Sequence record: NC_047815.1
DNA: 64,000 nucleotides
Strand: one strand, 5' to 3'
Below are positions 1 to 64,000 of the stretch, piece after piece. Positions within the stretch are counted from its first letter, which is position 1; every line of letters starts with the position of its first letter. The notes beneath the pieces were generated by a model, which saw nothing but the letters and a program-made list of their open reading frames with translations, did not search any database and was not told the origin of the DNA. The position numbers and the translations under genes were made by a program.

Positions 1-1422
1 ATGTTGGGGCGTCTTGGCGTTCATCATTTCAGTTCAGAGGTAACACGTAAGGCATATCGTCGTCTCAACAAGCTGCTTGAAGTTAAAGGCGAATTGCTTG
101 ATTGGGAAGACCTGTTAGAAGACCCGAACTTGGGTGAAGAATTCCGCGATGAGCTAAGAGCTTCGGAGGAAAAGCCAGCTAAATCAAAGCAGGGATTTGA
201 TCGTATCTTTGATGGACTTGAGAAGTATCGCAAGCGCCGTCAGATCATGATGCTTGGTAAACAGATTGCCAAAGACCTCGACAGCGATGAAGAGGAGTTT
301 GATGAAGACGAGTATCTGCAAACAGTAGCAGACCAGTTGAATCAGGCATCTAAAGGCAGCAACATCACCGAGAAAGTCTGGACGTTTGGCGGCAAGAAAG
401 GCAACGCGGTCAAGCTGGCCAAGCAGACGATTCATAACCCGCAAGAGTTGATGTACAAGACAGGCTTCAAGGTCTATGACACCAAGAACGGCGGTTGGCC
501 AACGACAGGGGTTGTGTTGTTAGCTGGTTCAACGTCTGGTGGTAAGTCTGTTATGTCTATGAACCTAGCGGACAACATAGCGCAACTGAACAGCATTCAT
601 TGTCTCAAGGTAACACTTGAAATGACTGCCGAACAGGAAATGAACCGTATGCTGTCAATGATCAGCGGCGTACCGTTCTGGAAGATCAAGCAAAAGAAAC
701 TCAGCGACCGCGAGAAGAAGAAACTTCTTGCTGCCGCGAAAGAGTATGACAAAAAGCTGCGTAAATCGAAAGGCAAGAACTCGTTTGTAAGTCCAGAACG
801 TGGCATGTCAATCGAAGACGTGTTGTACATGACCGTACCGTACAACGTGCAAGTCAGCTTTATCGACTATGTGGGATTGTTAGAAGGCATCGACAACGAC
901 AACCAGTGGCGTGAGCTATCAACCATTGTGCGTAAAGCCAAGGTACATGCATCGCGTACAGGACAGCTTGTTGTTATCCTGTGTCAGCTTGATGATCAGT
1001 CTGGTCGTATTCGTTACTCTGGTGGTATGCGAGAGCACGCCGACGTTGTGTGGGCATGGAACTACTCTGACCCAGAGATACGTGAGACCAAGATCATTCC
1101 TGTTCAAGTAATGAAAGCGCGTGATGGTGAACTGTTTGAAATGCCGTTACGTGACCTGTTCGAATACATGCAGGTTAAAGATGCAGATGAAGGCACAGAG
1201 ATTCCTCGTGCTGCTGCTTCTGCACTTGAGGATGATAGTGGTGAGAAGAAGTTTAAGAAAGGCAAAGGTGGCTTCAAGAAGAAGGACGTGGATAAGATTC
1301 CACTTAAAAAGAATCGACGATCCGCAACCGACTTCTTGAAAGGCAACGACCGCGACGGCGATGATGACGATGACGACATTATGCCGAAGAAAAAGAAAAA
1401 GAAATATGCTGTAGTTAGTTAA
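1..1422 (+). CDS. DnaB-like (SF4) replicative DNA helicase, probably 5'-partial
   Basis: Walker A LLAGSTSGGKS, H1a TLEMTAEQ, Walker B FIDYVGLL, LCQL, YSGGMREHADVV, Arg finger MKARDG; starts at window edge. Confidence 0.85.
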   Translation: MLGRLGVHHFSSEVTRKAYRRLNKLLEVKGELLDWEDLLEDPNLGEEFRDELRASEEKPAKSKQGFDRIFDGLEKYRKRRQIMMLGKQIAKDLDSDEEEFDEDEYLQTVADQLNQASKGSNITEKVWTFGGKKGNAVKLAKQTIHNPQELMYKTGFKVYDTKNGGWPTTGVVLLAGSTSGGKSVMSMNLADNIAQLNSIHCLKVTLEMTAEQEMNRMLSMISGVPFWKIKQKKLSDREKKKLLAAAKEYDKKLRKSKGKNSFVSPERGMSIEDVLYMTVPYNVQVSFIDYVGLLEGIDNDNQWRELSTIVRKAKVHASRTGQLVVILCQLDDQSGRIRYSGGMREHADVVWAWNYSDPEIRETKIIPVQVMKARDGELFEMPLRDLFEYMQVKDADEGTEIPRAAASALEDDSGEKKFKKGKGGFKKKDVDKIPLKKNRRSATDFLKGNDRDGDDDDDDIMPKKKKKKYAVVS

Positions 1423-1431
1423 GGAGCCAGC

Positions 1432-1680
1432 ATGTCCGAACAACTTGAGTGGTTTCCTTACGACCCTGTTGAATGTGTCGAGAAGGAAATCTATCACATC
1501 CGTACCAAGGAAGGTACGGAATACAGTTTCATGTACCCCAATGGTGAAGGCTTTCATCGTCAACATGATCATGCCTTGTGCAAGCAACTGCGTGTGCCTA
1601 AATCTGAGGTAACTCATGTGGCACTGCACATGACGCACGATGACTTCCTCGACAACTTTATTCTTGGGCGCAACGCGTGA
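1432..1680 (+). CDS. hypothetical protein
   Basis: AAGGAG RBS, abuts neighbouring genes. Confidence 0.7.
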   Translation: MSEQLEWFPYDPVECVEKEIYHIRTKEGTEYSFMYPNGEGFHRQHDHALCKQLRVPKSEVTHVALHMTHDDFLDNFILGRNA

Positions 1681-2483
1681 CAACAAGACCGTATGAAGGT
1701 CCGTACGGCATTATCGAAACAGAGCGCCTAGTCCCAAGGTGGCAACATAAGATTCAGCACGGCATGGTGCGCGAAGTTGAATCTTGGACTATTGGTGCTC
1801 TGCCGAATATTGTATCAGAAGCACCGCTTGTGAATGACATTCACGCTATCCATCAGAACCAAGTGACTGACTATGACGATGCAGATCAAATCGACCTCGA
1901 CGCAGAAGCCACAGCGCAGCAAAAAACTAACAGCCGACTTCTTATCAAGCCTAAGCTCAAGAAAATCCGAAACCGTAGTAGGAAAGACGACTTTAGTCCT
2001 GAGAACGTCTTCGATGTAACGGCTGAAACTCTCGATACAACCGTTCAGCATATCGAAACATCAGCGCGTGAAATGCGTGACTTGCTGTTGGACAACGTTG
2101 TCAGTACAATGCTTGGCTATGACATTGCAGCAGGTGAGGCAGAAGCTATCAGCCGCGATTGTCTTGAAACGCAAGTAGAGATTGATGACGAACTGGTTCC
2201 ATATCTTGAGCGTATTGGTCTCGGTAACATTCTTGGCAAGATGCTGGCAAACAGCACACACATTCCAGAAGCTGTTCGCAATGAGGTACTCAAAGACCTT
2301 ATGAACAAGTGGATGGAAGATGTGCGTCAGGAATTCAAGAACAAAAACAAGAGCAATCTACTGCGTCGCCTACGTCATGAGTACAGCGACCTAGTTGCTC
2401 AAAGTCCACCACAAGCTCCTTCGATTGGAACCACGAGAGGTTTCAGTGAGCTAAGAAAACGCGAGGCTAATGGCCAAACCTAA
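1677..2483 (+). CDS. hypothetical protein, possible terminase small subunit
   Basis: 268-aa helical protein overlapping the terminase large subunit start; function inferred from position only. Confidence 0.5.
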   Translation: MTTRPYEGPYGIIETERLVPRWQHKIQHGMVREVESWTIGALPNIVSEAPLVNDIHAIHQNQVTDYDDADQIDLDAEATAQQKTNSRLLIKPKLKKIRNRSRKDDFSPENVFDVTAETLDTTVQHIETSAREMRDLLLDNVVSTMLGYDIAAGEAEAISRDCLETQVEIDDELVPYLERIGLGNILGKMLANSTHIPEAVRNEVLKDLMNKWMEDVRQEFKNKNKSNLLRRLRHEYSDLVAQSPPQAPSIGTTRGFSELRKREANGQT

Positions 2484-5283
2484 GAAAGGGCCTGCGTTTA
2501 CGATTCAACCCAAGCGCATTGCAGCATTCGATGCGCTGTTGGGTGATGACGTAGCCGTAGCAGACGACCAGATGGACTTTCTGTCTGAGAATAGTGTAGG
2601 TAGTTTAGCGTTCCTCGAAAAGGGTGAACTCAACATTGTTGACCTCGTAGAGAAGGCGCTTGAAGACAGATCGCTAGTACCGCGTGATTTAAAGTTTGAC
2701 GACAGCGCAATGTCTGTGCCTCCGAACTTTCTTGAGTGGACAACAAGTCCTACTTACTTGAAAGCTGACCCATATCTGGAGCAGGCACTGATAGGCATTC
2801 GTCTGTTTGCTGAGTGGTGTCCTCGATGTTCAAACAATGAATGGTTGCATATTGAAAATCATGAACCTCAAGAGGGTATCGCAGGCATCCGCAAGAATCT
2901 TGTGCTGCTTGAACACAACAAATGTCCTAAGTGTGGTGCACGTCGTTCGGAACTACTCAAGAACGGTGAACTCGATTTCTACAACGAACTAGCAGTGAAT
3001 GCTGGTCAACGTTGTGTTACGGGTGCTACACCTGTTGTGACCTCAGGCGGCATCAAGCCTATTCATCACATGTTCATCGGGCATACAACTCCCGGCTTTC
3101 ACAAAGCACGTCTTGGCTGTGCTGCCCACAACGGCACACGCATCGCTCAGGTAAAGCAAATCTTTATCAGCAGCGAAGAAGCAGTCAAGTGTGTTGTGCT
3201 TGAGAACGGGATGTTTATCGAAGCTACAGATGACCATCCTCTCCGCTGTGTTCAGGGTTTCAAACACGTCAAGAACATTCAAGCAGGCGAATCAGTACAG
3301 ATTGTACTTGGTACCAATAGTTGGGGCAAGGTAACAAGCCCAACAAACATATTCGACGCAGGTATATCCACGCGTGCATCAGCCCTCGACTATCTGACCA
3401 GAAACTCCTTAGGTCACGATACAGAGGGCACTCGCGTTTATGTCTGCGATTCAGAGCAAGCTCAGATGGCTTGGTCTATTTTACTCAACGCTGGGTTTAT
3501 GCCCGATGTGCATCGCCACCAGCATGAGTTTTATGTTACGTTTGACCTCACACAGGAATGTCGTCCACGCTCAGTGTATCTTGAAGTGCTTGAGGTACAC
3601 GAGACCGAACCGCAGATTACATACGACTTGTTGATGGATGGAATGCCTCAGTTTGTTGCTGGCGGCTTTCTTAATCACAACAGTGGTAAGTCAGTTGTAA
3701 CGGCAATGATCTCAACATATCTGACACAAAAGATATTGATGAGTCAAAGCCCGACAGGTATCTTGGGCATCGACCCAACAACCATGCTGCACGGTACGTT
3801 TGTTGCTCTTACTCAGAAGCAAGCGTCAGATACCTTGTGGACGCCGTATTTCCAATACATATCGCAAAGCCCTTGGTTCCAGCAGTATCATGAAATCATT
3901 CGTCGCCACGAACGTCGTTATGGCGTAGAGGTCATGAAGATTCGTGATACGTTTGTTATGTATGGCCATCGTAACCTAGTTGTTTATCCTGCCGGCCCAG
4001 ATGGTCGTATACTACGTGGTCGTACACGTATTTTTGCGGCCATCGATGAGGTAGCCTACTTCGACAACGATGCAGACTCGAAAAAGGTTAAAGCCAGTGC
4101 CAGCATGGTCTATGGTGCACTTGACAGAAGTCTTGCAACCGTACGAAGCGCCGAACGTAAACAACTCGCATCAGGCTACGATAACGCGTTCACTGGTTAC
4201 TTCTTTAATATCTCAAGTCCAGTACATGCGCGTGACAAGATCAACGAACTGTTGCGTCTCAGCTTTGGCTCGAAGAAAATCTTAGGCATTCACGCACCAA
4301 CGTGGAAGATGAACCCCACGATGCCTCGTGATTCAGAGTTCCTTGTTGAAGCGTTTCGTCGTGACCCTGTTGGTGCAGCACGAGACTATGGAGCAGAAGC
4401 TCCTATGTCTGCTAACCCGTTCATCACGCAGCCTGTGTTTATCGAGAAGTCTATTCGTGAGAAGGGACGCAATATGGTTGTGTATCAACACCACTATATT
4501 AAATTCCCGAACGGTAAAAAACAACGCTATGGTTCCATTGTTAAAGCTGCGACAACAACACGTCCAAGCATTATGGCAATCGATGCTGGTTACACCAACA
4601 ACAGCTTTGCACTTGTTGTGGGCAGCAGGAACGATAACAGCGTTATCAGCGTGGACTGTCTTGTTGAGATAGTTCCAAAGCCAGGCATTCCTCTCAGCTA
4701 CAACAAAATCTTTGAGGAGATTATTGTACCTCTGTGTCGTGCGCGTAATGTGCGTGTGTTGCTTGCTGACCAATGGCAATCTCTCAAGCTGTTGCAGGAT
4801 GCCTTAGCTGCGTGCAGTCTTGATGCGTCTGATCAGTACAGTCTCAAGTACAGAGATATGTGGGGCGTCAAGACGTTGCTTGAATCTGATCCGCCTCGCA
4901 TTAGTCTGCCGCGTCTGCAACACGCCGATGATATTTATGAAACGTTGAAGTATGACGGTGATGAATATCCTTGGTGCTTTGAAGGCAAGCCGACTGAACA
5001 CTTAATGATGCAGCTACAGACAGTGCAGGACACAGGTCACAGCGTGCTTAAAAACACAGGCGCTACCGATGACTTGTGGCGTGCTATGGCGCTGATGACG
5101 TATGGCTTTGAGTGTACTGAATACGATGAATACCTTGTTGTTAAGGAAACGAAAGCTATCAACCGTGACCCTAACCGTCTCGGTACAATGGCTGGTCGTC
5201 GTAACGTTGCTCAGAGCCTAAGTAAAACAGTTGGCAGTATGGCGTTAGGCAGCGTGCGCACACGACGCATAGGCAGGAATTAG
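2470..5283 (+). CDS. terminase large subunit with intein
   Basis: After intein removal Walker A is AGQRSGKS; Walker B IFAAIDEVAY; coupling motif ISSP; RNase H-like nuclease AIDAG; CxxC pairs in the N-terminal region. Confidence 0.85.
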   Translation: MAKPKKGPAFTIQPKRIAAFDALLGDDVAVADDQMDFLSENSVGSLAFLEKGELNIVDLVEKALEDRSLVPRDLKFDDSAMSVPPNFLEWTTSPTYLKADPYLEQALIGIRLFAEWCPRCSNNEWLHIENHEPQEGIAGIRKNLVLLEHNKCPKCGARRSELLKNGELDFYNELAVNAGQRCVTGATPVVTSGGIKPIHHMFIGHTTPGFHKARLGCAAHNGTRIAQVKQIFISSEEAVKCVVLENGMFIEATDDHPLRCVQGFKHVKNIQAGESVQIVLGTNSWGKVTSPTNIFDAGISTRASALDYLTRNSLGHDTEGTRVYVCDSEQAQMAWSILLNAGFMPDVHRHQHEFYVTFDLTQECRPRSVYLEVLEVHETEPQITYDLLMDGMPQFVAGGFLNHNSGKSVVTAMISTYLTQKILMSQSPTGILGIDPTTMLHGTFVALTQKQASDTLWTPYFQYISQSPWFQQYHEIIRRHERRYGVEVMKIRDTFVMYGHRNLVVYPAGPDGRILRGRTRIFAAIDEVAYFDNDADSKKVKASASMVYGALDRSLATVRSAERKQLASGYDNAFTGYFFNISSPVHARDKINELLRLSFGSKKILGIHAPTWKMNPTMPRDSEFLVEAFRRDPVGAARDYGAEAPMSANPFITQPVFIEKSIREKGRNMVVYQHHYIKFPNGKKQRYGSIVKAATTTRPSIMAIDAGYTNNSFALVVGSRNDNSVISVDCLVEIVPKPGIPLSYNKIFEEIIVPLCRARNVRVLLADQWQSLKLLQDALAACSLDASDQYSLKYRDMWGVKTLLESDPPRISLPRLQHADDIYETLKYDGDEYPWCFEGKPTEHLMMQLQTVQDTGHSVLKNTGATDDLWRAMALMTYGFECTEYDEYLVVKETKAINRDPNRLGTMAGRRNVAQSLSKTVGSMALGSVRTRRIGRN
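3013..3681 (+). mobile_element. intein (223 aa) in terminase Walker A, with only a remnant of a homing endonuclease
   Basis: Starts CVTGATPV, block B ATDDHPL, ends YDLLMDGMPQFVAGGFLNHN followed by Ser (+1). Confidence 0.9.
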
Positions 5284-5290
5284 TAATTTA
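5282..5290 (+). promoter_or_regulatory. candidate late-promoter motif AGTAATTTA
   Basis: Upstream of the Zn-ribbon/portal genes; identical 9-mer occurs upstream of - strand structural genes at 46466 and 56494. Confidence 0.4.
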
Positions 5291-5316
5291 CGAGTACCAA
5301 ATAGGAGATCTCTGCT

Positions 5317-5538
5317 ATGAGCGAAAGTAAATTCTTTAATCCACTTGCTGTCAAACCAACTGTAAAGTCCACTAGCGCGGCGCAATCAGTAGAATCTGTC
5401 AGCAGCGCATTCATTATCGACAACCCGAATATGTGCCCCAAGTGCAATTCAGCAACAGTCGCAACAGAGCTTATGTCTGGTGAGCCTGTTATGTTTTGCA
5501 CCAACTGCCGAGTAAGTATGGCACAACGTTTAGAGTGA
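5317..5538 (+). CDS. small zinc-ribbon protein
   Basis: CPKC...CTNC; AGGAG RBS. Confidence 0.7.
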   Translation: MSESKFFNPLAVKPTVKSTSAAQSVESVSSAFIIDNPNMCPKCNSATVATELMSGEPVMFCTNCRVSMAQRLE

Positions 5539-5545
5539 GGTACAG

Positions 5546-7489
5546 ATGGGTATTCGAGTAGGACGTGGCGTTTCAGCACAACAGGCTGAGACCAAACAAG
5601 ACGTTCCGAAAAAGAAGAACTCGTCGGTGGGCGTTGCCAGTTTGCCACAAGCGATTGGCAACGCTATTCGTAGTCATAGCTCAAAGAGTCAGCTTGCGGC
5701 TGCCTCAGAGTTTCGTTCGCAATCAGCGGGCGGTCAAGCAATGGCTGGTGGGAGTATGCAGACAGGTGCAATCCCACTAGACATTGACCTTGAGCCTATG
5801 ATGGAAGGCATGGATTATGATGCCGACGACCGACAGCTATTCAACGTCTATCGTGATATTTATAACTTTGACCCGATTTGTGGCGCGTATGTAGACCTGT
5901 TCTCAACCCTGCCATTCTCCGATGTGAGTTTCAGCGGTGCTAAGGACAGTATTCTCGACCCGTACTATGAAATGAACGAGCGTCTTGGACTAACGTCTGC
6001 GATGCCGAATATTACTACTGACATTCAGGTTACAGGTGCCTTTGTTGGTTCGATGCTGTACAACAAAGACAAAAAGAAATTCATCGATATGATGACGCAC
6101 CGCTATGATAACTTGGACGTCACAAGTCTGCCGTTTCTTTCTCAAGACCCTATGTTTGAACTGCGTATTCCACGCGAAGTAAAGCAGGCGTTTGGCAAAG
6201 AAGGCAAGCGTATGGATGCGTTGCGCAAAGAGCTTGGTCCATCGTTTGTTGACAAGATTATGAATGAAGCAACGATGGAACTTGACCCTATCGGAACAAT
6301 CTATATTCCTCGCAAGACGTTTACGTTTGGTGAAGGAGTATCAGTGTTTCGTCGCGTGCTGCCCATCTGGTTGATTGAAAAGAATCTGTATCGTGGAACG
6401 CTTATCGAGTCAGGCAGACGTCAACGTGGTATTCTTCACGCCCAGCTTGGTGATGGCGATCAGTGGGAACCCTCTACCGAAGAGATGGACTTTATCACTG
6501 ACTTGCTGTTGTCAGCAGACAGCGACCCTATTGGTTCAATCATCACAACACGTCTCGGTGTGAACATCAGTGAGTTCCGTCAAGGCGGTGATTTCTGGAA
6601 GATTACCGATATCTGGGACCAGACCTCGCAGTTTAAGATGCGTGCTATGGGTATCAGTGAAGCATTCCTCAGTGGTGAAGCGAACTACGATAGCGGTGCT
6701 GCTGGACTGACTATCTTTGTTGAGTCTATGCGTGCTTTCCGCGACCATCTTACTCGCAAGGTCTACTACGAGAAAGCGTTCCCTATTATCAGTCTCATGA
6801 ATGGTCTGGCAGTTCAAAAGAACGGCAAGATTATCAAAAAGAGCGGCATGATGGACGGCGATACTCAAGAGATCATGCATCGTCTTGCAGATGGCAGCAA
6901 GCTGTTTATTCCTAACGTTCACTGGTCTAAGCAACTCAAGCCTGATGTAGACCAAGCAATGATGGAAAACTTGCGTACAATGACAGAGCTTGGTGTGCCT
7001 GTTCCGCTGCGTGCTATTGCCGCTGCTGGTGGCTTTAACTTTGATCAGTTACTGATGGACCAAGACGAAGACATTGCAATGCGCCGCAAGCTAGGTGCGT
7101 TCCACAAGCGTCAGCAAGAAGTTGATCGTGAGTTTGCTCTGCCAGAAGCTGGTATGGACAGCGAGAGCAGTGCGTTCCAGTCAACGTCTAGCACATCACG
7201 CAACAGACCCATTGCTGGCTTTGGTGCAAGTTCTGTTATTGGTAGCGGTCGTCGTAAACACTTGCTTGACCGTGATTACGGTGAACGTTCCGAAATCTTC
7301 GAGCTGTCCAAGACAGGCAAGAAGAAGCATGTGTTCCGTCAGGCAGTTGCTCAACAGCGTGCCAATGACCACATCATGAAAAGTATCAAGAACTATGATG
7401 AGCATCGTACCATGCCTCTTGATACAGGTAAAGTAAGCCGTAAAGCCACGCCAGGGGAATTACGAGCACTTCGTAAGGGGATGCGCTGA
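5546..7489 (+). CDS. putative portal protein
   Basis: 647 aa, close downstream of terminase, helical core with flexible termini; position and size only, no diagnostic motif recognised. Confidence 0.55.
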   Translation: MGIRVGRGVSAQQAETKQDVPKKKNSSVGVASLPQAIGNAIRSHSSKSQLAAASEFRSQSAGGQAMAGGSMQTGAIPLDIDLEPMMEGMDYDADDRQLFNVYRDIYNFDPICGAYVDLFSTLPFSDVSFSGAKDSILDPYYEMNERLGLTSAMPNITTDIQVTGAFVGSMLYNKDKKKFIDMMTHRYDNLDVTSLPFLSQDPMFELRIPREVKQAFGKEGKRMDALRKELGPSFVDKIMNEATMELDPIGTIYIPRKTFTFGEGVSVFRRVLPIWLIEKNLYRGTLIESGRRQRGILHAQLGDGDQWEPSTEEMDFITDLLLSADSDPIGSIITTRLGVNISEFRQGGDFWKITDIWDQTSQFKMRAMGISEAFLSGEANYDSGAAGLTIFVESMRAFRDHLTRKVYYEKAFPIISLMNGLAVQKNGKIIKKSGMMDGDTQEIMHRLADGSKLFIPNVHWSKQLKPDVDQAMMENLRTMTELGVPVPLRAIAAAGGFNFDQLLMDQDEDIAMRRKLGAFHKRQQEVDREFALPEAGMDSESSAFQSTSSTSRNRPIAGFGASSVIGSGRRKHLLDRDYGERSEIFELSKTGKKKHVFRQAVAQQRANDHIMKSIKNYDEHRTMPLDTGKVSRKATPGELRALRKGMR

Positions 7490-7815
7490 TGTATCGCTTT
7501 CCAACGTGTACTGTCGAGGGTCAGGCAACTGCCCTCGTGTATATTCATCCACAGTATAAAAACTACGGTGTTGCGTTCAAAGTAGATCGCAGCGACAAGC
7601 AAACAGATGTGCTGTGTGACATTGTTTATGGCGACATTGACGGCAAGACAAAACTCACACCCCAGCAAGATTTCAGTGCACCACTTGATGTAACTATTTG
7701 GGCACTGAATGCCATGCGCATCATCCAACAATCTGTAAATAGTGAAAGCATTAACATTGAAGACCTCTTCGCTAATCACGGCGGAGTTATTGTGTATACT
7801 ACCAATCAGGAGTAA
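7489..7815 (+). CDS. hypothetical protein
   Basis: Start overlaps upstream stop codon. Confidence 0.7.
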   Translation: MYRFPTCTVEGQATALVYIHPQYKNYGVAFKVDRSDKQTDVLCDIVYGDIDGKTKLTPQQDFSAPLDVTIWALNAMRIIQQSVNSESINIEDLFANHGGVIVYTTNQE

Positions 7816-7820
7816 GCATC

Positions 7821-8201
7821 GTGAGTGGATTATTTACCCATCGCGTGTTTGATAAAAAAGAAGGTTTCGTTTTCGTTGTTGCACCAGTTGATGACAGCGA
7901 ACAAGACTCCGTTGATATGGCTCGTGAGTGTGAAGACATTCTTAACTCTCGTTGGGAAGAACTTCAAGAAAGCGATCTGACCGTCGATGAAGTGCGTGAC
8001 GGTGAAGAAGCTGAACTGATTTATCCAGAAGCAGTTGATGTGCTGTCTCGCGCAGACTATGGCCTGGCTGATTGCTTCATTATCAGCAGCATCACCGTTA
8101 TCGGTAAAGTGTGCATCGTTCACGGTCTGTTGGCTCTTGCTGACGAGGATGAAGACGAAGATGATGATTCCATTGACGCAGACGAAGAAGATTTCGACTA
8201 G
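7821..8201 (+). CDS. very acidic hypothetical protein
   Basis: About 39 of 126 residues are D/E; AGGAG RBS; GTG start. Confidence 0.7.
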   Translation: MSGLFTHRVFDKKEGFVFVVAPVDDSEQDSVDMARECEDILNSRWEELQESDLTVDEVRDGEEAELIYPEAVDVLSRADYGLADCFIISSITVIGKVCIVHGLLALADEDEDEDDDSIDADEEDFD

Positions 8202-8210
8202 TCAATCAAG

Positions 8211-8230
8211 TGAGGGCCTTCGGGTCCTCA
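8211..8230 (+). terminator. hairpin with C(UUCG)G tetraloop
   Basis: TGAGGGCC-TTCG-GGTCCTCA; no clear U-tract, so possibly a processing or stability hairpin. Confidence 0.5.
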
Positions 8231-8363
8231 TGAATCTTGCACAAGTCGATGTGGTTGCAGCGTGCAGCTTTCTCATTAAACTAGACAGGACTGAGGCAGA
8301 TGTGTTAGTACGACAACTTGATAACCGTGAAGTCTCTGACCTGTACCATCAGCTGGTGGTCTA

Positions 8364-8825
8364 ATGGAAAAAGATGATAGTGTAAGGCACAGATTGATTT
8401 GCTCAGGCGTGCCGCAACGAGTACCTCCTTTCGATTCTGCATTTGTGAACACCGCTCATCGTGATGGTCTCAAACTGCTAGTCAAAGCTGCTCCTGAATC
8501 GTGTCAGATACTGACCGTGACGGACGGTACCAGCGCCGCTTACGCATTCAAACTCCTCCATAAGCGAAACTTCAATCTTCGTTGTACAGCACTTGAACTA
8601 GACCTTCATACGCTAGAATTTTCAGGTCGTGTTGCTCATCTTTTCGTAAAAGGTAATTTCAACTATACCAAACTGAGTCGTTGGTTCTGTCGTGGTGAAT
8701 CAATGCTGCATGAACTAAGTCAGAGTCAGGGCAACGTGATTGATATGTTTTGCTTTGGCAAGGAGCTGCATCAAGCCTTGCATCAACGCAATCGTGGAAA
8801 ATCTATTGTATTTGTGGAGGAGTAG
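8364..8825 (+). CDS. hypothetical protein
   Basis: 153-aa ORF in operon context. Confidence 0.65.
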   Translation: MEKDDSVRHRLICSGVPQRVPPFDSAFVNTAHRDGLKLLVKAAPESCQILTVTDGTSAAYAFKLLHKRNFNLRCTALELDLHTLEFSGRVAHLFVKGNFNYTKLSRWFCRGESMLHELSQSQGNVIDMFCFGKELHQALHQRNRGKSIVFVEE

Positions 8826-9862
8826 TGGCTAGAACGTTTTCTTCCGTACCAGACTCAAGCAATCAGCTTGCTCCTGGTTACGCTACAAAAATAAAGTATG
8901 GCAAGGTGCCTATGCTGCACGTTGTCGATGCTTCTAACTGGATGGCTCGTGCCTTCTTTGCTACGCAGAACGCTGACCCTTACATGCGTGCAGCAGACGG
9001 TACACCAACTGGTGGCTTGCGTCAGTTCCTTATTATGGCGCAGACGTTGATCAACACAGCAAAGGCAGATCCCAACGGATGCTTTATTGCATTCTGCTTT
9101 GACCCTTCTGGTACACAGACATGGCGCTATCGTGCTATGTCTCATTTTGCCGAAGAGAACAAGAAAAGTTATCTGCGTCAGGTGTTTAAGAAAAGTCACA
9201 TGTATAAAGGCAATCGTGACAAAACAAAGTCCAGCGATATGCCTATTCAGATGCAGCTAGCCCGTGAGATACTCGCTAAAGCTGGTTACTGGGTTGGTCT
9301 AAAAGCTCCATATGAAGCTGATGACCTTGTTGGTACTATTGTGCATCGCTTTGCTCGTGACTATCTGATCAAGATGTATTCGCGCGATAAGGACTATGTG
9401 CAGCTTGTGATCAACAAAAACGTTGAGCTTATCATGCAGCGTCAGGCAAACAGTCCTGAACGTCGATTTAGTCACAAGACAGCCAAGACGTTCTTTGGTG
9501 TTCCTGCTGATCGTGTTATTGATATGCTGGCACTGAGTGGTGATGGTGTTGATAACGTTCCGGGTCTGCCTGGTATCGCAGAAGGCACAGCGTGCAAGTT
9601 GATCAACGAATGGGGTTCAGCACTTGGTGTACAACGAGCTGTGCGTACAGGCAAGATTAAAAGCAAAGCTGCTTGGGCAAGAGCACTGCGTGGTGAGATT
9701 CCTCACATGCCTCTTGAGCTACAGCTTGAGCTGGTAACGATTGATAAAAACGTTCCACGTCTGCCTCAATCTATCTTGGGTTTTGCACAAAAGCCCAGCG
9801 ATGATCGTGAACTCAAGCGCCTCAAGAAACGTTTGGGCTTTAGCTCGATGTTGCATCTTTAG
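8825..9862 (+). CDS. 5'-3' exonuclease / flap endonuclease (PolI N-terminal, T4 RNase H-like)
   Basis: VVDAS, FCFD, YKGNR, YEADDLVGT, SRDKDYVQL, H3TH motif GDGVDNVPGLPGIAEGTA; start set at GTG 8825 (ATG 8912 is an alternative). Confidence 0.9.
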   Translation: MARTFSSVPDSSNQLAPGYATKIKYGKVPMLHVVDASNWMARAFFATQNADPYMRAADGTPTGGLRQFLIMAQTLINTAKADPNGCFIAFCFDPSGTQTWRYRAMSHFAEENKKSYLRQVFKKSHMYKGNRDKTKSSDMPIQMQLAREILAKAGYWVGLKAPYEADDLVGTIVHRFARDYLIKMYSRDKDYVQLVINKNVELIMQRQANSPERRFSHKTAKTFFGVPADRVIDMLALSGDGVDNVPGLPGIAEGTACKLINEWGSALGVQRAVRTGKIKSKAAWARALRGEIPHMPLELQLELVTIDKNVPRLPQSILGFAQKPSDDRELKRLKKRLGFSSMLHL

Positions 9863-9870
9863 GAGATGAT

Positions 9871-10422
9871 ATGTCTCGTAAACTAATTGAAGAATGTTGT
9901 GACTATATGGACGAAAAGATTACGCTGCATCACGAAACAAAACTAGAGTCTTGGTTGCAGGCAGCAGACGTTGCCTACACGATGGGATCTCAACATGTTT
10001 CAGGTGATGTTGCCAAGATACTAGCTTTTATCTTACTGGCAGAAAAGAAAAACATCCTTGATGAATTCTGGACTGACTACCGTGAAGCCAATCCTGCTGT
10101 TGTTGCGTTTGAAAAGCGTTTCAACACAGAGATCTATCCAGACTTTGCACTGCCTCCGTGCTTAATCGCTTACATCTGTGAGACTACTGACCGCTTCGGT
10201 TCGATGTTTATGCTGGGAACGTTCTTGCATCTACGCCGTGCTCGTACAATGTCAGACCTGCTGCGCCTGCTGCCTAACGGTATTCCAGCCGAAGACGCTT
10301 TAGGCATGTTGTGGTCGTTACAGAAACACAGTGGTCCAGAAACTGACAGTGAGATTAATCTGATCGATCAGATAAATTCTGTAAATAGTCTATACAAAAA
10401 GCTGCATAAGGAAACTTCCTAA
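9871..10422 (+). CDS. hypothetical protein
   Basis: AGGAG RBS, 183 aa. Confidence 0.7.
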   Translation: MSRKLIEECCDYMDEKITLHHETKLESWLQAADVAYTMGSQHVSGDVAKILAFILLAEKKNILDEFWTDYREANPAVVAFEKRFNTEIYPDFALPPCLIAYICETTDRFGSMFMLGTFLHLRRARTMSDLLRLLPNGIPAEDALGMLWSLQKHSGPETDSEINLIDQINSVNSLYKKLHKETS

Positions 10423-11006
10423 TGGATCTTTCTGCGTTAGGTATCAAACATAAACAGCACCGCGTTATCCCTGTAACTGACAGCAACATCATCAAAGACT
10501 TTCTTGATGGTAAGATTCAAGTTATCGGTGTCGAGTGTAACACGCGCGGTGTTTACGGCAGCCCAATTCAAAAGCGACTCGGTGGCATCTTTCCTGAAAT
10601 GATACCGCATGTTAGCGGCGAAGGCTGTGCAAACAAGATTGGCACAACAGTGCTGTGGCGCATCAACAGCAAGCAACACACTGTGCGTCAGTTTGTAGCG
10701 AACATGTTTTTAACAACGGGTTATGGATTGGGTCGCAGTGGTCCGAATCGCAGCGACAAACCTGTTAACCGTTTCTCAGCGCGTCATCTGGAACAAGCGT
10801 TTGACGATCTGATTAGCAAGTGCAGACAAAACAACGTGCAGCTTGACCGTACTATTGGTATGCAGCGCGTGTTTGGTGGACTTGGCGGTGTTTCTTGGCA
10901 AGAGGTATTGACTGTGCTTGACGCCCTGTGCGAACGCCACCAGATCAGTATCTATGTTTACTTGCCAAAGAACTATGATACAACCTATGTGCGAGGTGCA
11001 CAGTAA
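10422..11006 (+). CDS. macrodomain (Poa1/DarG-like ADP-ribose hydrolase fold) protein
   Basis: VECNTRGVYGS (cf. xCNxxGxMGxG), FVANMF, IGMQRVFGGLGGVSWQEV (cf. PRIGCGLGGLxWxxV). Confidence 0.75.
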   Translation: MDLSALGIKHKQHRVIPVTDSNIIKDFLDGKIQVIGVECNTRGVYGSPIQKRLGGIFPEMIPHVSGEGCANKIGTTVLWRINSKQHTVRQFVANMFLTTGYGLGRSGPNRSDKPVNRFSARHLEQAFDDLISKCRQNNVQLDRTIGMQRVFGGLGGVSWQEVLTVLDALCERHQISIYVYLPKNYDTTYVRGAQ

Positions 11007-11021
11007 ACTAAGGTTCTGCGC

Positions 11022-11354
11022 ATGAATACAATACGCGGATTTGATTGGGTCTTTTACGGAGACGGTACTGACAGCGGGCAACACAGCATTGAACGCATCA
11101 CAGTAGAGGATGCAGAGCGATCTGTCTGGGTCGAGCTTGACCTTGATTGTCAACAGGCAGTAATACAAGCTATTCAGGAAAACTCCGTAATTTACGCACA
11201 AGCAGCAGAAGGGTTATACAAAATAACTTATCGCTGTTCCTTTAAGTATCTGGATTCGTCCAGCTTTCCTCCTACACAGAAACGCTTTCGCCTTGATTTG
11301 GTCAAGACAGAGTTTCTTGTGGGTGTAACAACACACGACAAGATTATTAATTAG
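11022..11354 (+). CDS. hypothetical protein
   Basis: ORF in operon context. Confidence 0.65.
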   Translation: MNTIRGFDWVFYGDGTDSGQHSIERITVEDAERSVWVELDLDCQQAVIQAIQENSVIYAQAAEGLYKITYRCSFKYLDSSSFPPTQKRFRLDLVKTEFLVGVTTHDKIIN

Positions 11355-11365
11355 GACTATTAATT

Positions 11366-12079
11366 ATGATCACTACCCAGCAAGTTGAGAAACGTCTGGG
11401 GCAGGTGAATTTCACACAGTTCAACCGCCCAACCGAAACAGAAATTAAAGCTATAAATCTCGAAGGCCGAAGTCGCATCTTGAAAAATGCTGAACACGAT
11501 GGTCTTTGCGAACGAAGTGATAAATACTTTGAATTCTGCTGGATGACCGTTGGTCGGTTCTGTAGTCAGAGCTACAACGCTGTTGAAATCGCGTATCTTG
11601 TAGGCATGCAACCTATCAATGTTGCCGCTGCTATACAACAATACGGGCACGATTGGACTTATCGCCTGTTCACGTTGAAACGATTTGTTGGGGTTGATCG
11701 TGGTCGTCATACCATTATGCAATCAACTAACTGGTTCTGGTCTCCTGCTGAGATCGCGCATCGTGTTAATGACGTTATCTGCAACACGCGTCAGGCAAAA
11801 CTGTTGCATAAAATTCGCAACAACCGTATTGAGGAAATCAAAACAGTTCTCAATGCAGCACCTTACGCTATCTTGAGTCTGATCGATCAAAAGCGTGTGC
11901 CAGTATTTCGTGATTGTCGCTGGAAACAAGAGGCGAATCGTCCGAAAGGAAATGCTATGACGGTAAAGCGTCGAATTGATCACGAACTTGCGGTGTGTAG
12001 CGCACCTCGTGACGTAACGCTACCACGTCCTACTGTTTTCACTCGCCGTGACGGCAGCAGCTACCAATACAATAGTTAA
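11366..12079 (+). CDS. hypothetical protein, possible HTH
   Basis: AGGA RBS; NAVEIAYLVGMQPINVAAAI resembles a helix-turn-helix. Confidence 0.6.
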   Translation: MITTQQVEKRLGQVNFTQFNRPTETEIKAINLEGRSRILKNAEHDGLCERSDKYFEFCWMTVGRFCSQSYNAVEIAYLVGMQPINVAAAIQQYGHDWTYRLFTLKRFVGVDRGRHTIMQSTNWFWSPAEIAHRVNDVICNTRQAKLLHKIRNNRIEEIKTVLNAAPYAILSLIDQKRVPVFRDCRWKQEANRPKGNAMTVKRRIDHELAVCSAPRDVTLPRPTVFTRRDGSSYQYNS

Positions 12080-12084
12080 AAATT

Positions 12085-12092
12085 CTGTAAAT
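12085..12092 (+). promoter_or_regulatory. putative phage promoter CTGTAAAT upstream of cmoA-like gene
   Basis: Recurrent + strand motif, intergenic here. Confidence 0.6.
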
Positions 12093-12157
12093 TAATTCTG
12101 AATATGGTAATTAAGAGAGGTCAAAACTAATGGCCTCTCTTTTATAGGACAGAAACC

Positions 12158-12931
12158 ATGAACGTAGATAAAACAATGCCACAAGGCAAATGGGAGTTTG
12201 ATGAACCCGTAGCCGCTGTGTTCGACAGCATGTTGCAAAACAGTATTCCTTCTTATGATCGTATGCGTGACCTGACATATCGTATCGGTCGCAAGTTCGT
12301 GCAGCCTGGAACAACCATCGTTGACTTAGGCGCATCGCTGGGTCGTGCCATTGAACCGTTTGCCGAAGAGTTCGGTGCGTATCTCGCGTCACCGCATCAC
12401 GTTAATGGCGAAGTCAGTGACATTATCGAAACAGGCAACTACTATGATCTGTACGAAGTCAGTGATCCGATGCGCAGCCGTCTCGTTCAAAACGAAGTGT
12501 TGCAATCCGTACGCGCTGAACTCCGTGATGAAAGCCTTGTAGATGTGCAAGACTTTGCTCGTAATAACGGTGCTGGTTGTAGCCTGATTCTCAGCGTGTT
12601 GACTCTCCAGTTCACTCCGCTTGAGCATCGCCAGCGCATCCTTGATCGTATCAGCAACAGTCTCAACGCTGGTGGTGCTTTCATTCTTGTTGAGAAAGTA
12701 TTGGGTGATTCGCACGCGCTTGATGACATGATGGTCGATGTGTACTACAGCATGAAAGGCGATAACGGTTATACCAAAGAAGCCATTGCCGCCAAGCGCA
12801 AGTCATTAGAAGGTGTATTGGTTCCGATGAAAGCAAGTTGGAACGAAGAACTGTTGCGTCAAGCAGGCTTCCGTCATGTTGATTGCTTCTATCGTGACTT
12901 GAACTTCGCTGGTTGGATTGCAGTTAAATAA
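12158..12931 (+). CDS. cmoA: carboxy-S-adenosyl-L-methionine synthase (CmoA-like)
   Basis: End-to-end match to the CmoA pattern: WEFDEPVAAVFDSMLQNSIPSY, VQPGTTIVDLGASLG, LTLQF, GGAFILVEK, KGDNGY...KRKSLEGVL, LRQAGF, LNFAGWIAVK. Confidence 0.85.
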   Translation: MNVDKTMPQGKWEFDEPVAAVFDSMLQNSIPSYDRMRDLTYRIGRKFVQPGTTIVDLGASLGRAIEPFAEEFGAYLASPHHVNGEVSDIIETGNYYDLYEVSDPMRSRLVQNEVLQSVRAELRDESLVDVQDFARNNGAGCSLILSVLTLQFTPLEHRQRILDRISNSLNAGGAFILVEKVLGDSHALDDMMVDVYYSMKGDNGYTKEAIAAKRKSLEGVLVPMKASWNEELLRQAGFRHVDCFYRDLNFAGWIAVK

Positions 12932-12940
12932 GGAGCGGTT

Positions 12941-13816
12941 ATGAGTACCACAGCCGCAATGCGCGAGAAGATTCGTGCTGGTGTAATCGAAAGTCACAAC
13001 AAGCCTGTTGATATGCGACAGGCTTTGATGGACACGCTTGCTTGGATTCCTAAAGACGACCAAGTGACTGTGTTTATGTCTGGTGGCATTGATAGTCATG
13101 CATGTTTATTTGCTGCTATTGATCTCGGACTGAAAGTTAACGTGCTTTCTTTTACGCTTGATACGCATGAATCAGCAGACTTTAAATCAGCACGTCACGC
13201 AGCAGAAGTGTTTGACCTCAAGTTTATCCCTATCGTGTTGCCTACCAACGAGCAACATTTAAAAAGCTGGGTTAAGTTTGCAGTCCACAAGTTGGGTCTA
13301 TCAAACAAAAGTGAAATCGAATGTAGCTGGCCGTTGTATTCAGCTATCCGTGCGCTTGAGCAGATGGGTGAGACCAAGCATATCGTGTTAGGTCTTGGTG
13401 GTGACAGCTACTTCCTCATGGCCAAGAGCGCATCAATGCACTGCAAAGACCTTGTGCTTGAGCAGCGACGCAAAGCTACTCGCCGTGTACTTAGTCAGAA
13501 CACACTGGTAAAGCGTGAGGCATTCGCACGAGGCATCTACGCACACCTGCCCTACTACGAGCTTGGTCGTGTGTATGCTGAATTGCAGATGGAAACAGAC
13601 TTCAAGAAGATCAACAGTCCTCAGAAGTCTTTCTACAATCAAGCATTTCCTGAATACCGCAAGCGTTGTAAAGTACGTGGTCATCAGAACTTCCAGCTGG
13701 GCGACACCAACATCAGCGGTATCTTTAGCGAAGTGTTGTTGAAGTCTGATTGGAACACAAGAAATTTAAAGGCCATTACAGGCATTTATAATGATGTAGC
13801 CGCTGGAATTATTTAA
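12941..13816 (+). CDS. asparagine-synthetase-like ATP-dependent amide ligase lacking the glutaminase domain
   Basis: PP-loop FMSGGIDS, LSFTL, D...ARHAAEVFDL, VLGLGGDSYF (cf. SGEGADELF), HLPY, NFQLG; only 291 aa. Confidence 0.75.
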   Translation: MSTTAAMREKIRAGVIESHNKPVDMRQALMDTLAWIPKDDQVTVFMSGGIDSHACLFAAIDLGLKVNVLSFTLDTHESADFKSARHAAEVFDLKFIPIVLPTNEQHLKSWVKFAVHKLGLSNKSEIECSWPLYSAIRALEQMGETKHIVLGLGGDSYFLMAKSASMHCKDLVLEQRRKATRRVLSQNTLVKREAFARGIYAHLPYYELGRVYAELQMETDFKKINSPQKSFYNQAFPEYRKRCKVRGHQNFQLGDTNISGIFSEVLLKSDWNTRNLKAITGIYNDVAAGII

Positions 13817-13834
13817 TTTCCGCCTACACGAAAA

Positions 13835-13842
13835 CTGTAAAT
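13835..13842 (+). promoter_or_regulatory. putative phage promoter CTGTAAAT upstream of the DPA-repeat peptide gene
   Basis: AAAACTGTAAATA, intergenic. Confidence 0.6.
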
Positions 13843-13912
13843 ACTAATTTGAGAAAGCATATTATTTGTAGACTCAAGTACATACCATCAATCCTATAAC
13901 AGGAGTTATACC

Positions 13913-14047
13913 ATGCGTAATCGTTTTGATCCAGCAGCTAAAGCAGACCCAGCAATCGTTGACCCAGCTGATCCAGCAATGTTTGATCCAGCAGACCCTG
14001 CTGATCCAGCGATGATCGACCCAGCTGATCCAGCAGCTCGCTTCTAA
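13913..14047 (+). CDS. 44-aa Asp-Pro-Ala repeat peptide (absent from the ORF track)
   Basis: MRNRFDPAAKADPAIVDPADPAMFDPADPADPAMIDPADPAARF; AGGAG RBS at 13901; synonymous codon variation between repeat units; own promoter-like motif and terminator. Confidence 0.85.
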   Translation: MRNRFDPAAKADPAIVDPADPAMFDPADPADPAMIDPADPAARF

Positions 14048-14059
14048 GCAAAAACCCAG

Positions 14060-14085
14060 AGGGTGGCCAATCGGCTGCCCTTTTT
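14060..14085 (+). terminator. intrinsic terminator
   Basis: AGGGTGGCC-AATC-GGCTGCCCT followed by TTTT. Confidence 0.75.
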
Positions 14086-14103
14086 CTTGTCAGAGGTTAT
14101 GTC

Positions 14104-14745
14104 ATGACTACACAACTCGTTAACAACATCCCACTAATCCATACCCAACGTTGCCACAATGTCAGCAGCGTAGACCACACACCGTTATTTGTCTATCACA
14201 ACTTCTTTTCTGACGACATGTGTGCCGCACTGATAGCAGAAGCACAGCAGTACCTCGAACCAAGCCGTGTAGGCGGTCCAAACAATACAACTAAAATCGA
14301 CCGTTCGGTACGCAGTTCCAGCACAGCTATGTTAAGCGAAGTGAGCACAGCGCCTTGTGTGCTTGAAGCAATCAAACTGATCGACCTTGCTTATGGTCAT
14401 CCTCATCTGAACAGCAACCCACTCCAGTTCAATCAATATCAAACCGGTGAAGAATTCAAAGCGCATCATGATTGGCATAATCCTGAAACGCAGCAAGCAC
14501 GTATTGAACTCGAAGGTCAACGTACCTGGACTTTCTTGATGTATCTCAACGAGGACTTCGATGGCGGCACGACAGTGTTCCCTCATCTGGACATTGAAAT
14601 CATGCCTCAACGTGGTATGCTTGTTGCGTGGAACAATCTGAATGCAGATGGTAGTGTTAACATCGCAACAGAACACGCATCCCAGCCGGTAGTACGTGGT
14701 ACAAAGTACATGATGACCAAGTGGTTTAAAAACAAAGTTTTATAA
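14104..14745 (+). CDS. 2OG-Fe(II) oxygenase, prolyl-4-hydroxylase-like
   Basis: RSSSTA, LQFNQYQTGEEFKAHHD (HxD), RTWTFLMYLNEDFDGGTTVFP, distal H in TEHASQPV, TKYMMTKW. Confidence 0.9.
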   Translation: MTTQLVNNIPLIHTQRCHNVSSVDHTPLFVYHNFFSDDMCAALIAEAQQYLEPSRVGGPNNTTKIDRSVRSSSTAMLSEVSTAPCVLEAIKLIDLAYGHPHLNSNPLQFNQYQTGEEFKAHHDWHNPETQQARIELEGQRTWTFLMYLNEDFDGGTTVFPHLDIEIMPQRGMLVAWNNLNADGSVNIATEHASQPVVRGTKYMMTKWFKNKVL

Positions 14746-14750
14746 TACAT

Positions 14751-14772
14751 GTGGGTGGCTTAGGCTGCCCAC
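14751..14772 (+). terminator. hairpin / probable terminator
   Basis: GTGGGTGGC-TTAG-GCTGCCCAC just after the oxygenase stop. Confidence 0.6.
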
Positions 14773-14794
14773 GGTTGTGTCTGTGTCAAGAAAA

Positions 14795-14802
14795 CTGTAA
14801 AT
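14795..14802 (+). promoter_or_regulatory. putative phage promoter CTGTAAAT
   Basis: AAAACTGTAAATA, intergenic after a hairpin. Confidence 0.6.
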
Positions 14803-14828
14803 AAATAGAAACACACTAGGACAATCTC

Positions 14829-15071
14829 ATGCTATTCTTAGCCTGCCTTTTCTACGCGCTGTTTGGCCTGCTGTTTGTAGCAGGTATGCTGGTAACTTTA
14901 GGTGGCTACTTTATTAAACATGGCTATCACAACTTACTCAAATATGAATTACCCGACGACTTTGAGGAAGTAATCACAAAGCGTTGGTCAGCAATGGTTA
15001 CTGTGCTTGGTGTTTTATGTTTGGTGTGCCACTTGCTGTACACCATCTTCTGGTACTTAGGCACTCATTAG
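14829..15071 (+). CDS. small two-TM membrane protein
   Basis: Two hydrophobic segments; AGGA RBS. Confidence 0.7.
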   Translation: MLFLACLFYALFGLLFVAGMLVTLGGYFIKHGYHNLLKYELPDDFEEVITKRWSAMVTVLGVLCLVCHLLYTIFWYLGTH

Positions 15072-15080
15072 AGGACACGC

Positions 15081-15344
15081 ATGATTAACAAGTTTAGATT
15101 AAAACAAATTCCGACCATTGAGGCTTGTCAGTGGAACGGAGAGAATCGTCAAGAGATTGAGGAATTCATCGGCACAAGCGGCCATGTTCAAGGCAGATAT
15201 GTTATGCTCGGCGCCTTAGATCGATACGGCAAACCTACTATCCAAAACATCAGCGTAGGCAACTATGTTGTTCGAACAGATAGTGGCAAGTTGTGTGGTA
15301 TGGTCAGCACTGAGCTTTTCGAACTGTATGTTCTGGAGGATTGA
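15081..15344 (+). CDS. conserved phage hypothetical protein
   Basis: IEACQWNGEN...GNYVVR...ELFE pattern, which I recall as common in phages. Confidence 0.7.
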   Translation: MINKFRLKQIPTIEACQWNGENRQEIEEFIGTSGHVQGRYVMLGALDRYGKPTIQNISVGNYVVRTDSGKLCGMVSTELFELYVLED

Positions 15345-15596
15345 ATGACAGAGAAAACCGTTACGACCAAATGGGTGCCCGTGATTGATATTAAAATCTC
15401 GGGGGATGAAGGTCCTGCTATGAACGCATTGTATGTTCAGATTCATCAGGCGCTTGAAGATGCTGGTGTGTTTGTCGAACACGCTAAGCCTGAACTGTGG
15501 GAAGAAATTCAGGCAACAGGCGAACAGCATCTTGCTTTGGGCGTTCTGGATGAAATCAGCCCGCACGTTATTCTCAGCCAATCGGTAACACGCTGA
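15345..15596 (+). CDS. hypothetical protein
   Basis: GGAGG RBS, operon context. Confidence 0.65.
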   Translation: MTEKTVTTKWVPVIDIKISGDEGPAMNALYVQIHQALEDAGVFVEHAKPELWEEIQATGEQHLALGVLDEISPHVILSQSVTR

Positions 15597-16018
15597 TGCC
15601 TACAGTTAAAGTTAGCAAAGACCAGTGCCCAGGATTTATTGATGGCAGCATTGCATATTGGGAACGCAGCGAAGACCCATTCCACAAGAAGGCTTATCCG
15701 AAACAGATTCGTCATCTTGCTCCTATACAGGAAGGTCGTCGTCGCGCGGGTTGGATGGCAATCGATGGTCATGAGAATCCAGTTGGCTTTGTTGCAGACG
15801 GTCAGGAAGTTGAAGCAGACAGCACGGAATGGATTACTTACATCGGTCCCTTCGATCGGCCTGTCTGTGTACCGCTTGCCCAACACAGTATCAAGACCAT
15901 TGAACAGCACTGCAAGATGCGCACAGAGCGTCAGCGCAAGAACCTCAAGACGGTTGAACGCACTACTGGTATCGTCGAACAGGCTAAAGCAGTAGTACGC
16001 CGTATAATCTGTAAATAG
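15596..16018 (+). CDS. hypothetical protein
   Basis: Start overlaps upstream stop codon. Confidence 0.65.
   Translation: MPTVKVSKDQCPGFIDGSIAYWERSEDPFHKKAYPKQIRHLAPIQEGRRRAGWMAIDGHENPVGFVADGQEVEADSTEWITYIGPFDRPVCVPLAQHSIKTIEQHCKMRTERQRKNLKTVERTTGIVEQAKAVVRRIICK
16009..16016 (+). promoter_or_regulatory. putative phage promoter CTGTAAAT
   Basis: Overlaps the upstream stop codon, about 30 nt before the next start. Confidence 0.55.
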
Positions 16019-16047
16019 CTAGTACATTCAACAACAAGGTAATTGAA

Positions 16048-16506
16048 ATGAGTCCGTTTTCAATACTACAACGTCAGGTTGTCCGAGCCTTAACCGGAGA
16101 AGCCAACCTTGAACCAGAAGAACGTGCGTTGTTTGACTGGCGATTCGTAGTAGACGTTGGTGGCAAGTTTTATACAGTCGGTAAAACTGGTGCAAACACT
16201 GTGTATTACATGACACCAGAAATGACTGAGCCAGTACCGTGCTATCCAGACCAGATAGCTGAAATCATTACAGGTTGGGCCAAGCCTAAATATATCAGTT
16301 ATATGATTTGCCACAAACGTTTCGATAACGTCAAGCTGGACAATATCAAAACTGAACAGGAAGCCTTGCGTAAGGTGCCTAAGACGTTTCATGACAAGAC
16401 GTTTATTGTTGGTATCACGTCGAAAGGCAAGCGCCACAAGCTGTATCGTCTGCAAGCTGGACTTAACGGTAATGCCTGGGTACCAGTCAGCGAAGAATCA
16501 GAATAG
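16048..16506 (+). CDS. hypothetical protein
   Basis: 152 aa, flanked by promoter-like motif and terminator. Confidence 0.7.
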   Translation: MSPFSILQRQVVRALTGEANLEPEERALFDWRFVVDVGGKFYTVGKTGANTVYYMTPEMTEPVPCYPDQIAEIITGWAKPKYISYMICHKRFDNVKLDNIKTEQEALRKVPKTFHDKTFIVGITSKGKRHKLYRLQAGLNGNAWVPVSEESE

Positions 16507-16512
16507 TGCTAT

Positions 16513-16535
16513 AGGGTGCCTCAGGGTGCCCTTTT
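16513..16535 (+). terminator. intrinsic terminator
   Basis: AGGGTGCC-TCAG-GGTGCCCT followed by TTT. Confidence 0.7.
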
Positions 16536-16553
16536 CTGATCTTGTGCAGAAAT

Positions 16554-16561
16554 CTGTAAAT
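16554..16561 (+). promoter_or_regulatory. putative phage promoter CTGTAAAT upstream of dam
   Basis: AAATCTGTAAATA, intergenic. Confidence 0.6.
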
Positions 16562-16589
16562 ATGATAAAAGCAACAAAAGAGAAAGCAG

Positions 16590-17429
16590 ATGCCTATTCT
16601 AGTTAGCCCCGTCCGCTATCAGGGCTCGAAGCGAAGTCTTATGTCTCAGATTAAAAGTTTGGCGCCAGCAGACTGCCCGCGCATGATTGATGCTTTTGGT
16701 GGTTCAGCAACGGTTGTGTGTAACATGAATCAGCCACATCGTATCTATTGCGAAAGCCACCAGCATGTATACAACATCATCAAGGTGTTGTGTGACGTTG
16801 AGCCTTCTCAGACAATGGCAAAGATTCGCCGGCTTGTACGACAATGGTGTTTGACCAACAGCAATCCCGATCAATACTTTGCCTTTCGTGCGCACGCCAA
16901 TCAGCGACGTGATCCGCTTATGTACTACATCTTGCATCGTCATGCACACAGCAACCTGATTCGCTTCAATCAAAGTGGTGAGTTCAATACACCGTTCGGC
17001 AATCGTGGTCTGATTGGCAGATGGGAAGAGCTTGAGCGTGAGATCTACCAGTTCTATTATGCGATGCAAGGCGTGCGCCTTGTGAACATGCGCTATGGTG
17101 ACTTGCTCAACAAAGTAAAGCCGAGCCTGAACCAGAACACGTTCATCTACTTTGACCCGCCCTATCTTGCATCAGGCGCTAACGCCTATGACGGTTGGTC
17201 AGTTGAGCTTGAACTCAAGTTACTGCGTAACCTCGAACACCTGACCAGTATGGGTGTACGCTGGATGTTGAGTAACGTTGTGCGTCACAGACACTTTGAA
17301 AACAAGTTGCTTGAGCAGTGGCTGCGCAAGAACAAGATTCGTGTTGTCTATCCTCAAAAGAGCTATGCGTTTGCTAATGCCCAACAGGACAGCCACAGCA
17401 CCATAGAAATCATCGCGATGAACTATTGA
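16590..17429 (+). CDS. dam: DNA adenine methyltransferase (D12/Dam class)
   Basis: SPVRYQGSKRSL, DAFGGSATV, RFNQSGEFNTPFG, FIYFDPPY, WMLSN; target sequence not determinable from sequence alone. Confidence 0.85.
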   Translation: MPILVSPVRYQGSKRSLMSQIKSLAPADCPRMIDAFGGSATVVCNMNQPHRIYCESHQHVYNIIKVLCDVEPSQTMAKIRRLVRQWCLTNSNPDQYFAFRAHANQRRDPLMYYILHRHAHSNLIRFNQSGEFNTPFGNRGLIGRWEELEREIYQFYYAMQGVRLVNMRYGDLLNKVKPSLNQNTFIYFDPPYLASGANAYDGWSVELELKLLRNLEHLTSMGVRWMLSNVVRHRHFENKLLEQWLRKNKIRVVYPQKSYAFANAQQDSHSTIEIIAMNY

Positions 17430-17436
17430 GGCGTGT

Positions 17437-17805
17437 ATGCTATACCGAGACGATAAGTATTCAGGCGAGTTAAAAGATCATCCTGTTGTGTTGTTGCTGT
17501 CCTTCAAGATAGGTGGTCCGTCACCGCACCGAGTAAGTGGTCGTGACCTTTATCGCTATATGGGTGTTTGCAAAAACTATAGCGGCTGGATAAACGACCG
17601 CATCAAAGTTCTCGGTCTGATTGAAAACACTGACTACAACATCGAATGGTTCAAGAGCGATCTCAATGGACACTCTATAGAACACATGCTAACGCAATTT
17701 GCAGCGATTGAGATAGTAATGAGCGGCAGAGGTGAGTTGTCGAGGTTGGTACGACGCAGTGCTGTCCGACGTGACGGTACGATACGTTTTAAAGAAAACG
17801 ACTAA
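17437..17805 (+). CDS. AntA/AntB antirepressor-like DNA-binding protein
   Basis: VSGRDLYRYMGVCKNYSGWINDRIKVLGLIENTDY...EHMLTQFAAIEI. Confidence 0.7.
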   Translation: MLYRDDKYSGELKDHPVVLLLSFKIGGPSPHRVSGRDLYRYMGVCKNYSGWINDRIKVLGLIENTDYNIEWFKSDLNGHSIEHMLTQFAAIEIVMSGRGELSRLVRRSAVRRDGTIRFKEND

Positions 17806-17817
17806 GGCGCAATATGA

Positions 17818-18165
17818 ATGCTGCCTGTAAGCAACTCGGAGAATCACAAAGTGTCAAATTCCAGAGAACTTAGATACCAGCTTGGTCATCTGCTGGAGAA
17901 GTTTGAACGCGACATTCATACAGAAATAAGGCGGCACGGTCCCAATCCTTATGGAGATTGGGGAAAGCTGGCAGATTTGACTGTAGAAAGCTATCGCAAA
18001 GTTACATTGAGTCGTGTACGTAGTTCGTACCGCATGCTGTGCAATATGTGCGGACTAGAACGCGGTTATTATGCGTTTCGCAAATTTCTATACACCAATC
18101 AAACTCTGAAACAAATTGATCAATTACTCAAGGAGCACTACAGTGGACAACACGATCCAACCTGA
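17818..18165 (+). CDS. hypothetical protein
   Basis: ORF in operon context. Confidence 0.6.
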   Translation: MLPVSNSENHKVSNSRELRYQLGHLLEKFERDIHTEIRRHGPNPYGDWGKLADLTVESYRKVTLSRVRSSYRMLCNMCGLERGYYAFRKFLYTNQTLKQIDQLLKEHYSGQHDPT

Positions 18166-18799
18166 AGACGAGATTAATGGTTTTCAAGTTACAGACAAAG
18201 CTAGCGATCTGTTTCGCTATGCCTTCTATTTAAAAACACTCAACTTCGAACTGCCTACTAGCTGGTGGCAGAGTCACATCGTAGCTAACGCTGATGAAGT
18301 GCTGGAGCGTGGTCTGTTAGTAGAAGGTCCAGTTGTTTTGGCGCACGATGTTAGCATATTCGATGGTTGGAAAACAGTGTGTCGCAACAGTCGTGATTAC
18401 TGTGATGCAGCATTTGCAGGCTTGCTTGATATGTATGATCGTTTCGAGCGCGTGTTGGAGCACACAAGCCGAATGACCAACGATTTTGAATACGAATTCA
18501 ATTTACCTCAAGACCAACAGTGGTTGAATCGTAATGCTGTGCTGTTCTTTGAGCGTGCTCGTTTATTGATTGTGGTGCGCAACAACACACTCGATTCGTG
18601 GCAGATTGGCGTTAGCCCTACTGTGCGTAGTTGGATCTATCGCAAACACAACATGCTGCCTAAAAAGAGTTTCGCAGAGTGGCAGAACTTGTATGCATCA
18701 CAGAGAACGTTAGGTGGTTTAGACAAACAGCAGATCGCCGCCTGCGCTACACAGTATCTGGCTGTTAACTTTCCTGATAAGTTTGGAGGCGGTTTGTGA
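18143..18799 (+). CDS. hypothetical protein
   Basis: GTG start after AAGGAG; in frame with track ORF 18116. Confidence 0.65.
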   Translation: MDNTIQPEDEINGFQVTDKASDLFRYAFYLKTLNFELPTSWWQSHIVANADEVLERGLLVEGPVVLAHDVSIFDGWKTVCRNSRDYCDAAFAGLLDMYDRFERVLEHTSRMTNDFEYEFNLPQDQQWLNRNAVLFFERARLLIVVRNNTLDSWQIGVSPTVRSWIYRKHNMLPKKSFAEWQNLYASQRTLGGLDKQQIAACATQYLAVNFPDKFGGGL

Positions 18800-19215
18800 T
18801 CAAGAACAAACCCATAAGCCCTCAGGCTGAATACGATCTGCGTCGTAAACTTGAAGCTGATTATGCTAAGACTTTGGGTTGGGTTGAGGTCGAAGCCTGG
18901 GACTACGAAGAATGCTGTGATGCACCTCACTGGCAGCGCCCTGACAAGCATCTTATCCCAAAAGACAAACTGCGTCTTGTACAAGATGATGTTATCATGG
19001 AAGCCATTGCACGTTACGGTATCAGCTTGACCGCAGGCAGTGTTGCACATGCTGGTGGCATACGTTATCGTCAGTGGACCGCAAGCTGTCAAACATCGAG
19101 CAAGCGTATTGCTGAGGTAGGTGATACCGTTGTTGAAGCCGTCGTGCGTCTGCGTATTAAAATAAACGAAACTCCTAACTTTCTCAACAAGGTACTTGCA
19201 GAAAATGAAAGATGA
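18796..19215 (+). CDS. hypothetical protein
   Basis: GGAGG RBS; 4-nt overlap with upstream gene. Confidence 0.7.
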   Translation: MIKNKPISPQAEYDLRRKLEADYAKTLGWVEVEAWDYEECCDAPHWQRPDKHLIPKDKLRLVQDDVIMEAIARYGISLTAGSVAHAGGIRYRQWTASCQTSSKRIAEVGDTVVEAVVRLRIKINETPNFLNKVLAENER

Positions 19216-19525
19216 AACTCAGCCTATTCCTGGCATCGTTAGTCCCGCTAAGTTACACAGTATTCTCAGCAGCCTTGCGCGTGAATCAGAACGTCTTGGT
19301 CGTGAGATCGATATAACTACAGGTATTCAAAACAATGGCGCACAAGGCCTGTGTGGTGACCTGTCTAGCGTTGAAGGTATCTACGCAGAGATTGAACGCC
19401 TCGTAGAAGTGATTGAAGGCAAGCGCCGTGAACTTGCCCGTGTTCGTCAAGGTACAGACCATGTCTATATCGAAAACCGTGTAGACTATCTCTATAATAA
19501 ATATTGCGGACGTTCCGCTAGTTAA
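19205..19525 (+). CDS. helical hypothetical protein
   Basis: Two amphipathic helices; start 19196 or 19205. Confidence 0.65.
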   Translation: MKDETQPIPGIVSPAKLHSILSSLARESERLGREIDITTGIQNNGAQGLCGDLSSVEGIYAEIERLVEVIEGKRRELARVRQGTDHVYIENRVDYLYNKYCGRSAS

Positions 19526-19536
19526 GGTAAATAAAA

Positions 19537-19908
19537 ATGCGTAAGATTATTGCTCTGTTTTTCGTTTTGTTTTTGACTTCATGCAACGATGCTGATGTGG
19601 CCAGTGACAATCTCTCTAAAGCCGCAGATAACTTTGAACTGAATCGCCGAATCGTTTTCTATAACGGCATTACTAGTGATTACATTTTCACTATTGAAGG
19701 TCTTTGTTCTAAGGACAACAGCAGCACTGAGAAAAAGCTGGCTATTACGTGCAAGACTGGTCCAAATACCTTCAAGAAACACTTCTTAGGTCTGAGTGAC
19801 AACGTGACCTATTTTATCGAACAGCTTGAGCCTGCAACCACTAGCGTGTATCACTATCGCGTTGTGTTCAAGCCATCCGTAATCATTCCTGATATTGAGA
19901 TCAAGTGA
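19537..19908 (+). CDS. putative lipoprotein, conserved phage family
   Basis: Signal peptide with lipobox LTS-C; ADNFELNRRIVFYNGIT. Confidence 0.75.
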   Translation: MRKIIALFFVLFLTSCNDADVASDNLSKAADNFELNRRIVFYNGITSDYIFTIEGLCSKDNSSTEKKLAITCKTGPNTFKKHFLGLSDNVTYFIEQLEPATTSVYHYRVVFKPSVIIPDIEIK

Positions 19909-20390
19909 TGACTGAGACCAAAGCTATCGCAATCATGGCAAGTCTGTTTGGACTTGCTACTATCAGTCACAGCCGTCGTCGTAGCTGTGCAGCAGCCGTT
20001 GTCAGACTGGTTGAAGGCGTACCAGTAATGATTGCTACTGGTGTTAACGGCACAGCGCCTGGCACGGAAAATGCGTGTGAGCCAGAAGATCTAAGCAGCA
20101 CCTTCTCACATGTTATTCATGCAGAAGATAACTGTTTGCGTCGTTATGCCTCTACGTGTACCTCTCAAGATGGCGACATGCTGTTTGTTACTGACAGTCC
20201 GTGTCCAGCCTGCTTTCAGCTTGTACTTAATACGGGCATTCGTCGCGTATACTATGCGCGTGGCTATCGCATTCAAGACCACTTGCCTCTTGCTGACGAA
20301 CACGGACTTGAATTTGTACAGGTCGATTTGCAGCAGGTGCGTATGGCTCTTGTTGAAGCCCACCAGCGTATTGACCGCGTAATCTGCTAA
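19905..20390 (+). CDS. dCMP deaminase (ComEB-like)
   Basis: HAEDN and SPCPAC zinc-deaminase motifs, TGVNG, GIRRVYY. Confidence 0.85.
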   Translation: MMTETKAIAIMASLFGLATISHSRRRSCAAAVVRLVEGVPVMIATGVNGTAPGTENACEPEDLSSTFSHVIHAEDNCLRRYASTCTSQDGDMLFVTDSPCPACFQLVLNTGIRRVYYARGYRIQDHLPLADEHGLEFVQVDLQQVRMALVEAHQRIDRVIC

Positions 20391-20400
20391 GGACAATTCT

Positions 20401-20880
20401 GTGGACGAGAAGACACTCGACAAAAGTTTCACTCTGGATGTAATCGGCGAGATTGAACTCCAAGCGGAATCTGAGCAGGTCATGCAAGATCTAGCCCAGA
20501 AAATGTATGATGAAACGCGTGATGCAGTAATCGCAGAACTGCGACACAAGCATGGCGGTGATCGTGTTGTGTTTCAAACAGACAAGGGCAACTGGTTTGA
20601 GACTACCGTTCAAGACTTAGCTGATCATGCAATGCGTGCTCACTATGAGAAAGGACTGAATGAACTTGACCAACCTTGGTTCCCACCTGAAGGTAGTGAT
20701 GTACGAACTGTGTTCGGCTCAACCAGTGCGGACATGACAGGTAAAGTCAATCTGACTAATCTCAAGAATCGCGTACTGCGTGAAGGCAGCAAGAGCACGC
20801 CTGTTGTGATCAAGAAATCTGTAAAAAGAAGTGCTGCCTCTGCACAACGCAAGGCACGTAAACAAAATCGTAAGAAGTGA
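20401..20880 (+). CDS. hypothetical protein with basic C-terminal tail
   Basis: AAGGA RBS, GTG start. Confidence 0.65.
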   Translation: MDEKTLDKSFTLDVIGEIELQAESEQVMQDLAQKMYDETRDAVIAELRHKHGGDRVVFQTDKGNWFETTVQDLADHAMRAHYEKGLNELDQPWFPPEGSDVRTVFGSTSADMTGKVNLTNLKNRVLREGSKSTPVVIKKSVKRSAASAQRKARKQNRKK

Positions 20881-20888
20881 GAACAACA

Positions 20889-21329
20889 ATGGCAAAAGAT
20901 TTATCTCAGTATTTGCGTCCGCACAACAGTGATGGACAAACTGGCGCGGTTGGTCCAGGCCCATGCCCTAAGGGCGAACCAGGACAGCCGAGCGTTAACG
21001 GCGAACCTGAACAGTCTGAATCACGCACCAACTATAGCGGTATCGCTCTTGCTTTGGGCTTTACTCTCGATCAGGCAATGGTCGTAAACGATGGACGTGA
21101 CGGTGAATTCTTCCGTGACATTATCGACTCATACGCACCTAAGATGCGTCAAGAACTTGAAACGTTGTGGGCTGAATACTCAGCACCAGCAACACCTGTT
21201 GCTGACAGCTTTGACCTCGACGCGCTTGATGCTATTGAGATCGACGAAGAAGCTGTTGCCGCTAAACAAGCTGGTGGCGGTGAAGCTATCGATGAAGATG
21301 ATGCGGACTGTGAAGGCTGCAAAATCTAA
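20889..21329 (+). CDS. acidic hypothetical protein ending in CxxCKI
   Basis: C-terminus DEDDADCEGCKI; short Gly/Pro-rich N-terminal segment. Confidence 0.7.
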   Translation: MAKDLSQYLRPHNSDGQTGAVGPGPCPKGEPGQPSVNGEPEQSESRTNYSGIALALGFTLDQAMVVNDGRDGEFFRDIIDSYAPKMRQELETLWAEYSAPATPVADSFDLDALDAIEIDEEAVAAKQAGGGEAIDEDDADCEGCKI

Positions 21330-21337
21330 AACTAATT

Positions 21338-21360
21338 GGGTGGCCTTGTGCCGCCCTCTT
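21338..21360 (+). terminator. probable intrinsic terminator
   Basis: GGGTGGC-CTTGT-GCCGCCC followed by TCTTT. Confidence 0.6.
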
Positions 21361-21373
21361 TCAGGATTATGCA

Positions 21374-21907
21374 ATGCAAATTGGTTATCGCTGCAAAAAC
21401 TGTAAGTACGTCCACAACAGCATTGTGTCTAGCTGTGACTGTGAATCAAGTCATACATTCGAGTACACCAAAGTCGCTATTCATGATCTGCCACAAACAA
21501 CTCCAGAAGTGCCTGACATTACTACTCTTGACTATACGCAGGATGACTGGCATGTTAACATTCCTGGCGGTCAGTACGGTAACGGTGTGTATGCGTATAC
21601 AGGCCCGTGGCAAGAACACAATGCAAGGTTTGGGCATGAGACTGTTGCGCATGTAATGGGAACAGGTCAACACCTCGATCGTCACCATCGTGCAGATCGT
21701 AAAAACGAACGCGCTAATCTGGTGTTGGTCAGTGGTGCTAACCGACTGCTTGAAGCGTGCTATATGGCTCTTGCCTACTTTGAACTAAAGCAAAAAGTGC
21801 AAGGCAGCAGCCCACGTAACTCTGCACGTATTGCTGTTTTGAAAGATGCTATCGTCAAAGCAACAGACCAAAGTCCTCTCGACGTCCGCCACACTGAGAA
21901 GAAATAA
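21374..21907 (+). CDS. hypothetical protein with N-terminal Cys cluster
   Basis: CKNC...CDC. Confidence 0.65.
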   Translation: MQIGYRCKNCKYVHNSIVSSCDCESSHTFEYTKVAIHDLPQTTPEVPDITTLDYTQDDWHVNIPGGQYGNGVYAYTGPWQEHNARFGHETVAHVMGTGQHLDRHHRADRKNERANLVLVSGANRLLEACYMALAYFELKQKVQGSSPRNSARIAVLKDAIVKATDQSPLDVRHTEKK

Positions 21908-21922
21908 AGGAAGCACGAGAAA

Positions 21923-22243
21923 ATGTACAATGCCCTAAAGTATGTGATGTTTATCAGAACTGAAAAGCACCGTGATGGTACTGTTGTCCGTCAGCACTTG
22001 CCTGTTATCTTTGCTGCTTGTGTTATGCACAGCGACATGGCAGAGCGTATGCGCGAACAAGGCTGGAACGAAGGACGTCATGATCGCACTGACGTTGAAA
22101 TCGAACCCGTTAGTGCTGGCTTTATGTATATTCCGAAAATGGAATGTTTTGGTGAATCTGAATCTCTTGGACTCAAGAGCCGCAAAGAAGATACGTTGAT
22201 CATCCAGCAGTGGCCAGACAATAAGGGGATGATCGCAGAATGA
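21923..22243 (+). CDS. hypothetical protein
   Basis: AAGGA RBS. Confidence 0.65.
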   Translation: MYNALKYVMFIRTEKHRDGTVVRQHLPVIFAACVMHSDMAERMREQGWNEGRHDRTDVEIEPVSAGFMYIPKMECFGESESLGLKSRKEDTLIIQQWPDNKGMIAE

Positions 22244-22581
22244 CTTTGAGCATGTTTCTATACAATTTTGTAGGTATCATTGTCGCCGTTGCCGTGTTTC
22301 TCTTGCATTTGCATTTTACTGAACGCCGACCACGTGCCTTGTACTTGCGCAAGCAACAAGCTGCGTTGAGAGCGGTACAGAACGGTCTGTTACACAGAGG
22401 TCAGATCTACGAACATCATAGCGGGCGCAAGTACATTCTGTTGTTGGTAACAAACGATACCTGTGACGACCTTGTCAAGTGGCCTGTCACCGTTTCTTAC
22501 TGCGATATGGCCAGAGAAAACTATTACAGCAGACCTCTACATGAGTTTATGATCAACATGAAACTCTGCAAAGAACTGTAA
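22240..22581 (+). CDS. TM-anchored DUF1653-like protein
   Basis: N-terminal TM segment; GQIYEHHSGRKY...VSYCD...YYSRPLHEF. Confidence 0.6.
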   Translation: MTLSMFLYNFVGIIVAVAVFLLHLHFTERRPRALYLRKQQAALRAVQNGLLHRGQIYEHHSGRKYILLLVTNDTCDDLVKWPVTVSYCDMARENYYSRPLHEFMINMKLCKEL

Positions 22582-22583
22582 AT
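22576..22583 (+). promoter_or_regulatory. putative phage promoter CTGTAAAT upstream of thyA
   Basis: Overlaps the upstream stop codon; followed by (ACATA)x3 and AGGAG. Confidence 0.55.
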
Positions 22584-22620
22584 CTATAAAACATAACATA
22601 ACATAACAGGAGAGCGCCGC

Positions 22621-23721
22621 GTGAGTGCCAACTTTGATATTCGTAATCCCCAACACCGTGAAATGTATCTGATGGAAAGCGTTGATGGTCAGTACATGGG
22701 GCTGGTTAAAGCTATTCGTGAAACAGGTACTGTTGAAGGTGACTCACAGCGCAGTGAAGATACTTGGCGCTCCTTGATTGGTTGTGTGACTCAGTTACGC
22801 AACACCACACTAGCGTTTCCTGCTTTGCTGTCTAAGCAAGTTGCTTGGCTGCCTGCTGTTCGTGAGACCTGTTGGTTCATGCGCGGTGAGACTAACATCA
22901 AGACTCTCGACAGCAAGATCTGGGACGAGTGGGCAGACGTTGAGGGTGAGTGTGGTCCTATCTACGGTGAAATGTGGCGTCACTGGCCAGACAACAAGAT
23001 CTTCTATTCAAGCAACACGATGGACGAACTTCAGGTCAGCGAAGCATATCGCCAGCGCATCGATCGTGAAAAGCAGCGTATGCTTGCAGCAGGTGCGCAT
23101 GTTACTGAACTGCCAGATGGGCGTGAACTGTTTGAATTGGAGATTGACCAACTGCTTGATGCTCTGCTTGCTATTTGCAGTCATAGTCGCAGTCGTCGCA
23201 TTCTTGTTAATGCATTTAACCCTGGCTACATTCATATGCAGGGTCTGCCTCCTTGTCATGTTATGTTTGACTTCAACGTGACCAAGGCCACACGTTATGA
23301 TGAGCTTGCGGCAGCAGCGGCAGGTCGTGAAGTCTATGGCGATACACTGCACCTGACAGCAACCATGCGCAGCCAAGACGTCCTCCTCGGTCGTCCTTTC
23401 AACATCATCGGCTACACCACGCTGCTGCACCTGTTTGCCAAGTATGCTCGTCTCAATATTGGTACCATGACACTCAACACCAGCAACACCCATGTGTACG
23501 AACACCACTGGGACGCGCTGAAACAACAACAGCGTCAATACGAAGAACTGATTGCTGAAATGGAACAATCCGGTCAGCCTATGCAATATCCTACGTTGCG
23601 TATCAGCGATGACATATTCAAGTTCAGCCCTAAAGAACTGCTGGACAACATTACCGCAGACTATTTTCAGCTTGAAGGCTATCAGCCTAAAGCACCTGTT
23701 CGTGGGAGGGTGACAGTATAA
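22621..23721 (+). CDS. thyA: thymidylate synthase
   Basis: GPIYGEMWR, SRRILV, LPPCH catalytic Cys, RSQDVLLGRPFN (dUMP-specifying Asn), THVY. Confidence 0.9.
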   Translation: MSANFDIRNPQHREMYLMESVDGQYMGLVKAIRETGTVEGDSQRSEDTWRSLIGCVTQLRNTTLAFPALLSKQVAWLPAVRETCWFMRGETNIKTLDSKIWDEWADVEGECGPIYGEMWRHWPDNKIFYSSNTMDELQVSEAYRQRIDREKQRMLAAGAHVTELPDGRELFELEIDQLLDALLAICSHSRSRRILVNAFNPGYIHMQGLPPCHVMFDFNVTKATRYDELAAAAAGREVYGDTLHLTATMRSQDVLLGRPFNIIGYTTLLHLFAKYARLNIGTMTLNTSNTHVYEHHWDALKQQQRQYEELIAEMEQSGQPMQYPTLRISDDIFKFSPKELLDNITADYFQLEGYQPKAPVRGRVTV

Positions 23722-24359
23722 TGTTTCATCTTATCAAGCTACTGCCAAACAACTGTTTCGAAGTGCTGGCTGAACCTGATCAAGCACTGCCGGATGTTGG
23801 CGTATCAGTGTGCATTCATCTGATCTCGCGCTTCCGACTGCACAACTGCACGGTGCTTGCTCATATTGGTCACAACAAAGTCATTGTGCAACAAACACAA
23901 GATGAACCTACTGTTTGGCACGCAGACCAGATTTATCATGTAGGTGAAGAAGGTGATGTGTGGTCAGATCTCACTGAGGCTGGTCTCAAGTATATAACCA
24001 CCAGCCGTGATCACAAGATTCAGCAACTGTGTCAGGCTATGGTAGAGGAACTTGTTCGCGCAGAACAGAAACATCCCAAGTGGACAAGTGATGCCGTACA
24101 CGCTGCTGGTATCTTAGCAGAAGAAAGTGGTGAAGCGATGCAGGCGGCTGTTGACTTCAACGCAACTGGCGACAAGCAGCATATCCCGCTGTTGATTACG
24201 GAAACTATTCAGACTGGTGCTATGTGCTTGCGCCTGTTGCTCAACGCTGATAAGTTCCGCAAGCCTATTGACGCGCAAGCCGTGCTCAACATCCTCGAAA
24301 GCAATGAAATTGACGAGGCAGACAAGCTGTTTGAAATTGCTGCTTTGATTAAGGAATAA
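23721..24359 (+). CDS. two-domain protein with C-terminal MazG-like pyrophosphohydrolase
   Basis: ILAEESGEAMQAA...ETIQTGAM. Confidence 0.55.
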   Translation: MFHLIKLLPNNCFEVLAEPDQALPDVGVSVCIHLISRFRLHNCTVLAHIGHNKVIVQQTQDEPTVWHADQIYHVGEEGDVWSDLTEAGLKYITTSRDHKIQQLCQAMVEELVRAEQKHPKWTSDAVHAAGILAEESGEAMQAAVDFNATGDKQHIPLLITETIQTGAMCLRLLLNADKFRKPIDAQAVLNILESNEIDEADKLFEIAALIKE

Positions 24360-24360
24360 C

Positions 24361-25275
24361 ATGGAACTTAGTCAGTTAACAACGATGCATCTTAACGTGC
24401 GTGAAGTTTTAGCGCACGGTCCTTACGGTATGAAGAATGATCCAGACCCTTCGTACTATGTTATCCTTCGTGCAGATGAACCAGTAACAGTAGGTCAGTT
24501 TGCCAACATCGTCGTCAACGAGCATTTAACACTGTGGGATGTTGAAGTAACGGATAACGGCGATGACGTTGAGCCAGGTAACTTCTGGCAGTTGGTGTTT
24601 AAGGCAAGCAGACAAGATGACATGGAGCATGGTCTCAGTTTTCCAGACGTGTTTCGTGCATATGAATTGCGTCAAGCAGCACCAGACATGTTGCCCGTGC
24701 GTAAGCTGATGGAAGAAATTGTCGTTGCGGTGCAAGCTGCTTATGGCGCTGTTGATGGTAACGTGAGTGTAGATCTCGTAGGCGACATGTTGCACGTTAC
24801 AGGCAACGATCTCGATGAGCAAGTTCCTCTACATCCATTCTATGTTAGTCGTGCGCTGATGGGTCCTACAAGTTTTAGTCGCACTCAGACAGGCGAGTTG
24901 CATGTTCATCTTGAATATCCAGACGTTGACCCTCTTGTTAACTGGACAACGAATCACAACAGCGAGCTACAGGCACGCGCCCGCGACTATCTTGACGTCG
25001 TGTGTCTGGCTCTTGTGTGCAAGCCTGTAGATGAGCACGGTCGTCCGCAATACTGGTACATCACTGTGTTAAAGAACGGTAGCATGAGCGAGCAGTCCGT
25101 TCCATACACGCACATCATGCGCTTTGCCAAGCTGGGGCAATATCCAAAGGTCACGTTCGAGCGTGAGCGTGGTGGCTATCGTCTTGAAGTCAACAACGAT
25201 GAACTTCTTCCCCAAGAGGTGTTAGCCCTCGAGAAGTTTGATGGTCGTGCGCTTGCTCTAACATTCGGCTTGTAA
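24361..25275 (+). CDS. hypothetical protein
   Basis: AAGGA RBS, 304 aa. Confidence 0.7.
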   Translation: MELSQLTTMHLNVREVLAHGPYGMKNDPDPSYYVILRADEPVTVGQFANIVVNEHLTLWDVEVTDNGDDVEPGNFWQLVFKASRQDDMEHGLSFPDVFRAYELRQAAPDMLPVRKLMEEIVVAVQAAYGAVDGNVSVDLVGDMLHVTGNDLDEQVPLHPFYVSRALMGPTSFSRTQTGELHVHLEYPDVDPLVNWTTNHNSELQARARDYLDVVCLALVCKPVDEHGRPQYWYITVLKNGSMSEQSVPYTHIMRFAKLGQYPKVTFERERGGYRLEVNNDELLPQEVLALEKFDGRALALTFGL

Positions 25276-25322
25276 TCTTTCTCGCTAATTTCTGCACATG
25301 GTAATTTCGAGAGGACTAACAA

Positions 25323-25658
25323 ATGCAGCCAGGTCAAACGTTTTCATTCTACCCGTTCAAGATGTTTTCAGCACCACAGCGTGACCCTATCTATACAGGT
25401 CGCACTAACTTTACTACTCATGTGCGTGAACTTCCCGTCATGATAGGTCAGACGGATGTTGATTTTGAATTCAGTCATACCGAACGTCAGCAGATGGATC
25501 AGCCTAGCCTGTTCTTTACAGCACACGACGCAGCGGGACCTATCGAGATTGAACGAGTAGCTGTGCTGGGCTTAAAGATAACCGTATTATTTAAGCGACA
25601 GGTACAGGGCTTTGCCAAGCTAAGAGGCGAATGGCAGGTAATCACTCACTACTATTAA
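25323..25658 (+). CDS. hypothetical protein
   Basis: GAGGA RBS. Confidence 0.65.
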   Translation: MQPGQTFSFYPFKMFSAPQRDPIYTGRTNFTTHVRELPVMIGQTDVDFEFSHTERQQMDQPSLFFTAHDAAGPIEIERVAVLGLKITVLFKRQVQGFAKLRGEWQVITHYY

Positions 25659-25660
25659 AT

Positions 25661-25668
25661 CTGTAAAT
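25661..25668 (+). promoter_or_regulatory. putative phage promoter CTGTAAAT upstream of the ParB/methyltransferase pair
   Basis: AAATCTGTAAATA, intergenic. Confidence 0.6.
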
Positions 25669-25705
25669 ATGGGTTAGACAAGCTAGCCCATTCAAGAGAG
25701 TATCT

Positions 25706-26386
25706 ATGTCAACCACCAAAGTGAAAGTTAAAAAGAAAACTGGTAAAGGTGCTATTTCGCTCAAAGATCTAAAAGACGTAAAGCAACTTAAAGGTGCATC
25801 GTATAACCCACGCATCATTACCGATCGTCGTCTCAAAGACCTCGAAAAGTCTTTAGGTGCATTCGGTGACCTGTCAGGTGTTGTGTTCAACAACAACGTA
25901 AACAGTGGCGTGATGATTTCAGGCCACCAGCGTATCAGCAGTATCAAAGGTTGGAAGACACGTATTGAAGTGCAGCAGACCTCAGATGATCATGGCACTG
26001 TTGGTCTTGGCTTTATTCATGCTACCAGCCCTAAGGGCAAAAAGATTAGCATCCCACTGCGTGTTGTAGATTGGTCAGACAAGAAAGCAGAGTTTGCTGC
26101 TAACATTGCCGCCAACGCACACGGCGGTGAGTTTGATAACAAGAAACTTGCCAAGCTGGTTGAAAAGCTGGACATGAGCAAGATGCCAAGCGCCCTGATT
26201 GGTCTTGACCCGCTTCATATTCGCGGTCTGCAACAAAAGCTGATCAAAGATGGTGTGCCGCCAGAAAAAGCTGGTCGTACTACTGGTACCATGAACGGTG
26301 CAAGCGGTCAGTTCAACGAAGCAACAGTTGAAGACGTTGGTTCGGGTATGCAGCACAAGTGCCCACGTTGTAACTTCTCCTGGTAA
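25706..26386 (+). CDS. ParB/Srx-like N-terminal domain protein with C-terminal Cys motif
   Basis: LKGASYNPR, SLGAFG, MISGHQR, AANAHGGEFD; terminal HKCPRCNFSW. Confidence 0.75.
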   Translation: MSTTKVKVKKKTGKGAISLKDLKDVKQLKGASYNPRIITDRRLKDLEKSLGAFGDLSGVVFNNNVNSGVMISGHQRISSIKGWKTRIEVQQTSDDHGTVGLGFIHATSPKGKKISIPLRVVDWSDKKAEFAANIAANAHGGEFDNKKLAKLVEKLDMSKMPSALIGLDPLHIRGLQQKLIKDGVPPEKAGRTTGTMNGASGQFNEATVEDVGSGMQHKCPRCNFSW

Positions 26387-26395
26387 GGAACGTAC

Positions 26396-28504
26396 ATGCT
26401 TATCAAGCCACCTACTATGGCAGAGATTAACGCCCTGAAAAAGACTTGGACGGGCATGAGTTTCTTTGCTGGTTGTGGTGGTTCAAGCACGGGTCATAAA
26501 ATGAGCGGTATCGACATTCTTGTATCAAACGAGTTTGTCGATATTGCCCGCGACACCTATGCACTGAATCATCCAACAACAAAAGTGCTTGGTCAGGACA
26601 TTCGACGTCTTGACCCGAAAAAGATTCTGAATTTTAAAGGACTGAGTGTCGGCGAACTTGATTTGCTTGACGGCAGTCCTCCTTGCTTTCTCAAAGATAC
26701 CTTGATTCATACAGCAACCGGTATGCGCTACATCGACGCTATTCAAGCTGGTGATCTTGTGATGACGCATGAAGGTCGTTATCGTCGTGTTGTAGAACCA
26801 ATGCAGCGTCCGTATACTGGACCTATGCATCGCATTCAGACAACTATCGGTGAGAACGTAGCAACACCTGAGCACCCGTTCTATGTGCGTCGCATGAATG
26901 GCGGTGTGCTTGGTGCACCTGAATGGATTGATGCTCGTGATGTTCGTGCCGGTGATCGTGTTGCTACACCAACAGCAAGCCATGCGTCAGCCGCTAGCAA
27001 TGAGTCTAATCCTGTACTTGCTGCTTGGATGGAGATTCCTGAGTTCTGGTGGCTGTGTGGTCATTGGGTATCGAACGGTACTATCGAACAGGTCGGTCGC
27101 TATCGTGGTATCAAGTTCACAACACCGCGTGGGGGCCGCGCTAACCAACTGCTTGAGCAGGCTGTTGATACCTTAGGGTTCAGCACTATTCAAACAGCTC
27201 ATCAGACTGGTCAGTACATTGAACGTTTCATGATGGACGACACCTTGTTATCGTTCCTTGAGCGTTTCCTCACTGACACTGAATATGCACGTCAGATCCC
27301 AGGCACGGTGTTCCATCTTGACTCGTTCCTAAAGCGTGAGTTTATTTACGGCTTCCAGTCACGTTGTGCGTCTACCTCTTATGGTAAGACGCTGGTGGTG
27401 CAGACGCGTACCGCTCGATTCATGACTGGCATGAAATATCTGATTGCCTCCGCGTTTGGTTGCCCGCTGTTCGATCTCAGCCCGAACGTGACAACGGAAG
27501 AGATTCCACCTCATAGCTTTACGTTCCGTCCTGACTCAGACTTTGCGCAGCATGTTCGCTACACCACAGTGTTCTATCTTGATGATGCCGATCGTGGTTT
27601 CATTCGTGATGATACTGGTCACTTGTGGGTTGATGTTCTTGCCAACAACACGTCCGAAGTTGATACCGCAGTGTATAACTTTAGCGTAGCAGAGGACGAG
27701 ACCTACGTTGCCAACAACACTGTGGTGCACAACTGCAAAGGCTTCTCAACGTCTGGTGTGCAGCAAGATGGCTGGGGCAAAGAGGTCAAGTACAGCGAGA
27801 ACATCTATCAGCAGGTCGATGACTTGTTTGATGAGTTCTGCCGTATGCTGGGCGGTATCATGCCCAAGACCTTCACAGCAGAAAACGTTAGCGGTCTTGT
27901 TAAAGGTGCGTCGAAAGGTTACTTCCTTGAGATCATGAAAACGTTTGACGAGCTGGGCTATTATGTACGTGCACCGATACTCAACAGCAGTTGGTTAGGT
28001 GTTCCGCAGTCGCGTGAGCGTATCATCTTTATGGGTGTACGCAAAGACATAGCGAAAAAGCTCAAGCTACCTCAGAACTCTCAAGCTGTGCCAAGTGTTG
28101 TTCCGCAAGCAACACAAACAATGTTGGCTGATGCCCTGCCTCACATAGCAGGCTACAAGTCAACGCAGAAAGAGATCATCAAGTACAAGCCAGCAACAAA
28201 CGGTCCGATGCCAACAATCACAGCGGCAGATGCCATTGCTTATGAGACAGCACGATTCTCATCGGCAGGGTTTATCGAACTGCTTGACGGTACGAGGCGC
28301 AAGCTGACCATTGATGAACTGATTGTTGTTTCAGGCATGCCGAGTGATTACAAACTGCTTGGTACGTTTGAGCAACAGTGGGAACGTCTGGGGCGTGTAT
28401 GCGTTCCAGCAATGACCCACAACGCGTCGAAGGCATTGATCGAGAACATCTTGATTCCGTATGCCCGTGCGCGTAAGAAACAGCCGGGAGAGATCTTCCG
28501 CTAG
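26396..28504 (+). CDS. C5-cytosine DNA methyltransferase family protein with intein; probable carboxymethyltransferase (motif X GR)
   Basis: Motif I FFAGCGG, motif IV GSPP|C (split by intein), VI AENVSG, VIII GVPQSRERI, IX RRKLTIDE, X WERLGRVCVP. Confidence 0.9.
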   Translation: MLIKPPTMAEINALKKTWTGMSFFAGCGGSSTGHKMSGIDILVSNEFVDIARDTYALNHPTTKVLGQDIRRLDPKKILNFKGLSVGELDLLDGSPPCFLKDTLIHTATGMRYIDAIQAGDLVMTHEGRYRRVVEPMQRPYTGPMHRIQTTIGENVATPEHPFYVRRMNGGVLGAPEWIDARDVRAGDRVATPTASHASAASNESNPVLAAWMEIPEFWWLCGHWVSNGTIEQVGRYRGIKFTTPRGGRANQLLEQAVDTLGFSTIQTAHQTGQYIERFMMDDTLLSFLERFLTDTEYARQIPGTVFHLDSFLKREFIYGFQSRCASTSYGKTLVVQTRTARFMTGMKYLIASAFGCPLFDLSPNVTTEEIPPHSFTFRPDSDFAQHVRYTTVFYLDDADRGFIRDDTGHLWVDVLANNTSEVDTAVYNFSVAEDETYVANNTVVHNCKGFSTSGVQQDGWGKEVKYSENIYQQVDDLFDEFCRMLGGIMPKTFTAENVSGLVKGASKGYFLEIMKTFDELGYYVRAPILNSSWLGVPQSRERIIFMGVRKDIAKKLKLPQNSQAVPSVVPQATQTMLADALPHIAGYKSTQKEIIKYKPATNGPMPTITAADAIAYETARFSSAGFIELLDGTRRKLTIDELIVVSGMPSDYKLLGTFEQQWERLGRVCVPAMTHNASKALIENILIPYARARKKQPGEIFR
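26684..27733 (+). mobile_element. intein (350 aa) with degenerate LAGLIDADG domain
   Basis: Starts CFLKDTLI, block B ATPEHPF, ends VYNFSVAEDETYVANNTVVHN followed by Cys (+1); blocks C/E-like LCGHWVSNG and FIYGFQSRC lack the catalytic acids. Confidence 0.92.
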
Positions 28505-28595
28505 TGACACCAGACACGGACGTCGAACTATTTCTCGAAGCCGTCACATTTGGAGGGACAGCATTCGCCGTCCTAGAGAAATAGGAAATATCATT

Positions 28596-28901
28596 ATGTC
28601 AAACAGCTTCTTGTTCCGCCTTCGTGCAAAAGATACTCCAATCGGCGTTAGCGAAGATACGTTGAATCGCTTGTGCGAGGCAATGAACATGAACAAAACA
28701 GAAGTAATGCATCTTGCGCTGTTGCGTATGGCTGTCGAATGGGGAGTGCGTGAGGAACCTCCTTACTACGAAGCGGACGATGGTCCTCTCACAGAACAGC
28801 AACTTGCACGCATACAACAGCTAGCCAACGAAGATAGCATTCGACGCACAGGCAAACCTCTGCCTGCTGATGATGACCCTCGTTGGGTACGTTTGTTCTA
28901 A
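28596..28901 (+). CDS. antitoxin-like / RHH-like small protein
   Basis: FLFRLRAKDTPIGVSEDTLNRLCEAMNMNKTEVMHLAL...YEADDGPLT; resembles a proteobacterial family as I recall it. Confidence 0.5.
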   Translation: MSNSFLFRLRAKDTPIGVSEDTLNRLCEAMNMNKTEVMHLALLRMAVEWGVREEPPYYEADDGPLTEQQLARIQQLANEDSIRRTGKPLPADDDPRWVRLF

Positions 28902-28939
28902 GCAACAAGGGACAAGGACGTCCAACTCGAGGAGAAGAT

Positions 28940-29041
28940 ATGTTGTTCATATCCGGATTATGTTTCGGTACCTGCATAGGTATCGTGCTGACGCTTGCTG
29001 TGTTGTGGTTTACGTTCTTCCGTAAACTGAAAGTATTTTGA
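28940..29041 (+). CDS. 33-aa single-TM peptide (absent from the ORF track)
   Basis: GAGGAG RBS; MLFISGLCFGTCIGIVLTLAVLWFTFFRKLKVF. Confidence 0.6.
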   Translation: MLFISGLCFGTCIGIVLTLAVLWFTFFRKLKVF

Positions 29042-29076
29042 ATCTATCAATAGCAGTATCATTTGAGGATGTAACC

Positions 29077-29193
29077 TTGATTGCATTCTATTGTGTTGTT
29101 TTAATTGTCTCGGTTTTAGGGTTATGTGAGTTAGCGGGTTGGGCAAAGAACGAGTTAGAGAGTTATCTCTTTGACTTATTTATGGAGAGTTAA
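29077..29193 (+). CDS. 38-aa single-TM peptide (TTG start, absent from the ORF track)
   Basis: GAGGA RBS; MIAFYCVVLIVSVLGLCELAGWAKNELESYLFDLFMES. Confidence 0.45.
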   Translation: MIAFYCVVLIVSVLGLCELAGWAKNELESYLFDLFMES

Positions 29194-29213
29194 TTCCCAA
29201 TCGGGAGGATACC

Positions 29214-29543
29214 TTGCTCAAGATTAATGATTGTCGCACGGCTGAGGTGCATACGTATCATGTAAGCATAAACAATATCGCAACACTTCCAGAACGCGTT
29301 GGCCAGCGTATCGATAGCCTGTTGGGCAATGAGTTGTTTGAAGCAGCATTCAAAGCAAGTCTGAGCCGTGAAGTAGTTATCAACATGTTGCCGACACACA
29401 GGCAACTGAAACAGCCTCATGAAGTTGATCGTCGTGAGTTCACTGAGGAAAGTCTCACCAGTTATCTAAGCGGTCTGTTTAGTGGTAAGACGGAGATCAA
29501 CGTTGTCGATGATAAGTTCAGAGGCATTATCTATGTCGAATGA
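29214..29543 (+). CDS. hypothetical protein
   Basis: GGAGG RBS, TTG start. Confidence 0.65.
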   Translation: MLKINDCRTAEVHTYHVSINNIATLPERVGQRIDSLLGNELFEAAFKASLSREVVINMLPTHRQLKQPHEVDRREFTEESLTSYLSGLFSGKTEINVVDDKFRGIIYVE

Positions 29544-29766
29544 ACCTGACTTTATGACGTTGCAATGCAACATCGAAGGTCTGCTTGGCCTTATGGGCAT
29601 AGGCCATTTGCCCTACATACAGCAAACAATATTCTATACGTTATTATTTTTGATGATGTTGGCCTTGAGTGTGGTTGTTGGTACAACATCATATTACGCC
29701 TGCTTGATAGTGCGCAGTTGTTTTGTGCGCTACCGTGTTCGCAAGACCCGACAGATAGACGGTTAA
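29533..29766 (+). CDS. small membrane protein
   Basis: Long hydrophobic segment, basic C-terminus. Confidence 0.55.
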   Translation: MSNEPDFMTLQCNIEGLLGLMGIGHLPYIQQTIFYTLLFLMMLALSVVVGTTSYYACLIVRSCFVRYRVRKTRQIDG

Positions 29767-29826
29767 TTCTATCAACAAGTGGCAGGCACAGACGTGTCCT
29801 GCCCTACTCAACTAATGAGGTAATAT

Positions 29827-30450
29827 ATGTCTCAGAAATATAGTTCAGCGTTCTCTATTGGCGATCATGCCGCTCTTAGTCTGGACAGGTTCGGTGCTGA
29901 CACTCCCTACGGTGTTATTGACGGCATACTGTTTTACGGTCCTCAAGTACGCTATCGTGTCTCGTTGTTTGTGAATGATGGCCCGAAGTCTAAGCCTAGT
30001 GCTTTTCGACATGAAGGTCGTCCTGTTGACGGCTTTATTGAAGATGATCTGTGTGCTGTTACAGACCAGTACGTTCCTCATGTTGGTCACGTAGGAAGAT
30101 ACGAGCCTGTCGAAAGTCTTGTTCTGCCGTGTGCTTTCCAAATGGGACAACTAGTAGCAATCAATTGGTCTGGCATGGAAGATGCGCAAGACCCGTTCAA
30201 TGTGCCGGTGATGGTAACAGGCGTGCGCTACGAAGAAGGCAAAGTGCTGTATGATGTGAGTCTTCAACGCAAGCACTATACAGATGGCTCGATGTGTATC
30301 GATACCTCTACTACTTACGGACGTTTGATCGGAGACAGTCTGTCTGGAATTGATAGCATCTTTATCAAACCACTTGATGGTTGGCCTGAGGATGAATGGA
30401 GTATCATTCAGCGCAGCGTACCCCAAGTAGGCGATGACGTTCCGCATTGA
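29827..30450 (+). CDS. hypothetical protein with two internal beta-barrel-like repeats
   Basis: SAFSIGD...YRVSL and CAFQMGQ...YDVSL; GAGGT RBS. Confidence 0.7.
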   Translation: MSQKYSSAFSIGDHAALSLDRFGADTPYGVIDGILFYGPQVRYRVSLFVNDGPKSKPSAFRHEGRPVDGFIEDDLCAVTDQYVPHVGHVGRYEPVESLVLPCAFQMGQLVAINWSGMEDAQDPFNVPVMVTGVRYEEGKVLYDVSLQRKHYTDGSMCIDTSTTYGRLIGDSLSGIDSIFIKPLDGWPEDEWSIIQRSVPQVGDDVPH

Positions 30451-30457
30451 TTGATAA

Positions 30458-30483
30458 AAGGGGTGGCTTCGGCTGCCCCTTCT
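30458..30483 (+). terminator. intrinsic terminator with C(UUCG)G loop
   Basis: AAGGGGTGGC-TTCG-GCTGCCCCTT. Confidence 0.7.
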
Positions 30484-30574
30484 TGATCGTGCAAGAATCA
30501 GAATAGGACGATTAAGAATATTCTGCACCCAGTTTAATTTTAGCAGACGGCCCGAGCTGTCTATTGATCAGAAT

Positions 30575-30582
30575 CTGTAAAT
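30575..30582 (+). promoter_or_regulatory. putative phage promoter CTGTAAAT
   Basis: GAATCTGTAAATA, intergenic. Confidence 0.6.
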
Positions 30583-30599
30583 AACTGTTAGAGGTTAAC

Positions 30600-30770
30600 A
30601 TGACTAAGTTTATGCTGCTTGTCGCAATGTCAATTATAGCACTTGTCAGTGGCTTCTTGACATACACCGTTACACTCAATGGCGGCCTTGCTGCACTGGC
30701 CGTAATTGTAGTGTTTGTTGGCTACATCATATTTGCTGTCCGTTGTGGCGGCAAACCTAAAACAAGATAA
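30600..30770 (+). CDS. 56-aa two-TM membrane protein (absent from the ORF track)
   Basis: GAGGT RBS; MTKFMLLVAMSIIALVSGFLTYTVTLNGGLAALAVIVVFVGYIIFAVRCGGKPKTR. Confidence 0.7.
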   Translation: MTKFMLLVAMSIIALVSGFLTYTVTLNGGLAALAVIVVFVGYIIFAVRCGGKPKTR

Positions 30771-30788
30771 CATAGGGAGCAACGGGAA

Positions 30789-30980
30789 TTGAAACGATTC
30801 CTTATTCAGTCCGCGATCTTTATCGTATACTGCATTGTGTTTGGTATCGTCGCCCACATGTTGGGTGCTGCGGCATTCTACTATTCGGAGAACTTGTGGA
30901 TTGGCGTTGGCACCAACACTGGTTTTATATTTTTGTTCCTATGTTTGTTCTTCATCGTGACTCGTCGCAATCGTCCTTAA
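30789..30980 (+). CDS. 63-aa two-TM membrane protein
   Basis: GGGAG RBS; two hydrophobic helices, basic tail. Confidence 0.7.
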   Translation: MKRFLIQSAIFIVYCIVFGIVAHMLGAAAFYYSENLWIGVGTNTGFIFLFLCLFFIVTRRNRP

Positions 30981-30989
30981 GGAGTATGT

Positions 30990-31391
30990 ATGAAATGTCT
31001 CGCAGTCCGCCAGCCATGGGCTTGGTTGCTAGTCAAAGGCTACAAAAAGATTGAAAACCGTAGTCGTCGCAGTCACTATCGTGGTGAGTTCTTGATTCAT
31101 GCCTCATCTGTAATCAAGCGCAGTGACTACGAAGCCGCTGAGGAAGTATGTCGTCCTCTAGGTATCAAGCTACCTCCTATCGACGAGCTTGTGACTGGTG
31201 CAATCTTAGGCAGCGTTGAGCTGGTGGACTGTGTTGATAGTTCTCGTGATCCGTTCTTCTTTGGTCCTTACGGCTATGTTGTTGCAAACGCACGCGAAGC
31301 GCAAAGACCGATACCGTTTGTCGGCCAGCTTAACTTCTTTGAAACAAACTTAAAACTTAGCAGTAAAAACCGATTCGTATCAGACAAATAA
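30990..31391 (+). CDS. ASCH domain protein
   Basis: CLAVRQPWAWLLVKGYKKIENR...YRGEFLIHAS; GAILGSVELVDC; GQLNFF. Confidence 0.85.
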   Translation: MKCLAVRQPWAWLLVKGYKKIENRSRRSHYRGEFLIHASSVIKRSDYEAAEEVCRPLGIKLPPIDELVTGAILGSVELVDCVDSSRDPFFFGPYGYVVANAREAQRPIPFVGQLNFFETNLKLSSKNRFVSDK

Positions 31392-31430
31392 TCCATTAAC
31401 TATCTACAGTCCGCCGAGACAGGAGATACC

Positions 31431-31805
31431 ATGACAAAGCTACAAAAACGACAAGTGTTCCTGCTGGAAGATACAGACCTCGAAACGGTACTAGCTCGCA
31501 CTAGTCGCAATACTGTTAATCTACTACGTTCAGCCACACCTAACAGTAAGGCAGTGCTTGAGCAACGCTCCGTAAAGCCGTGTGTGTATCGTATTAAAGG
31601 AACTGATACTAGTTTCTTTGCAACACTCAGCGGTGAGCTGCATGAAAACATTGTGGCCTGCTGCGGGCTTGAGCTTGTGCATCAATTCGACTTCTTCCGT
31701 CGCGAGGGTCTTGTGTTTGAACGCAAGCAAGATATGGAAATCCCTATCCTCAACAGCAAGCCTCGTGCCGACCGATTTCAGTTTGATCATAAGGACCTAA
31801 ATTGA
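31431..31805 (+). CDS. hypothetical protein
   Basis: AGGAG RBS. Confidence 0.7.
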   Translation: MTKLQKRQVFLLEDTDLETVLARTSRNTVNLLRSATPNSKAVLEQRSVKPCVYRIKGTDTSFFATLSGELHENIVACCGLELVHQFDFFRREGLVFERKQDMEIPILNSKPRADRFQFDHKDLN

Positions 31806-32326
31806 TGCGTGAACTTCCTTTGTCGTTGCGTATGATACACAAGTTGTTCGCGGGTAAGTTGACAATGTATCAAGATTGTTCGGCGGAGCAAGTTGGTGCA
31901 CTTGCGTATTTTCATGCGGTTGAGTTCTTGCATTCACGCAAACCAGATTACTTTCATGGTGTATTGTCGCGCAGTCCTAAAGTGTATCTCTATCGCAACG
32001 ATGGTCATGTTGTTTACATAGAGGTATTCAACGACGACCTGCCTCAATACGTCATTACAGACTTAGACCTAACTTTGGTCTATCGTCCATACCTTTACCG
32101 CGTGTTTGGCGACAGAGATTGCGGTGTCATTCAAGTATTAAACAGCGGACAGAGTGTTGATGCCTTGTCCAACGTTGCAGATCATTTAAGAGGTTATCTA
32201 CATGGGATTCAGAACACTGTTGGGAGCGATAGCGAGAACGCTGTTGACTCAGGAGGACAAACAGAGCCTGCTGGCGCAGCAACGATTCCGAACGTACAGT
32301 CAGGAAGCAGTCCATTGGCTGAGTAG
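31802..32326 (+). CDS. hypothetical protein
   Basis: Operon context; 3' end overlaps the next gene by 125 nt. Confidence 0.6.
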   Translation: MMRELPLSLRMIHKLFAGKLTMYQDCSAEQVGALAYFHAVEFLHSRKPDYFHGVLSRSPKVYLYRNDGHVVYIEVFNDDLPQYVITDLDLTLVYRPYLYRVFGDRDCGVIQVLNSGQSVDALSNVADHLRGYLHGIQNTVGSDSENAVDSGGQTEPAGAATIPNVQSGSSPLAE

Positions 32327-32591
32327 CAGTCTGCCCGAAATGGCTGATGGTGTTCGCCTGATGCAAGCAGCAACAACAGGCAACATCACTGAGGGCGGTC
32401 GCAAGCTAATGGCTCGCAGCGATCTGCGTCAAGGTATCAGTGAATTCCGTATGCGTGCGCAACAGCACTATAATCGCACCGATACTGGCAGTGTCAAGAT
32501 GCCTGAACTTGATTTTGATATGTCAGGGTTTGATACCACTGATCTGTATAAACAACACGCGGATGAGAAGCAGCAACAATGTACCCAGTAA
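32202..32591 (+). CDS. hypothetical protein
   Basis: AGAGGT RBS; abuts the next gene. Confidence 0.65.
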   Translation: MGFRTLLGAIARTLLTQEDKQSLLAQQRFRTYSQEAVHWLSSSLPEMADGVRLMQAATTGNITEGGRKLMARSDLRQGISEFRMRAQQHYNRTDTGSVKMPELDFDMSGFDTTDLYKQHADEKQQQCTQ

Positions 32592-33040
32592 GAATCTACA
32601 GCACAGAGGAACAGGCCCAGAAGATTGAGCCACTAGTTTTACGTCAGCGTGGCGTTGTTGAATCGTTTCTGTATCGTGACCGTGATCGTGACCTGTTTGT
32701 TGCGTCCGACACAGATACTTCCAGTTTTTTACGCACAAAGATAGGTGGCCAACAGTTCAACTGTGTGTATTGGGAGACAGTTCAGGCTGCACCAAACGTG
32801 TTGCGTGTGTATACGCTGCTTGACCGTATGTACAGCGGTGAGCATGATTATCTAAGCGCACACATCCAAACACAGGGCATGAATCAGGCCACCAGCTATG
32901 TCTATCGTGTGCCTGAAACAATGACCTATATTGCCTCAGACATTTATCTCGGAACCGAGCTGCACACAGACCTTGATGGTCGATATGTTGTGGCCGAGTT
33001 CTTTACTGTTCATGGTAAAGCGAAAATAGTACGAGGATAA
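32579..33040 (+). CDS. hypothetical protein
   Basis: Operon context. Confidence 0.65.
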   Translation: MYPVRIYSTEEQAQKIEPLVLRQRGVVESFLYRDRDRDLFVASDTDTSSFLRTKIGGQQFNCVYWETVQAAPNVLRVYTLLDRMYSGEHDYLSAHIQTQGMNQATSYVYRVPETMTYIASDIYLGTELHTDLDGRYVVAEFFTVHGKAKIVRG

Positions 33041-33043
33041 CCT

Positions 33044-33298
33044 GTGCGAGTACGTTTCTATGCGAATTTAGACCAGGCCAATGTTGAGGAACGTGAAGTT
33101 CTTGCACAGCGTGCCTTAGCGAATCACACCACACAGGAAACCAGCTATCTGTACGTCAATGAAAAGACAGGTCGTGTTATGGCCCGTGACGCGCATGATG
33201 GCAAGATGATTACCGTTGCTGGTTCAGATGATCTTCACAATGACGGTAGCTACGTATTACGTCAGGGTTTTCGCATAGAGACTGCCCGCAATATCTAG
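33044..33298 (+). CDS. hypothetical protein
   Basis: GAGGA RBS, GTG start. Confidence 0.65.
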   Translation: MRVRFYANLDQANVEEREVLAQRALANHTTQETSYLYVNEKTGRVMARDAHDGKMITVAGSDDLHNDGSYVLRQGFRIETARNI

Positions 33299-33304
33299 AT
33301 CAAC

Positions 33305-33328
33305 GGGGTGCTTTCGAGCGCCCCTTTT
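33305..33328 (+). terminator. intrinsic terminator
   Basis: GGGGTGCT-TTCG-AGCGCCCC followed by TTTT. Confidence 0.7.
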
Positions 33329-33343
33329 ACGTTTGAGGACCGT

Positions 33344-33775
33344 ATGCTACCAATGGCTGAAAAGACCCGCGTTGTTTCGATGCGTAATGGCAACAAGGAA
33401 TATGATGTTCGCATAGACCGCGAGACTCGATGGGGCAATCGTCACTACATGCGCAATGAATCACAACAGGAACGTGCGCGTGTCATCTATGACTATGGTG
33501 TTGACTTGTGGACAGCTATCTATGCTGGTGACATTACTCTCAGCGACCTTGATGCCTTGTACGGCAAACGTCTTGGTTGCTGGTGTCACCCTAAGCCTTG
33601 TCATGGTGATGAGATTGTCAAGGCCGTTATCTGGGCGCATGAGACGCTTGAAAAGTGGCGTCGCATCGAGGCCAAGTACGCTCGTAAGAAAACAGCACGT
33701 AAGAAAACTGTAAATAAACAGAAAGCGAAACAAATACGGAGCGTGATAGATGATCTACGATGTGGACGGTATTGA
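33344..33775 (+). CDS. DUF4326 family protein
   Basis: YDVRIDRETRWGN...LYGKRLGCWCHPKPCHGDEI. Confidence 0.8.
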   Translation: MLPMAEKTRVVSMRNGNKEYDVRIDRETRWGNRHYMRNESQQERARVIYDYGVDLWTAIYAGDITLSDLDALYGKRLGCWCHPKPCHGDEIVKAVIWAHETLEKWRRIEAKYARKKTARKKTVNKQKAKQIRSVIDDLRCGRY

Positions 33776-34052
33776 TTTAAAGCGTATGCATGATGGTGAC
33801 CGTGAGTTCAGTCTTGTGCGTCTCAGTCACATTATCGCCTGCCTTGAAAGCGGTGTGAAGTACACAGCAGTTGGTTACGGCAAGATGTTGGCCGAGATTC
33901 AAAACGCACACCATCAGTCAGAACCATTTAAAACTTGGCTGTACGATGAGCTGGAATCTCATTATGCAACATTGAGCGAAGGCGGTAAAGAGCTTATGTT
34001 TGATACCAAAGACCTCATCGTGCGTCAGCAAATCTATAACAGTAAGGACTGA
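33750..34052 (+). CDS. hypothetical protein
   Basis: GGAG RBS. Confidence 0.65.
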   Translation: MIYDVDGIDLKRMHDGDREFSLVRLSHIIACLESGVKYTAVGYGKMLAEIQNAHHQSEPFKTWLYDELESHYATLSEGGKELMFDTKDLIVRQQIYNSKD

Positions 34053-34054
34053 TC

Positions 34055-34369
34055 ATGCTTGATCATTTTGAACATGCACTTACCACTCTGTCGGAAGAAT
34101 GTGCTGAGGTCATCATAGAGTGTGCCAAGATAAAGCGATTTGGTACAGACAGCTTTGATCCTGCTGATCCACAGCGTATCGATAACCTAACGCGCCTGTA
34201 CAAAGAACTACATGACGTTATGGGCGCTATCGAAAACTTAAATAACTTGCCTGGATCTGTGTTTTCATTTGTACCTGACACCATTACAGCACTAAACAAG
34301 ATGGACAAGATTCACAAATACCGTAAGGTCAGTGAGCGTCTTGGTCGTGTTGAGAAGGAGCATGAGTAG
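34055..34369 (+). CDS. MazG-like nucleotide pyrophosphohydrolase
   Basis: LSEECAEVIIECAKIKRFG...KELHDV. Confidence 0.65.
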   Translation: MLDHFEHALTTLSEECAEVIIECAKIKRFGTDSFDPADPQRIDNLTRLYKELHDVMGAIENLNNLPGSVFSFVPDTITALNKMDKIHKYRKVSERLGRVEKEHE

Positions 34370-34986
34370 TGGCTACTATTGCACAGTTACAGCAGGCGCG
34401 GCAGCAGATAGAGCAAGACTCTGACTGGTCCCGTTATTGGCAGGCAGCACAGTTGATGATCGCAGCCGAGTCTGCGTTTGTAGAACGATCAGAATCAGTT
34501 GATGTGTTGTTTGATCCAGAGCTGCTTGAGCCTCACATGATTCAGGCAGAAGTTCGTGTTAAACAGCTACAGCACGACGTCCTGTGTCACATGGTTGATA
34601 GTGATAGTGATTGGACGATACCTCGCATGTTCGTTTCTGAATCTGGTCACGAATTGAATATAGAGATTTTGTTTGCAGCAAGGACTTTATATGAAGAAAA
34701 CAAGCGTACTGGAACAAGCCCTCGCATTGCTATTGCTGGTTATGGTATCGGCTGGTCTAGTAAAGACAAAGAAGGACTGACGCAGGCGAATCGTTATGCG
34801 GAACAGATTCGCAACCAGATGCAAGAAGCTGCTCAGTGTGCTGGTGAGTTTCACGTACCTAAGTCACAACGCAACGAGTTTCCTGATACTCGTGGACCTC
34901 GTCCTCAGAACGATCACTACTTCTCTCGTCGCGGTAGTCGTGCGCACAGACCTCAAGTGCAGAGGCAGCGAGGCAGAGGTCGATAA
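34369..34986 (+). CDS. hypothetical protein
   Basis: AAGGAG RBS, GTG start; Arg-rich tail. Confidence 0.65.
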   Translation: MATIAQLQQARQQIEQDSDWSRYWQAAQLMIAAESAFVERSESVDVLFDPELLEPHMIQAEVRVKQLQHDVLCHMVDSDSDWTIPRMFVSESGHELNIEILFAARTLYEENKRTGTSPRIAIAGYGIGWSSKDKEGLTQANRYAEQIRNQMQEAAQCAGEFHVPKSQRNEFPDTRGPRPQNDHYFSRRGSRAHRPQVQRQRGRGR

Positions 34987-35012
34987 CAACAAAGATTAAT
35001 GCAGTAGAATAA

Positions 35013-35020
35013 CTGTAAAT
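35013..35020 (+). promoter_or_regulatory. putative phage promoter CTGTAAAT
   Basis: ATAACTGTAAATA, intergenic. Confidence 0.6.
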
Positions 35021-35076
35021 AAAACAAGTAACACATACTATTAATTGTTTCACAGCAAACTCGGATCTCACTATTA

Positions 35077-35451
35077 ATGAAAAACAATAACATGCTGGCC
35101 TTTGATGCTAGCGAATTAGATCATATTGTACCACAGCCAACAACAATCGCAGCAAAGACAAAGGCAGACTTCTTTGAAGAAGACCCCGAGTCGATTCGCT
35201 ATTGGACTGCATATCGTGCCGATGTTATGGAGCAGTTGCTGCAAGGCAACATCACCGTTCCAGACGGCATGACAGCAGATCAGGTTGTTGATCAACACGT
35301 AGCCAAAATCAAGAACATGTGCGCTTTGTTCAGTGATGATGGTCTTCCAGTGGATCGAGTTATCTTGCCTTCACCAGGGACAGTTCTCAATCCGGCAGCA
35401 AACATATCAAGTTACATCAAGGCTGGTCTGAATCTGACTGGTAAACACTAG
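35077..35451 (+). CDS. hypothetical protein
   Basis: ORF downstream of the promoter-like motif. Confidence 0.65.
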   Translation: MKNNNMLAFDASELDHIVPQPTTIAAKTKADFFEEDPESIRYWTAYRADVMEQLLQGNITVPDGMTADQVVDQHVAKIKNMCALFSDDGLPVDRVILPSPGTVLNPAANISSYIKAGLNLTGKH

Positions 35452-35459
35452 GAGAATTT

Positions 35460-35957
35460 ATGATAGGCGATTTGGCGCGGGACCTAGCACAGAGATTTTA
35501 TCAAGGTCAGGCTGATTTGGAACGTTCGCAGCTTGAGTTCTGGTCTCATTGTCGTATCAGCAGCAAGATCAATCTGGAACTACCTTCATCGATTACTATC
35601 GAGTATGCGCCTCGATTGCGCGATGCCGCCAAGAACCAAATGCAACTAGCAGCATGTTGGTCACAAGCGGTTCCAGCAAGTGCCGATGAAGAATTCACAG
35701 AACGCTTGTCTTGGGCTGTGAACGAGGTGCATCAACAAGCTCTGTCCATCATGTTTTATGAGACTCGCTTAGCACTTGCAAACATGGTCGTTGCGTCTCT
35801 AGCTGAATTGAATAAAAACGTTCAAGGCCAATATCGACTAAGCAGCGACCTTATCATTATTGCGGATTTTATCATCGACCCCTACAAGAATCACCCGCAG
35901 TCAGGTGACTTCGAAAAGTTCCGTAAGTGGCTGACTGATAATTCTGTAAACGTTTAA
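35460..35957 (+). CDS. hypothetical protein
   Basis: AGGAG RBS. Confidence 0.7.
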   Translation: MIGDLARDLAQRFYQGQADLERSQLEFWSHCRISSKINLELPSSITIEYAPRLRDAAKNQMQLAACWSQAVPASADEEFTERLSWAVNEVHQQALSIMFYETRLALANMVVASLAELNKNVQGQYRLSSDLIIIADFIIDPYKNHPQSGDFEKFRKWLTDNSVNV

Positions 35958-35983
35958 AACACAACAGCAAGAGGATATTTATC

Positions 35984-36646
35984 GTGGCAACTAAACAACT
36001 TCAAAGCGTAGCAAAACAAGAAACAGCAGTACGTGGTCCAGTAATGGCACAGACTGCTAGTGCCGTGCCTAACGCACGTATCGCAGAACGTTTAAACAGT
36101 CTGCGTAACGAAGTGGGGTATGCTATGTCTCGTCTGGAGCATATGTTGTTTTGCGTAGGCGCAGTTCAAAGCACCGAATTTAGCGACAAACGCAATGCAC
36201 CACAAGCTGGGGAAGTTGGCAAAATAACAGAAGGTCCAGTATTGTACGAATCTGTTACCATGATGGACACAGAGCTGAATGCCGTGCGCAGTCGTCTCGA
36301 AATCTGCGTGTTTGGTGAAGACGCTGACTGTGAAGACGATGCAGACTGTGTAGAGGACGTAGGCAGTAAGCAAGTTCGCCCTACAGCCTGCCGTACCTCG
36401 TTTGGTGACACTATGTGGAAGTTAACGCAGAACGTATCACGCAGCGCGTACGGCATCAACGGCCTGCTGACTCGTATCAGTGAAAGCGTTGTTGAGCGCA
36501 CAACTGATGAACACAGTGCAGTCGGCGTCGAATCAGGCGAAGAACCTCAGTCTGTAATCGAATTTGTAGAGCAACTGGAGCGTACGGTTGAAGCATTAGT
36601 TGTTCGTTTCAGCCATCTCAACAACCGCATGGAAAGCACGTTCTAA
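35984..36646 (+). CDS. helical hypothetical protein with two helix-loop-helix repeats
   Basis: GAGGA RBS, GTG start. Confidence 0.7.
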   Translation: MATKQLQSVAKQETAVRGPVMAQTASAVPNARIAERLNSLRNEVGYAMSRLEHMLFCVGAVQSTEFSDKRNAPQAGEVGKITEGPVLYESVTMMDTELNAVRSRLEICVFGEDADCEDDADCVEDVGSKQVRPTACRTSFGDTMWKLTQNVSRSAYGINGLLTRISESVVERTTDEHSAVGVESGEEPQSVIEFVEQLERTVEALVVRFSHLNNRMESTF

Positions 36647-36656
36647 GAGATACCCA

Positions 36657-37373
36657 ATGACAAAAGCAAAAGTTGTACGCGGTGCTGGTGGCCGCTTTGA
36701 ACGTGTGGCGGATGCCACCGATAATGAAACTATTAAGGTAGAACCCGTGTCTGATAAAAAAGAAGTTCCACTGAATATTGCTGCACACATCGAACAGATC
36801 TCTAATGACCTGACCGCAGTGAGTGCTAATCTGGCAAATCATTTGTACATGCTGGGCGTTGCTCCATACAACGATATTCATAGCGGTATGTATGAAGACA
36901 GCGAAAGCAATTCCGCGTCAGACTCGATTAGTGGCAGTGATAGTCACTTCGTAGAACTTCGCCGTCAGGCAGAAGCCATTGCAGCAGAAAACCCGCTGTG
37001 TGTATCAGCAGGTCAGGTTGTAGCGTATAAAGCTATCCCTGCGCTCTGCATTGCTGTGCAGGCTGTGCGCTCTTACACAGCAGAAAGTTTGCCAAACGAA
37101 AGCATGGTTGAATTCCTGATTAACGGACGTCATCTGTCTGCGTATGACCGCTACAATTCTGTAGTGCAGATGTTTAACTCACTGATTGATCAAAGTTCCG
37201 TGCTGTCCAATCGTTTGATTGGCCAAGAACTCAATGAAGACTTCAAGCCAGCTCTTGTAGAATCAGAAGGTCTTCCGCTGATTAGTATGCTGAAACAAGT
37301 ACGCGATCTGCTGGGTGCTGCATACAATCTCGTTGTATCTATTCAGAACGAACTTGAAGTCAATTTCGGCTGA
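36657..37373 (+). CDS. helical hypothetical protein with two helix-loop-helix repeats
   Basis: Last + strand gene; in frame with track ORF 36600. Confidence 0.7.
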   Translation: MTKAKVVRGAGGRFERVADATDNETIKVEPVSDKKEVPLNIAAHIEQISNDLTAVSANLANHLYMLGVAPYNDIHSGMYEDSESNSASDSISGSDSHFVELRRQAEAIAAENPLCVSAGQVVAYKAIPALCIAVQAVRSYTAESLPNESMVEFLINGRHLSAYDRYNSVVQMFNSLIDQSSVLSNRLIGQELNEDFKPALVESEGLPLISMLKQVRDLLGAAYNLVVSIQNELEVNFG

Positions 37374-37382
37374 TAGAAATAG

Positions 37383-37416
37383 AAAAGGGAGGCCCCGTAA
37401 TGAGGTCTCCCTTTTT
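37383..37416. terminator. bidirectional intrinsic terminator at the strand switch
   Basis: AAAAGGGAGGCC...GGTCTCCCTTTT between convergent gene blocks. Confidence 0.85.
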
Positions 37417-37418
37417 GA

Positions 37419-37895
37419 TCAGAATACTAATCCAACGCCAAGCAATACACCAGCACCTATTCGAGTAAACCACAGTTCACGATTAGCCTGTTCTTGATCA
37501 GCTATTCGGTTCTTGCGCTCAGTCTCAAGGTCTTGTGCTAGACCATTCGAACGTAGTTCCTCGCTTTTCGCCACGTCTAACAGTTTATTCCGCTCATCAA
37601 TCGTTGCATTCAGCACATCAATCAACTTGTTGCGTTCATCCACTGTTTCCTTATCGGACTTGTAGAGGTTGTACAGGTCGATCATGCCTTGCTTGTCTAG
37701 CACTGCAACTCGCTCGGTATCAACTTCCTTTATCTCTACAGCAGGCTTAGCTGGAACCGTTCTTGCTTCCCATGTCAGCTTTGTTACTTGTGGGATTGCT
37801 TGAATGGTTGCTTTGGTCTGTGCTGGACGCTGTTCCAGATTGCTTGAGCACGCCGTCAGCAACAACAAACACATCAACACGACTATTGTTCTCAT
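37419..37895 (-). CDS. spanin-like outer-membrane lipoprotein with C-terminal hydrophobic helix
   Basis: Lipobox LTA-C then Ser (+2); coiled coil; C-terminal LWFTRIGAGVLLGVGLVF. Confidence 0.65.
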   Translation of the reverse strand: MRTIVVLMCLLLLTACSSNLEQRPAQTKATIQAIPQVTKLTWEARTVPAKPAVEIKEVDTERVAVLDKQGMIDLYNLYKSDKETVDERNKLIDVLNATIDERNKLLDVAKSEELRSNGLAQDLETERKNRIADQEQANRELWFTRIGAGVLLGVGLVF

Positions 37896-38206
37896 AGCTT
37901 GTCATAGTCCTTCTTAATGTCATCGATGGACTGTTCGCTGCGTGTCTTTGCATCGGTTGCTGCGGGTTTAGTCTGAGGTGGATTCTGGTTCATGTCTTGA
38001 ATAGTCGCATCAACTTGTGTGGCTTGTTCAGCCTGCTCCTCGATACGCTTCTCACGAATCTTATCCTCAGCCTCTTTCAGACCGTTCAAAGTTGCATCTT
38101 TTGTTGTGCTTCGACCAGGCCGCAACAAGAACGCCCCAAAGATGATACCGAGAACTGCAACAAACATCTTCCAGTATTTAATAAAGAACGCCCATGCTGC
38201 TTTCAT
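37892..38206 (-). CDS. putative i-spanin
   Basis: N-terminal TM segment plus coiled coil; overlaps the lipoprotein gene by 4 nt. Confidence 0.55.
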   Translation of the reverse strand: MKAAWAFFIKYWKMFVAVLGIIFGAFLLRPGRSTTKDATLNGLKEAEDKIREKRIEEQAEQATQVDATIQDMNQNPPQTKPAATDAKTRSEQSIDDIKKDYDKL

Positions 38207-38214
38207 AACGACCT

Positions 38215-38616
38215 CTACACTTGTTTATCTGCTTGTGTGTCATCACGTGGACGGCTGGTGGTTTGAGCTTGTGGAGTTTCTTCCGACTTGCTGTTGCCAT
38301 CACCAGTACCACGACTGTTAATCAAGTTCTCCGCCATAAACGCGACAGAGAAATAGGTCAGGTGATTAGTCTCCTCACTGATAAGCAGACTGATACACAG
38401 ACCAAACGATACAACCAAGCTAGCAACAGTGGTCAGTGGGTTACGTGACCAATATTCTTTCCAGTTCAGTTTCTCGCGCACTGTTTTATTTACGTAGTTA
38501 ACCAGAACACCACCAGCCCAGGTGCAAAGAAACGCAATGATTTCAAGTACGGTAAGGTGGCCTGCTGCGGCTGAGGTTACTGCGATTGTTTCGTTCACTT
38601 TTAGTTCTCCACTCAC
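38215..38616 (-). CDS. putative holin (2-3 TM segments)
   Basis: Hydrophobic segments and charged tail; upstream of the spanin-like pair. Confidence 0.5.
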   Translation of the reverse strand: MSGELKVNETIAVTSAAAGHLTVLEIIAFLCTWAGGVLVNYVNKTVREKLNWKEYWSRNPLTTVASLVVSFGLCISLLISEETNHLTYFSVAFMAENLINSRGTGDGNSKSEETPQAQTTSRPRDDTQADKQV

Positions 38617-38659
38617 TTAGAAACCAAGCAAGTGGCCACATGAGCCACCCGCCTGACGG

Positions 38660-38899
38660 TTACAACTGCTCCTTGCTAATCTTACCTTCCTTATACATCT
38701 GTGCCTTCTGAATTTTCCAGTCAGCAGATACCTCACGGAAGAACTCCGACAGTTGTTGATCATCCAACTGCGAAGGACTTGTCACATCACGTTGTTCCAG
38801 CTTTGAACGAAACAGGTCTTGGTAAGCATCCTGCAACATGCTGTTTTCAGCACTTACCGAGATATATTCTTTAGCTTGCATTGCCAGACGTACTTTCAT
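38660..38899 (-). CDS. small hypothetical protein
   Basis: GAGG RBS; YQDLFRSKL...SPSQLDD...FF pattern. Confidence 0.65.
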   Translation of the reverse strand: MKVRLAMQAKEYISVSAENSMLQDAYQDLFRSKLEQRDVTSPSQLDDQQLSEFFREVSADWKIQKAQMYKEGKISKEQL

Positions 38900-38936
38900 T
38901 GTGTTGCCCTCTGTTGTATTGTAGCTTTAAATTATA

Positions 38937-38960
38937 AAGGGACAGCCGAAGCCGTCCCTT
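38937..38960 (-). terminator. intrinsic terminator with C(UUCG)G loop
   Basis: Minus strand AAGGGACGGC-TTCG-GCTGTCCCTT, right after the stop at 38965. Confidence 0.7.
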
Positions 38961-38964
38961 GTTT

Positions 38965-39588
38965 TTAGTTTAGCTTGATACGCAAATCACTGAGGTTGAT
39001 ACTACGACTCTGATCAGTAATGTCCGCGCTGTTGGCATAAACACGACCACCTTTAATACGCAGATCAGCAGTAGAGTTTTCATCACCAACAGTACCGAAC
39101 ACACCAAACACAACGTTTGTACCATTACCAGTAAGCGGGTTATCAAGCGTAATGCTTGATGCAGGTAGAGCGGCTAACACAAACCACGTAGGCGTTCCAT
39201 CTGCTAAGATATAGCTAGCTCTCGGGCTTTTTGAAGGTCCGAACGACGCACCACTGATTGCAGCAGAGTTAATGCGAGCAACAATTCTACCAACGTCTGA
39301 TTCGAACGTACCATCGAAACGAGTACGACCTGTAACAGCACCTAGATAGTCACCCACACGGGGCATGATAACATCTTGATAGTTCAAGTATGGCTCGCGG
39401 TTAGCAGAACCTGTATCGAGAATGTTAGGCGCGTTGAGTGCTGCATTCACTGTAGCATAATCAGGCACTGTTCCCTTGTATAGAAACAGTGCCCAACTCA
39501 GGTTCGACGTTGTGCTTGCGGCAGCCGAGGAGATTTCCCCGATAGCACCTAAATGCAGCGCAGCCGCAGTGCCTTTACTAAATTTCAT
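38965..39588 (-). CDS. putative virion structural protein (paralog array)
   Basis: LFLYKGTVPD...GTPTWFVL...GTVGDENSTADLRI; AAGGAG RBS. Confidence 0.6.
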   Translation of the reverse strand: MKFSKGTAAALHLGAIGEISSAAASTTSNLSWALFLYKGTVPDYATVNAALNAPNILDTGSANREPYLNYQDVIMPRVGDYLGAVTGRTRFDGTFESDVGRIVARINSAAISGASFGPSKSPRASYILADGTPTWFVLAALPASSITLDNPLTGNGTNVVFGVFGTVGDENSTADLRIKGGRVYANSADITDQSRSINLSDLRIKLN

Positions 39589-39589
39589 A

Positions 39590-40471
39590 TCAGGCTCCTT
39601 GACGCACAGCGGCTTTGATGGGAATCGACCAGTCTTGAACAGCAACGTGTCCGAACTTGCCTGTCTGCACAGTGTCTAGCTTTAGGTCTGTGCCTACATC
39701 AAGAATTAATGACAGGTAATCCATCTTTGTTGTGTCAATAAGGCCAGCATAGCTTGTTGCAGCTAGCTCTGGTACAAGCACGCCGTGAGTGATAGGCCGC
39801 ACGGAGAACTCGGTACCACGCTCTGCCCAGAACATCATACTCGCAGTGCCCGTGCTCGTTGTTGTGGCATTAACGATACGTACTTTGCGTGCAGTGAAAT
39901 CAAACTGATATTCACCGTTAGCCAGACTTGGTAAGGCCTGAGTCCACGTAACACCATCAGCAGCCAGATAGTACAGCACCGATGTGGAAAAGTTGGAACT
40001 TGAAAACACAGTAATACCACGAAAGCGCAGTGTCCGCCCGAAGTCCAGCGTTGTTTGACCCGCAACTTGAAGACCCGTCATGCTTGGCCCGTAGTCACCA
40101 AAGATACCAGCACGTTGTGCATATTGAGCAGGAGTCTGCACTGTTGCCGTGTTTTCAATCAACACAGTTTCAGGCACAACGTGATATGCAAGAACTTGTT
40201 GACTGCTTACCGTGTAGGTACGACGCTGACCATATCCGCCGACAGGCTGCAAGCTACGCGCACGGCCATAGGTACGACGTAACAATGCATCATTACCGGC
40301 AGTCTGTGCTCGATATGCGATAGATACAGCAGCAACGGAACTAGCAGCTAAATCTTGTAGCTTTTGTGGTACTGTATCGCTGCTTCCTGTACGCAAGAAC
40401 AGGGTGGCACCGTTAGATGACACATAGCCGTTTAGAAATCGGTACAGCGCGTACTTGTCTGAGATTAACAT
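39590..40471 (-). CDS. putative virion structural protein (paralog array)
   Basis: LFLRTGSSDTVP N-terminal block, LDFGRTLRF beta domain, ILDVGTDLKL C-terminal block. Confidence 0.6.
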   Translation of the reverse strand: MLISDKYALYRFLNGYVSSNGATLFLRTGSSDTVPQKLQDLAASSVAAVSIAYRAQTAGNDALLRRTYGRARSLQPVGGYGQRRTYTVSSQQVLAYHVVPETVLIENTATVQTPAQYAQRAGIFGDYGPSMTGLQVAGQTTLDFGRTLRFRGITVFSSSNFSTSVLYYLAADGVTWTQALPSLANGEYQFDFTARKVRIVNATTTSTGTASMMFWAERGTEFSVRPITHGVLVPELAATSYAGLIDTTKMDYLSLILDVGTDLKLDTVQTGKFGHVAVQDWSIPIKAAVRQGA

Positions 40472-40480
40472 ACACGCTCC

Positions 40481-41002
40481 TTACAGATTGACTTGCAGAT
40501 CAGTAAAGCGATAGCTCTGACCAGAAGTTACCACACCACCAAGAATACGCAGCTCCGCATCTGATGTATCACTGCCTACAGTAAGAACTAAGGCGTTTAA
40601 AACGTTAACACCGTTTGCAAGTGCTCCTGCATAGGTATCAGCAGAGCCAACAGCACTGCCTTGACGAATCACAGCATAAGTAGGAGTACCGGACGCAACA
40701 GCAGGCATACTTGCAGTCAGTGCGCTGAGTCCTAAACGCCACACGTTCATCATTGGATCGTAACTTGGCGTCATTTGAGGCACGCGCTGTACGGCCAAAC
40801 AGTTTTCCGCTGTAGCACCCAACGCAGTCATAAAGTTAGCAGCAGTGATTGTGTTGTTTGCTGTCAATGCAGCAACAGCAGCATCCAAATCAGGCACGGC
40901 GCCTTTAAACAGGCCGATAGTGGTGAAGTTAGCTGAGGTAGTGAACATAGCCTGTAGCGTTGCGAATGCTAAACAGCTATTTGCACCTTTGTTGTTATTC
41001 AT
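40481..41002 (-). CDS. putative virion structural protein (paralog array)
   Basis: IGLFKGAVPD...GTPTYAVI...LTVGSDTSDAELRI; clear paralog of 38965..39588. Confidence 0.6.
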   Translation of the reverse strand: MNNNKGANSCLAFATLQAMFTTSANFTTIGLFKGAVPDLDAAVAALTANNTITAANFMTALGATAENCLAVQRVPQMTPSYDPMMNVWRLGLSALTASMPAVASGTPTYAVIRQGSAVGSADTYAGALANGVNVLNALVLTVGSDTSDAELRILGGVVTSGQSYRFTDLQVNL

Positions 41003-42060
41003 ACTGGACTCCCTACAACTGACTTGATCGTAGCAAAGATGGTTGGCGGATTGATCTCTGTGCCTGGAACAACAACAGCGTTAGGCATATAGATGTCCTT
41101 TGTACCAGCAGCAGTCAGATCTTTGGTAAAGCTGAAACCGTAAGTGGCATAATTGTTGCTGTAGTTTGCAGCAGCCATGCCTTCAGTTGTGCTGAAACCT
41201 GTGGAAGCATTTGCACCACCACCAACAAGAACAACGTGTCCGATTTCAGGAATAGTGCGGAAGTCAGTACCTGATGTGTACTGTCCGTAGAAGTTCAGAC
41301 TAAACTGCACAAAGCCATAGCTGGCATTGACTTGATTGCCCAGACCTTTCTTGTTGACGATACGCCACTTCTGAGCAGACACAGCAGCAGGTAATGTATA
41401 CGTCTTTTCCGTGGTGCTTGATACGGTAGTCAGGTCTGTTGTACAACTGGCAACATCCGTCCACACAGCACCAACAAGAGCCTGAACAACGTTGTCATTT
41501 GCCGTTTTAACTGACGGGAACACGTTGTAGTTGTTGCTGTTTTGCTGTGTAAGACTGCCCAGACTTGTTACAGTTACAGCAGCGCCAAAATCGTACTGAG
41601 CAATGATACCATAGCCTTCTTCTGTGGCATAAGTATCAGCAGGACGCATGTACAAGGCAGTTGCAGGATAATACCCGATTTCAGCGCGATGCCACATGAT
41701 CGTGTTGTGAACCCAGTCCGAATAGCTTGCAAGCAGTGCGGAGTTAGCTGCAACACGAGGCAGTCTGCCACTCACGCGCACATCAGGGAACAGGCGACGA
41801 CGACCATCGGCTTGTAAAACACTTACTTGTGCAGGGTTAGTAGCACCACAGACTGCGCTGGCTGTGCGATCAACAGGCGCAAAGTTGAAGCTGCCTACAG
41901 GTGCTGTATTGATTGTACGCACAAACCACTTTGTTGTCAGTGCTTTGTTGTAGAGGTCTTGCATTGAATAAGCCAAAGGATTTGGCAGTTCACCATCAAG
42001 GAACATAGCCTGATAGTAACGTGTTGCTTGCTGCGCTAGCGTTAGCGGTAAAATCTTCAT
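40999..42060 (-). CDS. putative virion structural protein (paralog array)
   Basis: MFLDGELP N-terminal block; central YDFGAAVTVTSL...AQKWRI discoidin-like domain. Confidence 0.6.
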   Translation of the reverse strand: MKILPLTLAQQATRYYQAMFLDGELPNPLAYSMQDLYNKALTTKWFVRTINTAPVGSFNFAPVDRTASAVCGATNPAQVSVLQADGRRRLFPDVRVSGRLPRVAANSALLASYSDWVHNTIMWHRAEIGYYPATALYMRPADTYATEEGYGIIAQYDFGAAVTVTSLGSLTQQNSNNYNVFPSVKTANDNVVQALVGAVWTDVASCTTDLTTVSSTTEKTYTLPAAVSAQKWRIVNKKGLGNQVNASYGFVQFSLNFYGQYTSGTDFRTIPEIGHVVLVGGGANASTGFSTTEGMAAANYSNNYATYGFSFTKDLTAAGTKDIYMPNAVVVPGTEINPPTIFATIKSVVGSPV

Positions 42061-42071
42061 CGGTTGCTCCG

Positions 42072-42632
42072 TTATTTAATCACAATGCTGTTCAGCGTCA
42101 GCGGGCTATTCAATGTACCAACACCATTCGCATCAATGGTAATGTCTGCACCCATCGCTTTTAAATCAGCAGGCGTAAGCTCAATCATACTCGAAATGCC
42201 AGTACTGGTTGAGATGGAAGTGGCATTGGTGATCATGATGTACATGCGAGTAAACGCTGATGCATACGTGAAATAGCCCAGCGTGTTATCCACAAAATCA
42301 ACAGTGCGTTGACCTTCTTGAAACAGCAATCGAGCTGGACCTGTTGAGGCAAATGTTGTAGACCAAGTAACATCGCTGCGATTAGCTATGGTCCACGTGC
42401 GGATAGCAGCCAAGCTCATAACAGAAGCTTGGATTGCCATCCAATCAGTGTCAGTTAACGCAGAGCCTGAACTGAATGCAACGCCACACGCACGCTCTAA
42501 TCCGACAGGTGCTTGCAGAGGCATTGCTTGGTCAGCAATAAAAACTGGAGACCAGAAGTAGTCTGCGGCTAGTGATGAATAATTACCGCTAGGTCGCTGG
42601 CGAATGTTTTGCAATGCTTTGGAGATAAACAT
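42072..42632 (-). CDS. putative virion structural protein
   Basis: AAGGAG RBS; C-terminal LNSIVIK end similar to array members. Confidence 0.55.
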   Translation of the reverse strand: MFISKALQNIRQRPSGNYSSLAADYFWSPVFIADQAMPLQAPVGLERACGVAFSSGSALTDTDWMAIQASVMSLAAIRTWTIANRSDVTWSTTFASTGPARLLFQEGQRTVDFVDNTLGYFTYASAFTRMYIMITNATSISTSTGISSMIELTPADLKAMGADITIDANGVGTLNSPLTLNSIVIK

Positions 42633-43525
42633 TAAGCACTCCTTGGCAAGAAACGAATCTTGGGACAATAGATGATGTTTGCCTTGTTACCAGCAAAGGG
42701 ACCAACTACATTGAACGGACCACTAGCGCCTACTGCATCTGCGAGATACATAATGCTGTCTGAGCCTTCAAAATCACCATGCACAAACGTGTTAGCGTGA
42801 GCAAGCACAGCCCAAGTAGGCAATGCAAGTTCAGTTGCTGTAGGCATGGTAGTATCGCTGAGTAGCGCAAACGGTGCGTGCAAGGTGTTTGCCGCGTACT
42901 TGAGACGGAATCGTTTGGCCGTCTGAGGGTTGGCAAATGAATACACACTAGCATCCCCTGAAACTACAGGGCGATTGCCTAGACTTGTCTCAACACCGCT
43001 GTCGTCTACAGCGACGATTACGCCAGACAACGGACTTGAGCCAAATAGTTTGATGTGACTGACACGCACTGCCTGATCAAACTCTACAGTGAAGTCCTCA
43101 GTACCAACCGTAGTGGAGTAATCACCAACGGCACTTGGTGCACACACGATACGGCTGATAGCTCGGTCAGTTGATCCTGTACGCGTCACACGATTAGGCA
43201 GCAACTGACTTAAATTCAGCGTTCCCACTGTTCCATACAGACTTGCACCTTTAGGTACGTAAGGAGCACGGGGGCGTAGATTAAGAATCGTACCGTTACT
43301 TACGCTGAGTAGCGGATTACGTACAATGCCCAAAGAAGCGTTGAACAAGTCAGCAACACTACGCTGGTTAAACACAGCAGCCATCTGAGATTCAGTTGTA
43401 GGCATTGTGCCTGACATAAGAAACAACGTCCAACCCCCAGAGTGAGCGGGATCGTCGTAGCCAACAGCAGTACCGCTTGTACCGAAAACAGCTTGCGCCA
43501 TGATTGCGCTGTTAATCAATTTCAT
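42632..43525 (-). CDS. putative virion structural protein (paralog array)
   Basis: LFLMSGTMPT N-terminal block; VEFDQAVRVSHI...AKRFRL; PTWAVL. Confidence 0.6.
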   Translation of the reverse strand: MKLINSAIMAQAVFGTSGTAVGYDDPAHSGGWTLFLMSGTMPTTESQMAAVFNQRSVADLFNASLGIVRNPLLSVSNGTILNLRPRAPYVPKGASLYGTVGTLNLSQLLPNRVTRTGSTDRAISRIVCAPSAVGDYSTTVGTEDFTVEFDQAVRVSHIKLFGSSPLSGVIVAVDDSGVETSLGNRPVVSGDASVYSFANPQTAKRFRLKYAANTLHAPFALLSDTTMPTATELALPTWAVLAHANTFVHGDFEGSDSIMYLADAVGASGPFNVVGPFAGNKANIIYCPKIRFLPRSA

Positions 43526-43526
43526 G

Positions 43527-43925
43527 TTAGCCCACCACTGGAGTTGTTGATGAGTTAGTGGCGTTTGTTTCGCTGAGATCAAACGACGATACGTTTACGC
43601 GAACAACAGGGTTATCTTGCGCTGGGTATTGCACAGAAGCATTCAAGGCAGGACCGTAGTTACCAGCCAGCTTGTATGTTGACTGTTCTGCCTGACCTAT
43701 ATCAACGCTGTCAAACGAACGAGACTGAAACCCAGACCATACTTGATTTGGATAAGTCTCGGTCAGCGTGCTGTTGTTGGTAACGGTCTGATTGCGAATC
43801 TGTGTAGGCACAAGTGACACAACACGAGCAAGTGCCTGTGAGTTGTCGCGTGTTTCAAAATCACTGAGTACAAACGTGTTCGCAACGAAGTAGTCAGGAT
43901 CATACTGAACAACATTTATGATCAT
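43527..43925 (-). CDS. putative virion structural protein
   Basis: AAGGAG RBS; within the array. Confidence 0.55.
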   Translation of the reverse strand: MIINVVQYDPDYFVANTFVLSDFETRDNSQALARVVSLVPTQIRNQTVTNNSTLTETYPNQVWSGFQSRSFDSVDIGQAEQSTYKLAGNYGPALNASVQYPAQDNPVVRVNVSSFDLSETNATNSSTTPVVG

Positions 43926-44977
43926 AAGAACACTCCTTGACGCACACGGAAGTTATCAATAAACGGATGCACTGTGGCATCATATGCGCCACTGCCGCCG
44001 ATACGATGAACAGTGGTATTGGGCTTGATGTTCACGTAGGTGAAGCTATCCACCAGCTGATCATTGATAAACACTCGGTGAAGGTTTGTCGTCGCATCAT
44101 ACACATACTTGACTGTGACAAACGTTGTACTTTTCAGCGCGGCGTAGTTATCAATAGGACGACTTACTTTTGCAGTAACAGCCTGATTCCAAATAGCAAA
44201 TTGATTTTGACCTGGCTCCAGACCAATAGCCCAGCGAACTGTTGTGCTAGAAAATAGAGAGAAGAAACTAAAGTCAGGAAACTTAGTCGTAGCAGACTGT
44301 CTGTATTTAAAATCAATGGTAAAGCTCTGTGTAACGTCAAGACCCGCAGTGCTTGTAGTCATTGCTGGGTTAGCGTTGTTCATATCAATACCGTTACTGG
44401 TATCTGCAACGGTACCAGCTTGCACTGAGATTACATTGCCTGCATAGTCATTGAAACCCGCACCGTAAAACACAGTGCTGTCAATGGCAAGCAATTCATT
44501 ACCTGCAAGCCAGCTAGACAGACCAAGAATGTTTGTCATCGACAGATTAAATGCAGGACAGTATACAACAGAACCTGCTGCGGTAACGTCGATAACAAGC
44601 TCTGAGTTAGGATAAAGCAAGTTGACGTCCGTACCAATTTCAAGAGCGATAGGCAAGATACCGCCAAGAACGATGTGCGTCGGACGACCTGTTGCTGTGG
44701 TAGTAATGTTGATCTCGCTGACGGACAACACGTTGTTAGCAAAAGCACGAGTACAATCCGTGCTTGTGCCCAACAGTGTGCAGATGCCTGACATTCGTGT
44801 TGTATCAAACGAATAACCAGCACCAGTCGCATGATAGTTGAGACAGGCATTCAGATCTTTTACCGTCTTGCCTAAGGCCAATGCAACCAAGTACACGTTC
44901 TTTGTGTCGTAGGTTGTTGAACCGAACAGGCGACTAAGCTGATTCAGCATCGGCACGTTAAAGAGTTTCAAGTTCAT
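43922..44977 (-). CDS. putative virion protein with C-terminal LamG/concanavalin-like domain
   Basis: TGRPTHIVL...EIGTDVNL block, then FTIDFKY...VKYVYD...HRVFINDQLV...RIGG...IDNFRV. Confidence 0.65.
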   Translation of the reverse strand: MNLKLFNVPMLNQLSRLFGSTTYDTKNVYLVALALGKTVKDLNACLNYHATGAGYSFDTTRMSGICTLLGTSTDCTRAFANNVLSVSEINITTTATGRPTHIVLGGILPIALEIGTDVNLLYPNSELVIDVTAAGSVVYCPAFNLSMTNILGLSSWLAGNELLAIDSTVFYGAGFNDYAGNVISVQAGTVADTSNGIDMNNANPAMTTSTAGLDVTQSFTIDFKYRQSATTKFPDFSFFSLFSSTTVRWAIGLEPGQNQFAIWNQAVTAKVSRPIDNYAALKSTTFVTVKYVYDATTNLHRVFINDQLVDSFTYVNIKPNTTVHRIGGSGAYDATVHPFIDNFRVRQGVFL

Positions 44978-45945
44978 TATGAAATCTCCGTAGCTGTGCT
45001 TACTTGGCTAACAGTTGCATATTCACCAACGCCTAAAGTTGTTTTTTGGAGTTCAATCAGCGTACCAGCACCAGTTGCACCTACCGCACAAGCAAAGTAT
45101 TGCACATCACCCAAACCAGCAGCAAGCGCACCGTAGTTTGTGTCAGTGATGGTCACAATCGCCCACTTGATTGTGACGTTACGTGAAGCAGGGTTTGTAT
45201 TGCCCTGAGTAGCAGGCAAACCACGACGCGCTGTACCCACTGTCTGACCGATACGAAAACGAGTGGCAGATGCTGGTGGTGTAGCAATCACGTTACCTTC
45301 TTGATTAGCTGCAATAGACCACGAACTAGCAGTGCCCAAAGTCGTAGACATACCATTTGCGTCTTGAGCAGTAACAGGCGTGATTGTACCGCTAACAGCA
45401 GCAGTGAGGTCGGGCCCAGGCGCAACAAAAGCATCGATAACAACAGCACTGTCAAACTCAACATCGGCTGCGCTCACACTTGCTAGTGGTTGTTGTTGCG
45501 TGTCCAGTGGAAAGCCCGGATATTGCTGAGGTCTGCGTGTCAGATTGCCCAGCAGTCGCTTGTTACCCGTTACTGCGCTGCTTACGTAGCCTGTAGGAAC
45601 GTCAGTGCCAGCGGCTGTGTAACCAATTGGCTGAATGTCCTTAGGGTAATGCAGGGTAACACCCATCTGGGCTTTGTACACACTGCCGCTGACAGCCTTA
45701 AACCCAACTGACTGGTCCAGCATCAAAGTCAAGCCTTCTGTTTCAGGACGCAGTTTGATTTCAGTAGCAGCAGCACATCGACGCAGCAACTGGCGGAAGT
45801 CAATCAGATACTGAGAGAAGTTCGTAGGCATATCTTCTGAGAAAAAGAAGCATTCAGCTACGATACCGTTCGATGCAGTTGCAGCCCAAGCTGAGGACTG
45901 TTGCGCTACACTGAACGGCAATAAGTTGTGACCTAAAAGGCGCAT
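44977..45945 (-). CDS. putative virion structural protein (paralog array)
   Basis: FFFSEDMPT; VEFDSAVVIDAF...ATRFRI; IKWAIV; AVGATGAGTLIEL. Confidence 0.6.
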   Translation of the reverse strand: MRLLGHNLLPFSVAQQSSAWAATASNGIVAECFFFSEDMPTNFSQYLIDFRQLLRRCAAATEIKLRPETEGLTLMLDQSVGFKAVSGSVYKAQMGVTLHYPKDIQPIGYTAAGTDVPTGYVSSAVTGNKRLLGNLTRRPQQYPGFPLDTQQQPLASVSAADVEFDSAVVIDAFVAPGPDLTAAVSGTITPVTAQDANGMSTTLGTASSWSIAANQEGNVIATPPASATRFRIGQTVGTARRGLPATQGNTNPASRNVTIKWAIVTITDTNYGALAAGLGDVQYFACAVGATGAGTLIELQKTTLGVGEYATVSQVSTATEIS

Positions 45946-46439
45946 TAGAACTCCTTACTATCACGCACAACACTTGCCAAGAAGCGACCATTCTTGAGAT
46001 TAGCCGCTGTAAGAATAAGGTCTGCACCAGATCCAGCAGCACCAATCGTTAGAATAAGGAATCCACCGTAAGGCGTGCTAGAAATATCTTTGTTAAACAC
46101 AATGACGTTGTACTGCGCAAGCAAGTCCGTGATGGTACCAGCGAAAGTTCCACGCAGTGTAGCAGCCAGTTTAAACTTCAAACGGTTGCCCGAAGCATGA
46201 ATCCAACGCACAGGGCTAGCTGTGAGACTTGTGAGATCAAGACTTGCAGTAGCACCAATAGCTGTGAGACTTGTACCTGAGGAGACTACGACGTTGGCAG
46301 GGTCTGGGACTTTTGCAAGACACACAGTAAACTGCATGTTGTCTAGTCCGTATTTTAATGGCGGATCTGTTGCATCGCGCTTGCCCTCATCTGGAATAGT
46401 AATCCCGTTGGCGACGAGGGGAAATGAAATGATTTCCAT
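45945..46439 (-). CDS. putative virion structural protein (paralog array)
   Basis: VCLAKVPD...ILTIGAAGSGADLIL; AGGAG RBS. Confidence 0.6.
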   Translation of the reverse strand: MEIISFPLVANGITIPDEGKRDATDPPLKYGLDNMQFTVCLAKVPDPANVVVSSGTSLTAIGATASLDLTSLTASPVRWIHASGNRLKFKLAATLRGTFAGTITDLLAQYNVIVFNKDISSTPYGGFLILTIGAAGSGADLILTAANLKNGRFLASVVRDSKEF

Positions 46440-46465
46440 TGCGTTTCTCCTGGGTTAATCTCGTT

Positions 46466-46474
46466 TAAATTACT
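46466..46474 (-). promoter_or_regulatory. candidate late-promoter motif AGTAATTTA
   Basis: Intergenic, about 27 nt upstream of the 46439 start. Confidence 0.4.
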
Positions 46475-46483
46475 GTGAACTGC

Positions 46484-47560
46484 TTACAGAGAAAATAGTT
46501 GGTTCGACTGAGGTAGGTCTTGCAGGTTGGACTTAACTTGAGGTAATGTAGCCACCGCGCTTTGACCTGTCTGAATCAAGTCCTGCACAAAATCAGCGAT
46601 CTGAATATACACGCTATTGTCAGGCATCAGCACTGGCATGAATGCGTGATCAAACAGATAGCTTGGTGTATTTGTCTGGCTGTTTCCCTTGCTGTAGAAG
46701 CGATGTGCATCAATGCTTTTGTTCAAACTAAGTTGACGACTACGCGTAGTCGTATAGTTCCAACCTCCACCTGAGAAATAGCGTGTGCCATACCTACTCC
46801 AATAATTACTAAACACAAGACGGGCAGTAGTGGCGTTGGCTGCAACTTGACTACTAACAACATACTCCTGACCAGCGGCATAGTTACTAAGAATTGTAGC
46901 ATTGCCATAATAAGTAATCTGGCCTGCATTGTTTGCTGTCTGATACCACGTCTGAATGTAACGTGCTGTTCTGCTTTCGTAGCTACCAATAGTTCCGATA
47001 CTACCACTAGCACTAGTGCTGTTGGTAATCGCTTCATCGACTGTATCGAACACTTGACCATCTATCACACTGCCTTCAAAATGAGGCAGAATCATCGTAG
47101 GAAAGCGTACTACCATAGCTGTGGACACGTCTTCATACTTATCGGCTGCTGTATCGTGTAATGTTCCTGTATCAGCAACAAACCCCAATCCAGGCTGAGG
47201 TGCCGAGCCTATACTATACATTCTCTTGAATGCACTCAGTTCCGAGTAAGCAGTTAAAGCCATATTCAGATACAGCGTACTGCCGCCGGAGTCTTCATCG
47301 GACCAATCATAGCGCATTGGTCCCACAAGCGTATGGAAATAGTGATTGCCTGCCCAGCCAGCAGCTCGCGTACACAGCATTGAGTTATCACTCTGCTTGC
47401 CGTGAATAAAGCTGCGTGCTTTATCTATCTTGGCCATGAGAGAGGCAAGACTATCGGATGCTGTCGGTCTAGCCACATCACTAGTAATCAAAAACATGCG
47501 TTTACGTGCAACGTTGAGGTTATCCGTTACAAGTTTTGCTCCCTGAGATATGAATTGCAT
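46484..47560 (-). CDS. MQF-family paralog 1 (putative virion fibre/surface protein)
   Basis: MQFISQGAKLVTDNLNVARKRMFL...MLCTRAAGW. Confidence 0.6.
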   Translation of the reverse strand: MQFISQGAKLVTDNLNVARKRMFLITSDVARPTASDSLASLMAKIDKARSFIHGKQSDNSMLCTRAAGWAGNHYFHTLVGPMRYDWSDEDSGGSTLYLNMALTAYSELSAFKRMYSIGSAPQPGLGFVADTGTLHDTAADKYEDVSTAMVVRFPTMILPHFEGSVIDGQVFDTVDEAITNSTSASGSIGTIGSYESRTARYIQTWYQTANNAGQITYYGNATILSNYAAGQEYVVSSQVAANATTARLVFSNYWSRYGTRYFSGGGWNYTTTRSRQLSLNKSIDAHRFYSKGNSQTNTPSYLFDHAFMPVLMPDNSVYIQIADFVQDLIQTGQSAVATLPQVKSNLQDLPQSNQLFSL

Positions 47561-47568
47561 AACGACTC

Positions 47569-48642
47569 CTAAATATCGAACACAGTTTCATTGCTCATAA
47601 AATCTGTGTTGGCCGTGATGATGAGCTTTGCTGCTGCGGCGACAGGCGCTGAACCAGATTGAACAAGTTCTTTATCCTGCCCGACATAGGCACGCAACAT
47701 ACAACTGTCTGGACCGCACTTGAACACTGCTACTGCTTTGACAAACACAGCATCAGAGTCGTCAGGTAGAGCGGCGTCAGCCGCTAGACGCATAGCGAAA
47801 GCATCAGCACTGTCACGCGTAAATCCTGTATTGCCTGTAGTAGCATACAACGATCCTACAGCACTGTAGCTATATTGATTAAGACCGTTGGCGGAGTATC
47901 TGTGGCTGATCGGTCTGACAAACAACAGATTATTATTGGCCGCAGTTAGACTAGGTATATTAGGAGATACAGTTGGTACGGTAGTGCTCTGAATTACTTG
48001 GCCTGAAGACACCACTTCCTTGAGTGTTGACATATCTAGATTAGCATTACAGTAGCCACCGTCGTCGCCAGTAGCAGTTTTCCAAAAGCTATCCACAATG
48101 CGCGTGTACATGCTTACGGCACGGCTGCTGTATGTATACAGTTTGTTATCACCAGACAGCTTTTTATTTTGTGGCACAAGCATCATGCAACTAGAGGGCC
48201 AGTATTTACCTAAAGAAGTTTCTGTGCTTGGTCCGTTTTGACCCGTGAATACTGGATAAGTGACGTCTGCCCAATCTTGACCATCCGCGCTTGGTTGAAC
48301 AGTGAAATATCTGTCTACCACTTGCTTGACCGTCATCGTAGTAGAATTGGACCCATACACATTCGCACCTGTTGTTGCAGTAGCGTTGTTGGTCAATGCG
48401 GGGCTTTTAGCAGGATAGTAATAGTCACCAAGTTTCCCACTGACTGGCGTTGTCTCAGCAGCACCTGTTGCGGTATCACTGTTGTTGATGTACGCACGAG
48501 CATTCACGGCGGCAGCTAAGAACTGATCATAACCTAAATGCACGTCTGCAACAGATTGAGTGCTGTCAAACAGTAATGCTGTATTTAGGGCCTGTCGTGA
48601 CATTGCGTTTGACATGGGCCCACGTCGTGTCACAAATTGCAT
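47569..48642 (-). CDS. MQF-family paralog 2
   Basis: MQFVTRRG...ALLFDS...GKLGDYYY; GAGGT RBS. Confidence 0.6.
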   Translation of the reverse strand: MQFVTRRGPMSNAMSRQALNTALLFDSTQSVADVHLGYDQFLAAAVNARAYINNSDTATGAAETTPVSGKLGDYYYPAKSPALTNNATATTGANVYGSNSTTMTVKQVVDRYFTVQPSADGQDWADVTYPVFTGQNGPSTETSLGKYWPSSCMMLVPQNKKLSGDNKLYTYSSRAVSMYTRIVDSFWKTATGDDGGYCNANLDMSTLKEVVSSGQVIQSTTVPTVSPNIPSLTAANNNLLFVRPISHRYSANGLNQYSYSAVGSLYATTGNTGFTRDSADAFAMRLAADAALPDDSDAVFVKAVAVFKCGPDSCMLRAYVGQDKELVQSGSAPVAAAAKLIITANTDFMSNETVFDI

Positions 48643-48649
48643 AACTACC

Positions 48650-49687
48650 TCACATAATAAATTTGCTTCTAACTTCCCGAGCAGTAAAAGCATTCATAGA
48701 CAGAGAAGGCTTAACTCCTGCAGTGGTCAAACCTTCTTGCGTGAAATCTTCATCTGCTTTAACAATAATTGCGTAGATGGGGCCAGACTCATCTGTACCG
48801 CTGATAGGCATCATTCCCCACTCGATAGAATAGTCTTGAGTGTCGGTCATGTTAGACTTCGTACCAAACAAAATATCAGCGTCGGCTGCTACGGGAGCAG
48901 TCATTCTTGGGCCATTAACGTTATTCGTTGTATTGGAAATAATACTCTCCGAATAAGCACTGCGCCCTATAGTCTGAGTTTGTGTAAATGCACCAAACAA
49001 TCTAGGACCTACGATAGATGAATCTGAGGCATAAGAAGAACCTGAAAATGTGTTTACTTTTTTTGTTATTGTAGATGATTCGCCAATAGCAGTTACTTGA
49101 ACATATGTCATAAATGTATTGACGGTTTCTGTGTATCTGCCGGTTACTATTCCAAGACTTGTTGTAGTTGACCAAGATCTAGAGCTTGACATAGTTAAGT
49201 TTGATGATGGAATTGTACTAAGACCATAGTTCAAGGCACTACCATCAAATGGAGGTAATACCATAACGTTTCTTGACGGTGCAATCTGAGTCTCATTTGC
49301 AAGTGTCTCCAGAAGGCTACCTGTCCCTGAATATTTCGATCCAGCGTTCGGACGCCCGACGCTGTAGAAGCGGGAAAATATATCAAACAGCGACACTGCT
49401 TTAGAGCCAGACACCGAGTCTACTACTGTATCTGTAGGCAACACAGCAGGGACATAGTTGTAATACAGACGATTATTTTTCCAACCAGCAGCACGTACAC
49501 AGTTCATTGAAAGATCTTCATTAACTGTGGCGCAGAAACAACGACTGGCGTTTATTTTGTTGATAAGGTCAAGCATACTAGAATTTTCATCAGGCACAAC
49601 AATATCGTCGGAAAATAAAAACATTCTTTGCCGAGCAATATTAATCTTATCTTCTAATAGTTTTGCTCCAGCTGAAATGAATTGCAT
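48650..49687 (-). CDS. MQF-family paralog 3
   Basis: MQFISAGAKLLEDKINIARQRMFL...MNCVRAAGW. Confidence 0.6.
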   Translation of the reverse strand: MQFISAGAKLLEDKINIARQRMFLFSDDIVVPDENSSMLDLINKINASRCFCATVNEDLSMNCVRAAGWKNNRLYYNYVPAVLPTDTVVDSVSGSKAVSLFDIFSRFYSVGRPNAGSKYSGTGSLLETLANETQIAPSRNVMVLPPFDGSALNYGLSTIPSSNLTMSSSRSWSTTTSLGIVTGRYTETVNTFMTYVQVTAIGESSTITKKVNTFSGSSYASDSSIVGPRLFGAFTQTQTIGRSAYSESIISNTTNNVNGPRMTAPVAADADILFGTKSNMTDTQDYSIEWGMMPISGTDESGPIYAIIVKADEDFTQEGLTTAGVKPSLSMNAFTAREVRSKFIM

Positions 49688-49696
49688 AACATATCC

Positions 49697-50668
49697 TTAT
49701 AAATCATAAACACGTTGCTGTGCAAACTTAGGAAAATCCTCAATAGTACCTGACATGGATGTACCCGGATACGCGGCAGGAAAAGAGAAGTCCACGTCTG
49801 CCTCAAGTTTTAGCACGAACAAATGTTCTGGCGTTACGAAAAACGACAATCCTTTGACCAACACAATTGGTGCAGGGTCTTTATCAAGGAACGCAGTGAC
49901 ATAAGGTACGTTCGGCAATTGATTGTATTGCTTAACTGGCGGCGACGTTCTCGTCGGGTCATACACATCAGATGACCAGTTAAAGCCGACACCTCCATTT
50001 GTTGTTAGCGTCTGAGCGATATTCAACGCTTTAGTAATCCCTGACTCGCTTGATGTATATGACATAACGGTCGAATTAACTGTGGTAGTTACCGCGTTTG
50101 TCAGTATTTCTGAACGCTTGTGTTGGACACTACCACCACTCTGACCGCCAAACGTCTTATTCACCGCACTGGACATAGCTGGAGCTGCATACCCCCTAAG
50201 TCCGGAGGTAACAACTGTTCCTACCTTTGTTGGCCACAAACAAGTTATACCTTGAGAATAAACAAAATCGCTTTTTCTCAAGCCAAACATCTGAGTATCA
50301 GAAGTTTCGTCACTGATTGGTGCATCTACATTATTTTGATTATTTGTTCTGTCTCCTGTACCCAACACAGTAGGAACAAACGTTCGCAAAAATTCTCTAT
50401 CAGAACTGAAATCAGGCAACACACCTACAAATCCAATACGAGTCAGATAAAGATTTTGTACTCCACTATTACCTATAGGATTGTCTGCTATTCCAAGCAT
50501 TTCACTCATTACAACAGTGTCGCCTTCGAGCTTTAGCGGTGTAGACCGTGTATTACGCAGTATCTGAACCAACTGACTGATTGTTGTGAACTCAGTGTTG
50601 GTTGAGGCGTCAAAGAAATAACTGTACTTTTTAAGGTCCTGATCACCTTTAGGTAGAATGAGTTGCAT
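49697..50668 (-). CDS. MQF-family paralog 4
   Basis: MQLILP...YSYFFD; similar size and C-terminal layout. Confidence 0.55.
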   Translation of the reverse strand: MQLILPKGDQDLKKYSYFFDASTNTEFTTISQLVQILRNTRSTPLKLEGDTVVMSEMLGIADNPIGNSGVQNLYLTRIGFVGVLPDFSSDREFLRTFVPTVLGTGDRTNNQNNVDAPISDETSDTQMFGLRKSDFVYSQGITCLWPTKVGTVVTSGLRGYAAPAMSSAVNKTFGGQSGGSVQHKRSEILTNAVTTTVNSTVMSYTSSESGITKALNIAQTLTTNGGVGFNWSSDVYDPTRTSPPVKQYNQLPNVPYVTAFLDKDPAPIVLVKGLSFFVTPEHLFVLKLEADVDFSFPAAYPGTSMSGTIEDFPKFAQQRVYDL

Positions 50669-50677
50669 AGTCTTTCC

Positions 50678-51769
50678 TTATAGCACATAAACAGCGTCAG
50701 AAATAAACTTGGACAGATGCAAATCAATCGAGGTCTCTTCGTTTGGTAGGGCTGGTGTGCTGTGCGTAAAATCGTTCTCATCCAATACAGCCACCTTGAG
50801 TTGACCCTCGTGGCGAACTGCAAGCATTGCCCATTTCAGCGTTGTTGCCGCAGTGTCGTCTGCCTCACGTTCAACAAAATAGTTACCACTTCCAGTAAAA
50901 TCAGTGGCAACAGGACTTGCTGGACTATAGATACTGACACCACCACGAAGTAAACCACCAGCAGCTAGACCAAAATCTCTAGCATCTGTCGTGCTCCCTG
51001 CCTGTGTTATACAGCCTGACACCTGTAAAGATATGCCTTTCTTCACCAACGCATCACATATAATATTTACACCCTGTACAAGACTGTTTGCGATGCGCGA
51101 TGCGCCGTATGCATACTGTTTGCCGTCACGCACTTGGATAAAATCCATGTTGTAGTAATCGTAATAGCGACGACCGATCAAGCTAAAGTCACCCCAACCA
51201 TAACTGGATGTGGCTTTAGATACATCAAACTTTATTGCACTGGTTAAGTCAAAGGGAATACACACGATAGAACTGTCGGGATATAGCTGGCCAGTAGCAG
51301 CGTATTGTGGATTCTGTGCAACATCTTTATCCTGATTTACTGGATGCAGAAAGCTGTAACCGAATGTTTTAATCAAGCTGTTTCTAGGTACAGTTGGAAA
51401 AGCAGTTGATGCAAACTTTTCAATAGCCTGCATGTCGGTAATAGCTACATCAACTCGGGCATCTGTATATGATGTACTGTACAGGGTTGGTCCACGATTT
51501 CCGTTGTTGTTGGATGTTGTTGCTGCCAACGTTTTTGTATCTACTCCAGCACTACGCGCGAAATAATATCTACCGTCTCGCTGACCGCTGAGACGAGTAC
51601 ACTTTACCTTATCTTCTTGAACATCATAACCACAAGTACGAGCTTGCGTAATCTTGTCCAAATACTCTGAGGCAGTAATAGACGTAGGTTTCTCTACCGT
51701 GTCATCAAAATAGAACATACGTTCCGGATAAACGTTTGGGACAGCTAGAGAAGACAGTGCAAATTGCAT
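50678..51769 (-). CDS. MQF-family paralog 5
   Basis: MQFALSS...ERMFYFDDTVEKPT...DKITQART...KCTRLSG...YYF. Confidence 0.6.
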   Translation of the reverse strand: MQFALSSLAVPNVYPERMFYFDDTVEKPTSITASEYLDKITQARTCGYDVQEDKVKCTRLSGQRDGRYYFARSAGVDTKTLAATTSNNNGNRGPTLYSTSYTDARVDVAITDMQAIEKFASTAFPTVPRNSLIKTFGYSFLHPVNQDKDVAQNPQYAATGQLYPDSSIVCIPFDLTSAIKFDVSKATSSYGWGDFSLIGRRYYDYYNMDFIQVRDGKQYAYGASRIANSLVQGVNIICDALVKKGISLQVSGCITQAGSTTDARDFGLAAGGLLRGGVSIYSPASPVATDFTGSGNYFVEREADDTAATTLKWAMLAVRHEGQLKVAVLDENDFTHSTPALPNEETSIDLHLSKFISDAVYVL

Positions 51770-51831
51770 AAATAAATCCCTCGTAAGCACAAAAGGGCAG
51801 ATACCTCTCGATATCCACCCTTGATAAAGCA

Positions 51832-52413
51832 CTATACCAGCAAACGACCTGCGATGGTCATTGCAATACCACTGATTGTGCTGTCCACAGTTGCGGGTGC
51901 AGTAATCTTTAGCTGATCACCAGATACCAAAATGATTTCTGCGTCAACGTAAGCAGGTTCAGCAGCAAACACACCTGTCTTGCTGTTGGCGGCGAAAGTT
52001 ACTGTACCAATCTTGACCATTGTACCACTGGCGGCATCCATAACACGGATATCAAACACAGTTGCAGCCGTAGCAGCAATGTCTGCAACAGCCATACTAC
52101 CTGCGAAATTTTTAGCAATAGCAGTTGAGCGAACGCTGAGGTAACGTGCTACTTCGGCAGATGCTGCGTATCGTTTTAATAGGCTTACTGCAACGTCATA
52201 GGGATTGACTGATTGAAGCTGCGACACCCACTTAGCACGCGATGTGGAATACACATACAGGCCAGGTTGGTTCTGACCATTCACAGCAGTCAGATACCAG
52301 ATTTGACCATTCTGTGGGTTAGCGGGAAACGTTGCACCGCTTGTAGTAGGGTCACCAGGCGCACGTAGAATCTGAGCAGCAGGTCCTACTAATTGAATAC
52401 CAAAGGCATACAT
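51832..52413 (-). CDS. putative tail/fibre-associated structural protein
   Basis: FPANPQNGQIWY motif; C-terminal FAGSMAVA...GTVTFAA...GDQLKI beta domain. Confidence 0.55.
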   Translation of the reverse strand: MYAFGIQLVGPAAQILRAPGDPTTSGATFPANPQNGQIWYLTAVNGQNQPGLYVYSTSRAKWVSQLQSVNPYDVAVSLLKRYAASAEVARYLSVRSTAIAKNFAGSMAVADIAATAATVFDIRVMDAASGTMVKIGTVTFAANSKTGVFAAEPAYVDAEIILVSGDQLKITAPATVDSTISGIAMTIAGRLLV

Positions 52414-52425
52414 AAACTATTCCTC

Positions 52426-52647
52426 TTAGGCTACGCGCACATGACCCGTAACTTCATACGGAAAAATCACCTGCAGGTTGTTGTCGTCCACAATCACAAC
52501 GTCTTGTGCCATCACTTGATGCAGTTTACCATCTGGCATGTTCACGCACACAGTAACACCGACAGGACGGCCACAGTTGTGTTGAATTTCCCACGTAGAG
52601 GCAGGTGTTTCTTGAAGAAACGTTCTGCCACTTGATGCGTTAATCAT
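52426..52647 (-). CDS. small protein made of one W-x-I-x-HN module
   Basis: WEIQHNCGRPVGV...DDNNLQVIF...GHV. Confidence 0.65.
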   Translation of the reverse strand: MINASSGRTFLQETPASTWEIQHNCGRPVGVTVCVNMPDGKLHQVMAQDVVIVDDNNLQVIFPYEVTGHVRVA

Positions 52648-52658
52648 TAGCTCGCTCC

Positions 52659-53261
52659 TTAGTACAGGACAACAGTACCGGATTCCGGCTGGTCGAACGT
52701 TACGGTCAGTTGGTTAACGTTGTCATGCACAATAGACTTAGGCTGTACTTCATTCGAGCCTTGATAGATGCGCACTGCTGGATTGTAGCCAAGGTTGTGT
52801 ACAACAACCCATTCGGCACTATCAGTAAATGCAGCATTAAACGCAATTGTTTGTTTCGGCAGACCTGACTCAACACCAACGAGGAAGATAGCTGTACCAG
52901 CAACAGGCTCTGAGAACAGGATAACCATGTTGTTTGCATCAGTCAGACTGATCTCACTTGGCTGAATAACACCACCGTTCTCGTCATAGCACTGCACGAT
53001 AGGTGTGGCGTAGTTGAGGTTGTGCTGCACTTCCCAGCGAGACGATGCAGCAGCCTGCTTGTAAGTGAACATTGTCATTTCTTGGGTTAGCGGTACCCAG
53101 ATAGGCAAGGCGTTGTCACCAATAGACACGCACAGCATCAGACGACGCTCTTTGAAAATGGCTGTTCCAGGTTTAGGATTCAGGGGGAAATCTTCCTGAG
53201 TCGTAAACGTGAAGTTGCGAATGCCACCTTCGATAAGATCTAGATTTGACCAAACTTTCAT
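52659..53261 (-). CDS. structural protein with two HN modules
   Basis: WEVQHNLNY...DANNMVILFSEPVAG and WVVVHNLGYNP...NVNQLTVTFDQPESG; GAGGA RBS. Confidence 0.65.
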   Translation of the reverse strand: MKVWSNLDLIEGGIRNFTFTTQEDFPLNPKPGTAIFKERRLMLCVSIGDNALPIWVPLTQEMTMFTYKQAAASSRWEVQHNLNYATPIVQCYDENGGVIQPSEISLTDANNMVILFSEPVAGTAIFLVGVESGLPKQTIAFNAAFTDSAEWVVVHNLGYNPAVRIYQGSNEVQPKSIVHDNVNQLTVTFDQPESGTVVLY

Positions 53262-53282
53262 AAATTCCTCACACGAAGGTAA

Positions 53283-53306
53283 AAAGGGTGAGCAGAGGCC
53301 CACCCT
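53283..53306 (-). terminator. probable intrinsic terminator
   Basis: AAGGGTG...CACCCTT hairpin, with a T-tract on the minus strand. Confidence 0.55.
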
Positions 53307-53328
53307 TAGTTTAGACTATTGCTTGATG

Positions 53329-54918
53329 TTATTCGCCAGCAACAACAGCTACTGGAGTTGCAACAAACACGATAGCGACTTTCTTCGCCTGAGTGATTTC
53401 GACACGCACGTTATTCTCGTCAACCAAGATAACTTCATCTGGGATGATCTGATAGCCAGTGTCATCGTATACGGTAACTACACCGTACTTGCTGTTGGCG
53501 TTGTGCTCAAACGTGTGGACAGTAGCAGCAGTATCTTCCGCAGCAGTTTTGTCATACACGTAGGTCTTAGCTGCACCACTAGCACCACCAGCAGAGATAG
53601 CCTGGTCAACGTATGCTTTGTTGACAGCAGATGCATCAGTGTAGTCCGCAGCATCACCAGTCAGTTCCAGCGCAGCAACCGAACCACCAGTAGCATCGAT
53701 GAAGCCCAGAGTTTTCAGTGCAGCAGCATCAACAACAAACGCGCCGTTGTCTACAGTGATACCGTTTCCGAATGCAGCAGGAGCGATCTGAGCAAAGCCA
53801 ACACCGCCATCAGCAATCTTAACGCCATCAGCACCCGCAGCAAGACTAGCGCCATCCAGCTTAACGGCCAGTTCGTTGGTACCGTTGATTTCAACACCAC
53901 CAGCAGCAGCGACGTTAACACCGACTTTGTTGCCTACGATAGTAACAGCACGATCAACCTGAACGTTTAACGCATTGCCATCCAGAGTCAGACCATCACC
54001 AGCAGTCACACTTGACATACCGCCGAAGTTAGCCCACGCAGTACCGTCGAAACGAACATACTGCTCGGTGCCGTGGTTCCATGCGATAGCGCCATCCGCG
54101 CGATCGGCGGCTGGGTCAAACACTACATGGAAGTCAGCGCCATCAGATTCAACGATTGCGTTGTTGGCAACGTCTGTGATAGTACCGAAGTCAGCGTGCA
54201 GGTTAGCAGCATCGGTGATCACATAGCGCGAACCTTCTGCTTTGTTTGGTTGCAGAGTTGCATCGGTCTGTACAGCGTCAATATCTTCCTGCCAGTTCAT
54301 ACCGGCCAGCGCGTTGTCAATGTCGATCTTACGAGCAGCATCGTTAGCGTTGGTAGGAGCAGCAAGGTTAGTTACCTTATGTCCATCGGCATTCAGATCA
54401 CCAGACAGTTGTGCATTGTCACGCGACAGTTTGCTGTCTAACTGAGTCTGAACAGCAGAGGTAACGCCTTCCAGATAACCCAGTTCAGCAGCAGTAACGT
54501 TGCTGGTGGTCAGAGTGTTGTCTGCGCCTGCAACAACGATACCGTTCTCGGTCAGGCCAGTGAACTTGTCTTGCTTACCGCCAACGGCAGTAGAGATAGA
54601 GTCGTTCATGTAGCCTTTAGACACAGCGGCAGTCTCTTCTGACGCAGACTGGTCAGTGCTTGACAGAGTTAGGTCAGCAGTCATAGGCACTAAGCCATCT
54701 GCCGTGACGATACCCTCAGGAACTTCACCGCCGCTGCCGCCAAACTCTTGAATGGCGGTGCCATCAAAGTATTTGTATTTCTTGTCGGTGCTGTTGTACC
54801 AGATAACCGCTTCTTGTCCGGCTACGAGGCTTGCAACATCTGGATCTGCCGCTAATACTTCTGGGCGGAAGTTCTTGATTGATGCACCAACGAGTAACTG
54901 TAGATTACCAGTACGCAT
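53329..54918 (-). CDS. tail/head fibre-like protein
   Basis: Fibre repeats VTNLAAPTNANDAARK, AVSKGYM, AVNKAYVD; VTAGDGL; C-terminal HN module; Ala/Gly/Asp-rich. Confidence 0.65.
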   Translation of the reverse strand: MRTGNLQLLVGASIKNFRPEVLAADPDVASLVAGQEAVIWYNSTDKKYKYFDGTAIQEFGGSGGEVPEGIVTADGLVPMTADLTLSSTDQSASEETAAVSKGYMNDSISTAVGGKQDKFTGLTENGIVVAGADNTLTTSNVTAAELGYLEGVTSAVQTQLDSKLSRDNAQLSGDLNADGHKVTNLAAPTNANDAARKIDIDNALAGMNWQEDIDAVQTDATLQPNKAEGSRYVITDAANLHADFGTITDVANNAIVESDGADFHVVFDPAADRADGAIAWNHGTEQYVRFDGTAWANFGGMSSVTAGDGLTLDGNALNVQVDRAVTIVGNKVGVNVAAAGGVEINGTNELAVKLDGASLAAGADGVKIADGGVGFAQIAPAAFGNGITVDNGAFVVDAAALKTLGFIDATGGSVAALELTGDAADYTDASAVNKAYVDQAISAGGASGAAKTYVYDKTAAEDTAATVHTFEHNANSKYGVVTVYDDTGYQIIPDEVILVDENNVRVEITQAKKVAIVFVATPVAVVAGE

Positions 54919-54937
54919 TACTTATCTCCTGAGTGTT

Positions 54938-55687
54938 TTAAAAGTACCTGATATCGCATTCAGCTAAACTTGCACGCAAGCTACTGTAAGCAATACGTCG
55001 GCCTTCGGTGCCATTAATGAATTTTTCATCAATGCTGTGTTTGACACGAAGCTGAATATCTTCACCGTACGGCTCCAGCAGCTTGTGGCTGGTATAAACA
55101 GAAGCACGCAACAGTGGAATGCTTGTCTCGCTTACTTCCATGAGTGCTAGATCAATCTTGTCTGCATACACGAAAGGTTCGGGACGACGCACGATCAGAT
55201 AATCAACCTCATGCAAGTTAAATAAGGTATAGTTCATATACCCAATAGTAAAGTCCACAATCAATGCGAATGATTCGGACATGTCTTCCTTGAACTGGTG
55301 ATTAAGCAGCTTACACACGTAAGGCATAATCTTTTCACGCATATCAATCCACACAGAGGTAAACTCACTTGAGAAATCCTCTGGATTGTTTAGCATGATA
55401 TTGTGAACAAGTCGTTCCATCTGTACAAACGATTCGATCATTGTTTCTGTATCAGCACGAGAGCTAATGCCGTGGCCTGCACGAATGTACAGGCGCTCTA
55501 CATGCATCAACCAGTCAGTAGCTGACGAAACATATTGCAAAAGGGTCTCACGAGCTTGTGCTGTGAACTCGTGTCTGTTGGAATCAAGTATCTCGCCCAG
55601 CATAAACGCTTTGGCCTTATAAAACTCGGCATAGCGTTCGGCTGTGAAGCGTCTGAATCCAATGTTGTTTTTAAGGTAACCTTTCAT
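54938..55687 (-). CDS. helical hypothetical protein
   Basis: GAGGGAG RBS; 4-nt overlap with the upstream gene. Confidence 0.7.
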   Translation of the reverse strand: MKGYLKNNIGFRRFTAERYAEFYKAKAFMLGEILDSNRHEFTAQARETLLQYVSSATDWLMHVERLYIRAGHGISSRADTETMIESFVQMERLVHNIMLNNPEDFSSEFTSVWIDMREKIMPYVCKLLNHQFKEDMSESFALIVDFTIGYMNYTLFNLHEVDYLIVRRPEPFVYADKIDLALMEVSETSIPLLRASVYTSHKLLEPYGEDIQLRVKHSIDEKFINGTEGRRIAYSSLRASLAECDIRYF

Positions 55688-56169
55688 TGCAACTCCCTCA
55701 AGTCGCTAAAGCCACCACCTGCGGTGCCGGTTGTTTGATACAACGCACCAGAGATACTTTGTACGCGCTGACGCAATCCAGTAAGTTCTAAACGCATATC
55801 ATGGACAGTGCGTAAGATCTCCTGTTGAATTTCAGTACCGTCCTTTGCATCTTTGGAAATCGTTGATAGCGTGCGTTCAAAACGCTGCATAGCCTTGTAG
55901 ATGCTATCGATTCCTTCCTTGAAATCAAGATTATCAACAGGACCAGCTTCCGCCATAGCCGTTATAGCTTGCTGGATTAGGGCAAGCTGTTCTTTCGATT
56001 CGCTAGAGTCGAATGTTCCTGCCTCTTCCTTTGCTTCCAGTTCTTTCAGTCGTTCTAAACGAGGCAGAACATAAAAGTAATATCCGATAATTGCAGCAAC
56101 CGCCACAATCACGGATAGAATAGTTGGAAAATTCGAACCTAGTATCTGACCTATGAGATCTGTCCACAT
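55684..56169 (-). CDS. single-TM coiled-coil membrane protein
   Basis: TM ILSVIVAVAAIIGYYFYVL followed by heptads. Confidence 0.7.
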   Translation of the reverse strand: MWTDLIGQILGSNFPTILSVIVAVAAIIGYYFYVLPRLERLKELEAKEEAGTFDSSESKEQLALIQQAITAMAEAGPVDNLDFKEGIDSIYKAMQRFERTLSTISKDAKDGTEIQQEILRTVHDMRLELTGLRQRVQSISGALYQTTGTAGGGFSDLRELQ

Positions 56170-56175
56170 CTTTAT

Positions 56176-56490
56176 CTATCCTTTACAGGAATTATCGTTT
56201 AGGCTGATAACCAATCGATGTGCCCCAGGTTCATTCACATCGGTGGTCTGATAGATGTGTGCAATCTTAGGCTTGAACTCCGAACAGTTCTGGCCATAAG
56301 TACCTGTCACTGTGCATATAGCACTGATGCACCTCACTTCCTCTCTATCGACTTGATTGACAGGTTGTGGATTAACAGTTCGTACAGAGGAGACAACGAG
56401 ACTGATCAACAGCAAACACGCAACGGCAACTAGGCACATACGGATAACTTTGGTGTTCACCAGAATTACCTCCACTCTAATTGTTTTCAC
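56176..56490 (-). CDS. small TM-anchored protein with Cys-containing periplasmic domain
   Basis: TM MCLVAVACLLLISLVV; Cys residues in the soluble part; exact start uncertain. Confidence 0.6.
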   Translation of the reverse strand: MKTIRVEVILVNTKVIRMCLVAVACLLLISLVVSSVRTVNPQPVNQVDREEVRCISAICTVTGTYGQNCSEFKPKIAHIYQTTDVNEPGAHRLVISLNDNSCKG

Positions 56491-56493
56491 GAA

Positions 56494-56502
56494 TAAATTA
56501 CT
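56494..56502 (-). promoter_or_regulatory. candidate late-promoter motif AGTAATTTA
   Basis: Intergenic, upstream of the membrane-protein operon. Confidence 0.4.
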
Positions 56503-56526
56503 GAAAATCGAGTGGAGGCAAAAGGT

Positions 56527-57537
56527 TTACTCTGTAATAACTCCAGCAATATCCTCAAACATATTCTTGTAGACAATGCTAGCACCGAGGTCTTTTAAAC
56601 GGTCTGGGTCGACATAAAGCTGAGGTATTACTTGGTCTATCTGAATTTGGTCACCAGAAATCTTAGCACCAACAATGCGCGGTATAAACACAATGCTGAG
56701 ATTTCGATTGCCCCTAACCAATGATATATCAACATGCCTTTTGTTTGAGGCAACGATGTAATCATTTATGCGGTCTTGATCCAGAGTCTGATTGAACTCA
56801 GGATCAAACACAGTTCCTACAAGACTGACAAGGATGCCTTTCGGCTTGGACTGCAATTCTAACAATACGCGTTTTAAATCGCTTAATGTACCAGCACGGT
56901 TAAGATCTACCTCATGACCACGATCGCGGAGACACGCTGTTAAAGCTCGCGCGTCTTCTGCATGAAAGCTGTTTTCATCTCGGATGATATAGATAGGGTT
57001 GTCGTACAGGTAACCTCTACTCATGATGCGCTCAATCATTGCACATGTTGGGTTATCCTGTACGGTGCTGGCTTTGTACACGGTGATAAATTTTGAGCCG
57101 TATGTCTTCTGAACGCTTGGCGACATGTACTTCATGTAATCATCATCCATGCTGACAATATATCGAGGCTGCATGGATTCAATAACACGCTGTACACTTT
57201 GCACCGCTGTCCTGTATTCAATGTCAGACATAACCCTGCTGATTGGAACATACTGAACAATCAACGAGGGTGTGTCTAAGCTGTCTACAAGACCTCGGAT
57301 TACACTAGACCCAATGTAAGGCCCAGCGTTGTACTGGGCGACTACAAGAATACTGTTTTTAGTTGTGAACTGAGCAGGTATCGTGTTGACTTCTGCCTTG
57401 TTGCTTAACTGGTCGGACTGTCCGTCTGTGCTAGCGGCATATAGATAAGTTGAGCAACACCAGAGACAGGCTCCAAAAACGTAAGCAGCAATACGTTGTC
57501 TGGGTCGTCTTCTGACGGGTTCATAGTTTCCGGCCAT
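56527..57537 (-). CDS. secreted protein, ABC substrate-binding / periplasmic binding protein-like
   Basis: Signal peptide RRRPRQR-IAAYVFGACLWCC-LYAA; alternating beta/alpha pattern, SILVVAQYN...QPRYIVSMDDDY. Confidence 0.55.
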   Translation of the reverse strand: MAGNYEPVRRRPRQRIAAYVFGACLWCCSTYLYAASTDGQSDQLSNKAEVNTIPAQFTTKNSILVVAQYNAGPYIGSSVIRGLVDSLDTPSLIVQYVPISRVMSDIEYRTAVQSVQRVIESMQPRYIVSMDDDYMKYMSPSVQKTYGSKFITVYKASTVQDNPTCAMIERIMSRGYLYDNPIYIIRDENSFHAEDARALTACLRDRGHEVDLNRAGTLSDLKRVLLELQSKPKGILVSLVGTVFDPEFNQTLDQDRINDYIVASNKRHVDISLVRGNRNLSIVFIPRIVGAKISGDQIQIDQVIPQLYVDPDRLKDLGASIVYKNMFEDIAGVITE

Positions 57538-58226
57538 ATTACTTCACCTTCCTCAGAAAGCACCAGAGCAAAGCCAGAGCCTGCGCCAAATTCATGACGC
57601 AGGGACCAGACTGAATCAGCTTCCTGTTGAAGGAATACTTTGCCTGTCACTGTGGCTTTGTTTACTTCGAGAGCATCAACACGACTGCCTAACAATTGCT
57701 GTGCTGTTTTGAGAGTACGAATGTCCGCTGTGTTGACGTTGACACGCGCGTTCAAGTTGTTGAACATGGTAAAGAAGCTGGTATTCATCGCAGTACGAAC
57801 ACCGTCCGTATACGACTTAGGAACCAACTCGTTAGCATCATATGTAGTAGCACCAGTACGAGCTAACACTTTACCAAGAAGCTGACCGCCTTTGCCGCTA
57901 AGAATCTGTGGGGTAGGTAGGTCAGCCGAATCCCATGTCTGCACTGTTGTCAAAGCATCATCATAATCCGTAACTTCCGACCACGTATTAGTATACGGGC
58001 TGGTGGCTGTCTTTGAGCTACGACGCAACAAGTGTTTATAGTTTGCACTAGCGGGATCTGTAATCAACCACAGACCATTGAGAGGAAAGATGCGATCAGG
58101 TTCTTTGTATGCAAGAATCAAGATAACGTCAGGCGCTAGGCGGTACACAATGTCGTTGGTGCTGCTGTGACCCTGCTGAACGGCTAAGTCCACCAGCGTG
58201 TCAAGATAATCGCTCAACTTACTCAT
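57405..58226 (-). CDS. structural protein with C-terminal HN-like module
   Basis: ANELVPKSYTD fibre-type motif, coiled coil, WSLRHEFG...DNVLLLTFLEPVSGVA. Confidence 0.65.
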   Translation of the reverse strand: MSKLSDYLDTLVDLAVQQGHSSTNDIVYRLAPDVILILAYKEPDRIFPLNGLWLITDPASANYKHLLRRSSKTATSPYTNTWSEVTDYDDALTTVQTWDSADLPTPQILSGKGGQLLGKVLARTGATTYDANELVPKSYTDGVRTAMNTSFFTMFNNLNARVNVNTADIRTLKTAQQLLGSRVDALEVNKATVTGKVFLQQEADSVWSLRHEFGAGSGFALVLSEEGEVIWPETMNPSEDDPDNVLLLTFLEPVSGVAQLIYMPLAQTDSPTS

Positions 58227-58692
58227 CGGAGTCCTCTCCTGTGTTTAAAATTGATTCGCTGTGTCTCGCAACGGCGGCTGCGATAAGCTCACATGCCGCT
58301 TTGTCGATTGTAACGACAACAAATTTACCTGAAAGATCAGTACACAGGAGTGTTTGAGGAACATATTGAGCAAGAGCGATTGCAGCAAGCAACACTCTGC
58401 CAAATATACCACCTAGCGTTATCTGAATGTTAAGCTCAGGCACCGATATCATTTCTTGAATCTCGGTAGTATACCGCTCAACATTCTTTATATCGAATTC
58501 TTGAACGGGAGTCCCTTTATATTCTGCACGCAGTTCTATTGTGCGTGTCTCTGGAACAAACTCAAAAGCCGACATATCACCAACTATGCGGCCCCAGAGT
58601 TCATCACTAACTTCGATACAGTTGTCATCGGTCTGTTCTCGACTTCTGCCAACGATCTTGTTTGTTTGTGGGTTAATGCGGACGATTACCAT
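58219..58692 (-). CDS. hypothetical protein, possible fibre assembly chaperone
   Basis: Located downstream of the collagen-fibre gene; function inferred from position. Confidence 0.55.
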   Translation of the reverse strand: MVIVRINPQTNKIVGRSREQTDDNCIEVSDELWGRIVGDMSAFEFVPETRTIELRAEYKGTPVQEFDIKNVERYTTEIQEMISVPELNIQITLGGIFGRVLLAAIALAQYVPQTLLCTDLSGKFVVVTIDKAACELIAAAVARHSESILNTGEDSDE

Positions 58693-59514
58693 TTAGTCCC
58701 CCGTTGCATGGAAGAAGAAGTCCCAATCAACGACGTTCTGTCCGGTAGACTTGATAATGAATCCGCCGAGCAAGAAGTTTTCGTTCACTGCGCTTGTGCC
58801 ATCTAAATTATAGATCGCAAAGGTCTTGGCTTGGTTTACTGACACGTTGAGGAAGGTAATGTTGAGGCTTACACAACGGTTGATAAACGGCGTGTTGAAA
58901 AGTACGTGAACGGTATCTTGCGTTTTAGCAGCAATCTGGCGACCCATGTTCTGAGTAAAGCCAGTGTTGAGATCGCGGTTTGATGCCGTGTATGCGTTTG
59001 CAACAGCAGCACCTGTGAGTGGGTCAAGCACCTGACTGACAGCATAATCATCGATAGCTGCATCACGACCGGGATTACCAGTAGGGCCTGTAGAACCAGT
59101 AGGGCCAACGGGACCAGTATCACCAGTAGGTCCAATTGGTCCGGTATCACCAGTAGGTCCATTGCGACCGGGATCACCTTTAACGCCAGGACAGCCAGGT
59201 TCACCATCACGACCATCACGGCCATCTTTGCCTGGAGTGCCTTGAATACCCTGCTTGCCTTGAACACCCTCGCGACCACTTTTAAGTTGATCAGCAGTTG
59301 GCAAGCCCGTTACTGAGGCTTGCGTACCGTTAGGAAAGATGATCGTCAAAGTGCCGGACTGTGAATCAAAGTTAGCACTGCTACTTGTAGGTATTTCTTC
59401 AATCTCACTAGGATTAGCCCAACCTACAGCGTTAATCCCAGTCTTTGTCAACACTTGACCAGCAGGACTTGTTCCAGGACTAATCATGCTAGGCTTTACT
59501 GTTACTATTCCCAT
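58693..59514 (-). CDS. collagen-like fibre protein
   Basis: 24 consecutive Gly-X-Y triplets; C-terminal QNMGR...FNTPF...[10 protein letters not shown] gp53-like tip domain. Confidence 0.85.
59062..59277 (-). repeat. collagen Gly-X-Y repeat (24 triplets)
   Basis: GRE GVQ GKQ ... GPT GNP GRD. Confidence 0.9.
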
Positions 59515-59525
59515 CTACATATCCT

Positions 59526-59732
59526 CTAGCCGGTAAGTGACGTCCACTCAGGCTGTCCGTTTGTGGCGGTGTACTCAGGGTTACGGACTTTCGTGTTGTT
59601 GATAGTCATACGTGCCCATTGCACACTGCCATCAGCAGCCGTGTAACGAATCTTTGTTCCACCTGTAGCTAAATTAGCTACCCACTTGTCCGTGCTCGGA
59701 TCTTTGAATGCTAATCGTGCATAAGCTGGCAT
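59526..59732 (-). CDS. small hypothetical protein
   Basis: AAGGAG RBS; MPAYARLAFKD start. Confidence 0.65.
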   Translation of the reverse strand: MPAYARLAFKDPSTDKWVANLATGGTKIRYTAADGSVQWARMTINNTKVRNPEYTATNGQPEWTSLTG

Positions 59733-59742
59733 TCTTTTCTCC

Positions 59743-62613
59743 TTAAATCTCGTTCGGCTCAAAGCACAGGATAGGACGACGATATACTTGGAACACACCA
59801 ACAGGGGCAGCAGCACTACCAAGATAATCACTGGCATTCGTACTCAAGCGTGCAGTACCTGTTAATAACTTAGTACGATCATGCGACCATTGACAACGAC
59901 CACAAGACTCTGCTTCGATTGTAGCATCATCATCCCAGCCCTCAGTCTCAAACGTCTTGTTCCAGCCGTTGAAGTGGTGCGTAGAGAAGCCACCGTTACC
60001 GCAGCTACACAGAACCATATACTGATAGTTGTACTCAAGTGTCAGTCCGTAGTTGGATCCCTTAGGAATAGCTGTGCCGTTATTGTTCATAACAAGCTGC
60101 CAACCTGTACGATCTGTTTCACCGATAGACATAAACAGAGGACGTCTGATAATCATCATCAAACCATTCTCTGTGCCGTTATCGTTGGACTTGGTGCAGC
60201 GTGCGTTCATGGTCATGCTGCGACTTACTTCAAACAAGGTTGAGTTCGAGAAATCTTGGTTGTATACCGATGCAGCCCACTGAGGAAGGTTCTCAGCAGC
60301 AGGAACAATAAAGTGACGTTCTGCAAGTTCAAGAGTACCGTAGCGGTCATAGGCAAACGCGATGTACTCATAGCCTGGGTCAATCGGGATATTGTGACCC
60401 TGACTGCCTGGACCGTTCCACTTCCACAGCACCTGCCAGTCGTTTGTATCACGGCCGGGAATACCATCAATCAAGTTGTAGCTACGTTGATAGATCTGCC
60501 ACACACGCGCATTGCCCGCAGCAAAGTACAAGCTAGCTGGATTGTTTCTGTCGCCACCGCAAGACAGCAAGTGGTCAGGACCAGCTTCGTTGTATGCAAT
60601 GCTTCCGCCAACTCCATCAAACATATCCCAGTTCATCATCAGATGCGAGGTACACAATTCGTTTGGACCACTGTCATCTGTTGTTGTGACAAGATACTCA
60701 GTTAGATTGGCAAAAGGATAGTTAACTTGTGCTGCGCCTGCACCACTATAAACACGAATCCAGTCATGAGATTGAACAATCGGCATAGGCAAGCATGGGT
60801 TTTCAACTTCAACCACAAAGTCTGTTGCATCGGTCATAGACAGCTTTTTGAAACGCAAGTCCGTGATACGCGCATTGTGATTAACACCATACGTTTTGCC
60901 TGCATCTACTACATCGATTTCTTTGTAGTAGGACATGTGCGCACTTTTGGTATTATCAAACAGACCAGTGATAGGCATGTTGAGTGCTGTGTAGCTGTTG
61001 GTGCCAGTCATGTATGGATTGCCGTTGCGATCAAAATCATAACCAACATCAAACCAAGCATCAGGATCTGATTCTTTCGTGCCCTTCAACATTTCGTTGA
61101 TGGCATTACCTTCGCCCACACCAGGACTACCAAAGCAGTTGTACGCAGTACGATAGTAAAACGCGCTGCCTTCAAAGATACGCGAGCTAGCGCCGATACG
61201 ATACATAGCTTGAGGAAGACCGCCTAGAGTTCTGTTCTTTTCGGCAGTATCGTTCATAGCAACCAGAACCCAATAGTCACTTGAGATAGTGTTTAGGAAC
61301 TGAGCCATAGCTGCGGCGTTACTAGCACCAGGCTGACCGCCTTGACCACCAGCTTCGAGGTCATATGTTCTACGGTCAACAAGCACATGATCGCTTTTAC
61401 GAATCTGGAACACGTTGAAGCCACGAACCAAACTGTAGTGCGCGCCAAATATGTCAACGTAGCTGCTATCGCCAGTATCAATCGTGCGTTGATAGCCTAC
61501 GGTATGGCAAAAGATAGCTGATCGTTGTTGCACTGACTGACCGTTCTCTGAGGCCCAGTCGATACGCAGCGAACCCGCAGCAAGTTTATTCGACCAATCA
61601 TCGGGCTTGTATGGATTAGTAGTCACATCAAACGATACAGCATAGCCAGTACCTTCTTCCACGCAGCACGCATCACGATAAAAGACCGGTGGATCAAGCA
61701 CTGTGTCATCAGTAATGTCTACGTTGCCTGTAAAGAACTTCAACCACGCTCCAGGCTGACCTCCAAGAGAAGCAGGGCCTGCCGAGGTTGCAACGTTGAA
61801 CTGATAAGCAGCGGACGTGCGATACGTTTCTTGAATATGCAGCGCACTAACGTTGGTCCAACTAATATGGTCTTGATATACTTGCTTGCTACGCGCTTCA
61901 CCGTTCTCGGTAGCAACTACATAACCACTACCGTTAGATACGATACCCATTCCGCTGTAGACTGCGTTGAAGTTAGAGTTACCTTCATACGGACCTTTCT
62001 GCAACGTGATAACACTTACACCGTTCTTGATTGCTGTTTGTAAGGCGTTGCACATTGCAGTAGGCAGCGTTTGATTTGGTGCAGACAGCAGCAAGATAAC
62101 ACCTGCAAACTGATGGAAGTAATGCTCGTTGCTGTCATAACCATAAGCACCACCCAGAACATCTGTGTAGATGTGAGGCAAGGTGTCAAGTCCACTGCGT
62201 CGTAGATAAGCAGCAAGCTGTCCCCAACAGTTGTAGTTTGTCTGATCATCAACAGAGGCATAGTCAGACATAACAAGCCAAGAAAGTCCGTTAGCTGTGT
62301 TAGCGTTGTATCTAATCTGCGTCATCAAGTGGCGCAAGCAACCGATATTGTTGTATGTTTTATTTTGATAGTCACCCACCCAGCCTTGTCCTGCTACAAC
62401 AGCAATCGAACCAGCACGGGTGAATTGACCATTCATAAATACGGAGCCAAATCCGCAAATGTAACCAAGAGTATGGCCATCAATAACCATAGACGTAAAG
62501 CGGCTGCTGTCTACGCCCATAGCATTTGCTTCTGCTTCTGTGCCGCCGCCTGGACTGCCTGTAAACACAGGCGTTATCCCGCGTGCATACAAGCTACTGT
62601 TTCTGATTGTCAT
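59743..62613 (-). CDS. large modular tail/baseplate protein with ILEI/PANDER-like lectin domain
   Basis: RGFNVFQI...RRTYD...MAQFLNTI...VLVAMND...AMYRIGAS...YRTAYNCFG; repeated WQxxY segments near the C-terminus. Confidence 0.6.
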   Translation of the reverse strand: MTIRNSSLYARGITPVFTGSPGGGTEAEANAMGVDSSRFTSMVIDGHTLGYICGFGSVFMNGQFTRAGSIAVVAGQGWVGDYQNKTYNNIGCLRHLMTQIRYNANTANGLSWLVMSDYASVDDQTNYNCWGQLAAYLRRSGLDTLPHIYTDVLGGAYGYDSNEHYFHQFAGVILLLSAPNQTLPTAMCNALQTAIKNGVSVITLQKGPYEGNSNFNAVYSGMGIVSNGSGYVVATENGEARSKQVYQDHISWTNVSALHIQETYRTSAAYQFNVATSAGPASLGGQPGAWLKFFTGNVDITDDTVLDPPVFYRDACCVEEGTGYAVSFDVTTNPYKPDDWSNKLAAGSLRIDWASENGQSVQQRSAIFCHTVGYQRTIDTGDSSYVDIFGAHYSLVRGFNVFQIRKSDHVLVDRRTYDLEAGGQGGQPGASNAAAMAQFLNTISSDYWVLVAMNDTAEKNRTLGGLPQAMYRIGASSRIFEGSAFYYRTAYNCFGSPGVGEGNAINEMLKGTKESDPDAWFDVGYDFDRNGNPYMTGTNSYTALNMPITGLFDNTKSAHMSYYKEIDVVDAGKTYGVNHNARITDLRFKKLSMTDATDFVVEVENPCLPMPIVQSHDWIRVYSGAGAAQVNYPFANLTEYLVTTTDDSGPNELCTSHLMMNWDMFDGVGGSIAYNEAGPDHLLSCGGDRNNPASLYFAAGNARVWQIYQRSYNLIDGIPGRDTNDWQVLWKWNGPGSQGHNIPIDPGYEYIAFAYDRYGTLELAERHFIVPAAENLPQWAASVYNQDFSNSTLFEVSRSMTMNARCTKSNDNGTENGLMMIIRRPLFMSIGETDRTGWQLVMNNNGTAIPKGSNYGLTLEYNYQYMVLCSCGNGGFSTHHFNGWNKTFETEGWDDDATIEAESCGRCQWSHDRTKLLTGTARLSTNASDYLGSAAAPVGVFQVYRRPILCFEPNEI

Positions 62614-62627
62614 TGTTGATCCTTAAA

Positions 62628-62646
62628 GGGGAGAACAAGTCTCCCC
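62628..62646 (-). terminator. hairpin / probable terminator
   Basis: Minus strand GGGGAGA-CTTGT-TCTCCCC followed by TTT. Confidence 0.5.
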
Positions 62647-62656
62647 ACAAGAAGGC

Positions 62657-63988
62657 CTAACCAAATACGATGTTTGAAATTGCAAGATAGGTCACATCAT
62701 TCGAGTTACCGCGATCTCCACCACCAAACGCGTACAGCCAAACTTCTTCGCCTGCTGGAATGTTGGTATCAAACGTAATTGTCTGCATGACGTTGGCGCT
62801 GTTGTATACCCGCTGTGCAGCAGCCTCACCAGCATAACGCTCATAGATAGACATATCATGCCATGCTCCGTTGATACCATCAAACACCCACTGGAATGTG
62901 ATCTGCTTGATAGGCTTGACGAAGCTGTTGTTGAACTTGAACCAGCCTTGAGAGCCACCCCAGAAGTTCATGTAGCTGCCATCCCACGCTTTGAGATTCG
63001 CTACACTGCCACTAACACCGCGACCATCAACTTGATCGAATGCGTAACAGAACCAAGGTAAATCATCAGCTATTGGCGGCTGTGCTGAACCTCCCTCAAT
63101 AACAACGCAACGATAAGGAACAAGGAAGTCGCTGACGTCAATCTTAGGCGGCTGCACAGGACAGTAAACAAAGTATTGCCAGTCACAACCAATAGCTGCC
63201 GTCACTCGCACCACGATGTTCTGACGCAGCACATGTTCGGGATACTTCCAGAACTCAAGCGTACCAGTAGAGTTAGCTCCAAGAATCTCTGTGTCAAGCA
63301 GGTTCATGCTCTGATCAAACACTTCAAACTTGGTAGCGAAGTTGCCACTGTTGACCTGAATCAAACCAGCACGAATATCTGTCTGCGCACCAAGTGCAAA
63401 GCAGTCTTCTGTAACAGGATGACCCATGCTGCTGACTGTATAGCTTTCACAAGGGTGTCTGTACTCACGCGCACCACGTTCGGACGGGCAGTACAGATTG
63501 TAGTAGTTCGACTGTAAACTAGTTGCTGAACCAAAATCCTTGCTGACTACACGAATCATCAGGTCATAGCAGTTACTGCCACGTGGGTCAAACAGGAAGT
63601 AGAGATAACCGTTTGCTGTTTGTGCGTCAAGCGTTGTAGCAATACGACGACCACTATGATAGACCTCAATAAAGTCATAGGTCTCCCACGATGTGAAGTC
63701 AAGATACATCCAACCAGCAACCGTACCGATATAGTGATAATACTCAAACGCATTAGCATCCTGTATGCGAGCAGCAATAGGATAAACAGATGCGTGACAC
63801 GGTGCTGGGAATACTGGAGTACCGATATAGTCAGGATGCACAACATCTGGGAAGTTGATAACATCATAACTAAGCTGACTGTCTAGTGCTAAATTACCAC
63901 GATCAGAGGTTACAACAAGGCGCGGCGGGAACACTTGCAGCGACCAGTGAGCACCAGCCTCTGTACGCACACGAACCATGATACGCAT
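62657..63988 (-). CDS. putative baseplate/tail structural protein with repeated beta domains
   Basis: Repeated 'IxVRVxxxxGxxWxYxxYCP' ends; Tyr/Trp-rich. Confidence 0.55.
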   Translation of the reverse strand: MRIMVRVRTEAGAHWSLQVFPPRLVVTSDRGNLALDSQLSYDVINFPDVVHPDYIGTPVFPAPCHASVYPIAARIQDANAFEYYHYIGTVAGWMYLDFTSWETYDFIEVYHSGRRIATTLDAQTANGYLYFLFDPRGSNCYDLMIRVVSKDFGSATSLQSNYYNLYCPSERGAREYRHPCESYTVSSMGHPVTEDCFALGAQTDIRAGLIQVNSGNFATKFEVFDQSMNLLDTEILGANSTGTLEFWKYPEHVLRQNIVVRVTAAIGCDWQYFVYCPVQPPKIDVSDFLVPYRCVVIEGGSAQPPIADDLPWFCYAFDQVDGRGVSGSVANLKAWDGSYMNFWGGSQGWFKFNNSFVKPIKQITFQWVFDGINGAWHDMSIYERYAGEAAAQRVYNSANVMQTITFDTNIPAGEEVWLYAFGGGDRGNSNDVTYLAISNIVFG

Positions 63989-64000
63989 GTCATCAGCATC

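Follow-up and report, generated by a model that had tools for sequence, protein, structure and literature searches.

The window, that is, the whole stretch of 64,000 nucleotides analysed here, comprises nt 1-64000 of Erwinia phage vB_EamM_Yoloswag, a jumbo phage. The open reading frames named in an initial annotation were all found on the plus strand where it had placed them, and they are listed in Table 1 together with the other features of the two loci.

Table 1. Features at the two cmo loci of the window, in order of position
Feature	Position	Strand	Basis or remark
CTGTAAAT promoter-like motif, about 70 nt 5' of cmoA	12085..12092	+	1 of 12 sites
gp16, CmoA-like putative carboxy-SAM synthase, 257 aa	12158..12931	+	TIGR00740, PDB 4GEK, SpCmoA homology
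gp17, putative ATP-dependent amide ligase, CmoY-like 'type A', 291 aa	12941..13816	+	PP-loop SGGIDS; SpCmoY homology
CTGTAAAT motif before gp18	13835..13842	+	
gp18, 44-aa acidic proline-repeat peptide MRNRFDPAAKADPAIVDPADPAMFDPADPADPAMIDPADPAARF	13913..14047	+	own RBS (AGGAG)
Terminator-like hairpin and T-run, 11-pair stem, right behind gp18	14058..14083	+	
gp19, prolyl-4-hydroxylase-like 2OG-Fe(II) oxygenase, 213 aa	14104..14745	+	PF13640 (2OG-FeII_Oxy_3) E 1.4e-15
gp24, 152 aa, no assigned fold, co-travels with cmo modules	16048..16506	+	PHROG 23597, unknown function
CTGTAAAT motif 5' of ParB-like gene	25661..25668	+	
gp42, ParB/Srx-like DNA-binding protein, C-terminal CxxC	25706..26386	+	PHROG 620 'ParB-like partition protein' E 1.2e-32
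gp43 ORF, C5-MTase with intein, 702 aa	26396..28504	+	PF00145 E 7e-36, Hint/intein matches
CmoX N-extein (aa 1-96), holding motifs I to IV as far as SPP	26396..26683	+	53% identity to SpCmoX residues 19-98
Class-1 intein, 350 aa, degenerate LAGLIDADG insert	26684..27733	+	Cys1, TPEH block B, terminal HN, +1 Cys; Hint_2 E 4e-8
CmoX C-extein: catalytic Cys first (CKGFS), then ENV, QxRxR, motif X	27734..28504	+	
Arg667 codon CGT (Arg317 after splicing), SpCmoX R350 equivalent	28394..28396	+	ERLGR vs ERVGR of 8YF3

The CmoA/CmoX/CmoY pathway was reported for Synechococcus phage S-B43 by Yang et al. (Nat Commun 2025, December 2025; PMC12783734), in which 5-carboxymethylcytosine (5cxmC) is converted to 5-glycyl-carboxymethylcytosine, a glycine amide; this is the cyanophage report to which the initial annotation had pointed. 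The CmoA-like gene proposed in that annotation was borne out, gp16 matching TIGR00740 (E 2e-39, 135.6 bits, which is under the NCBIfam equivalog cut-off of 193.3) and PDB 4GEK (5e-30), and showing 28% identity (E 2e-28) to the active SpCmoA. Judged by the residue roles described for CmoA (PMC3663124), Y39, D62, G64, S66, F137, E164 and R199 are kept in gp16; a glutamate occupies the D89 position and N132 is not conserved, as is also the case in active SpCmoA. The adjacent Asn-synthetase-like ligase, gp17, was likewise upheld by its PP-loop and by its homology to SpCmoY, which extends across most of its length (28% identity in 261 aligned columns, E 2e-19). It consists of the asparagine-synthetase synthetase domain alone, gives weak Asn_synthase and QueC matches, and its AF2 model (pLDDT 81) has beta-lactam synthetase 1MC1 (E 5e-8) and AsnB 1CT9 (TMq 0.68) as best PDB folds. 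Across ligase types A, B, L018 and L017, 39 alignment columns are invariant, the C-terminal HQNFQLGD among them.

The intein of gp43 interrupts the enzyme at the catalytic Cys, and splicing in silico rejoins motif IV (SPP-C). The top PDB match of the spliced protein was SpCmoX (8YF3; 5e-57, 197 bits), with HaeIII second (58 bits), and SPP-C, ENV, QxRxR and GR (G666-R667) are invariant among CmoX homologues (n=8), including the crystallised enzyme. The motif X WERLGRVCVP was confirmed, with its Arg codon exactly at the position initially given and aligned with SpCmoX R350; in 8YF3 the motif-X Arg binds the carboxylate of Cx-SAM, and wild-type SpCmoX takes Cx-SAM only (PMC12783734). The intein site is identical in all records (48 Erwinia, 2 Dickeya and 1 Yersinia). 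Describing the transferase as intein-gated was speculation, since the sequence gives only an unspliced precursor that lacks a contiguous motif IV. No Pfam family matched gp42; a gene of its type lies immediately upstream of CmoX in every relative examined, and a ParB-domain neighbour of CmoX, CmoA and CmoY genes has already been published (PMC12783734). The pairing of transferase and ParB protein is thus present, but neither this pairing nor the split over two loci is peculiar to Yoloswag as had been supposed: both, and the intein as well, recur in about 50 related jumbo-phage records from Erwinia, Dickeya and Yersinia.

The motif CTGTAAAT occurs at 12 sites, all on the plus strand, relative to 2.5 expected (0 of 100 shuffles reached 12), in A-rich surroundings and a short distance 5' of gene starts. 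It had been presented as a feature of both loci, where it is indeed found (12085 and 25661), but the ten further sites leave no link between them; it is a general promoter-like motif preceding no fewer than 12 genes or groups of genes.

The proline-repeat micro-ORF gp18 was overlooked in the initial annotation. Its downstream neighbour gp19 has Bacillus anthracis P4H (3ITQ, E 2.7e-20) as top PDB match, and H121-x-D123, H191 and K201 are invariant across gp19 orthologues. The oxygenase adjoins a type-A ligase in 16 of 16 loci from about five lineages (ligases at least 56% identical to one another), and every type-A locus with real intergenic DNA has a proline-repeat micro-ORF between ligase and oxygenase. 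These micro-ORFs encode acidic peptides of 34-54 aa, (Asp-Pro-Ala)n in the gp18 type; each has an RBS and a terminator (a terminator-like feature stands behind 9/9 peptide genes compared), and their DPA units show free synonymous codon variation. None of the type B, type C and S-B43 loci has the ligase/micro-ORF/oxygenase set, and the orthologue group of gp19 was found at type-A ligase loci and nowhere else. This trio has not been described before. The earlier suggestion that a 2OG oxygenase alters the end product gains support from the strict co-inheritance with the type-A ligase, and the trio may lead to a final product unlike that of S-B43.

Each of the unrelated viral contigs L008, L009, L010 and L110 has the genes for ParB, CmoX, CmoA, ligase, oxygenase and gp24 side by side, in varying order. 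Homologues of gp24, whose AF2 model (pLDDT 84) had no PDB neighbour, immediately abut the cmo module in these four as well as in L018 and PaBG. In the L010 module, cmoX and cmoA also flank a gene for chorismate mutase, an enzyme that would furnish CmoA with prephenate.

A tblastn search with E. coli CmoB matched none of the phage genomes in the collection, Yoloswag included, the one match in the whole phage collection being a 3.4-kb record; this agrees with the initial statement that the window has no cmoB. Because gp16, gp17 and gp43 are homologous to their S-B43 counterparts and cmoB is absent, Yoloswag is, as far as sequence can tell, a carrier of the CmoA/CmoX/CmoY-type 5-carboxymethylcytosine pathway, a known family. 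The pathway reading of the initial annotation thus stands in its three homologues, its motif-X Arg and its missing cmoB, but not in the peculiarity of the layout, the motif link or the intein gating. No paper in the literature searched describes resistance to restriction or an analysis of the DNA bases in Yoloswag, Y3, AD1 or PaBG.

Homology, key residues and gene linkage are seen directly in the Yoloswag system, and it is the enzymatic activities, hydroxylation by gp19 and any peptide-DNA link that we infer. The best explanation, and in our judgement a probable one, is a CmoA/CmoX/CmoY-type cytosine hypermodification extended by a gp17-gp18-gp19 unit. In this scheme, gp16 would form carboxy-SAM from SAM and host prephenate, and gp43, after removal of the intein, would use it to produce 5-carboxymethylcytosine in phage DNA, with Arg667 holding the carboxylate of carboxy-SAM and the ParB-like gp42 probably assisting on DNA. 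A carboxylate would then be adenylated by gp17 and converted to an amide. The gp17 subfamily appears to be inherited as a unit with gp19 and the acidic (Asp-Pro-Ala)n peptide gp18, presumed to be strongly expressed; most likely gp19 hydroxylates gp18 prolines, and the gp17 reaction would involve the gp18 peptide or a fragment of it in place of free glycine, giving an end product other than 5-glycyl-carboxymethylcytosine.

Rather unlikely, in our view, is that the cmo part ends at 5-carboxymethylcytosine and that gp17, gp18 and gp19 form a separate RiPP-like cassette, in which gp17 would adenylate Asp/Glu side chains or the C-terminus of gp18, leading to amidation or cyclisation, gp19 would hydroxylate gp18 prolines, and the modified peptide would have a role of its own, such as mimicking DNA or countering host defence. 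Among AsnB-type enzymes are the lasso-peptide cyclases, which activate Asp/Glu side chains of peptides by adenylation, and gp17 has a weak match to an NCBIfam macrolactam cyclase family (E 0.003). Every peptide is carboxylate-rich, with (DPA)n repeats that are replaced by (EPE)n in L010, and a promoter followed by the peptide gene, a leaky terminator and then the enzyme gene is an arrangement reminiscent of operons that encode a precursor with its enzyme. Sen-NF-like phages carry the trio (79% and 63% identity), and profile HMMs (E <= 1) found no CmoA, CmoX, ParB or gp24 homologues in some 30 kb from a contig of 88 kb or in the 108-kb Sen-NF record, the absence of CmoX resting on partial contigs and one record of concatenated CDSs. 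The trio may therefore modify a peptide instead of DNA, and may not require 5cxmC; amidation of carboxymethylcytosine, as initially proposed, fits the homology of gp17 to SpCmoY but is for this reason less sure. An acidic peptide of about 40 aa on many cytosines would also be difficult to package, which counts against a peptide-DNA link. However, gp17 is homologous over its full length to SpCmoY, an enzyme acting on DNA, and occupies the CmoY slot beside cmoA; in four independent arrangements of the genes, the trio either separates cmoX from cmoA or adjoins them; and the ligase motifs outside the ATP site are common to types without a peptide partner.

It is improbable that gp17 is a plain CmoY orthologue that couples 5cxmC to a small free amine, be it glycine or some other amino acid, with gp18 and gp19 mere passengers of a horizontally moving block and gp19 acting on a phage or host protein apart from DNA modification. 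SpCmoY does take free glycine (PMC12783734), and phages very commonly encode P4H-like oxygenases outside any cmo context, as illustrated by 79 of 79 more distant homologues, none of which has cmo neighbours. The co-occurrence of ligase subtype, micro-ORF and oxygenase is nevertheless perfect over lineages whose ligase identities span 56% to 91% and whose neighbours are rearranged, the oxygenase orthologues are confined to trio loci, and a chance pairing of a proline-repeat peptide with a prolyl hydroxylase is unlikely. The GenBank labels ('modification methylase NgoFVII' for gp43, 'tRNA methyltransferase' for gp16) and the sub-threshold CmoA score of gp16 would suit an ordinary 5-methylcytosine methyltransferase accompanied by a tRNA-modification or SAM-depleting enzyme, with DNA carboxymethylation absent. 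This we find very hard to credit, as the motif-X Asn has given way in gp43 to Arg, the residue through which the Cx-SAM-specific SpCmoX binds the carboxylate of its cofactor, there is no cmoB for use of Cx-SAM on tRNA, and the CmoA, CmoX and ligase genes are adjacent in relatives.

Compared with S-B43, the proposed hypermodification system of Yoloswag is alike in that all three proteins are homologous, SPPC and the Arg350 equivalent are present, the ligase has a synthetase domain without a glutaminase domain, cmoB is absent and a ParB-domain protein is a neighbour. It differs in having an enterobacterial host, genes 13.5 kb apart instead of contiguous, a CmoX whose catalytic Cys is the site of an intein, and a ligase that is only 26-28% identical to SpCmoY, from a subfamily in which a proline-repeat micro-ORF and P4H-like oxygenase come with the ligase gene, whereas the S-B43 enzyme is glycine-specific; the words 'oxygenase' and 'intein' do not occur in the text of PMC12783734, nor are a micro-ORF and P4H-like oxygenase mentioned there. 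Engineered M.MpeI N374K, which uses Cx-SAM (as described in PMC12783734), shares a basic residue at the motif-X Asn position, while the Yoloswag enzyme is natural, has Arg rather than Lys, belongs to another MTase lineage and is served by a dedicated phage CmoA. The viral P4H of PBCV-1 acts on Pro-Ala-Pro-Lys repeats and favours proline before alanine (PMC3634087), and there too a viral P4H-family enzyme goes with a viral proline-repeat sequence with Pro before Ala; in PBCV-1, however, a virus of eukaryotes, the repeats are basic and lie within larger proteins, whereas the Yoloswag peptide is free-standing, acidic and linked to an AsnB-type ligase and DNA-modification genes. With the AsnB superfamily (asparagine synthetase B, beta-lactam synthetase, lasso-peptide cyclases), gp17 shares the PP-loop ATP pyrophosphatase fold and, presumably, carboxylate adenylation and amine capture, but it has no glutaminase domain, and its presumed substrate is either a peptide or a carboxymethyl group carried by DNA. 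Sister jumbo-phage ligase cassettes (type B in PaBG and SNUABM_5, type C with DUF1611 in Dickeya phage AD1, and the L018 ligase with DUF1611) share the place beside cmoA and the CmoA/CmoX/ParB/gp24 backbone but have other accessory genes in place of the micro-ORF and oxygenase, which implies different amide substituents on a common 5cxmC handle.

The modification genes of Erwinia phage vB_EamM_Yoloswag are a genuine member of the 5-carboxymethylcytosine (5cxmC) pathway published in December 2025, and the core of the finding is therefore not new. The cyanophage CmoA/CmoX/CmoY report to which the initial annotation referred does exist (Yang et al., Nat Commun 2025; PMC12783734). For Synechococcus phage S-B43, CmoA was demonstrated to synthesise carboxy-SAM (Cx-SAM), CmoX to form 5cxmC at GC sites, and CmoY to ligate glycine, giving 5gcxmC, and a database survey counted 5,615 CmoX, 4,257 CmoA, 2,251 ligase and 1,660 ParBc sequences (PMC12783734). 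Before late 2025, 5cxmC had not been shown to be a natural base; that demonstration concerned a single cyanophage, glycine is the sole known extension, and 'alternative amine substrates' were left open (PMC12783734). What is new here is the strict co-inheritance of a ligase subtype, a proline-repeat micro-peptide and a prolyl-hydroxylase homologue (the trio; gp17, gp18 and gp19 in Yoloswag). The analysis also puts a culturable enterobacterial jumbo phage, with about 50 relatives, in the 5cxmC system. Yoloswag (KY448244 / NC_047815), a jumbo myovirus with a 259.7-kb genome, infects Erwinia amylovora; the window matches its nt 1-64000 at 100% identity, in the same numbering, and no paper on its DNA modification was found in the literature searched. 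All ORFs named in the initial annotation were located in the window on the plus strand, but that inventory had missed gp18.

Coordinates of the features discussed, in Yoloswag and in the viral loci compared (GenBank product names in quotation marks)
Feature	Locus	Coordinates	Strand	Description
gp16	Yoloswag	12158-12931	+	CmoA-like; TIGR00740, 4GEK and SpCmoA (S-B43 CmoA) matches; 'tRNA methyltransferase'
gp17	Yoloswag	12941-13816	+	Ligase; PP-loop SGGIDS; weak Asn_synthase/QueC matches; 'hypothetical protein'
gp18	Yoloswag	13913-14047		44 aa, annotated; (Asp-Pro-Ala)n; MRNRFDPAAKADPAIVDPADPAMFDPADPADPAMIDPADPAARF; 'hypothetical protein'
gp19	Yoloswag			'2OG-Fe(II) oxygenase'
gp24	Yoloswag	16048-16506		152 aa; PHROG 23597, function unknown; travels with the cmo module
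gp25	Yoloswag	16590-17429		Dam methylase
gp32	Yoloswag	19905-20390		dCMP deaminase
gp38	Yoloswag	22621-23721		Thymidylate synthase homologue, 366 aa
gp42	Yoloswag			'ParB-like partition protein'
gp43	Yoloswag	26396-28504	+	C5-methyltransferase with Hint/intein domains; PF00145 E 7e-36; 'putative modification methylase NgoFVII'
gp43 intein	Yoloswag	26684-27733		aa 97-446
gp43 R667 codon	Yoloswag	28394-28396		CGT
(A/T)-rich + CTGTAAATA motif	Yoloswag	7733, 10379, 12085, 13835, 14795, 16009, 16554, 22576, 25661, 30575, 33708, 35013	+	12 sites
gp24 homologue	L008	8647-9106
gp24 homologue	L009	8212-8670
gp24 homologue	L010	7772-8212
gp24 homologue	L018	6888-7328
gp24 homologue	L110	2849-3292
gp24 homologue	PaBG			gp307
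Chorismate mutase	L010	4934-5200		88 aa; CM_2 E 1.5e-7, above gathering score
DUF1611 protein	L022	1516-2571		Dickeya phage AD1 gp017; E 8e-46
DUF1611 protein	L018	4899-5975		E 7e-49
Zinc-finger gene	L008	5060-5845	-	261 aa; DUF4379 treble-clef match
Acb1-family protein	L114	7809-8243		Anti-CBASS
Acb1-family protein	L116	2966-3397		Anti-CBASS

The CmoA-like protein gp16 matched the CmoA model TIGR00740 over residues 10-257 (E 2e-39; 135.6 bits, under the equivalog cut-off of 193.3), the E. coli CmoA structure (PDB 4GEK; 5e-30) and the active S-B43 enzyme (28% identity, E 2e-28). The E. coli cofactor contacts Y39, D62, G64, S66, F137, E164 and Arg199 were all kept in the alignment, Arg199 being the residue that salt-bridges the carboxymethyl carboxylate (residue roles from PMC3663124). 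At D89 there is a Glu instead, and N132 has not been kept; active SpCmoA differs in the same way. A putative role of gp16 in making Cx-SAM from SAM and prephenate is supported only by context, a chorismate mutase gene lying between cmoX and cmoA in L010, a related 242-kb viral contig. This mutase appears to be the phage's own source of prephenate for CmoA and fits the enzyme's need for it; no chorismate mutase was found in the 64-kb window. The absence of cmoB noted previously was borne out: tblastn with E. coli CmoB matched neither Yoloswag nor the other phage genomes, and a 3.4-kb record was its sole match.

In gp43, the CmoX-like protein, the C5-methyltransferase motifs are complete only after in-silico removal of the intein, when S94-P95-P96 joins C447. 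The intein starts at the Cys right behind the S-P-P of motif IV, and its last two residues are His-Asn. Next comes Cys447, in CKGFS, which serves the methyltransferase as its catalytic nucleophile; gp43 is a natural CmoX variant with an intein sitting exactly on the catalytic cysteine. ENV 496-498 and Q538-x-R540-E-R542 are also present. The spliced protein (352 aa) had S-B43 CmoX (SpCmoX, PDB 8YF3) as its best solved relative (E 5e-57, 197 bits), ordinary methyltransferases scoring at most 58 bits (HaeIII 58). The WERLGRVCVP string reported in the initial annotation was recovered with its Arg codon at exactly the claimed position, and this residue, R667, is the equivalent of SpCmoX Arg350 because ERLGR aligns with ERVGR of SpCmoX. 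Arg350 stands in place of HhaI Asn304 and touches the cofactor carboxylate (PDB 8YF3; PMC12783734). SPP, Cys, ENV, QxRxR and GR, including R667, were invariant among eight aligned homologues, SpCmoX included. From its sequence, gp43 is predicted to use Cx-SAM and to form 5cxmC.

All class 1 intein residues are there (C97 as Cys1, the TPEH block B, HN446 and C447 at +1), with matches to Hint_2 (E 4e-8) and to the C-terminal model TIGR01443 (17.9 bits, cut-off 15.6). The LAGLIDADG positions read CGHWVSNGT and FIYGFQSRCAS in Yoloswag, and with the acidic residues lost from both of them the homing endonuclease is probably dead; L010 has an intein at this site too, and there they are canonical (VGRFVGDG and FIQGYISADGS). 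An intein was present at one shared site in all Erwinia (48/48), Dickeya (2/2) and Yersinia (1/1) phage records, its identity falling to 36-39% in most of them, with the C-extein 74-78% identical; the shared site and this divergence mark it as an old, vertically inherited element. CmoX of PaBG, L009, L018 and S-B43 carries no intein. The earlier description of the transferase as 'intein-gated' goes beyond what is visible, namely a split motif IV in the unspliced precursor. An intein 27% identical to that of Yoloswag was seen in a methylase of Pseudomonas phage Lana. The cmoX of L008 is intein-less and frameshifted, and the zinc-finger gene lying between it and the ligase in that locus is possibly a free-standing homing endonuclease.

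In Yoloswag, CmoA and the ligase lie near 12-14 kb, and ParB and the intein-bearing CmoX 13.5 kb downstream. This split, stressed in the initial annotation, proved common to the whole Erwinia/Dickeya group; three other features stressed there, a ParB partner, an intein and a motif common to both loci, are likewise family-wide or already published. The genes are contiguous elsewhere, in the order ParB, CmoX, CmoA, gp24-like, ligase in PaBG; ParB, CmoX, ligase, peptide, oxygenase, CmoA, gp24-like in L008, L009 and L110; and ParB, intein-bearing CmoX, chorismate mutase, CmoA, ligase, peptide, oxygenase, gp24-like in L010. The two Yoloswag loci are therefore one module parted by intervening genes. 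The ParB-like protein gp42 is named only by PHROG ('ParB-like'), with no Pfam match and nothing found in a profile search of the PDB. Homologues of gp24 directly adjoin cmo modules of several ligase types; its AF2 fold is confident, yet has no PDB neighbour, and BFVD gave the PaBG homologue only. Genes for a dCMP deaminase and a Dam methylase lie in the same region of Yoloswag, as does a thymidylate synthase homologue (gp38) that is about 100 aa over the usual length and keeps the PPCH catalytic Cys and the dUMP-type Asn of PFNI.

The motif CTGTAAAT occurs at 12 sites, against 2.5 expected, with 12/12 on the plus strand, in an A-rich context a short distance upstream of cmoA, gp18, gp20, gp24, dam, the ThyA-like gene, parB and others. 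A reading of it as a tie between the two cmo loci was rejected because the sites, spread from 7.7 to 35 kb, precede many unrelated genes. The motif is most plausibly a promoter-like element belonging to this early gene block, and its (A/T)-rich + CTGTAAATA form probably serves this phage group as an early or middle promoter. Variants of CTGTAAAT precede the peptide gene in phages resembling Salmonella phage Sen-NF, and AAAACTGTAAA variants were found in L010 and in Sen-NF-like contigs.

The ligase gene gp17 starts 10 nt past the end of cmoA. Its AF2 model (pLDDT 81) had as top structural matches the synthetase domains of 1MC1 (beta-lactam synthetase, E 5e-8) and 1CT9 (asparagine synthetase B, TMq 0.68); gp17 comprises the AsnB synthetase domain only (a C-terminal-domain match), without a glutaminase domain. 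Ligases were compared at one position among phages whose CmoA proteins are 67-70% identical. Type A (Yoloswag, Y3, pEp_SNUABM_52 and metagenomic relatives) showed at least 56% mutual identity; type B (SNUABM_2/5/30/35/36/39, phB78, Yersinia fHe-Yen9-02 and PaBG) was about 35% identical to type A, type C (Dickeya AD1 and many SNUABM phages) 27-30%, and the separate L018 ligase 45-51%. This pattern, which is new, shows the ligase slot to be a swappable cassette on a common CmoA/CmoX backbone, filled by no fewer than three or four types of ligase. DUF1611 proteins partner both the type C and the L018 ligases; their genes, which separate cmoA from the ligase in two unrelated lineages of ligase, are a second kind of accessory cassette at this slot. 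A protein of about 205 aa after type B and C ligases was considered as a hidden oxygenase or cassette member and rejected: it is a backbone gene, found behind the oxygenase in Y3 too, with no Pfam match.

Type A ligases are always inherited with two partners, an acidic proline-repeat micro-peptide and a prolyl-hydroxylase homologue. An ORF of 34-54 aa lies at the same place in every type-A module with real intergenic DNA (for example, Y3 MRHIDPAVRFNDPAITDPAARFDPADPADPAIGFDPADPADPADPAARF, L110 MFKFDPADPAMFDPADPADPAMFDPADPADPADPA and, most divergent, L010 MKNYEPEMTSKFDEPEEPEMTSKFDEPEEPEVVA), and no proline-repeat ORF turned up next to ligases of types B and C, nor in S-B43. Among nine distinct peptides, the codons of the DPA units varied (Asp GAC 33, GAT 31; Pro CCA 36, CCG 14, CCT 13; Ala GCA 28, GCT 27, GCC 5, GCG 4) while D-P-A was kept, so that conservation is at the peptide level. 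Each peptide gene has a Shine-Dalgarno sequence and, within about 25 nt downstream, a GC hairpin followed by a T-run. That gp18 might be a DNA-level GATC repeat was rejected, given the near-even GAC/GAT usage, the varying Pro and Ala codons and the conserved ribosome-binding site, start, stop and terminator. In the jumbo phages the peptide gene has its own CTGTAAAT motif and the oxygenase lies behind the terminator without one, an arrangement that suggests that much peptide and little enzyme is made. Of 5.8 billion proteins searched, none was significantly similar to gp18, a short query of low complexity.

The oxygenase gp19 is of the full-length prolyl-4-hydroxylase (P4H) type, with Bacillus anthracis P4H (3ITQ) as best PDB match (E 2.7e-20); H121-x-D123 and H191 (iron triad) and K201 (2OG-binding) align to 3ITQ and are invariant in orthologues. 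In phage genomes, homologues above 60% identity were limited to Yoloswag, Y3, pEp_SNUABM_52 and Salmonella phage Sen-NF, and the phage records with a close gp19 homologue are exactly those with a type-A ligase. Every orthologue examined in IMG/VR and a large protein collection (L008, L009, L010, L104, L105/106, L107/108, L109, L110 and L116) lies just downstream of a type-A ligase, and the oxygenase was absent from all type B, type C and S-B43 loci. A metagenome scan with the oxygenase profile yielded no new modules: none of the homologues exceeded 38% identity, and a cmo gene lay nearby in 0/79; these 79 distant P4H homologues served as a negative control.

The trio also occurs in Sen-NF-like phages (ligase 78-79%, oxygenase 59-63% identity), flanked by a RecA-like gene and by genes for DNA polymerase (L105, L106, L109 and L116). 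BLAST and profile HMMs (E <= 1) detected no gene for CmoA, CmoX, a ParB-like or a gp24-like protein; they covered about 30 kb of an 88-kb contig, the other contigs and the 108-kb Sen-NF record. The absence is not proven, as the contigs are partial and the record is a chain of abutting CDSs from which most ORFs below about 155 aa are omitted. That record (PV359490.1; L005, L111-L113) has no intergenic DNA and appears to be concatenated CDSs, not a genome sequence, and was therefore used with caution, backed by real contigs. From its occurrence in these phages, the trio is seen to travel as one unit, and it may function without 5cxmC. An Acb1-family protein is encoded a few kb upstream of the Sen-NF-like trio.

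The account with the best support is the known pathway of CmoA, spliced CmoX and amide ligase. CmoA would make Cx-SAM, spliced CmoX would form 5cxmC and the ligase would act next, with gp17, gp18 and gp19 as a new accessory unit added to this pathway; Yoloswag DNA probably contains a 5cxmC-derived base. That there is no carboxymethylation whatever is a far-fetched reading beside the gp43 arginine that aligns with carboxylate-contacting Arg350, the sub-cut-off TIGR00740 score of gp16 notwithstanding. A plain glycine-type CmoY with mere bystanders as neighbours, also among the weaker rivals, is distinctly improbable. In alignment, gp17 matches S-B43 CmoY over residues 36-288 (28% identity, E 2e-19); it belongs to another subfamily, with peptide and P4H partners.

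The main rival takes the trio as a RiPP-like cassette whose targets are the carboxylates of the peptide itself, with 5cxmC as the DNA end product. The trio comprises a short ribosomal peptide gene, conserved as amino acids and adjoining modifying enzymes, as expected of a RiPP-like system, and it is found in Sen-NF-like phages; of a leader/core architecture, the peptides show only a short basic N-terminus and repeated x-Phe boundaries, and the module contains no protease gene. In phages with CmoA and CmoX the trio recurs within or beside cmo modules, and this rival is judged unlikely. On a more novel reading, gp18, or fragments of it cut at the repeated x-Phe boundaries, could be the amine donor of the type-A ligase, giving DNA with peptidyl-carboxymethylcytosine. 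Such a donor role is a rather doubtful proposal, and attachment of the peptide or a fragment to DNA is equally doubtful. If true, peptidyl-carboxymethylcytosine would be DNA covalently joined to a hydroxyproline-containing ribosomal peptide, a class of hypermodification so far undescribed. Should the trio feed into DNA, it would be the first instance in which DNA hypermodification draws on a ribosomal peptide and on a protein hydroxylase; should it not, it would be a new phage RiPP-like system that has settled repeatedly beside DNA-modification genes.

Hydroxylation of gp18 by gp19 is fairly likely, and a viral precedent exists. The P4H of PBCV-1 hydroxylates virus-encoded Pro-Ala-Pro-Lys repeats and favours proline before alanine (PMC3634087); all prolines of the (DPA)n peptides likewise precede alanine.

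Follow-up and report, generated by a model that had tools for sequence, protein, structure and literature searches.

The window (the whole stretch of DNA analysed, 64,000 nucleotides) comprises bases 1-64000 of the Erwinia jumbo phage Yoloswag, and the genes and features described below all lie on its + strand. The open reading frame at 12941..13816 is a genuine gene: it begins with ATG, carries the ribosome-binding site AAGGAG 6 nt 5′ of that start, encodes 291 amino acids and corresponds to the annotated CDS HOR66_gp017 in the record of Erwinia phage vB_EamM_Yoloswag, where its product is given as "hypothetical protein". It lies 9 nt after the end of gp16 (12158..12931), a homologue of the carboxy-SAM synthase CmoA (TIGR00740, E 2e-39) that is 28% identical (E 2e-28) to the characterised CmoA of phage S-B43. 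On its other side lie gp18 (13913..14047), which encodes a 44-residue Pro/Asp-repeat peptide containing nine DPA units and nine Asp; an intrinsic terminator directly after gp18 (14058..14090; an 11-bp stem and a T-run); and gp19 (14104..14745), a homologue of the peptidyl prolyl 4-hydroxylases (P4Hs), which are 2OG/Fe(II) oxygenases. A preliminary description of this locus had placed cmoA upstream of gp17 and a DPA peptide with nine Asp downstream, and both are indeed there.

The domain content of gp17 is that of the AsnB synthetase domain only. Its PP-loop (S47-G-G-I-D-S52) is encoded at nt 13079-13096, and a Pfam search gives a weak but specific match of Asn_synthase (PF00733) to residues 38-158; because only about 37 residues precede this matched region, the Ntn glutaminase domain is absent. 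Several other family models score below their cut-offs: TIGR01536 (E 5e-6) reaches 25.9 bits, well under its cut-off of 267.1, PRK09431 reaches 20.6 bits (cut-off 499), the QueC model TIGR00364 24.4 bits (cut-off 150.3) and the macrolactam-cyclase model NF033561 16.2 bits (cut-off 300), while QueC PF06508 matches the PP-loop only (profile positions 3-61 of 210). A single-sequence search of solved structures returned only a marginal match to NAD synthetase; the gp17 family profile aligns with AsnB residues 200-440 (E 1e-11). The AlphaFold2 model of gp17 (pLDDT 93.4, pTM 0.90) overlays the synthetase domain at the C-terminus of E. coli AsnB (1ct9) with a TM score of 0.68-0.70, and also on beta-lactam synthetase, human ASNS and carbapenam synthetase. 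Nearly all of the 221 representative relatives are 255-320 residues long. The PP-loop synthetase half is thus all that gp17 contains, as had been proposed from its sequence, and the predicted fold together with the profile match supports its earlier placement among adenylating amide ligases.

Set beside AsnB (1ct9), beta-lactam synthetase (1jgt/1mc1) and carbapenam synthetase (1q15), to which it is 13-21% identical, gp17 shares the C-terminal synthetase fold (TM 0.6-0.7) but has neither the N-terminal glutaminase domain nor its pseudo-glutaminase counterpart. It keeps the PP-loop together with residues equivalent to AsnB G347, D351 and K429, all of them invariant in 35 family members, and by analogy the chemistry of an acyl-adenylate attacked by a nitrogen nucleophile is presumably common to all of these enzymes. 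Two positions differ: a His in gp17 aligns with K443 of beta-lactam synthetase, and a Leu with E348 of AsnB. Whereas the substrates of the characterised enzymes are free amino acids, the putative substrate of gp17 is a nucleobase carboxylate in DNA.

This assignment of the substrate stems from SpCmoY of Synechococcus phage S-B43, which ligates glycine onto 5-carboxymethylcytosine (5cxmC) in DNA in an ATP-dependent reaction, both in vivo and in vitro (Yang et al., Nat Commun 2025, PMC12783734). In the CmoA/CmoX/CmoY pathway, first described in December 2025 from one cyanophage, CmoA is the Cx-SAM synthase, CmoX is a C5-methyltransferase homologue whose product is 5cxmC, and CmoY adds glycine; ParBc proteins accompany CmoX (PMC12783734). 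BLASTP aligns gp17 with SpCmoY over 261 of its 291 residues (36-288 versus 14-263) at 28% identity (E 2e-19), tblastn with gp17 finds the S-B43 gene, and both proteins are glutaminase-less AsnB synthetase domains of about 270-290 amino acids with a PP-loop. The gp17 ligases form a clade separate from SpCmoY (support 100/99), and at 28% identity gp17 would belong to a different similarity cluster under that paper's threshold, which counts against our best explanation; the authors themselves suggest that other CmoY clusters may use other amines (PMC12783734). The gp17-type ligase domain is fused to a C5-DNA-methylase in four representative proteins (P0058, P0063, P0085 and P0163), and genes for CmoA, the ligase and a C5-methyltransferase adjoin one another in the unrelated Staphylococcus phage F1, Pseudomonas phage PaBG and S-B43, as well as in about 30 metagenomic loci. 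DNA modification data are reported in neither the PaBG nor the AD1 genome paper. Because of the CmoY homology, the presence of all pathway parts in Yoloswag and the methylase fusions, we favour 5cxmC in DNA as the most likely acyl substrate of gp17, as judged from sequence. The preliminary description had called the acceptor unknown, which the SpCmoY homology makes no longer apt, and of the options it listed (DNA, the peptide, or both) it is the DNA one that the characterised homologue upholds.

The remaining Cmo parts lie farther along the window. gp43 (26396..28504), 12.6 kb downstream of gp17, is a homologue of CmoX, the DNA cytosine C5-carboxymethyltransferase, and aligns with SpCmoX in two blocks, residues 18-97 (53% identity) and 447-685 (32%). 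It has the motifs SPP|C, ENV and QSRER, and its ERLGR aligns with ERVGR350 of SpCmoX, where the hallmark Arg occupies the R350 position (N304 in HhaI). The two blocks are separated by a 350-residue class-1 intein (26684..27733; C97...VVHN446), inserted before the CmoX catalytic Cys and recognised by Pfam Hint_2, Intein_splicing and PT-HINT, with Hint_2 and Intein_splicing spanning gp43 residues 96-446. The intein begins with CFLKDTLIH and ends with VVHN446, followed by the +1 Cys, C447, so that splicing would be predicted to restore DGSPP-CKGFSTSG. Directly 5′ of gp43 lies gp42 (25706..26386), annotated as ParB-like, whose homologue is directly upstream of CmoX in L012-L014, L022, L027-L032 and PaBG. 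Yoloswag therefore resembles S-B43 in having an adjoining phage CmoA, a ParB-like protein and a CmoX that bears both SPPC and the Arg that binds Cx-SAM; it differs from S-B43 in that its cmoX is remote from the ligase gene and intein-bearing, and both the distance and the need for protein splicing count against our best explanation. Cmo clusters of related phages also have nearby a homologue of the 152-residue protein gp24 (16048..16506): in PaBG and L036 its gene separates CmoA from the ligase, and it abuts the cluster in L012-L014, L022, L029-L032, L038, L041 and L051; searches with gp24 gave no Pfam, family or fold match and no convincing atlas neighbour. Neither the carboxymethyltransferase homologue gp43 nor the prolyl-hydroxylase nature of gp19 figured in the preliminary description.

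The peptide gene gp18 has its own ribosome-binding site (AGGAG, 13902-13906) and has positional equivalents with other repeat units in nine further loci. Across these fast-evolving genes the unit is DPA, EPE, NPE, APE or DPE, each repeat having a single Pro beside one or two acidic residues, and the peptides are 22-49 residues long. The 35 DPA units of four orthologous genes vary at third codon positions only, a pattern that marks the peptide genes clearly as coding. (Sen-NF was left out for the small ORF, as its record is a head-to-tail concatenation of coding sequences without intergenic DNA.) A terminator hairpin follows every orthologous peptide gene, at 10-50 nt from the stop codon. A search of public sequencing runs for evidence from RNA or native DNA found 5% of the sequence words in one metagenome. 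The motif CTGTAAA, a candidate phage promoter, occurs 21 times in the window where 10.4 occurrences are expected, 19 of the 21 being on the + strand, and several copies stand just 5′ of gene starts (for example those of gp16, gp18, gp24, gp25, gp38 and gp42). One copy precedes gp16-gp17 (12085..12091) and another precedes gp18 (13835..13841), the latter being found at the same place in Y3, L014, L026, L027, L032 and L033. Between the terminator and gp19 there is no CTGTAAA motif, and from this arrangement gp19 expression apparently depends on read-through past the terminator.

The hydroxylase assignment of gp19 is based on a match to 2OG-FeII_Oxy_3 (PF13640; E 1e-15, 58.4 bits, cut-off 27) and on its similarity to solved structures, of which the best is the Bacillus anthracis P4H (3itq/5hv0, E 2.7e-20), with human C-P4H alpha-2, Chlamydomonas P4H and the PBCV-1 P4H (7zsc, 2jig, 5c5t) as further relatives. 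As in the PBCV-1 and B. anthracis enzymes, the full catalytic motif of iron and 2OG ligands, H-x-D...H...(+10)K, is legible (AHHDW ... TEHASQPVVRGTK). PBCV-1 offers a further likeness, in that it too has a virus-encoded collagen-type P4H, whose proline-rich repeat substrates the virus itself encodes, gp19 likewise lying beside virus-encoded short Pro-containing repeats; in Yoloswag, however, the candidate substrate is a free-standing acidic peptide, encoded directly upstream and within a DNA-hypermodification cluster. Word-based searches for P4H homologues that have repeat-peptide neighbours but no Cmo cluster reached close relatives only, all on ligase-bearing contigs, and two distant phage P4Hs added nothing to this.

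Of the 15 gp17-clade contexts examined, 10 have a short Pro/acid-repeat peptide gene directly after the ligase gene, and a P4H homologue after that. Within these contexts the peptide and the P4H co-occur in 10 out of 10 cases and neither is found alone. The position of cmoA is more variable: it precedes the ligase in Yoloswag, L014, L029 and L032 but follows the P4H in L012, L013, L027 and L028, so that in four loci the peptide and P4H genes separate the ligase from cmoA. A ligase, little diverged, is kept in five nested or basal lineages (L022/L038, L030, L031 and L033) that have no P4H and no repeat peptide, and we therefore regard the peptide-P4H module as accessory. By the ligase tree, the pair was lost at least two or three times while the ligase was retained, and these lineages speak against the peptide being obligatory. 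In a sister ligase clade (L036, L037 and L053) the gene after the ligase encodes a different short peptide, which is basic and has a high content of Gly, Ala, Lys and Pro, and the ligase neighbours in other clades include DUF1611 (AD1 and L022) and a glycosyltransferase-like gene (L030). A comparison of Y3 with Alexandravirus places the insertion exactly between the ligase and a backbone gene.

Taking these observations together, we think it probable that gp17 is a CmoY-family, AMP-forming phage amide ligase of the 5cxmC-DNA pathway and that gp18 and gp19 form an accessory pair. For Yoloswag this explanation draws on homology, fold, gene content and synteny, from which we infer all of the catalytic steps, taking the chemistry by analogy from the S-B43 orthologues. 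In the proposed sequence, gp16 would convert SAM and prephenate to carboxy-SAM, and intein-spliced gp43 would then place a carboxymethyl group on C5 of cytosines in the phage DNA, giving 5cxmC. The PP-loop of gp17 would use ATP to adenylate the 5cxmC carboxylate, and attack of a free amine on the acyl-adenylate would yield an amide-type hypermodified cytosine, which presumably shields the genome from host nucleases. The amine would most likely be a small molecule (glycine, another amino acid or ammonia), and gp18 and gp19 would be an enzyme-substrate pair co-inherited with this ligase clade. A simple small-amine model does not account for the conserved placement, directly after the ligase, of peptide and P4H genes, which S-B43 lacks, and this counts against it.

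Activation of a cytosine base followed by amine attack also has a parallel in tRNA: TilS, which makes lysidine, and TiaS, the agmatidine synthetase, both activate cytidine in an ATP-dependent manner before an amino acid or amine attacks as nucleophile. Both target C2 of tRNA C34, and TilS, unlike TiaS, is a PP-loop enzyme. The putative target of gp17 is instead a side-chain carboxylate on C5 in DNA, and homology beyond the PP-loop was not detected.

Among the alternatives, the one that survives best, and to which we give a real if minor chance, keeps gp17 acting as SpCmoY does and makes gp18 no substrate at all: it would be a leader or attenuator for gp19, or else an unrelated small gene inserted where the operon has a conserved boundary, for instance one for an acidic anti-defence peptide that mimics DNA and is stiffened by hydroxyproline. 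In favour of this alternative are the intrinsic terminator 10-50 nt after the short ORF, the lack of a promoter motif before gp19, the Y3-Alexandravirus insertion point and the loss of gp18-type genes in nested lineages. Against it stands the variable spacing between stop codon and terminator; RNA folding of the gp18 region predicted no alternative antiterminator structure, and an Rfam search of the same region found no significant leader family. The invariable co-occurrence of Pro-peptide and P4H, moreover, is more readily understood if the two are enzyme and substrate than if gp18 is purely regulatory.

A more radical proposal, which we consider unlikely, is that gp19 hydroxylates the prolines of gp18 and that the ribosomally made peptide (by way of its N-terminal amine), a fragment of it or its hydroxyproline is, or supplies, the amine that gp17 couples to adenylated 5cxmC, giving peptide- or hydroxyproline-decorated DNA; in the sister clade the basic peptide would take this part. 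In its favour, the ligase-peptide-P4H block is preserved across 10 contexts even as cmoA and other cluster genes change place, coding peptide genes with their own ribosome-binding site and terminator resemble a precursor-then-enzyme layout, the sister-clade ligase also precedes a short peptide gene, and the DUF1611 and glycosyltransferase-like neighbours elsewhere could accord with donor-supplying modules that vary. Identical synteny would, however, arise from a conserved operon boundary open to gene insertion, and the ligase outlives the peptide and P4H in the losses described above. The acidic peptides have no conserved Lys, and that of L032 has no Lys or Arg whatever, which leaves the N-terminal amine alone available; their N-termini are not conserved. 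We noted no protease gene next to the cluster in the examined contexts, and an adduct of 22-49 residues on many cytosines is hard to square with packaging, replication and transcription. Nor did a comparison of ligases with and without the peptide and P4H, which yielded 21 positions, reveal any residue that tracks the module cleanly.

AsnB-family lasso-peptide cyclases act on Asp and Glu side chains of peptides, and they provide the precedent for a RiPP-like alternative in which gp17 would adenylate the Asp/Glu side chains of the peptide, amidating or cyclising it, possibly onto hydroxyproline hydroxyls, with the DNA in this clade remaining 5cxmC or being unrelated. As in the lasso systems, an AsnB-family adenylating enzyme adjoins a short Asp/Glu-rich peptide gene, the side chain of Asp is in fact a carboxymethyl group, and each repeat offers a Pro alongside its acidic residues. 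We nevertheless hold this to be improbable. With 291 residues against about 550, gp17 lacks the N-terminal domain of the lasso cyclases and scores far below the cut-off of the macrolactam-cyclase model, and its neighbours include no partner protease (leader peptidase) or RRE protein. DNA is the substrate of the nearest characterised relative, the family includes DNA-methylase fusions, and the ligase is kept where the peptide is absent. Finally, the weak Asn_synthase and QueC matches in Pfam and NCBIfam might suggest an ammonia-dependent metabolic asparagine synthetase or a QueC-like 7-deazaguanine enzyme, a reading that we can hardly credit given the sub-threshold TIGR01536 and TIGR00364 scores, the confinement of the QueC match to the PP-loop, the Leu at the AsnB E348 position, the lack of queD, queE or dpdA near gp17, and the synteny and fusions that indicate DNA cytosine chemistry.

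What is new here is a ligase clade in which two accessory genes, for a short repeat peptide and a prolyl hydroxylase homologue, form a conserved pair that had not been remarked on before. Our preferred explanation, the small-amine CmoY pathway, places Yoloswag, Y3 and uncultured jumbo phages in the CmoA/CmoX/CmoY pathway. The hosts of these phages are the fire-blight pathogen Erwinia and its kin, and some of the phages are considered for biocontrol. In this ordinary case the Yoloswag DNA is predicted to contain amide-modified 5cxmC, which would bear on restriction sensitivity, sequencing and phage engineering. If instead the peptide were the donor, this would be a DNA hypermodification with a genetically encoded donor.

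The window covers bases 1-64000 of Erwinia jumbo phage vB_EamM_Yoloswag, with 100% identity to KY448244 and NC_047815. Within it, gp17 (12941-13816, + strand), a 291-aa annotated CDS labeled 'hypothetical protein', is preceded by a good ribosome-binding site and begins 9 nt past the stop codon of gp16. Its only sequence-family signals are a weak Asn_synthase match (residues 38-158) and a weak QueC match in the region of the PP-loop, S47-GGIDS52, and a glutaminase domain would not fit. AlphaFold2, using 29 homologues, gives a confident model (pLDDT 93.4, pTM 0.90) whose closest structural neighbors are C-terminal synthetase domains, those of E. coli AsnB (TM 0.68-0.70), beta-lactam synthetase, human ASNS and carbapenam synthetase. 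The family profile (35 members) matches AsnB residues 200-440 (E 1e-11); there, neither the PP-loop nor the equivalents of AsnB G347, D351 and K429 vary, the E348 position is Leu, and K443 of beta-lactam synthetase aligns with an invariant His. The structural evidence confirms the AsnB-type synthetase assignment, so the preliminary description had the ORF and its details right, and the neighbors that it named are real: the cmoA homologue gp16 (12158-12931, +; TIGR00740, E 2e-39) and the DPA peptide with its nine Asp residues, gp18 (13913-14047, +; 44 aa).

Characterized relatives come from Synechococcus phage S-B43 (PMC12783734, Nat Commun, Dec 2025), whose cmoA, cmoX and cmoY genes are contiguous. 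CmoA produces carboxy-SAM; CmoX, which is homologous to C5-methyltransferases and carries an SPPC motif and an arginine, R350, that binds the carboxymethyl group, yields 5-carboxymethylcytosine (5cxmC) in DNA; and CmoY, homologous to asparagine synthetase but lacking the glutaminase, couples glycine to 5cxmC in an ATP-dependent reaction demonstrated in vitro, in E. coli and in phage DNA. CmoX is frequently accompanied by ParBc proteins (PMC12783734). Yoloswag carries this whole parts list at two places, 12.1-13.8 kb and 25.7-28.5 kb: gp16 (28% identity to SpCmoA, E 2e-28), gp17 (28% identity to SpCmoY over 261 residues, E 2e-19), and gp43 (26396-28504, +; annotated 'modification methylase NgoFVII'), which matches SpCmoX in two blocks (residues 18-97, 53% identity; 447-685, 32%) and lies directly downstream of the ParB-like gp42. 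Motifs ENV, QSRER and 'ERLGR' are present in gp43, the 'ERLGR' arginine aligning with SpCmoX R350, and SPPC and 'ER[LI]GR' occur in all CmoX homologues of Yoloswag's jumbo-phage lineage. By every feature that can be checked in silico, gp17 is a CmoY-family member.

The 350 gp43 residues separating the two SpCmoX blocks are a canonical class-1 intein (26684-27733, +; Pfam Hint_2, Intein_splicing) that starts C97FLKDTLIH, finishes VVHN446 and is followed by C447. It sits immediately before the catalytic Cys (DGSPP/C...VVHN/CKGF), and since splicing would regenerate DGSPP-C, the intein +1 Cys is also the transferase catalytic Cys; judged from this arrangement, Yoloswag CmoX needs protein splicing before it can be active. 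This site is also occupied in the 765-aa CmoX of the L014 context, there by an intein that includes a LAGLIDADG domain.

The same motif, CTGTAAA, precedes both Cmo gene groups. It occurs 21 times in the window (10.4 expected), 19 of these on the + strand (12085, 13835, 14795, 16009, 16554, 22576, 25661 and others), with several copies just upstream of gene starts (cmoA, gp18, gp24, dam and the ParB-cmoX pair). Related phages have it after the ligase stop codon, and it is likely a phage-specific promoter element.

Gene order elsewhere, in phages of widely differing kinds, links the ligase to the same partners: CmoA, ligase, methyltransferase in Staphylococcus siphovirus F1; ParB, methyltransferase, CmoA, a gp24-like gene, ligase in Pseudomonas jumbo phage PaBG. 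Erwinia, Dickeya and Yersinia jumbo phages and about 30 viral or metagenomic contigs likewise have a relative of gp17 next to CmoA and a C5-methyltransferase. An exhaustive profile search (E<1e-30) returned 221 representative clusters, nearly all 255-320 aa, four of which (P0058, P0063, P0085, P0163; 608-701 aa) fuse an N-terminal C5-cytosine DNA methylase to a C-terminal CmoY-type ligase, a separate line of evidence for the family acting, together with the transferase, on cytosines in DNA. On the combined evidence, 5cxmC in phage DNA is most likely the acyl substrate of gp17. The preliminary description holds in part: it named the enzyme class and neighbors correctly, and a characterized homologue now stands behind its DNA option, so the acceptor need no longer be called unknown.

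Several other genes accompany these clusters. A conserved ~150-aa protein (gp24, 16048-16506; PaBG gp307, L006:5464-5916; L036:4577-4999) has no Pfam family and no convincing atlas neighbor; its gene separates cmoA from the ligase in PaBG and L036 and, in many other loci, immediately follows the cluster. Prephenate, the CmoA co-substrate, is the product of chorismate mutase; a type II chorismate mutase gene between cmoX and cmoA on a 293-kb phage contig (L029:4718-5161) would supply it. The Salmonella phage Sen-NF record (L003, PV359490), in which CDSs abut without intergenic bases in the fetched stretch as if concatenated, was of no use for studying intergenic features; the 'RecA' it encodes (822 aa; 827 aa in L026) holds an intein-like insertion (CFSADTKL...VSHNS).

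The ligase tree places gp17 in a well-supported clade of 19 sequences (100/99; 47-100% identity to gp17), and a long branch divides this clade from the Alexandravirus, PaBG and S-B43 types. Ten of the 15 genomic contexts inspected in this clade (Yoloswag, Y3, L012, L013, L014, L026, L027, L028, L029, L032) have a short ORF directly after the ligase and then a homologue of gp19. These ORFs encode 22-49 aa of proline/acid repeats whose unit differs between lineages: DPA in Yoloswag, Y3, L012, L013 and L026, and MKNYEPEMTSKFDEPEEPE... (L014), MRNPEINPEINPE... (L027), MRNAPEIAPEIAPE... (L028), MRTCNPERNPENPE... (L029) and MFNFDPEMTFDPEITFDPE... (L032). Nucleotide differences among 35 DPA units from four genes are all at third codon positions, and every ORF has a 5′ Shine-Dalgarno sequence and a 3′ intrinsic terminator, which marks these ORFs as genuine genes.

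gp19 is a homologue of collagen-type peptidyl prolyl 4-hydroxylases (P4H) with a complete H-x-D...H...(+10)K motif; its closest solved relatives are B. anthracis P4H (E 2.7e-20), human C-P4H alpha-2, Chlamydomonas P4H-1 and the PBCV-1 viral P4H. The arrangement is reminiscent of a precursor-peptide gene with the gene for its modifying enzyme downstream, and gp18 is naturally seen as a candidate substrate of gp19. No promoter motif was found between the gp18 terminator and gp19 in the window. Next after gp19 is gp20 (14829-15071; 80 aa, two predicted transmembrane segments), where Y3 and Alexandraviruses hold a conserved ~205-aa backbone gene.

We consider it probable that gp17 acts like SpCmoY with a small free amine, with gp18 and gp19 as an accessory pair. 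A separate possibility, doubtful and compatible with SpCmoY-like activity instead of competing with it, is that gp18 is no ligase substrate and only a regulator or an unrelated insertion. Comparison of Y3 with Alexandraviruses shows the peptide-P4H pair to be an insertion at the precise junction of the ligase and a backbone gene. Both P4H and repeat peptide are absent from five of the 15 contexts: L022/L038, L031 and L033, which branch from among the peptide-bearing members of the clade, and L030, which is basal to those members. Two of these have 8-aa ORFs after the ligase with strong ribosome-binding sites and hairpins and no P4H (L031:5862-5888 and 5971-5997, MSIGGEGY, duplicated; L033:5977-6003, MRNDKNPF); they may be repeat-peptide gene remnants.

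A role for the peptide as amine donor to gp17, or as the source of that donor, seems unlikely. In its favor, the ligase-peptide-P4H block stays intact while the position of cmoA shifts around it; in L012, L013, L027 and L028, the ligase has the peptide gene, P4H and then cmoA on one side and cmoX on the other. A sister ligase clade (about 36% identity) also has a short peptide gene after the ligase in three loci (L036:6078-6230, L037:2836-2934, L053:687-842; 32-51 aa), each with its own terminator and no P4H; these are different peptides, basic and Gly/Ala/Lys/Pro-rich, with a common 'LHAxAxGGG' N-terminal part and a histone-H1-like AKP/KKK tail (for example, MRAIDLHALAGGGGGAAKPKAAPAKKKKKKKR). 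Variable genes beside the ligase in other clades point the same way: a DUF1611 protein with P-loop and Rossmann-like domains in AD1 (L009:3977-5032) and L022 (4962-5974), and a 418-aa, weakly glycosyltransferase-like protein in L030 (2680-3936), which may represent alternative hypermodification steps or donor-supplying functions. However, the ligases of the five module-less contexts are not strongly diverged, no ligase residue tracks module presence, the acidic peptides share no amine beyond an N-terminus that is itself not conserved, in none of the contexts examined was a protease gene noticed next to the cluster, and a conserved operon boundary that tolerates insertions would look the same. 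Action of gp17 on the carboxylates of the peptide itself is highly improbable, and an asparagine-synthetase or QueC role is extremely unlikely.

PMC12783734 makes no mention of any peptide, oxygenase or intein, and our literature searches returned nothing further on these. gp17 adds a new member to a known family of very recent description; ligase, repeat peptide and P4H together make up a new, clade-specific variant.

Follow-up and report, generated by a model that had tools for sequence, protein, structure and literature searches.

What does a peptide with exactly nine Asp-Pro-Ala (DPA) units do for a phage that encodes it between an amide ligase and a prolyl hydroxylase? The gene lies in a 64,000-nucleotide stretch, here called the window, of the 259.7-kb genome of Erwinia phage vB_EamM_Yoloswag (KY448244 / NC_047815); window positions 12000-15000 match that genome with 100% identity and the same coordinates. 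It occupies positions 13913-14047 of the plus strand (44 codons and a TAA stop codon), and a Shine-Dalgarno (SD) sequence AGGAG is found at 13901-13905 of the same strand, 7 nt upstream of the ATG. The peptide has a basic N-terminus, followed by the nine units in blocks spaced by two or three mostly hydrophobic or aromatic residues, and ends with Ala-Arg-Phe. Among the ORFs of at least 20 amino acids in the six frames of the window, it is the sole acid-Pro-dense one. An earlier note on this DNA had claimed a real coding gene with its own strong AGGAG ribosome-binding site. This is borne out by the ORF with its nine DPA units, by the SD sequence and by the purifying selection described below. 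The gene is not hidden, as the note had put it, since it is already annotated as gp18, a 'hypothetical protein', in both KY448244 and NC_047815.

Is this arrangement found in other phages? I gathered 13 distinct related loci by scans with the ligase and oxygenase queries, plus look-ups of ten oxygenase homologues with 53-98% identity. The order of ligase, peptide ORF and prolyl 4-hydroxylase (P4H) was the same in 13/13 readable loci, and each member of this P4H clade (44-100% identity) is preceded by a peptide ORF and a ligase gene. Conserved linkage of the peptide with the oxygenase had been set as a test beforehand, and it was found at every locus; the architecture is invariant. The peptide ORFs encode 34-54 amino acids, with DPA repeats in 12 loci and EPE repeats in the remaining one. 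The 12 DPA peptides have 7-11 units, whose blocks are spaced by 1-4 mostly hydrophobic or aromatic residues. Across the loci, the N-termini consist of only 3-5 variable non-repeat residues and the C-terminal residue is Phe, Ala or Met. Most of the 13 loci have an AGGAG or AAGGAG type of SD sequence, and a few have weaker purine-rich variants. In Erwinia phage Y3, a 49-aa ORF with 10 DPA units lies between the 'asparagine synthase' gene and the oxygenase gene, whose product is 65% identical to gp19 of Yoloswag. The EPE peptide belongs to one jumbo phage (L131 / L307), in which the position, the SD sequence and the terminator are kept. Thus, the acid-Pro-X pattern persists while the exact residues do not. 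No such peptide was found near bacterial and metagenomic P4Hs of up to 41% identity (159 loci) or near three distant viral P4Hs.

Searches made with the peptide itself returned little. A tblastn search of phages with the gp18 peptide gave no match because the low-complexity filter masks the query. A search for homologous proteins returned none with the single peptide and only the EPE peptide with a profile query. An exhaustive HMMER scan over 1.84 billion representatives brought up two eukaryote-like repeat proteins, both unrelated, and no DPA peptide; neither Pfam nor PHROGs returned a family. Matches to the pattern DPADPADPA in viral contigs were mostly in unrelated large proteins, and a C-terminal match in the L126 contig was attributed to chance. 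When the peptides were searched against the PDB, no match was significant and the best one was a designed (Asp-Hyp-Gly)10 collagen peptide (2KLW, E 0.5). EF-Tu was considered as a target of mimicry because bacterial P4Hs modify it (5V7Y and 4IW3 are among the fold matches of gp19), and was dropped because the same PDB search did not return it. No description of a three-gene module of ligase, peptide and P4H was found in the searched literature.

Is it the peptide or the DNA repeat that is maintained? When the nine units of gp18 were compared, 9/9 differences were at codon position 3. Across the DPA units of 12 genes, the differences at codon positions 1, 2 and 3 numbered 0, 0 and 144, respectively. 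Five close pairs of peptide genes differ by 46 synonymous and 7 non-synonymous codons, and indels between close genes are always of whole codons or whole units; for instance, the peptide genes of Yoloswag and of a relative with a 98% identical P4H differ by exactly one DPA unit. These codon comparisons show that gp18-type genes are under purifying selection, and they uphold the earlier claim of selection on the peptide rather than DNA slippage. Between Yoloswag and L316, non-synonymous codons amount to 2/43 in the peptide, 46/213 in the P4H and 42/291 in the ligase. By this measure, constraint is stronger on the peptide than on each of the two enzymes.

How is the gene expressed? The promoter-like motif noticed earlier at 13835 proved to be a recurrent phage motif, CTGTAAATA (13835-13843, plus strand), the first part of a conserved block that extends to about position 13860. 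It occurs 10 times in the window (7733, 10379, 13835, 14795, 16009, 16554, 25661, 30575, 33708, and 35013), each time on the plus strand and with a start codon 17-90 nt downstream. Only 0.56 copies would be expected by chance, and 0/100 shuffles reached 10. The copy upstream of the peptide gene is invariant in seven relatives whose flanking sequences have diverged. CTGTAAATA is probably a phage-specific promoter class. In L317 (2510-2530) and at the equivalent position of L318, a second copy lies between the first one and the peptide gene.

The predicted terminator near 14060 was likewise found, as a hairpin with a T-run at 14058-14083 of the plus strand (dG -17.6 kcal/mol), between gp18 and gp19. 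A GC-rich hairpin with a T-run separates the peptide and P4H genes in 13/13 loci, and the fold energies of these intergenic regions range from -13 to -25 kcal/mol. Another terminator-like hairpin follows the P4H gene at 14750-14773 (plus strand), and the next CTGTAAATA is at 14795. The two hairpins have nearly the same stem sequence (GGGTGGC...GCTGCCC). The gp19 ORF starts about 20 nt after the first hairpin, and no CTGTAAATA was found between the peptide and P4H genes. With a copy of the motif before the peptide gene and none before the P4H gene, gp18 and gp19 appear to form a single transcription unit that contains a terminator, presumably a leaky one. It is therefore doubtful that gp18 is monocistronic, as had been stated.

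The product of gp19 (14104-14745, plus strand) belongs to the collagen-type prolyl 4-hydroxylases (Pfam 2OG-FeII_Oxy_3, E 1.4e-15). Sequence matches in the PDB include the P4Hs of Bacillus anthracis, human, algae and virus PBCV-1, down to E 2.7e-20. An AF2 model (pLDDT 87) gave fold matches to P4Hs only, the top one being 3GZE (TM 0.79), an algal (Chlamydomonas) P4H holding a (Ser-Pro)5 peptide. His121, Asp123, His191 and Lys201 do not vary among 11 sequences. The His-x-Asp...His triad is followed by a Lys 10 residues after the distal His, the spacing with which enzymes of the P4H family bind iron (through the triad) and 2OG (through the lysine). Thus, the flanking oxygenase, earlier described as prolyl-hydroxylase-like, is a peptidyl prolyl 4-hydroxylase by sequence and fold, and its modelled fold matches those of peptidyl P4Hs that bind repeat peptides.

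What is the ligase on the other side? The gp17 gene (12941-13816, plus strand) encodes a PP-loop (SGGIDS) amide ligase, with Pfam QueC and Asn_synthase matches over its N-terminal part. A tblastn search matched it to the 'asparagine synthase' gene of Synechococcus phage S-B43, which is SpCmoY and is located between the S-B43 cmoA and cmoX genes. The two proteins are full-length homologues (BLASTP, 28% identity over 261 aa, E 2e-19), and the subclade of ligases to which gp17 belongs, subclade A, is about 25% identical to SpCmoY. As expected of a CmoY-type ligase (asparagine-synthetase-like and AMP-forming), gp17 has the PP-loop and is encoded beside a cmoA homologue, gp16. A match to the NCBIfam lasso-type macrolactam cyclase was weak (E 0.003, 16 bits versus a cut-off of 300) and does not indicate membership; the single-sequence AF2 model had a pLDDT of 46. 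In phage DNA, CmoX uses carboxy-SAM to make 5-carboxymethylcytosine, and CmoY joins glycine to this base (Yang et al., Nat Commun 2025, PMC12783734). The flanking enzyme had been called an Asp-activating amide ligase. It does belong to an amide-ligase family, and CmoY, its only characterised relative, acts on 5-carboxymethylcytosine in DNA.

Homologues of the other components of the Cmo system of S-B43 are also encoded in the window. The gp16 protein (12158-12931, plus strand) is a CmoA homologue of the carboxy-SAM synthase family, which matches E. coli CmoA (PDB 4GEK, E 5e-30) and TIGR00740 (E 2e-39, below the equivalog cut-off). The gp43 protein (26396-28504, plus strand) is a CmoX-like DNA cytosine C5 transferase (Pfam DNA_methylase, Hint and intein) whose best PDB match is SpCmoX (8YF3, E 1.6e-51). 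It has an SPPC motif at residues 94-97 and an Arg aligned to Arg350 of SpCmoX. A ParB-like gene, gp42 (25706-26386), precedes gp43, as PMC12783734 describes for CmoX, and a copy of CTGTAAATA precedes the pair. With CmoA, CmoX and CmoY homologues all in the window, the neighbourhood is first of all a DNA-hypermodification cluster.

Several features of these clusters may be recorded here. The intein of gp43 sits directly after the catalytic SPPC motif, and the C5 DNA methylase of the EPE jumbo phage (L307:1667-3964) also contains an intein (DNA_methylase-Hint-Intein-DNA_methylase). Just upstream of cmoA, the same phage has a chorismate mutase gene (CM_2, 88 aa; L307:3973-4239), which could supply prephenate for carboxy-SAM synthesis; the term is absent from the main text of PMC12783734. 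The gp24 protein of Yoloswag (16048-16506, plus strand; about 150 aa) matched no family; it is a companion of the cmo clusters in PaBG-like phages and, more broadly, in several phage lineages (L312:4464-4916, L130:8212-8670, and L131:7772-8212). The genes adjacent to CmoY depend on the ligase subclade and encode a DUF1611 protein, a family of about 205 aa, or the peptide and P4H (L139:4899-5975, L312:5753-6364, L132:6792-7415, and L128:7888-8496 for the adjacent genes). These subclade-specific neighbours may specify different hypermodifications.

Are the three genes inherited together? CmoA identity tracks the phage backbone (88% between Y3 and L132, 63% between L130 and PaBG). Despite their 88% identical CmoA, the ligases of Y3 and L132 are only 31% identical. 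The ligases fall into two subclades, about 30% identical to each other. Subclade A, which carries the peptide and P4H, includes those of Yoloswag, Y3, L130 and Sen-NF at 71-89% identity and that of L131 at 55-58%. The other subclade is the one found in Rivsvirus-type phages. At the same slot, Y3 has ligase A with the peptide and P4H and L132 has ligase B alone; neither peptide nor P4H is present in the L132-type phages. Judging from these identities, the ligase, peptide and P4H genes are co-inherited and move between phage backbones as a block. This triad fills exactly the CmoY slot of the CmoA/CmoX cluster in 8/13 loci. It is placed between cmoX and cmoA in L130 and L323, and after cmoX, the chorismate mutase gene and cmoA in L131.

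In the Sen-NF-like phages, the triad lies between RecA and replication genes, and neither CmoA nor CmoX was found within 10 kb on either side. They were not found in the Sen-NF record itself either (GenBank PV359490; L313, L325, and L326), which is weak evidence because the record is abnormal. Nearly every CDS in it directly adjoins the next, without intergenic bases, and it lacks small genes of its relatives, so that it looks like a concatenation of CDSs in which absences are unreliable. Sen-NF apparently lacks the peptide for this reason, and it was rejected as a peptide-free counter-example; its true relatives carry the peptide.

How might the three products work together? What I infer most strongly from the sequences is that the peptide would be a dedicated substrate of the co-transcribed P4H. 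The unit would consist of the promoter motif, an SD sequence, the peptide gene, a leaky intrinsic terminator, another SD sequence, the P4H gene and a final terminator. Because of the leaky terminator between the cistrons, the peptide is expected to be made in large excess over the P4H. The gp19 enzyme would hydroxylate the prolines of the peptide, a polyanionic and collagen-like X-Pro-Ala repeat, into an Asp-Hyp-Ala polymer, which would probably be extended and polyproline-II-like, and the hydroxylated peptide would then work with the co-inherited CmoY-type ATP-dependent ligase gp17. As a whole, this reading (translation of gp18, co-transcription with gp19, hydroxylation by the P4H and a product that works with the gp17 ligase) seems to me somewhat likelier to be true than false. 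The P4H could also have its main target elsewhere, such as a host protein, with the peptide serving as a modulator.

More tentatively, it is possible that the CmoY-type ligase uses the prolyl-hydroxylated, ribosomally made repeat peptide as its reaction partner, a proposal to which I would give rather less than an even chance. It could take two forms. The first would be a DNA hypermodification derived from the peptide, with either the whole peptide or an excised Hyp-containing unit grafted onto bases. The second would have the ligase retargeted from the DNA carboxymethyl handle to the Asp residues of the peptide, giving a new class of RiPPs (ribosomally made, modified peptides) in a lytic phage; the modified product would then be a free peptide, RiPP-like in a loose sense. 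Action of gp17 on the acidic side chains is slightly more likely, and grafting onto DNA less so. The former is favoured because the Asp side chain has the same -CH2-COOH group as the 5-carboxymethylcytosine handle, and the occurrence of the triad without nearby CmoA or CmoX in one lineage also points to the peptide as the target of the ligase. Against it, the EPE variant has Glu, which is not a carboxymethyl mimic, and the one relative of the ligase that has been characterised works on DNA (PMC12783734).

Other explanations have to be weighed against the joint reading. The ligase may simply keep the CmoY role on 5-carboxymethylcytosine, while the peptide and P4H supply or shape its amine partner, so that the hydroxylated peptide would be grafted by its N-terminus, or a small released Hyp-containing piece would be grafted onto the base. 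The triad replaces another CmoY subclade at the same cmo slot, and its filling of that slot in most of the loci argues that the ligase still serves DNA hypermodification and not the peptide. The location in L130 and L323, with cmoX on one side and cmoA on the other, the presence of all the pathway components in the window and the subclade-dependent accessory genes of CmoY fit as well, and according to PMC12783734 the amine substrates of the other ligase clusters are unidentified. I nevertheless regard it as unlikely. The only conserved amine of the peptide is its N-terminus, where the first residues vary, and there is no conserved peptidase in the module to release a piece. The demand for peptide would be large if the sites were as dense as in S-B43, in which 10% of C is modified (PMC12783734), and an appendage of 44 aa seems hard to fit with DNA packaging. 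The lineage with a triad and no nearby CmoA or CmoX also speaks against it. Could the peptide instead act as an acidic decoy, unmodified or merely hydroxylated, that mimics carboxylated DNA or a Pro-rich segment of the host and blocks a host defence or DNA-binding protein without involving the ligase? A strongly acidic repeat of 7-11 units suits multivalent binding better than a fixed fold. Inhibitors of modification-dependent restriction are common in phages whose DNA is modified, and the Sen-NF-like contig L327 has an Acb1-like (anti-CBASS) gene 7 kb upstream of its triad (L327:2903-3337). A decoy would leave the strict co-inheritance with the ligase unexplained, and searches of Pfam, PHROGs and the PDB did not link the peptide to the folds or families of known DNA mimics, which makes this a rather improbable role.

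Two further readings would deny the peptide any function. Translation of the Pro-rich ORF might control read-through of the terminator in cis, and hence the P4H, with a functionless product. A short ORF, an intrinsic terminator and a regulated gene in this order are the classic attenuator layout, which is seen at 13/13 loci. When 13895-14095 was folded, the MFE and centroid structures each retained the terminator, and no competing antiterminator was found. The stem starts 12-13 nt after the stop codon in L130 and L131 and 17-18 nt after it in Y3, L318 and L322, and in at least the latter three a terminating ribosome would probably not extend that far. The classic attenuator was rejected on these grounds. 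Moreover, Asp, Ala, the linkers and the C-terminal residues are preserved in addition to Pro, and the peptide is more constrained than the enzymes in the comparison with L316, so that a cis-acting leader is very improbable. Finally, the opposite strand might hold the gene, or the locus might be no gene at all but a non-coding 9-bp DNA repeat (a slippage array, a GATC cluster or a protein-binding site). In favour of such readings, GATC occurs six times within 135 bp (13928-14030), about 12 times the density of the window (3.6 per kb), and one antisense frame is open in all the relatives; Yoloswag encodes a Dam-like methylase, gp25 (16590-17429). Since GAT and GAC are about equally used in the DPA units, the GATC cluster is a by-product of GAT-CCN codon pairs. 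All the unit differences at position 3 of the plus frame fall on the first codon base of the open antisense frame, and the other antisense frames have stops in most relatives, so that an antisense ORF was rejected. The SD sequence and the ATG are conserved on the plus strand, and a non-coding or antisense element, which the comparisons between relatives contradict, is hardly credible.

The joint reading, in which the hydroxylated peptide works with the ligase, can be compared with known systems. In the main text of PMC12783734, the Cmo clusters include no peptide gene, oxygenase or hydroxylase, and 'peptide' occurs only in a cited title, twice. In Yoloswag, the peptide gene directly follows the CmoY homologue. 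The Yoloswag ligase falls in a subclade distinct from that of S-B43 and invariably accompanied by the peptide and P4H, and triads are also found at a distance from CmoA and CmoX. With the collagen-type P4Hs (vCPH of PBCV-1, 5C5T; Chlamydomonas, 3GZE; B. anthracis), gp19 shares the fold and the catalytic residues. PBCV-1 is also alike in being a virus that encodes both a hydroxylase and a Pro-containing repeat, and its P4H is said to hydroxylate Pro-rich repeat peptides resembling viral ORFs. In contrast to the known P4H-repeat systems, the candidate substrate here is a dedicated ORF of 34-54 aa, probably co-transcribed with the P4H gene, in a phage with a bacterial host. No collagen triple helix is expected because the acid-Pro-Ala/Glu repeat lacks a Gly at every third residue. 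I know of no earlier pair of a dedicated peptide and a prolyl hydroxylase in a bacteriophage.

The earlier note had seen the layout of a RiPP cluster. A small repeat peptide beside an ATP-dependent, carboxylate-activating enzyme and a 2OG oxygenase does resemble a multi-core RiPP cluster; the precursor gene is adjacent to and co-inherited with the candidate tailoring enzymes in 13/13 loci, and the terminator after it would give an excess of precursor. This part of the claim stands. No leader was found on the peptide. Scans of gp17, gp19 and the neighbours gave no match to an RRE or PqqD-type domain, and there was no dedicated protease or exporter domain among the conserved neighbours, which differ between lineages. 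For these reasons the system is classed only as one that works like a RiPP. A ribosomal peptide combined with carboxy-SAM and carboxymethyl-cytosine chemistry has, to my knowledge, been described only for the microcin C-like antibiotic of Bacillus amyloliquefaciens. This system reportedly depends on MccB, an adenylyltransferase of the ThiF type, and on a C-terminal Asn of its peptide. The DPA and EPE peptides do not end in Asn, and no MccB/ThiF-type Pfam domain was found in the scanned neighbours. The peptidyl carboxymethyl-cytidine antibiotic is referred to here through the citation of Serebryakova et al. 2016 in PMC12783734.

What does the module mean for these phages? Standard protein searches miss such ORFs, none of those made here having returned a member of the DPA family, and yet very short low-complexity phage ORFs can rank among the most constrained genes of their neighbourhood. 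The prediction can be checked by mass spectrometry, as +16 Da ladders on the 4.6-kDa peptide and through the nature of the cytosine adduct in the DNA of Yoloswag or Y3. The published Cmo pathway leaves open the amines of many ligase clades, and the module described here gives one of these clades two co-inherited partners, a repeat peptide and the hydroxylase that may modify it.
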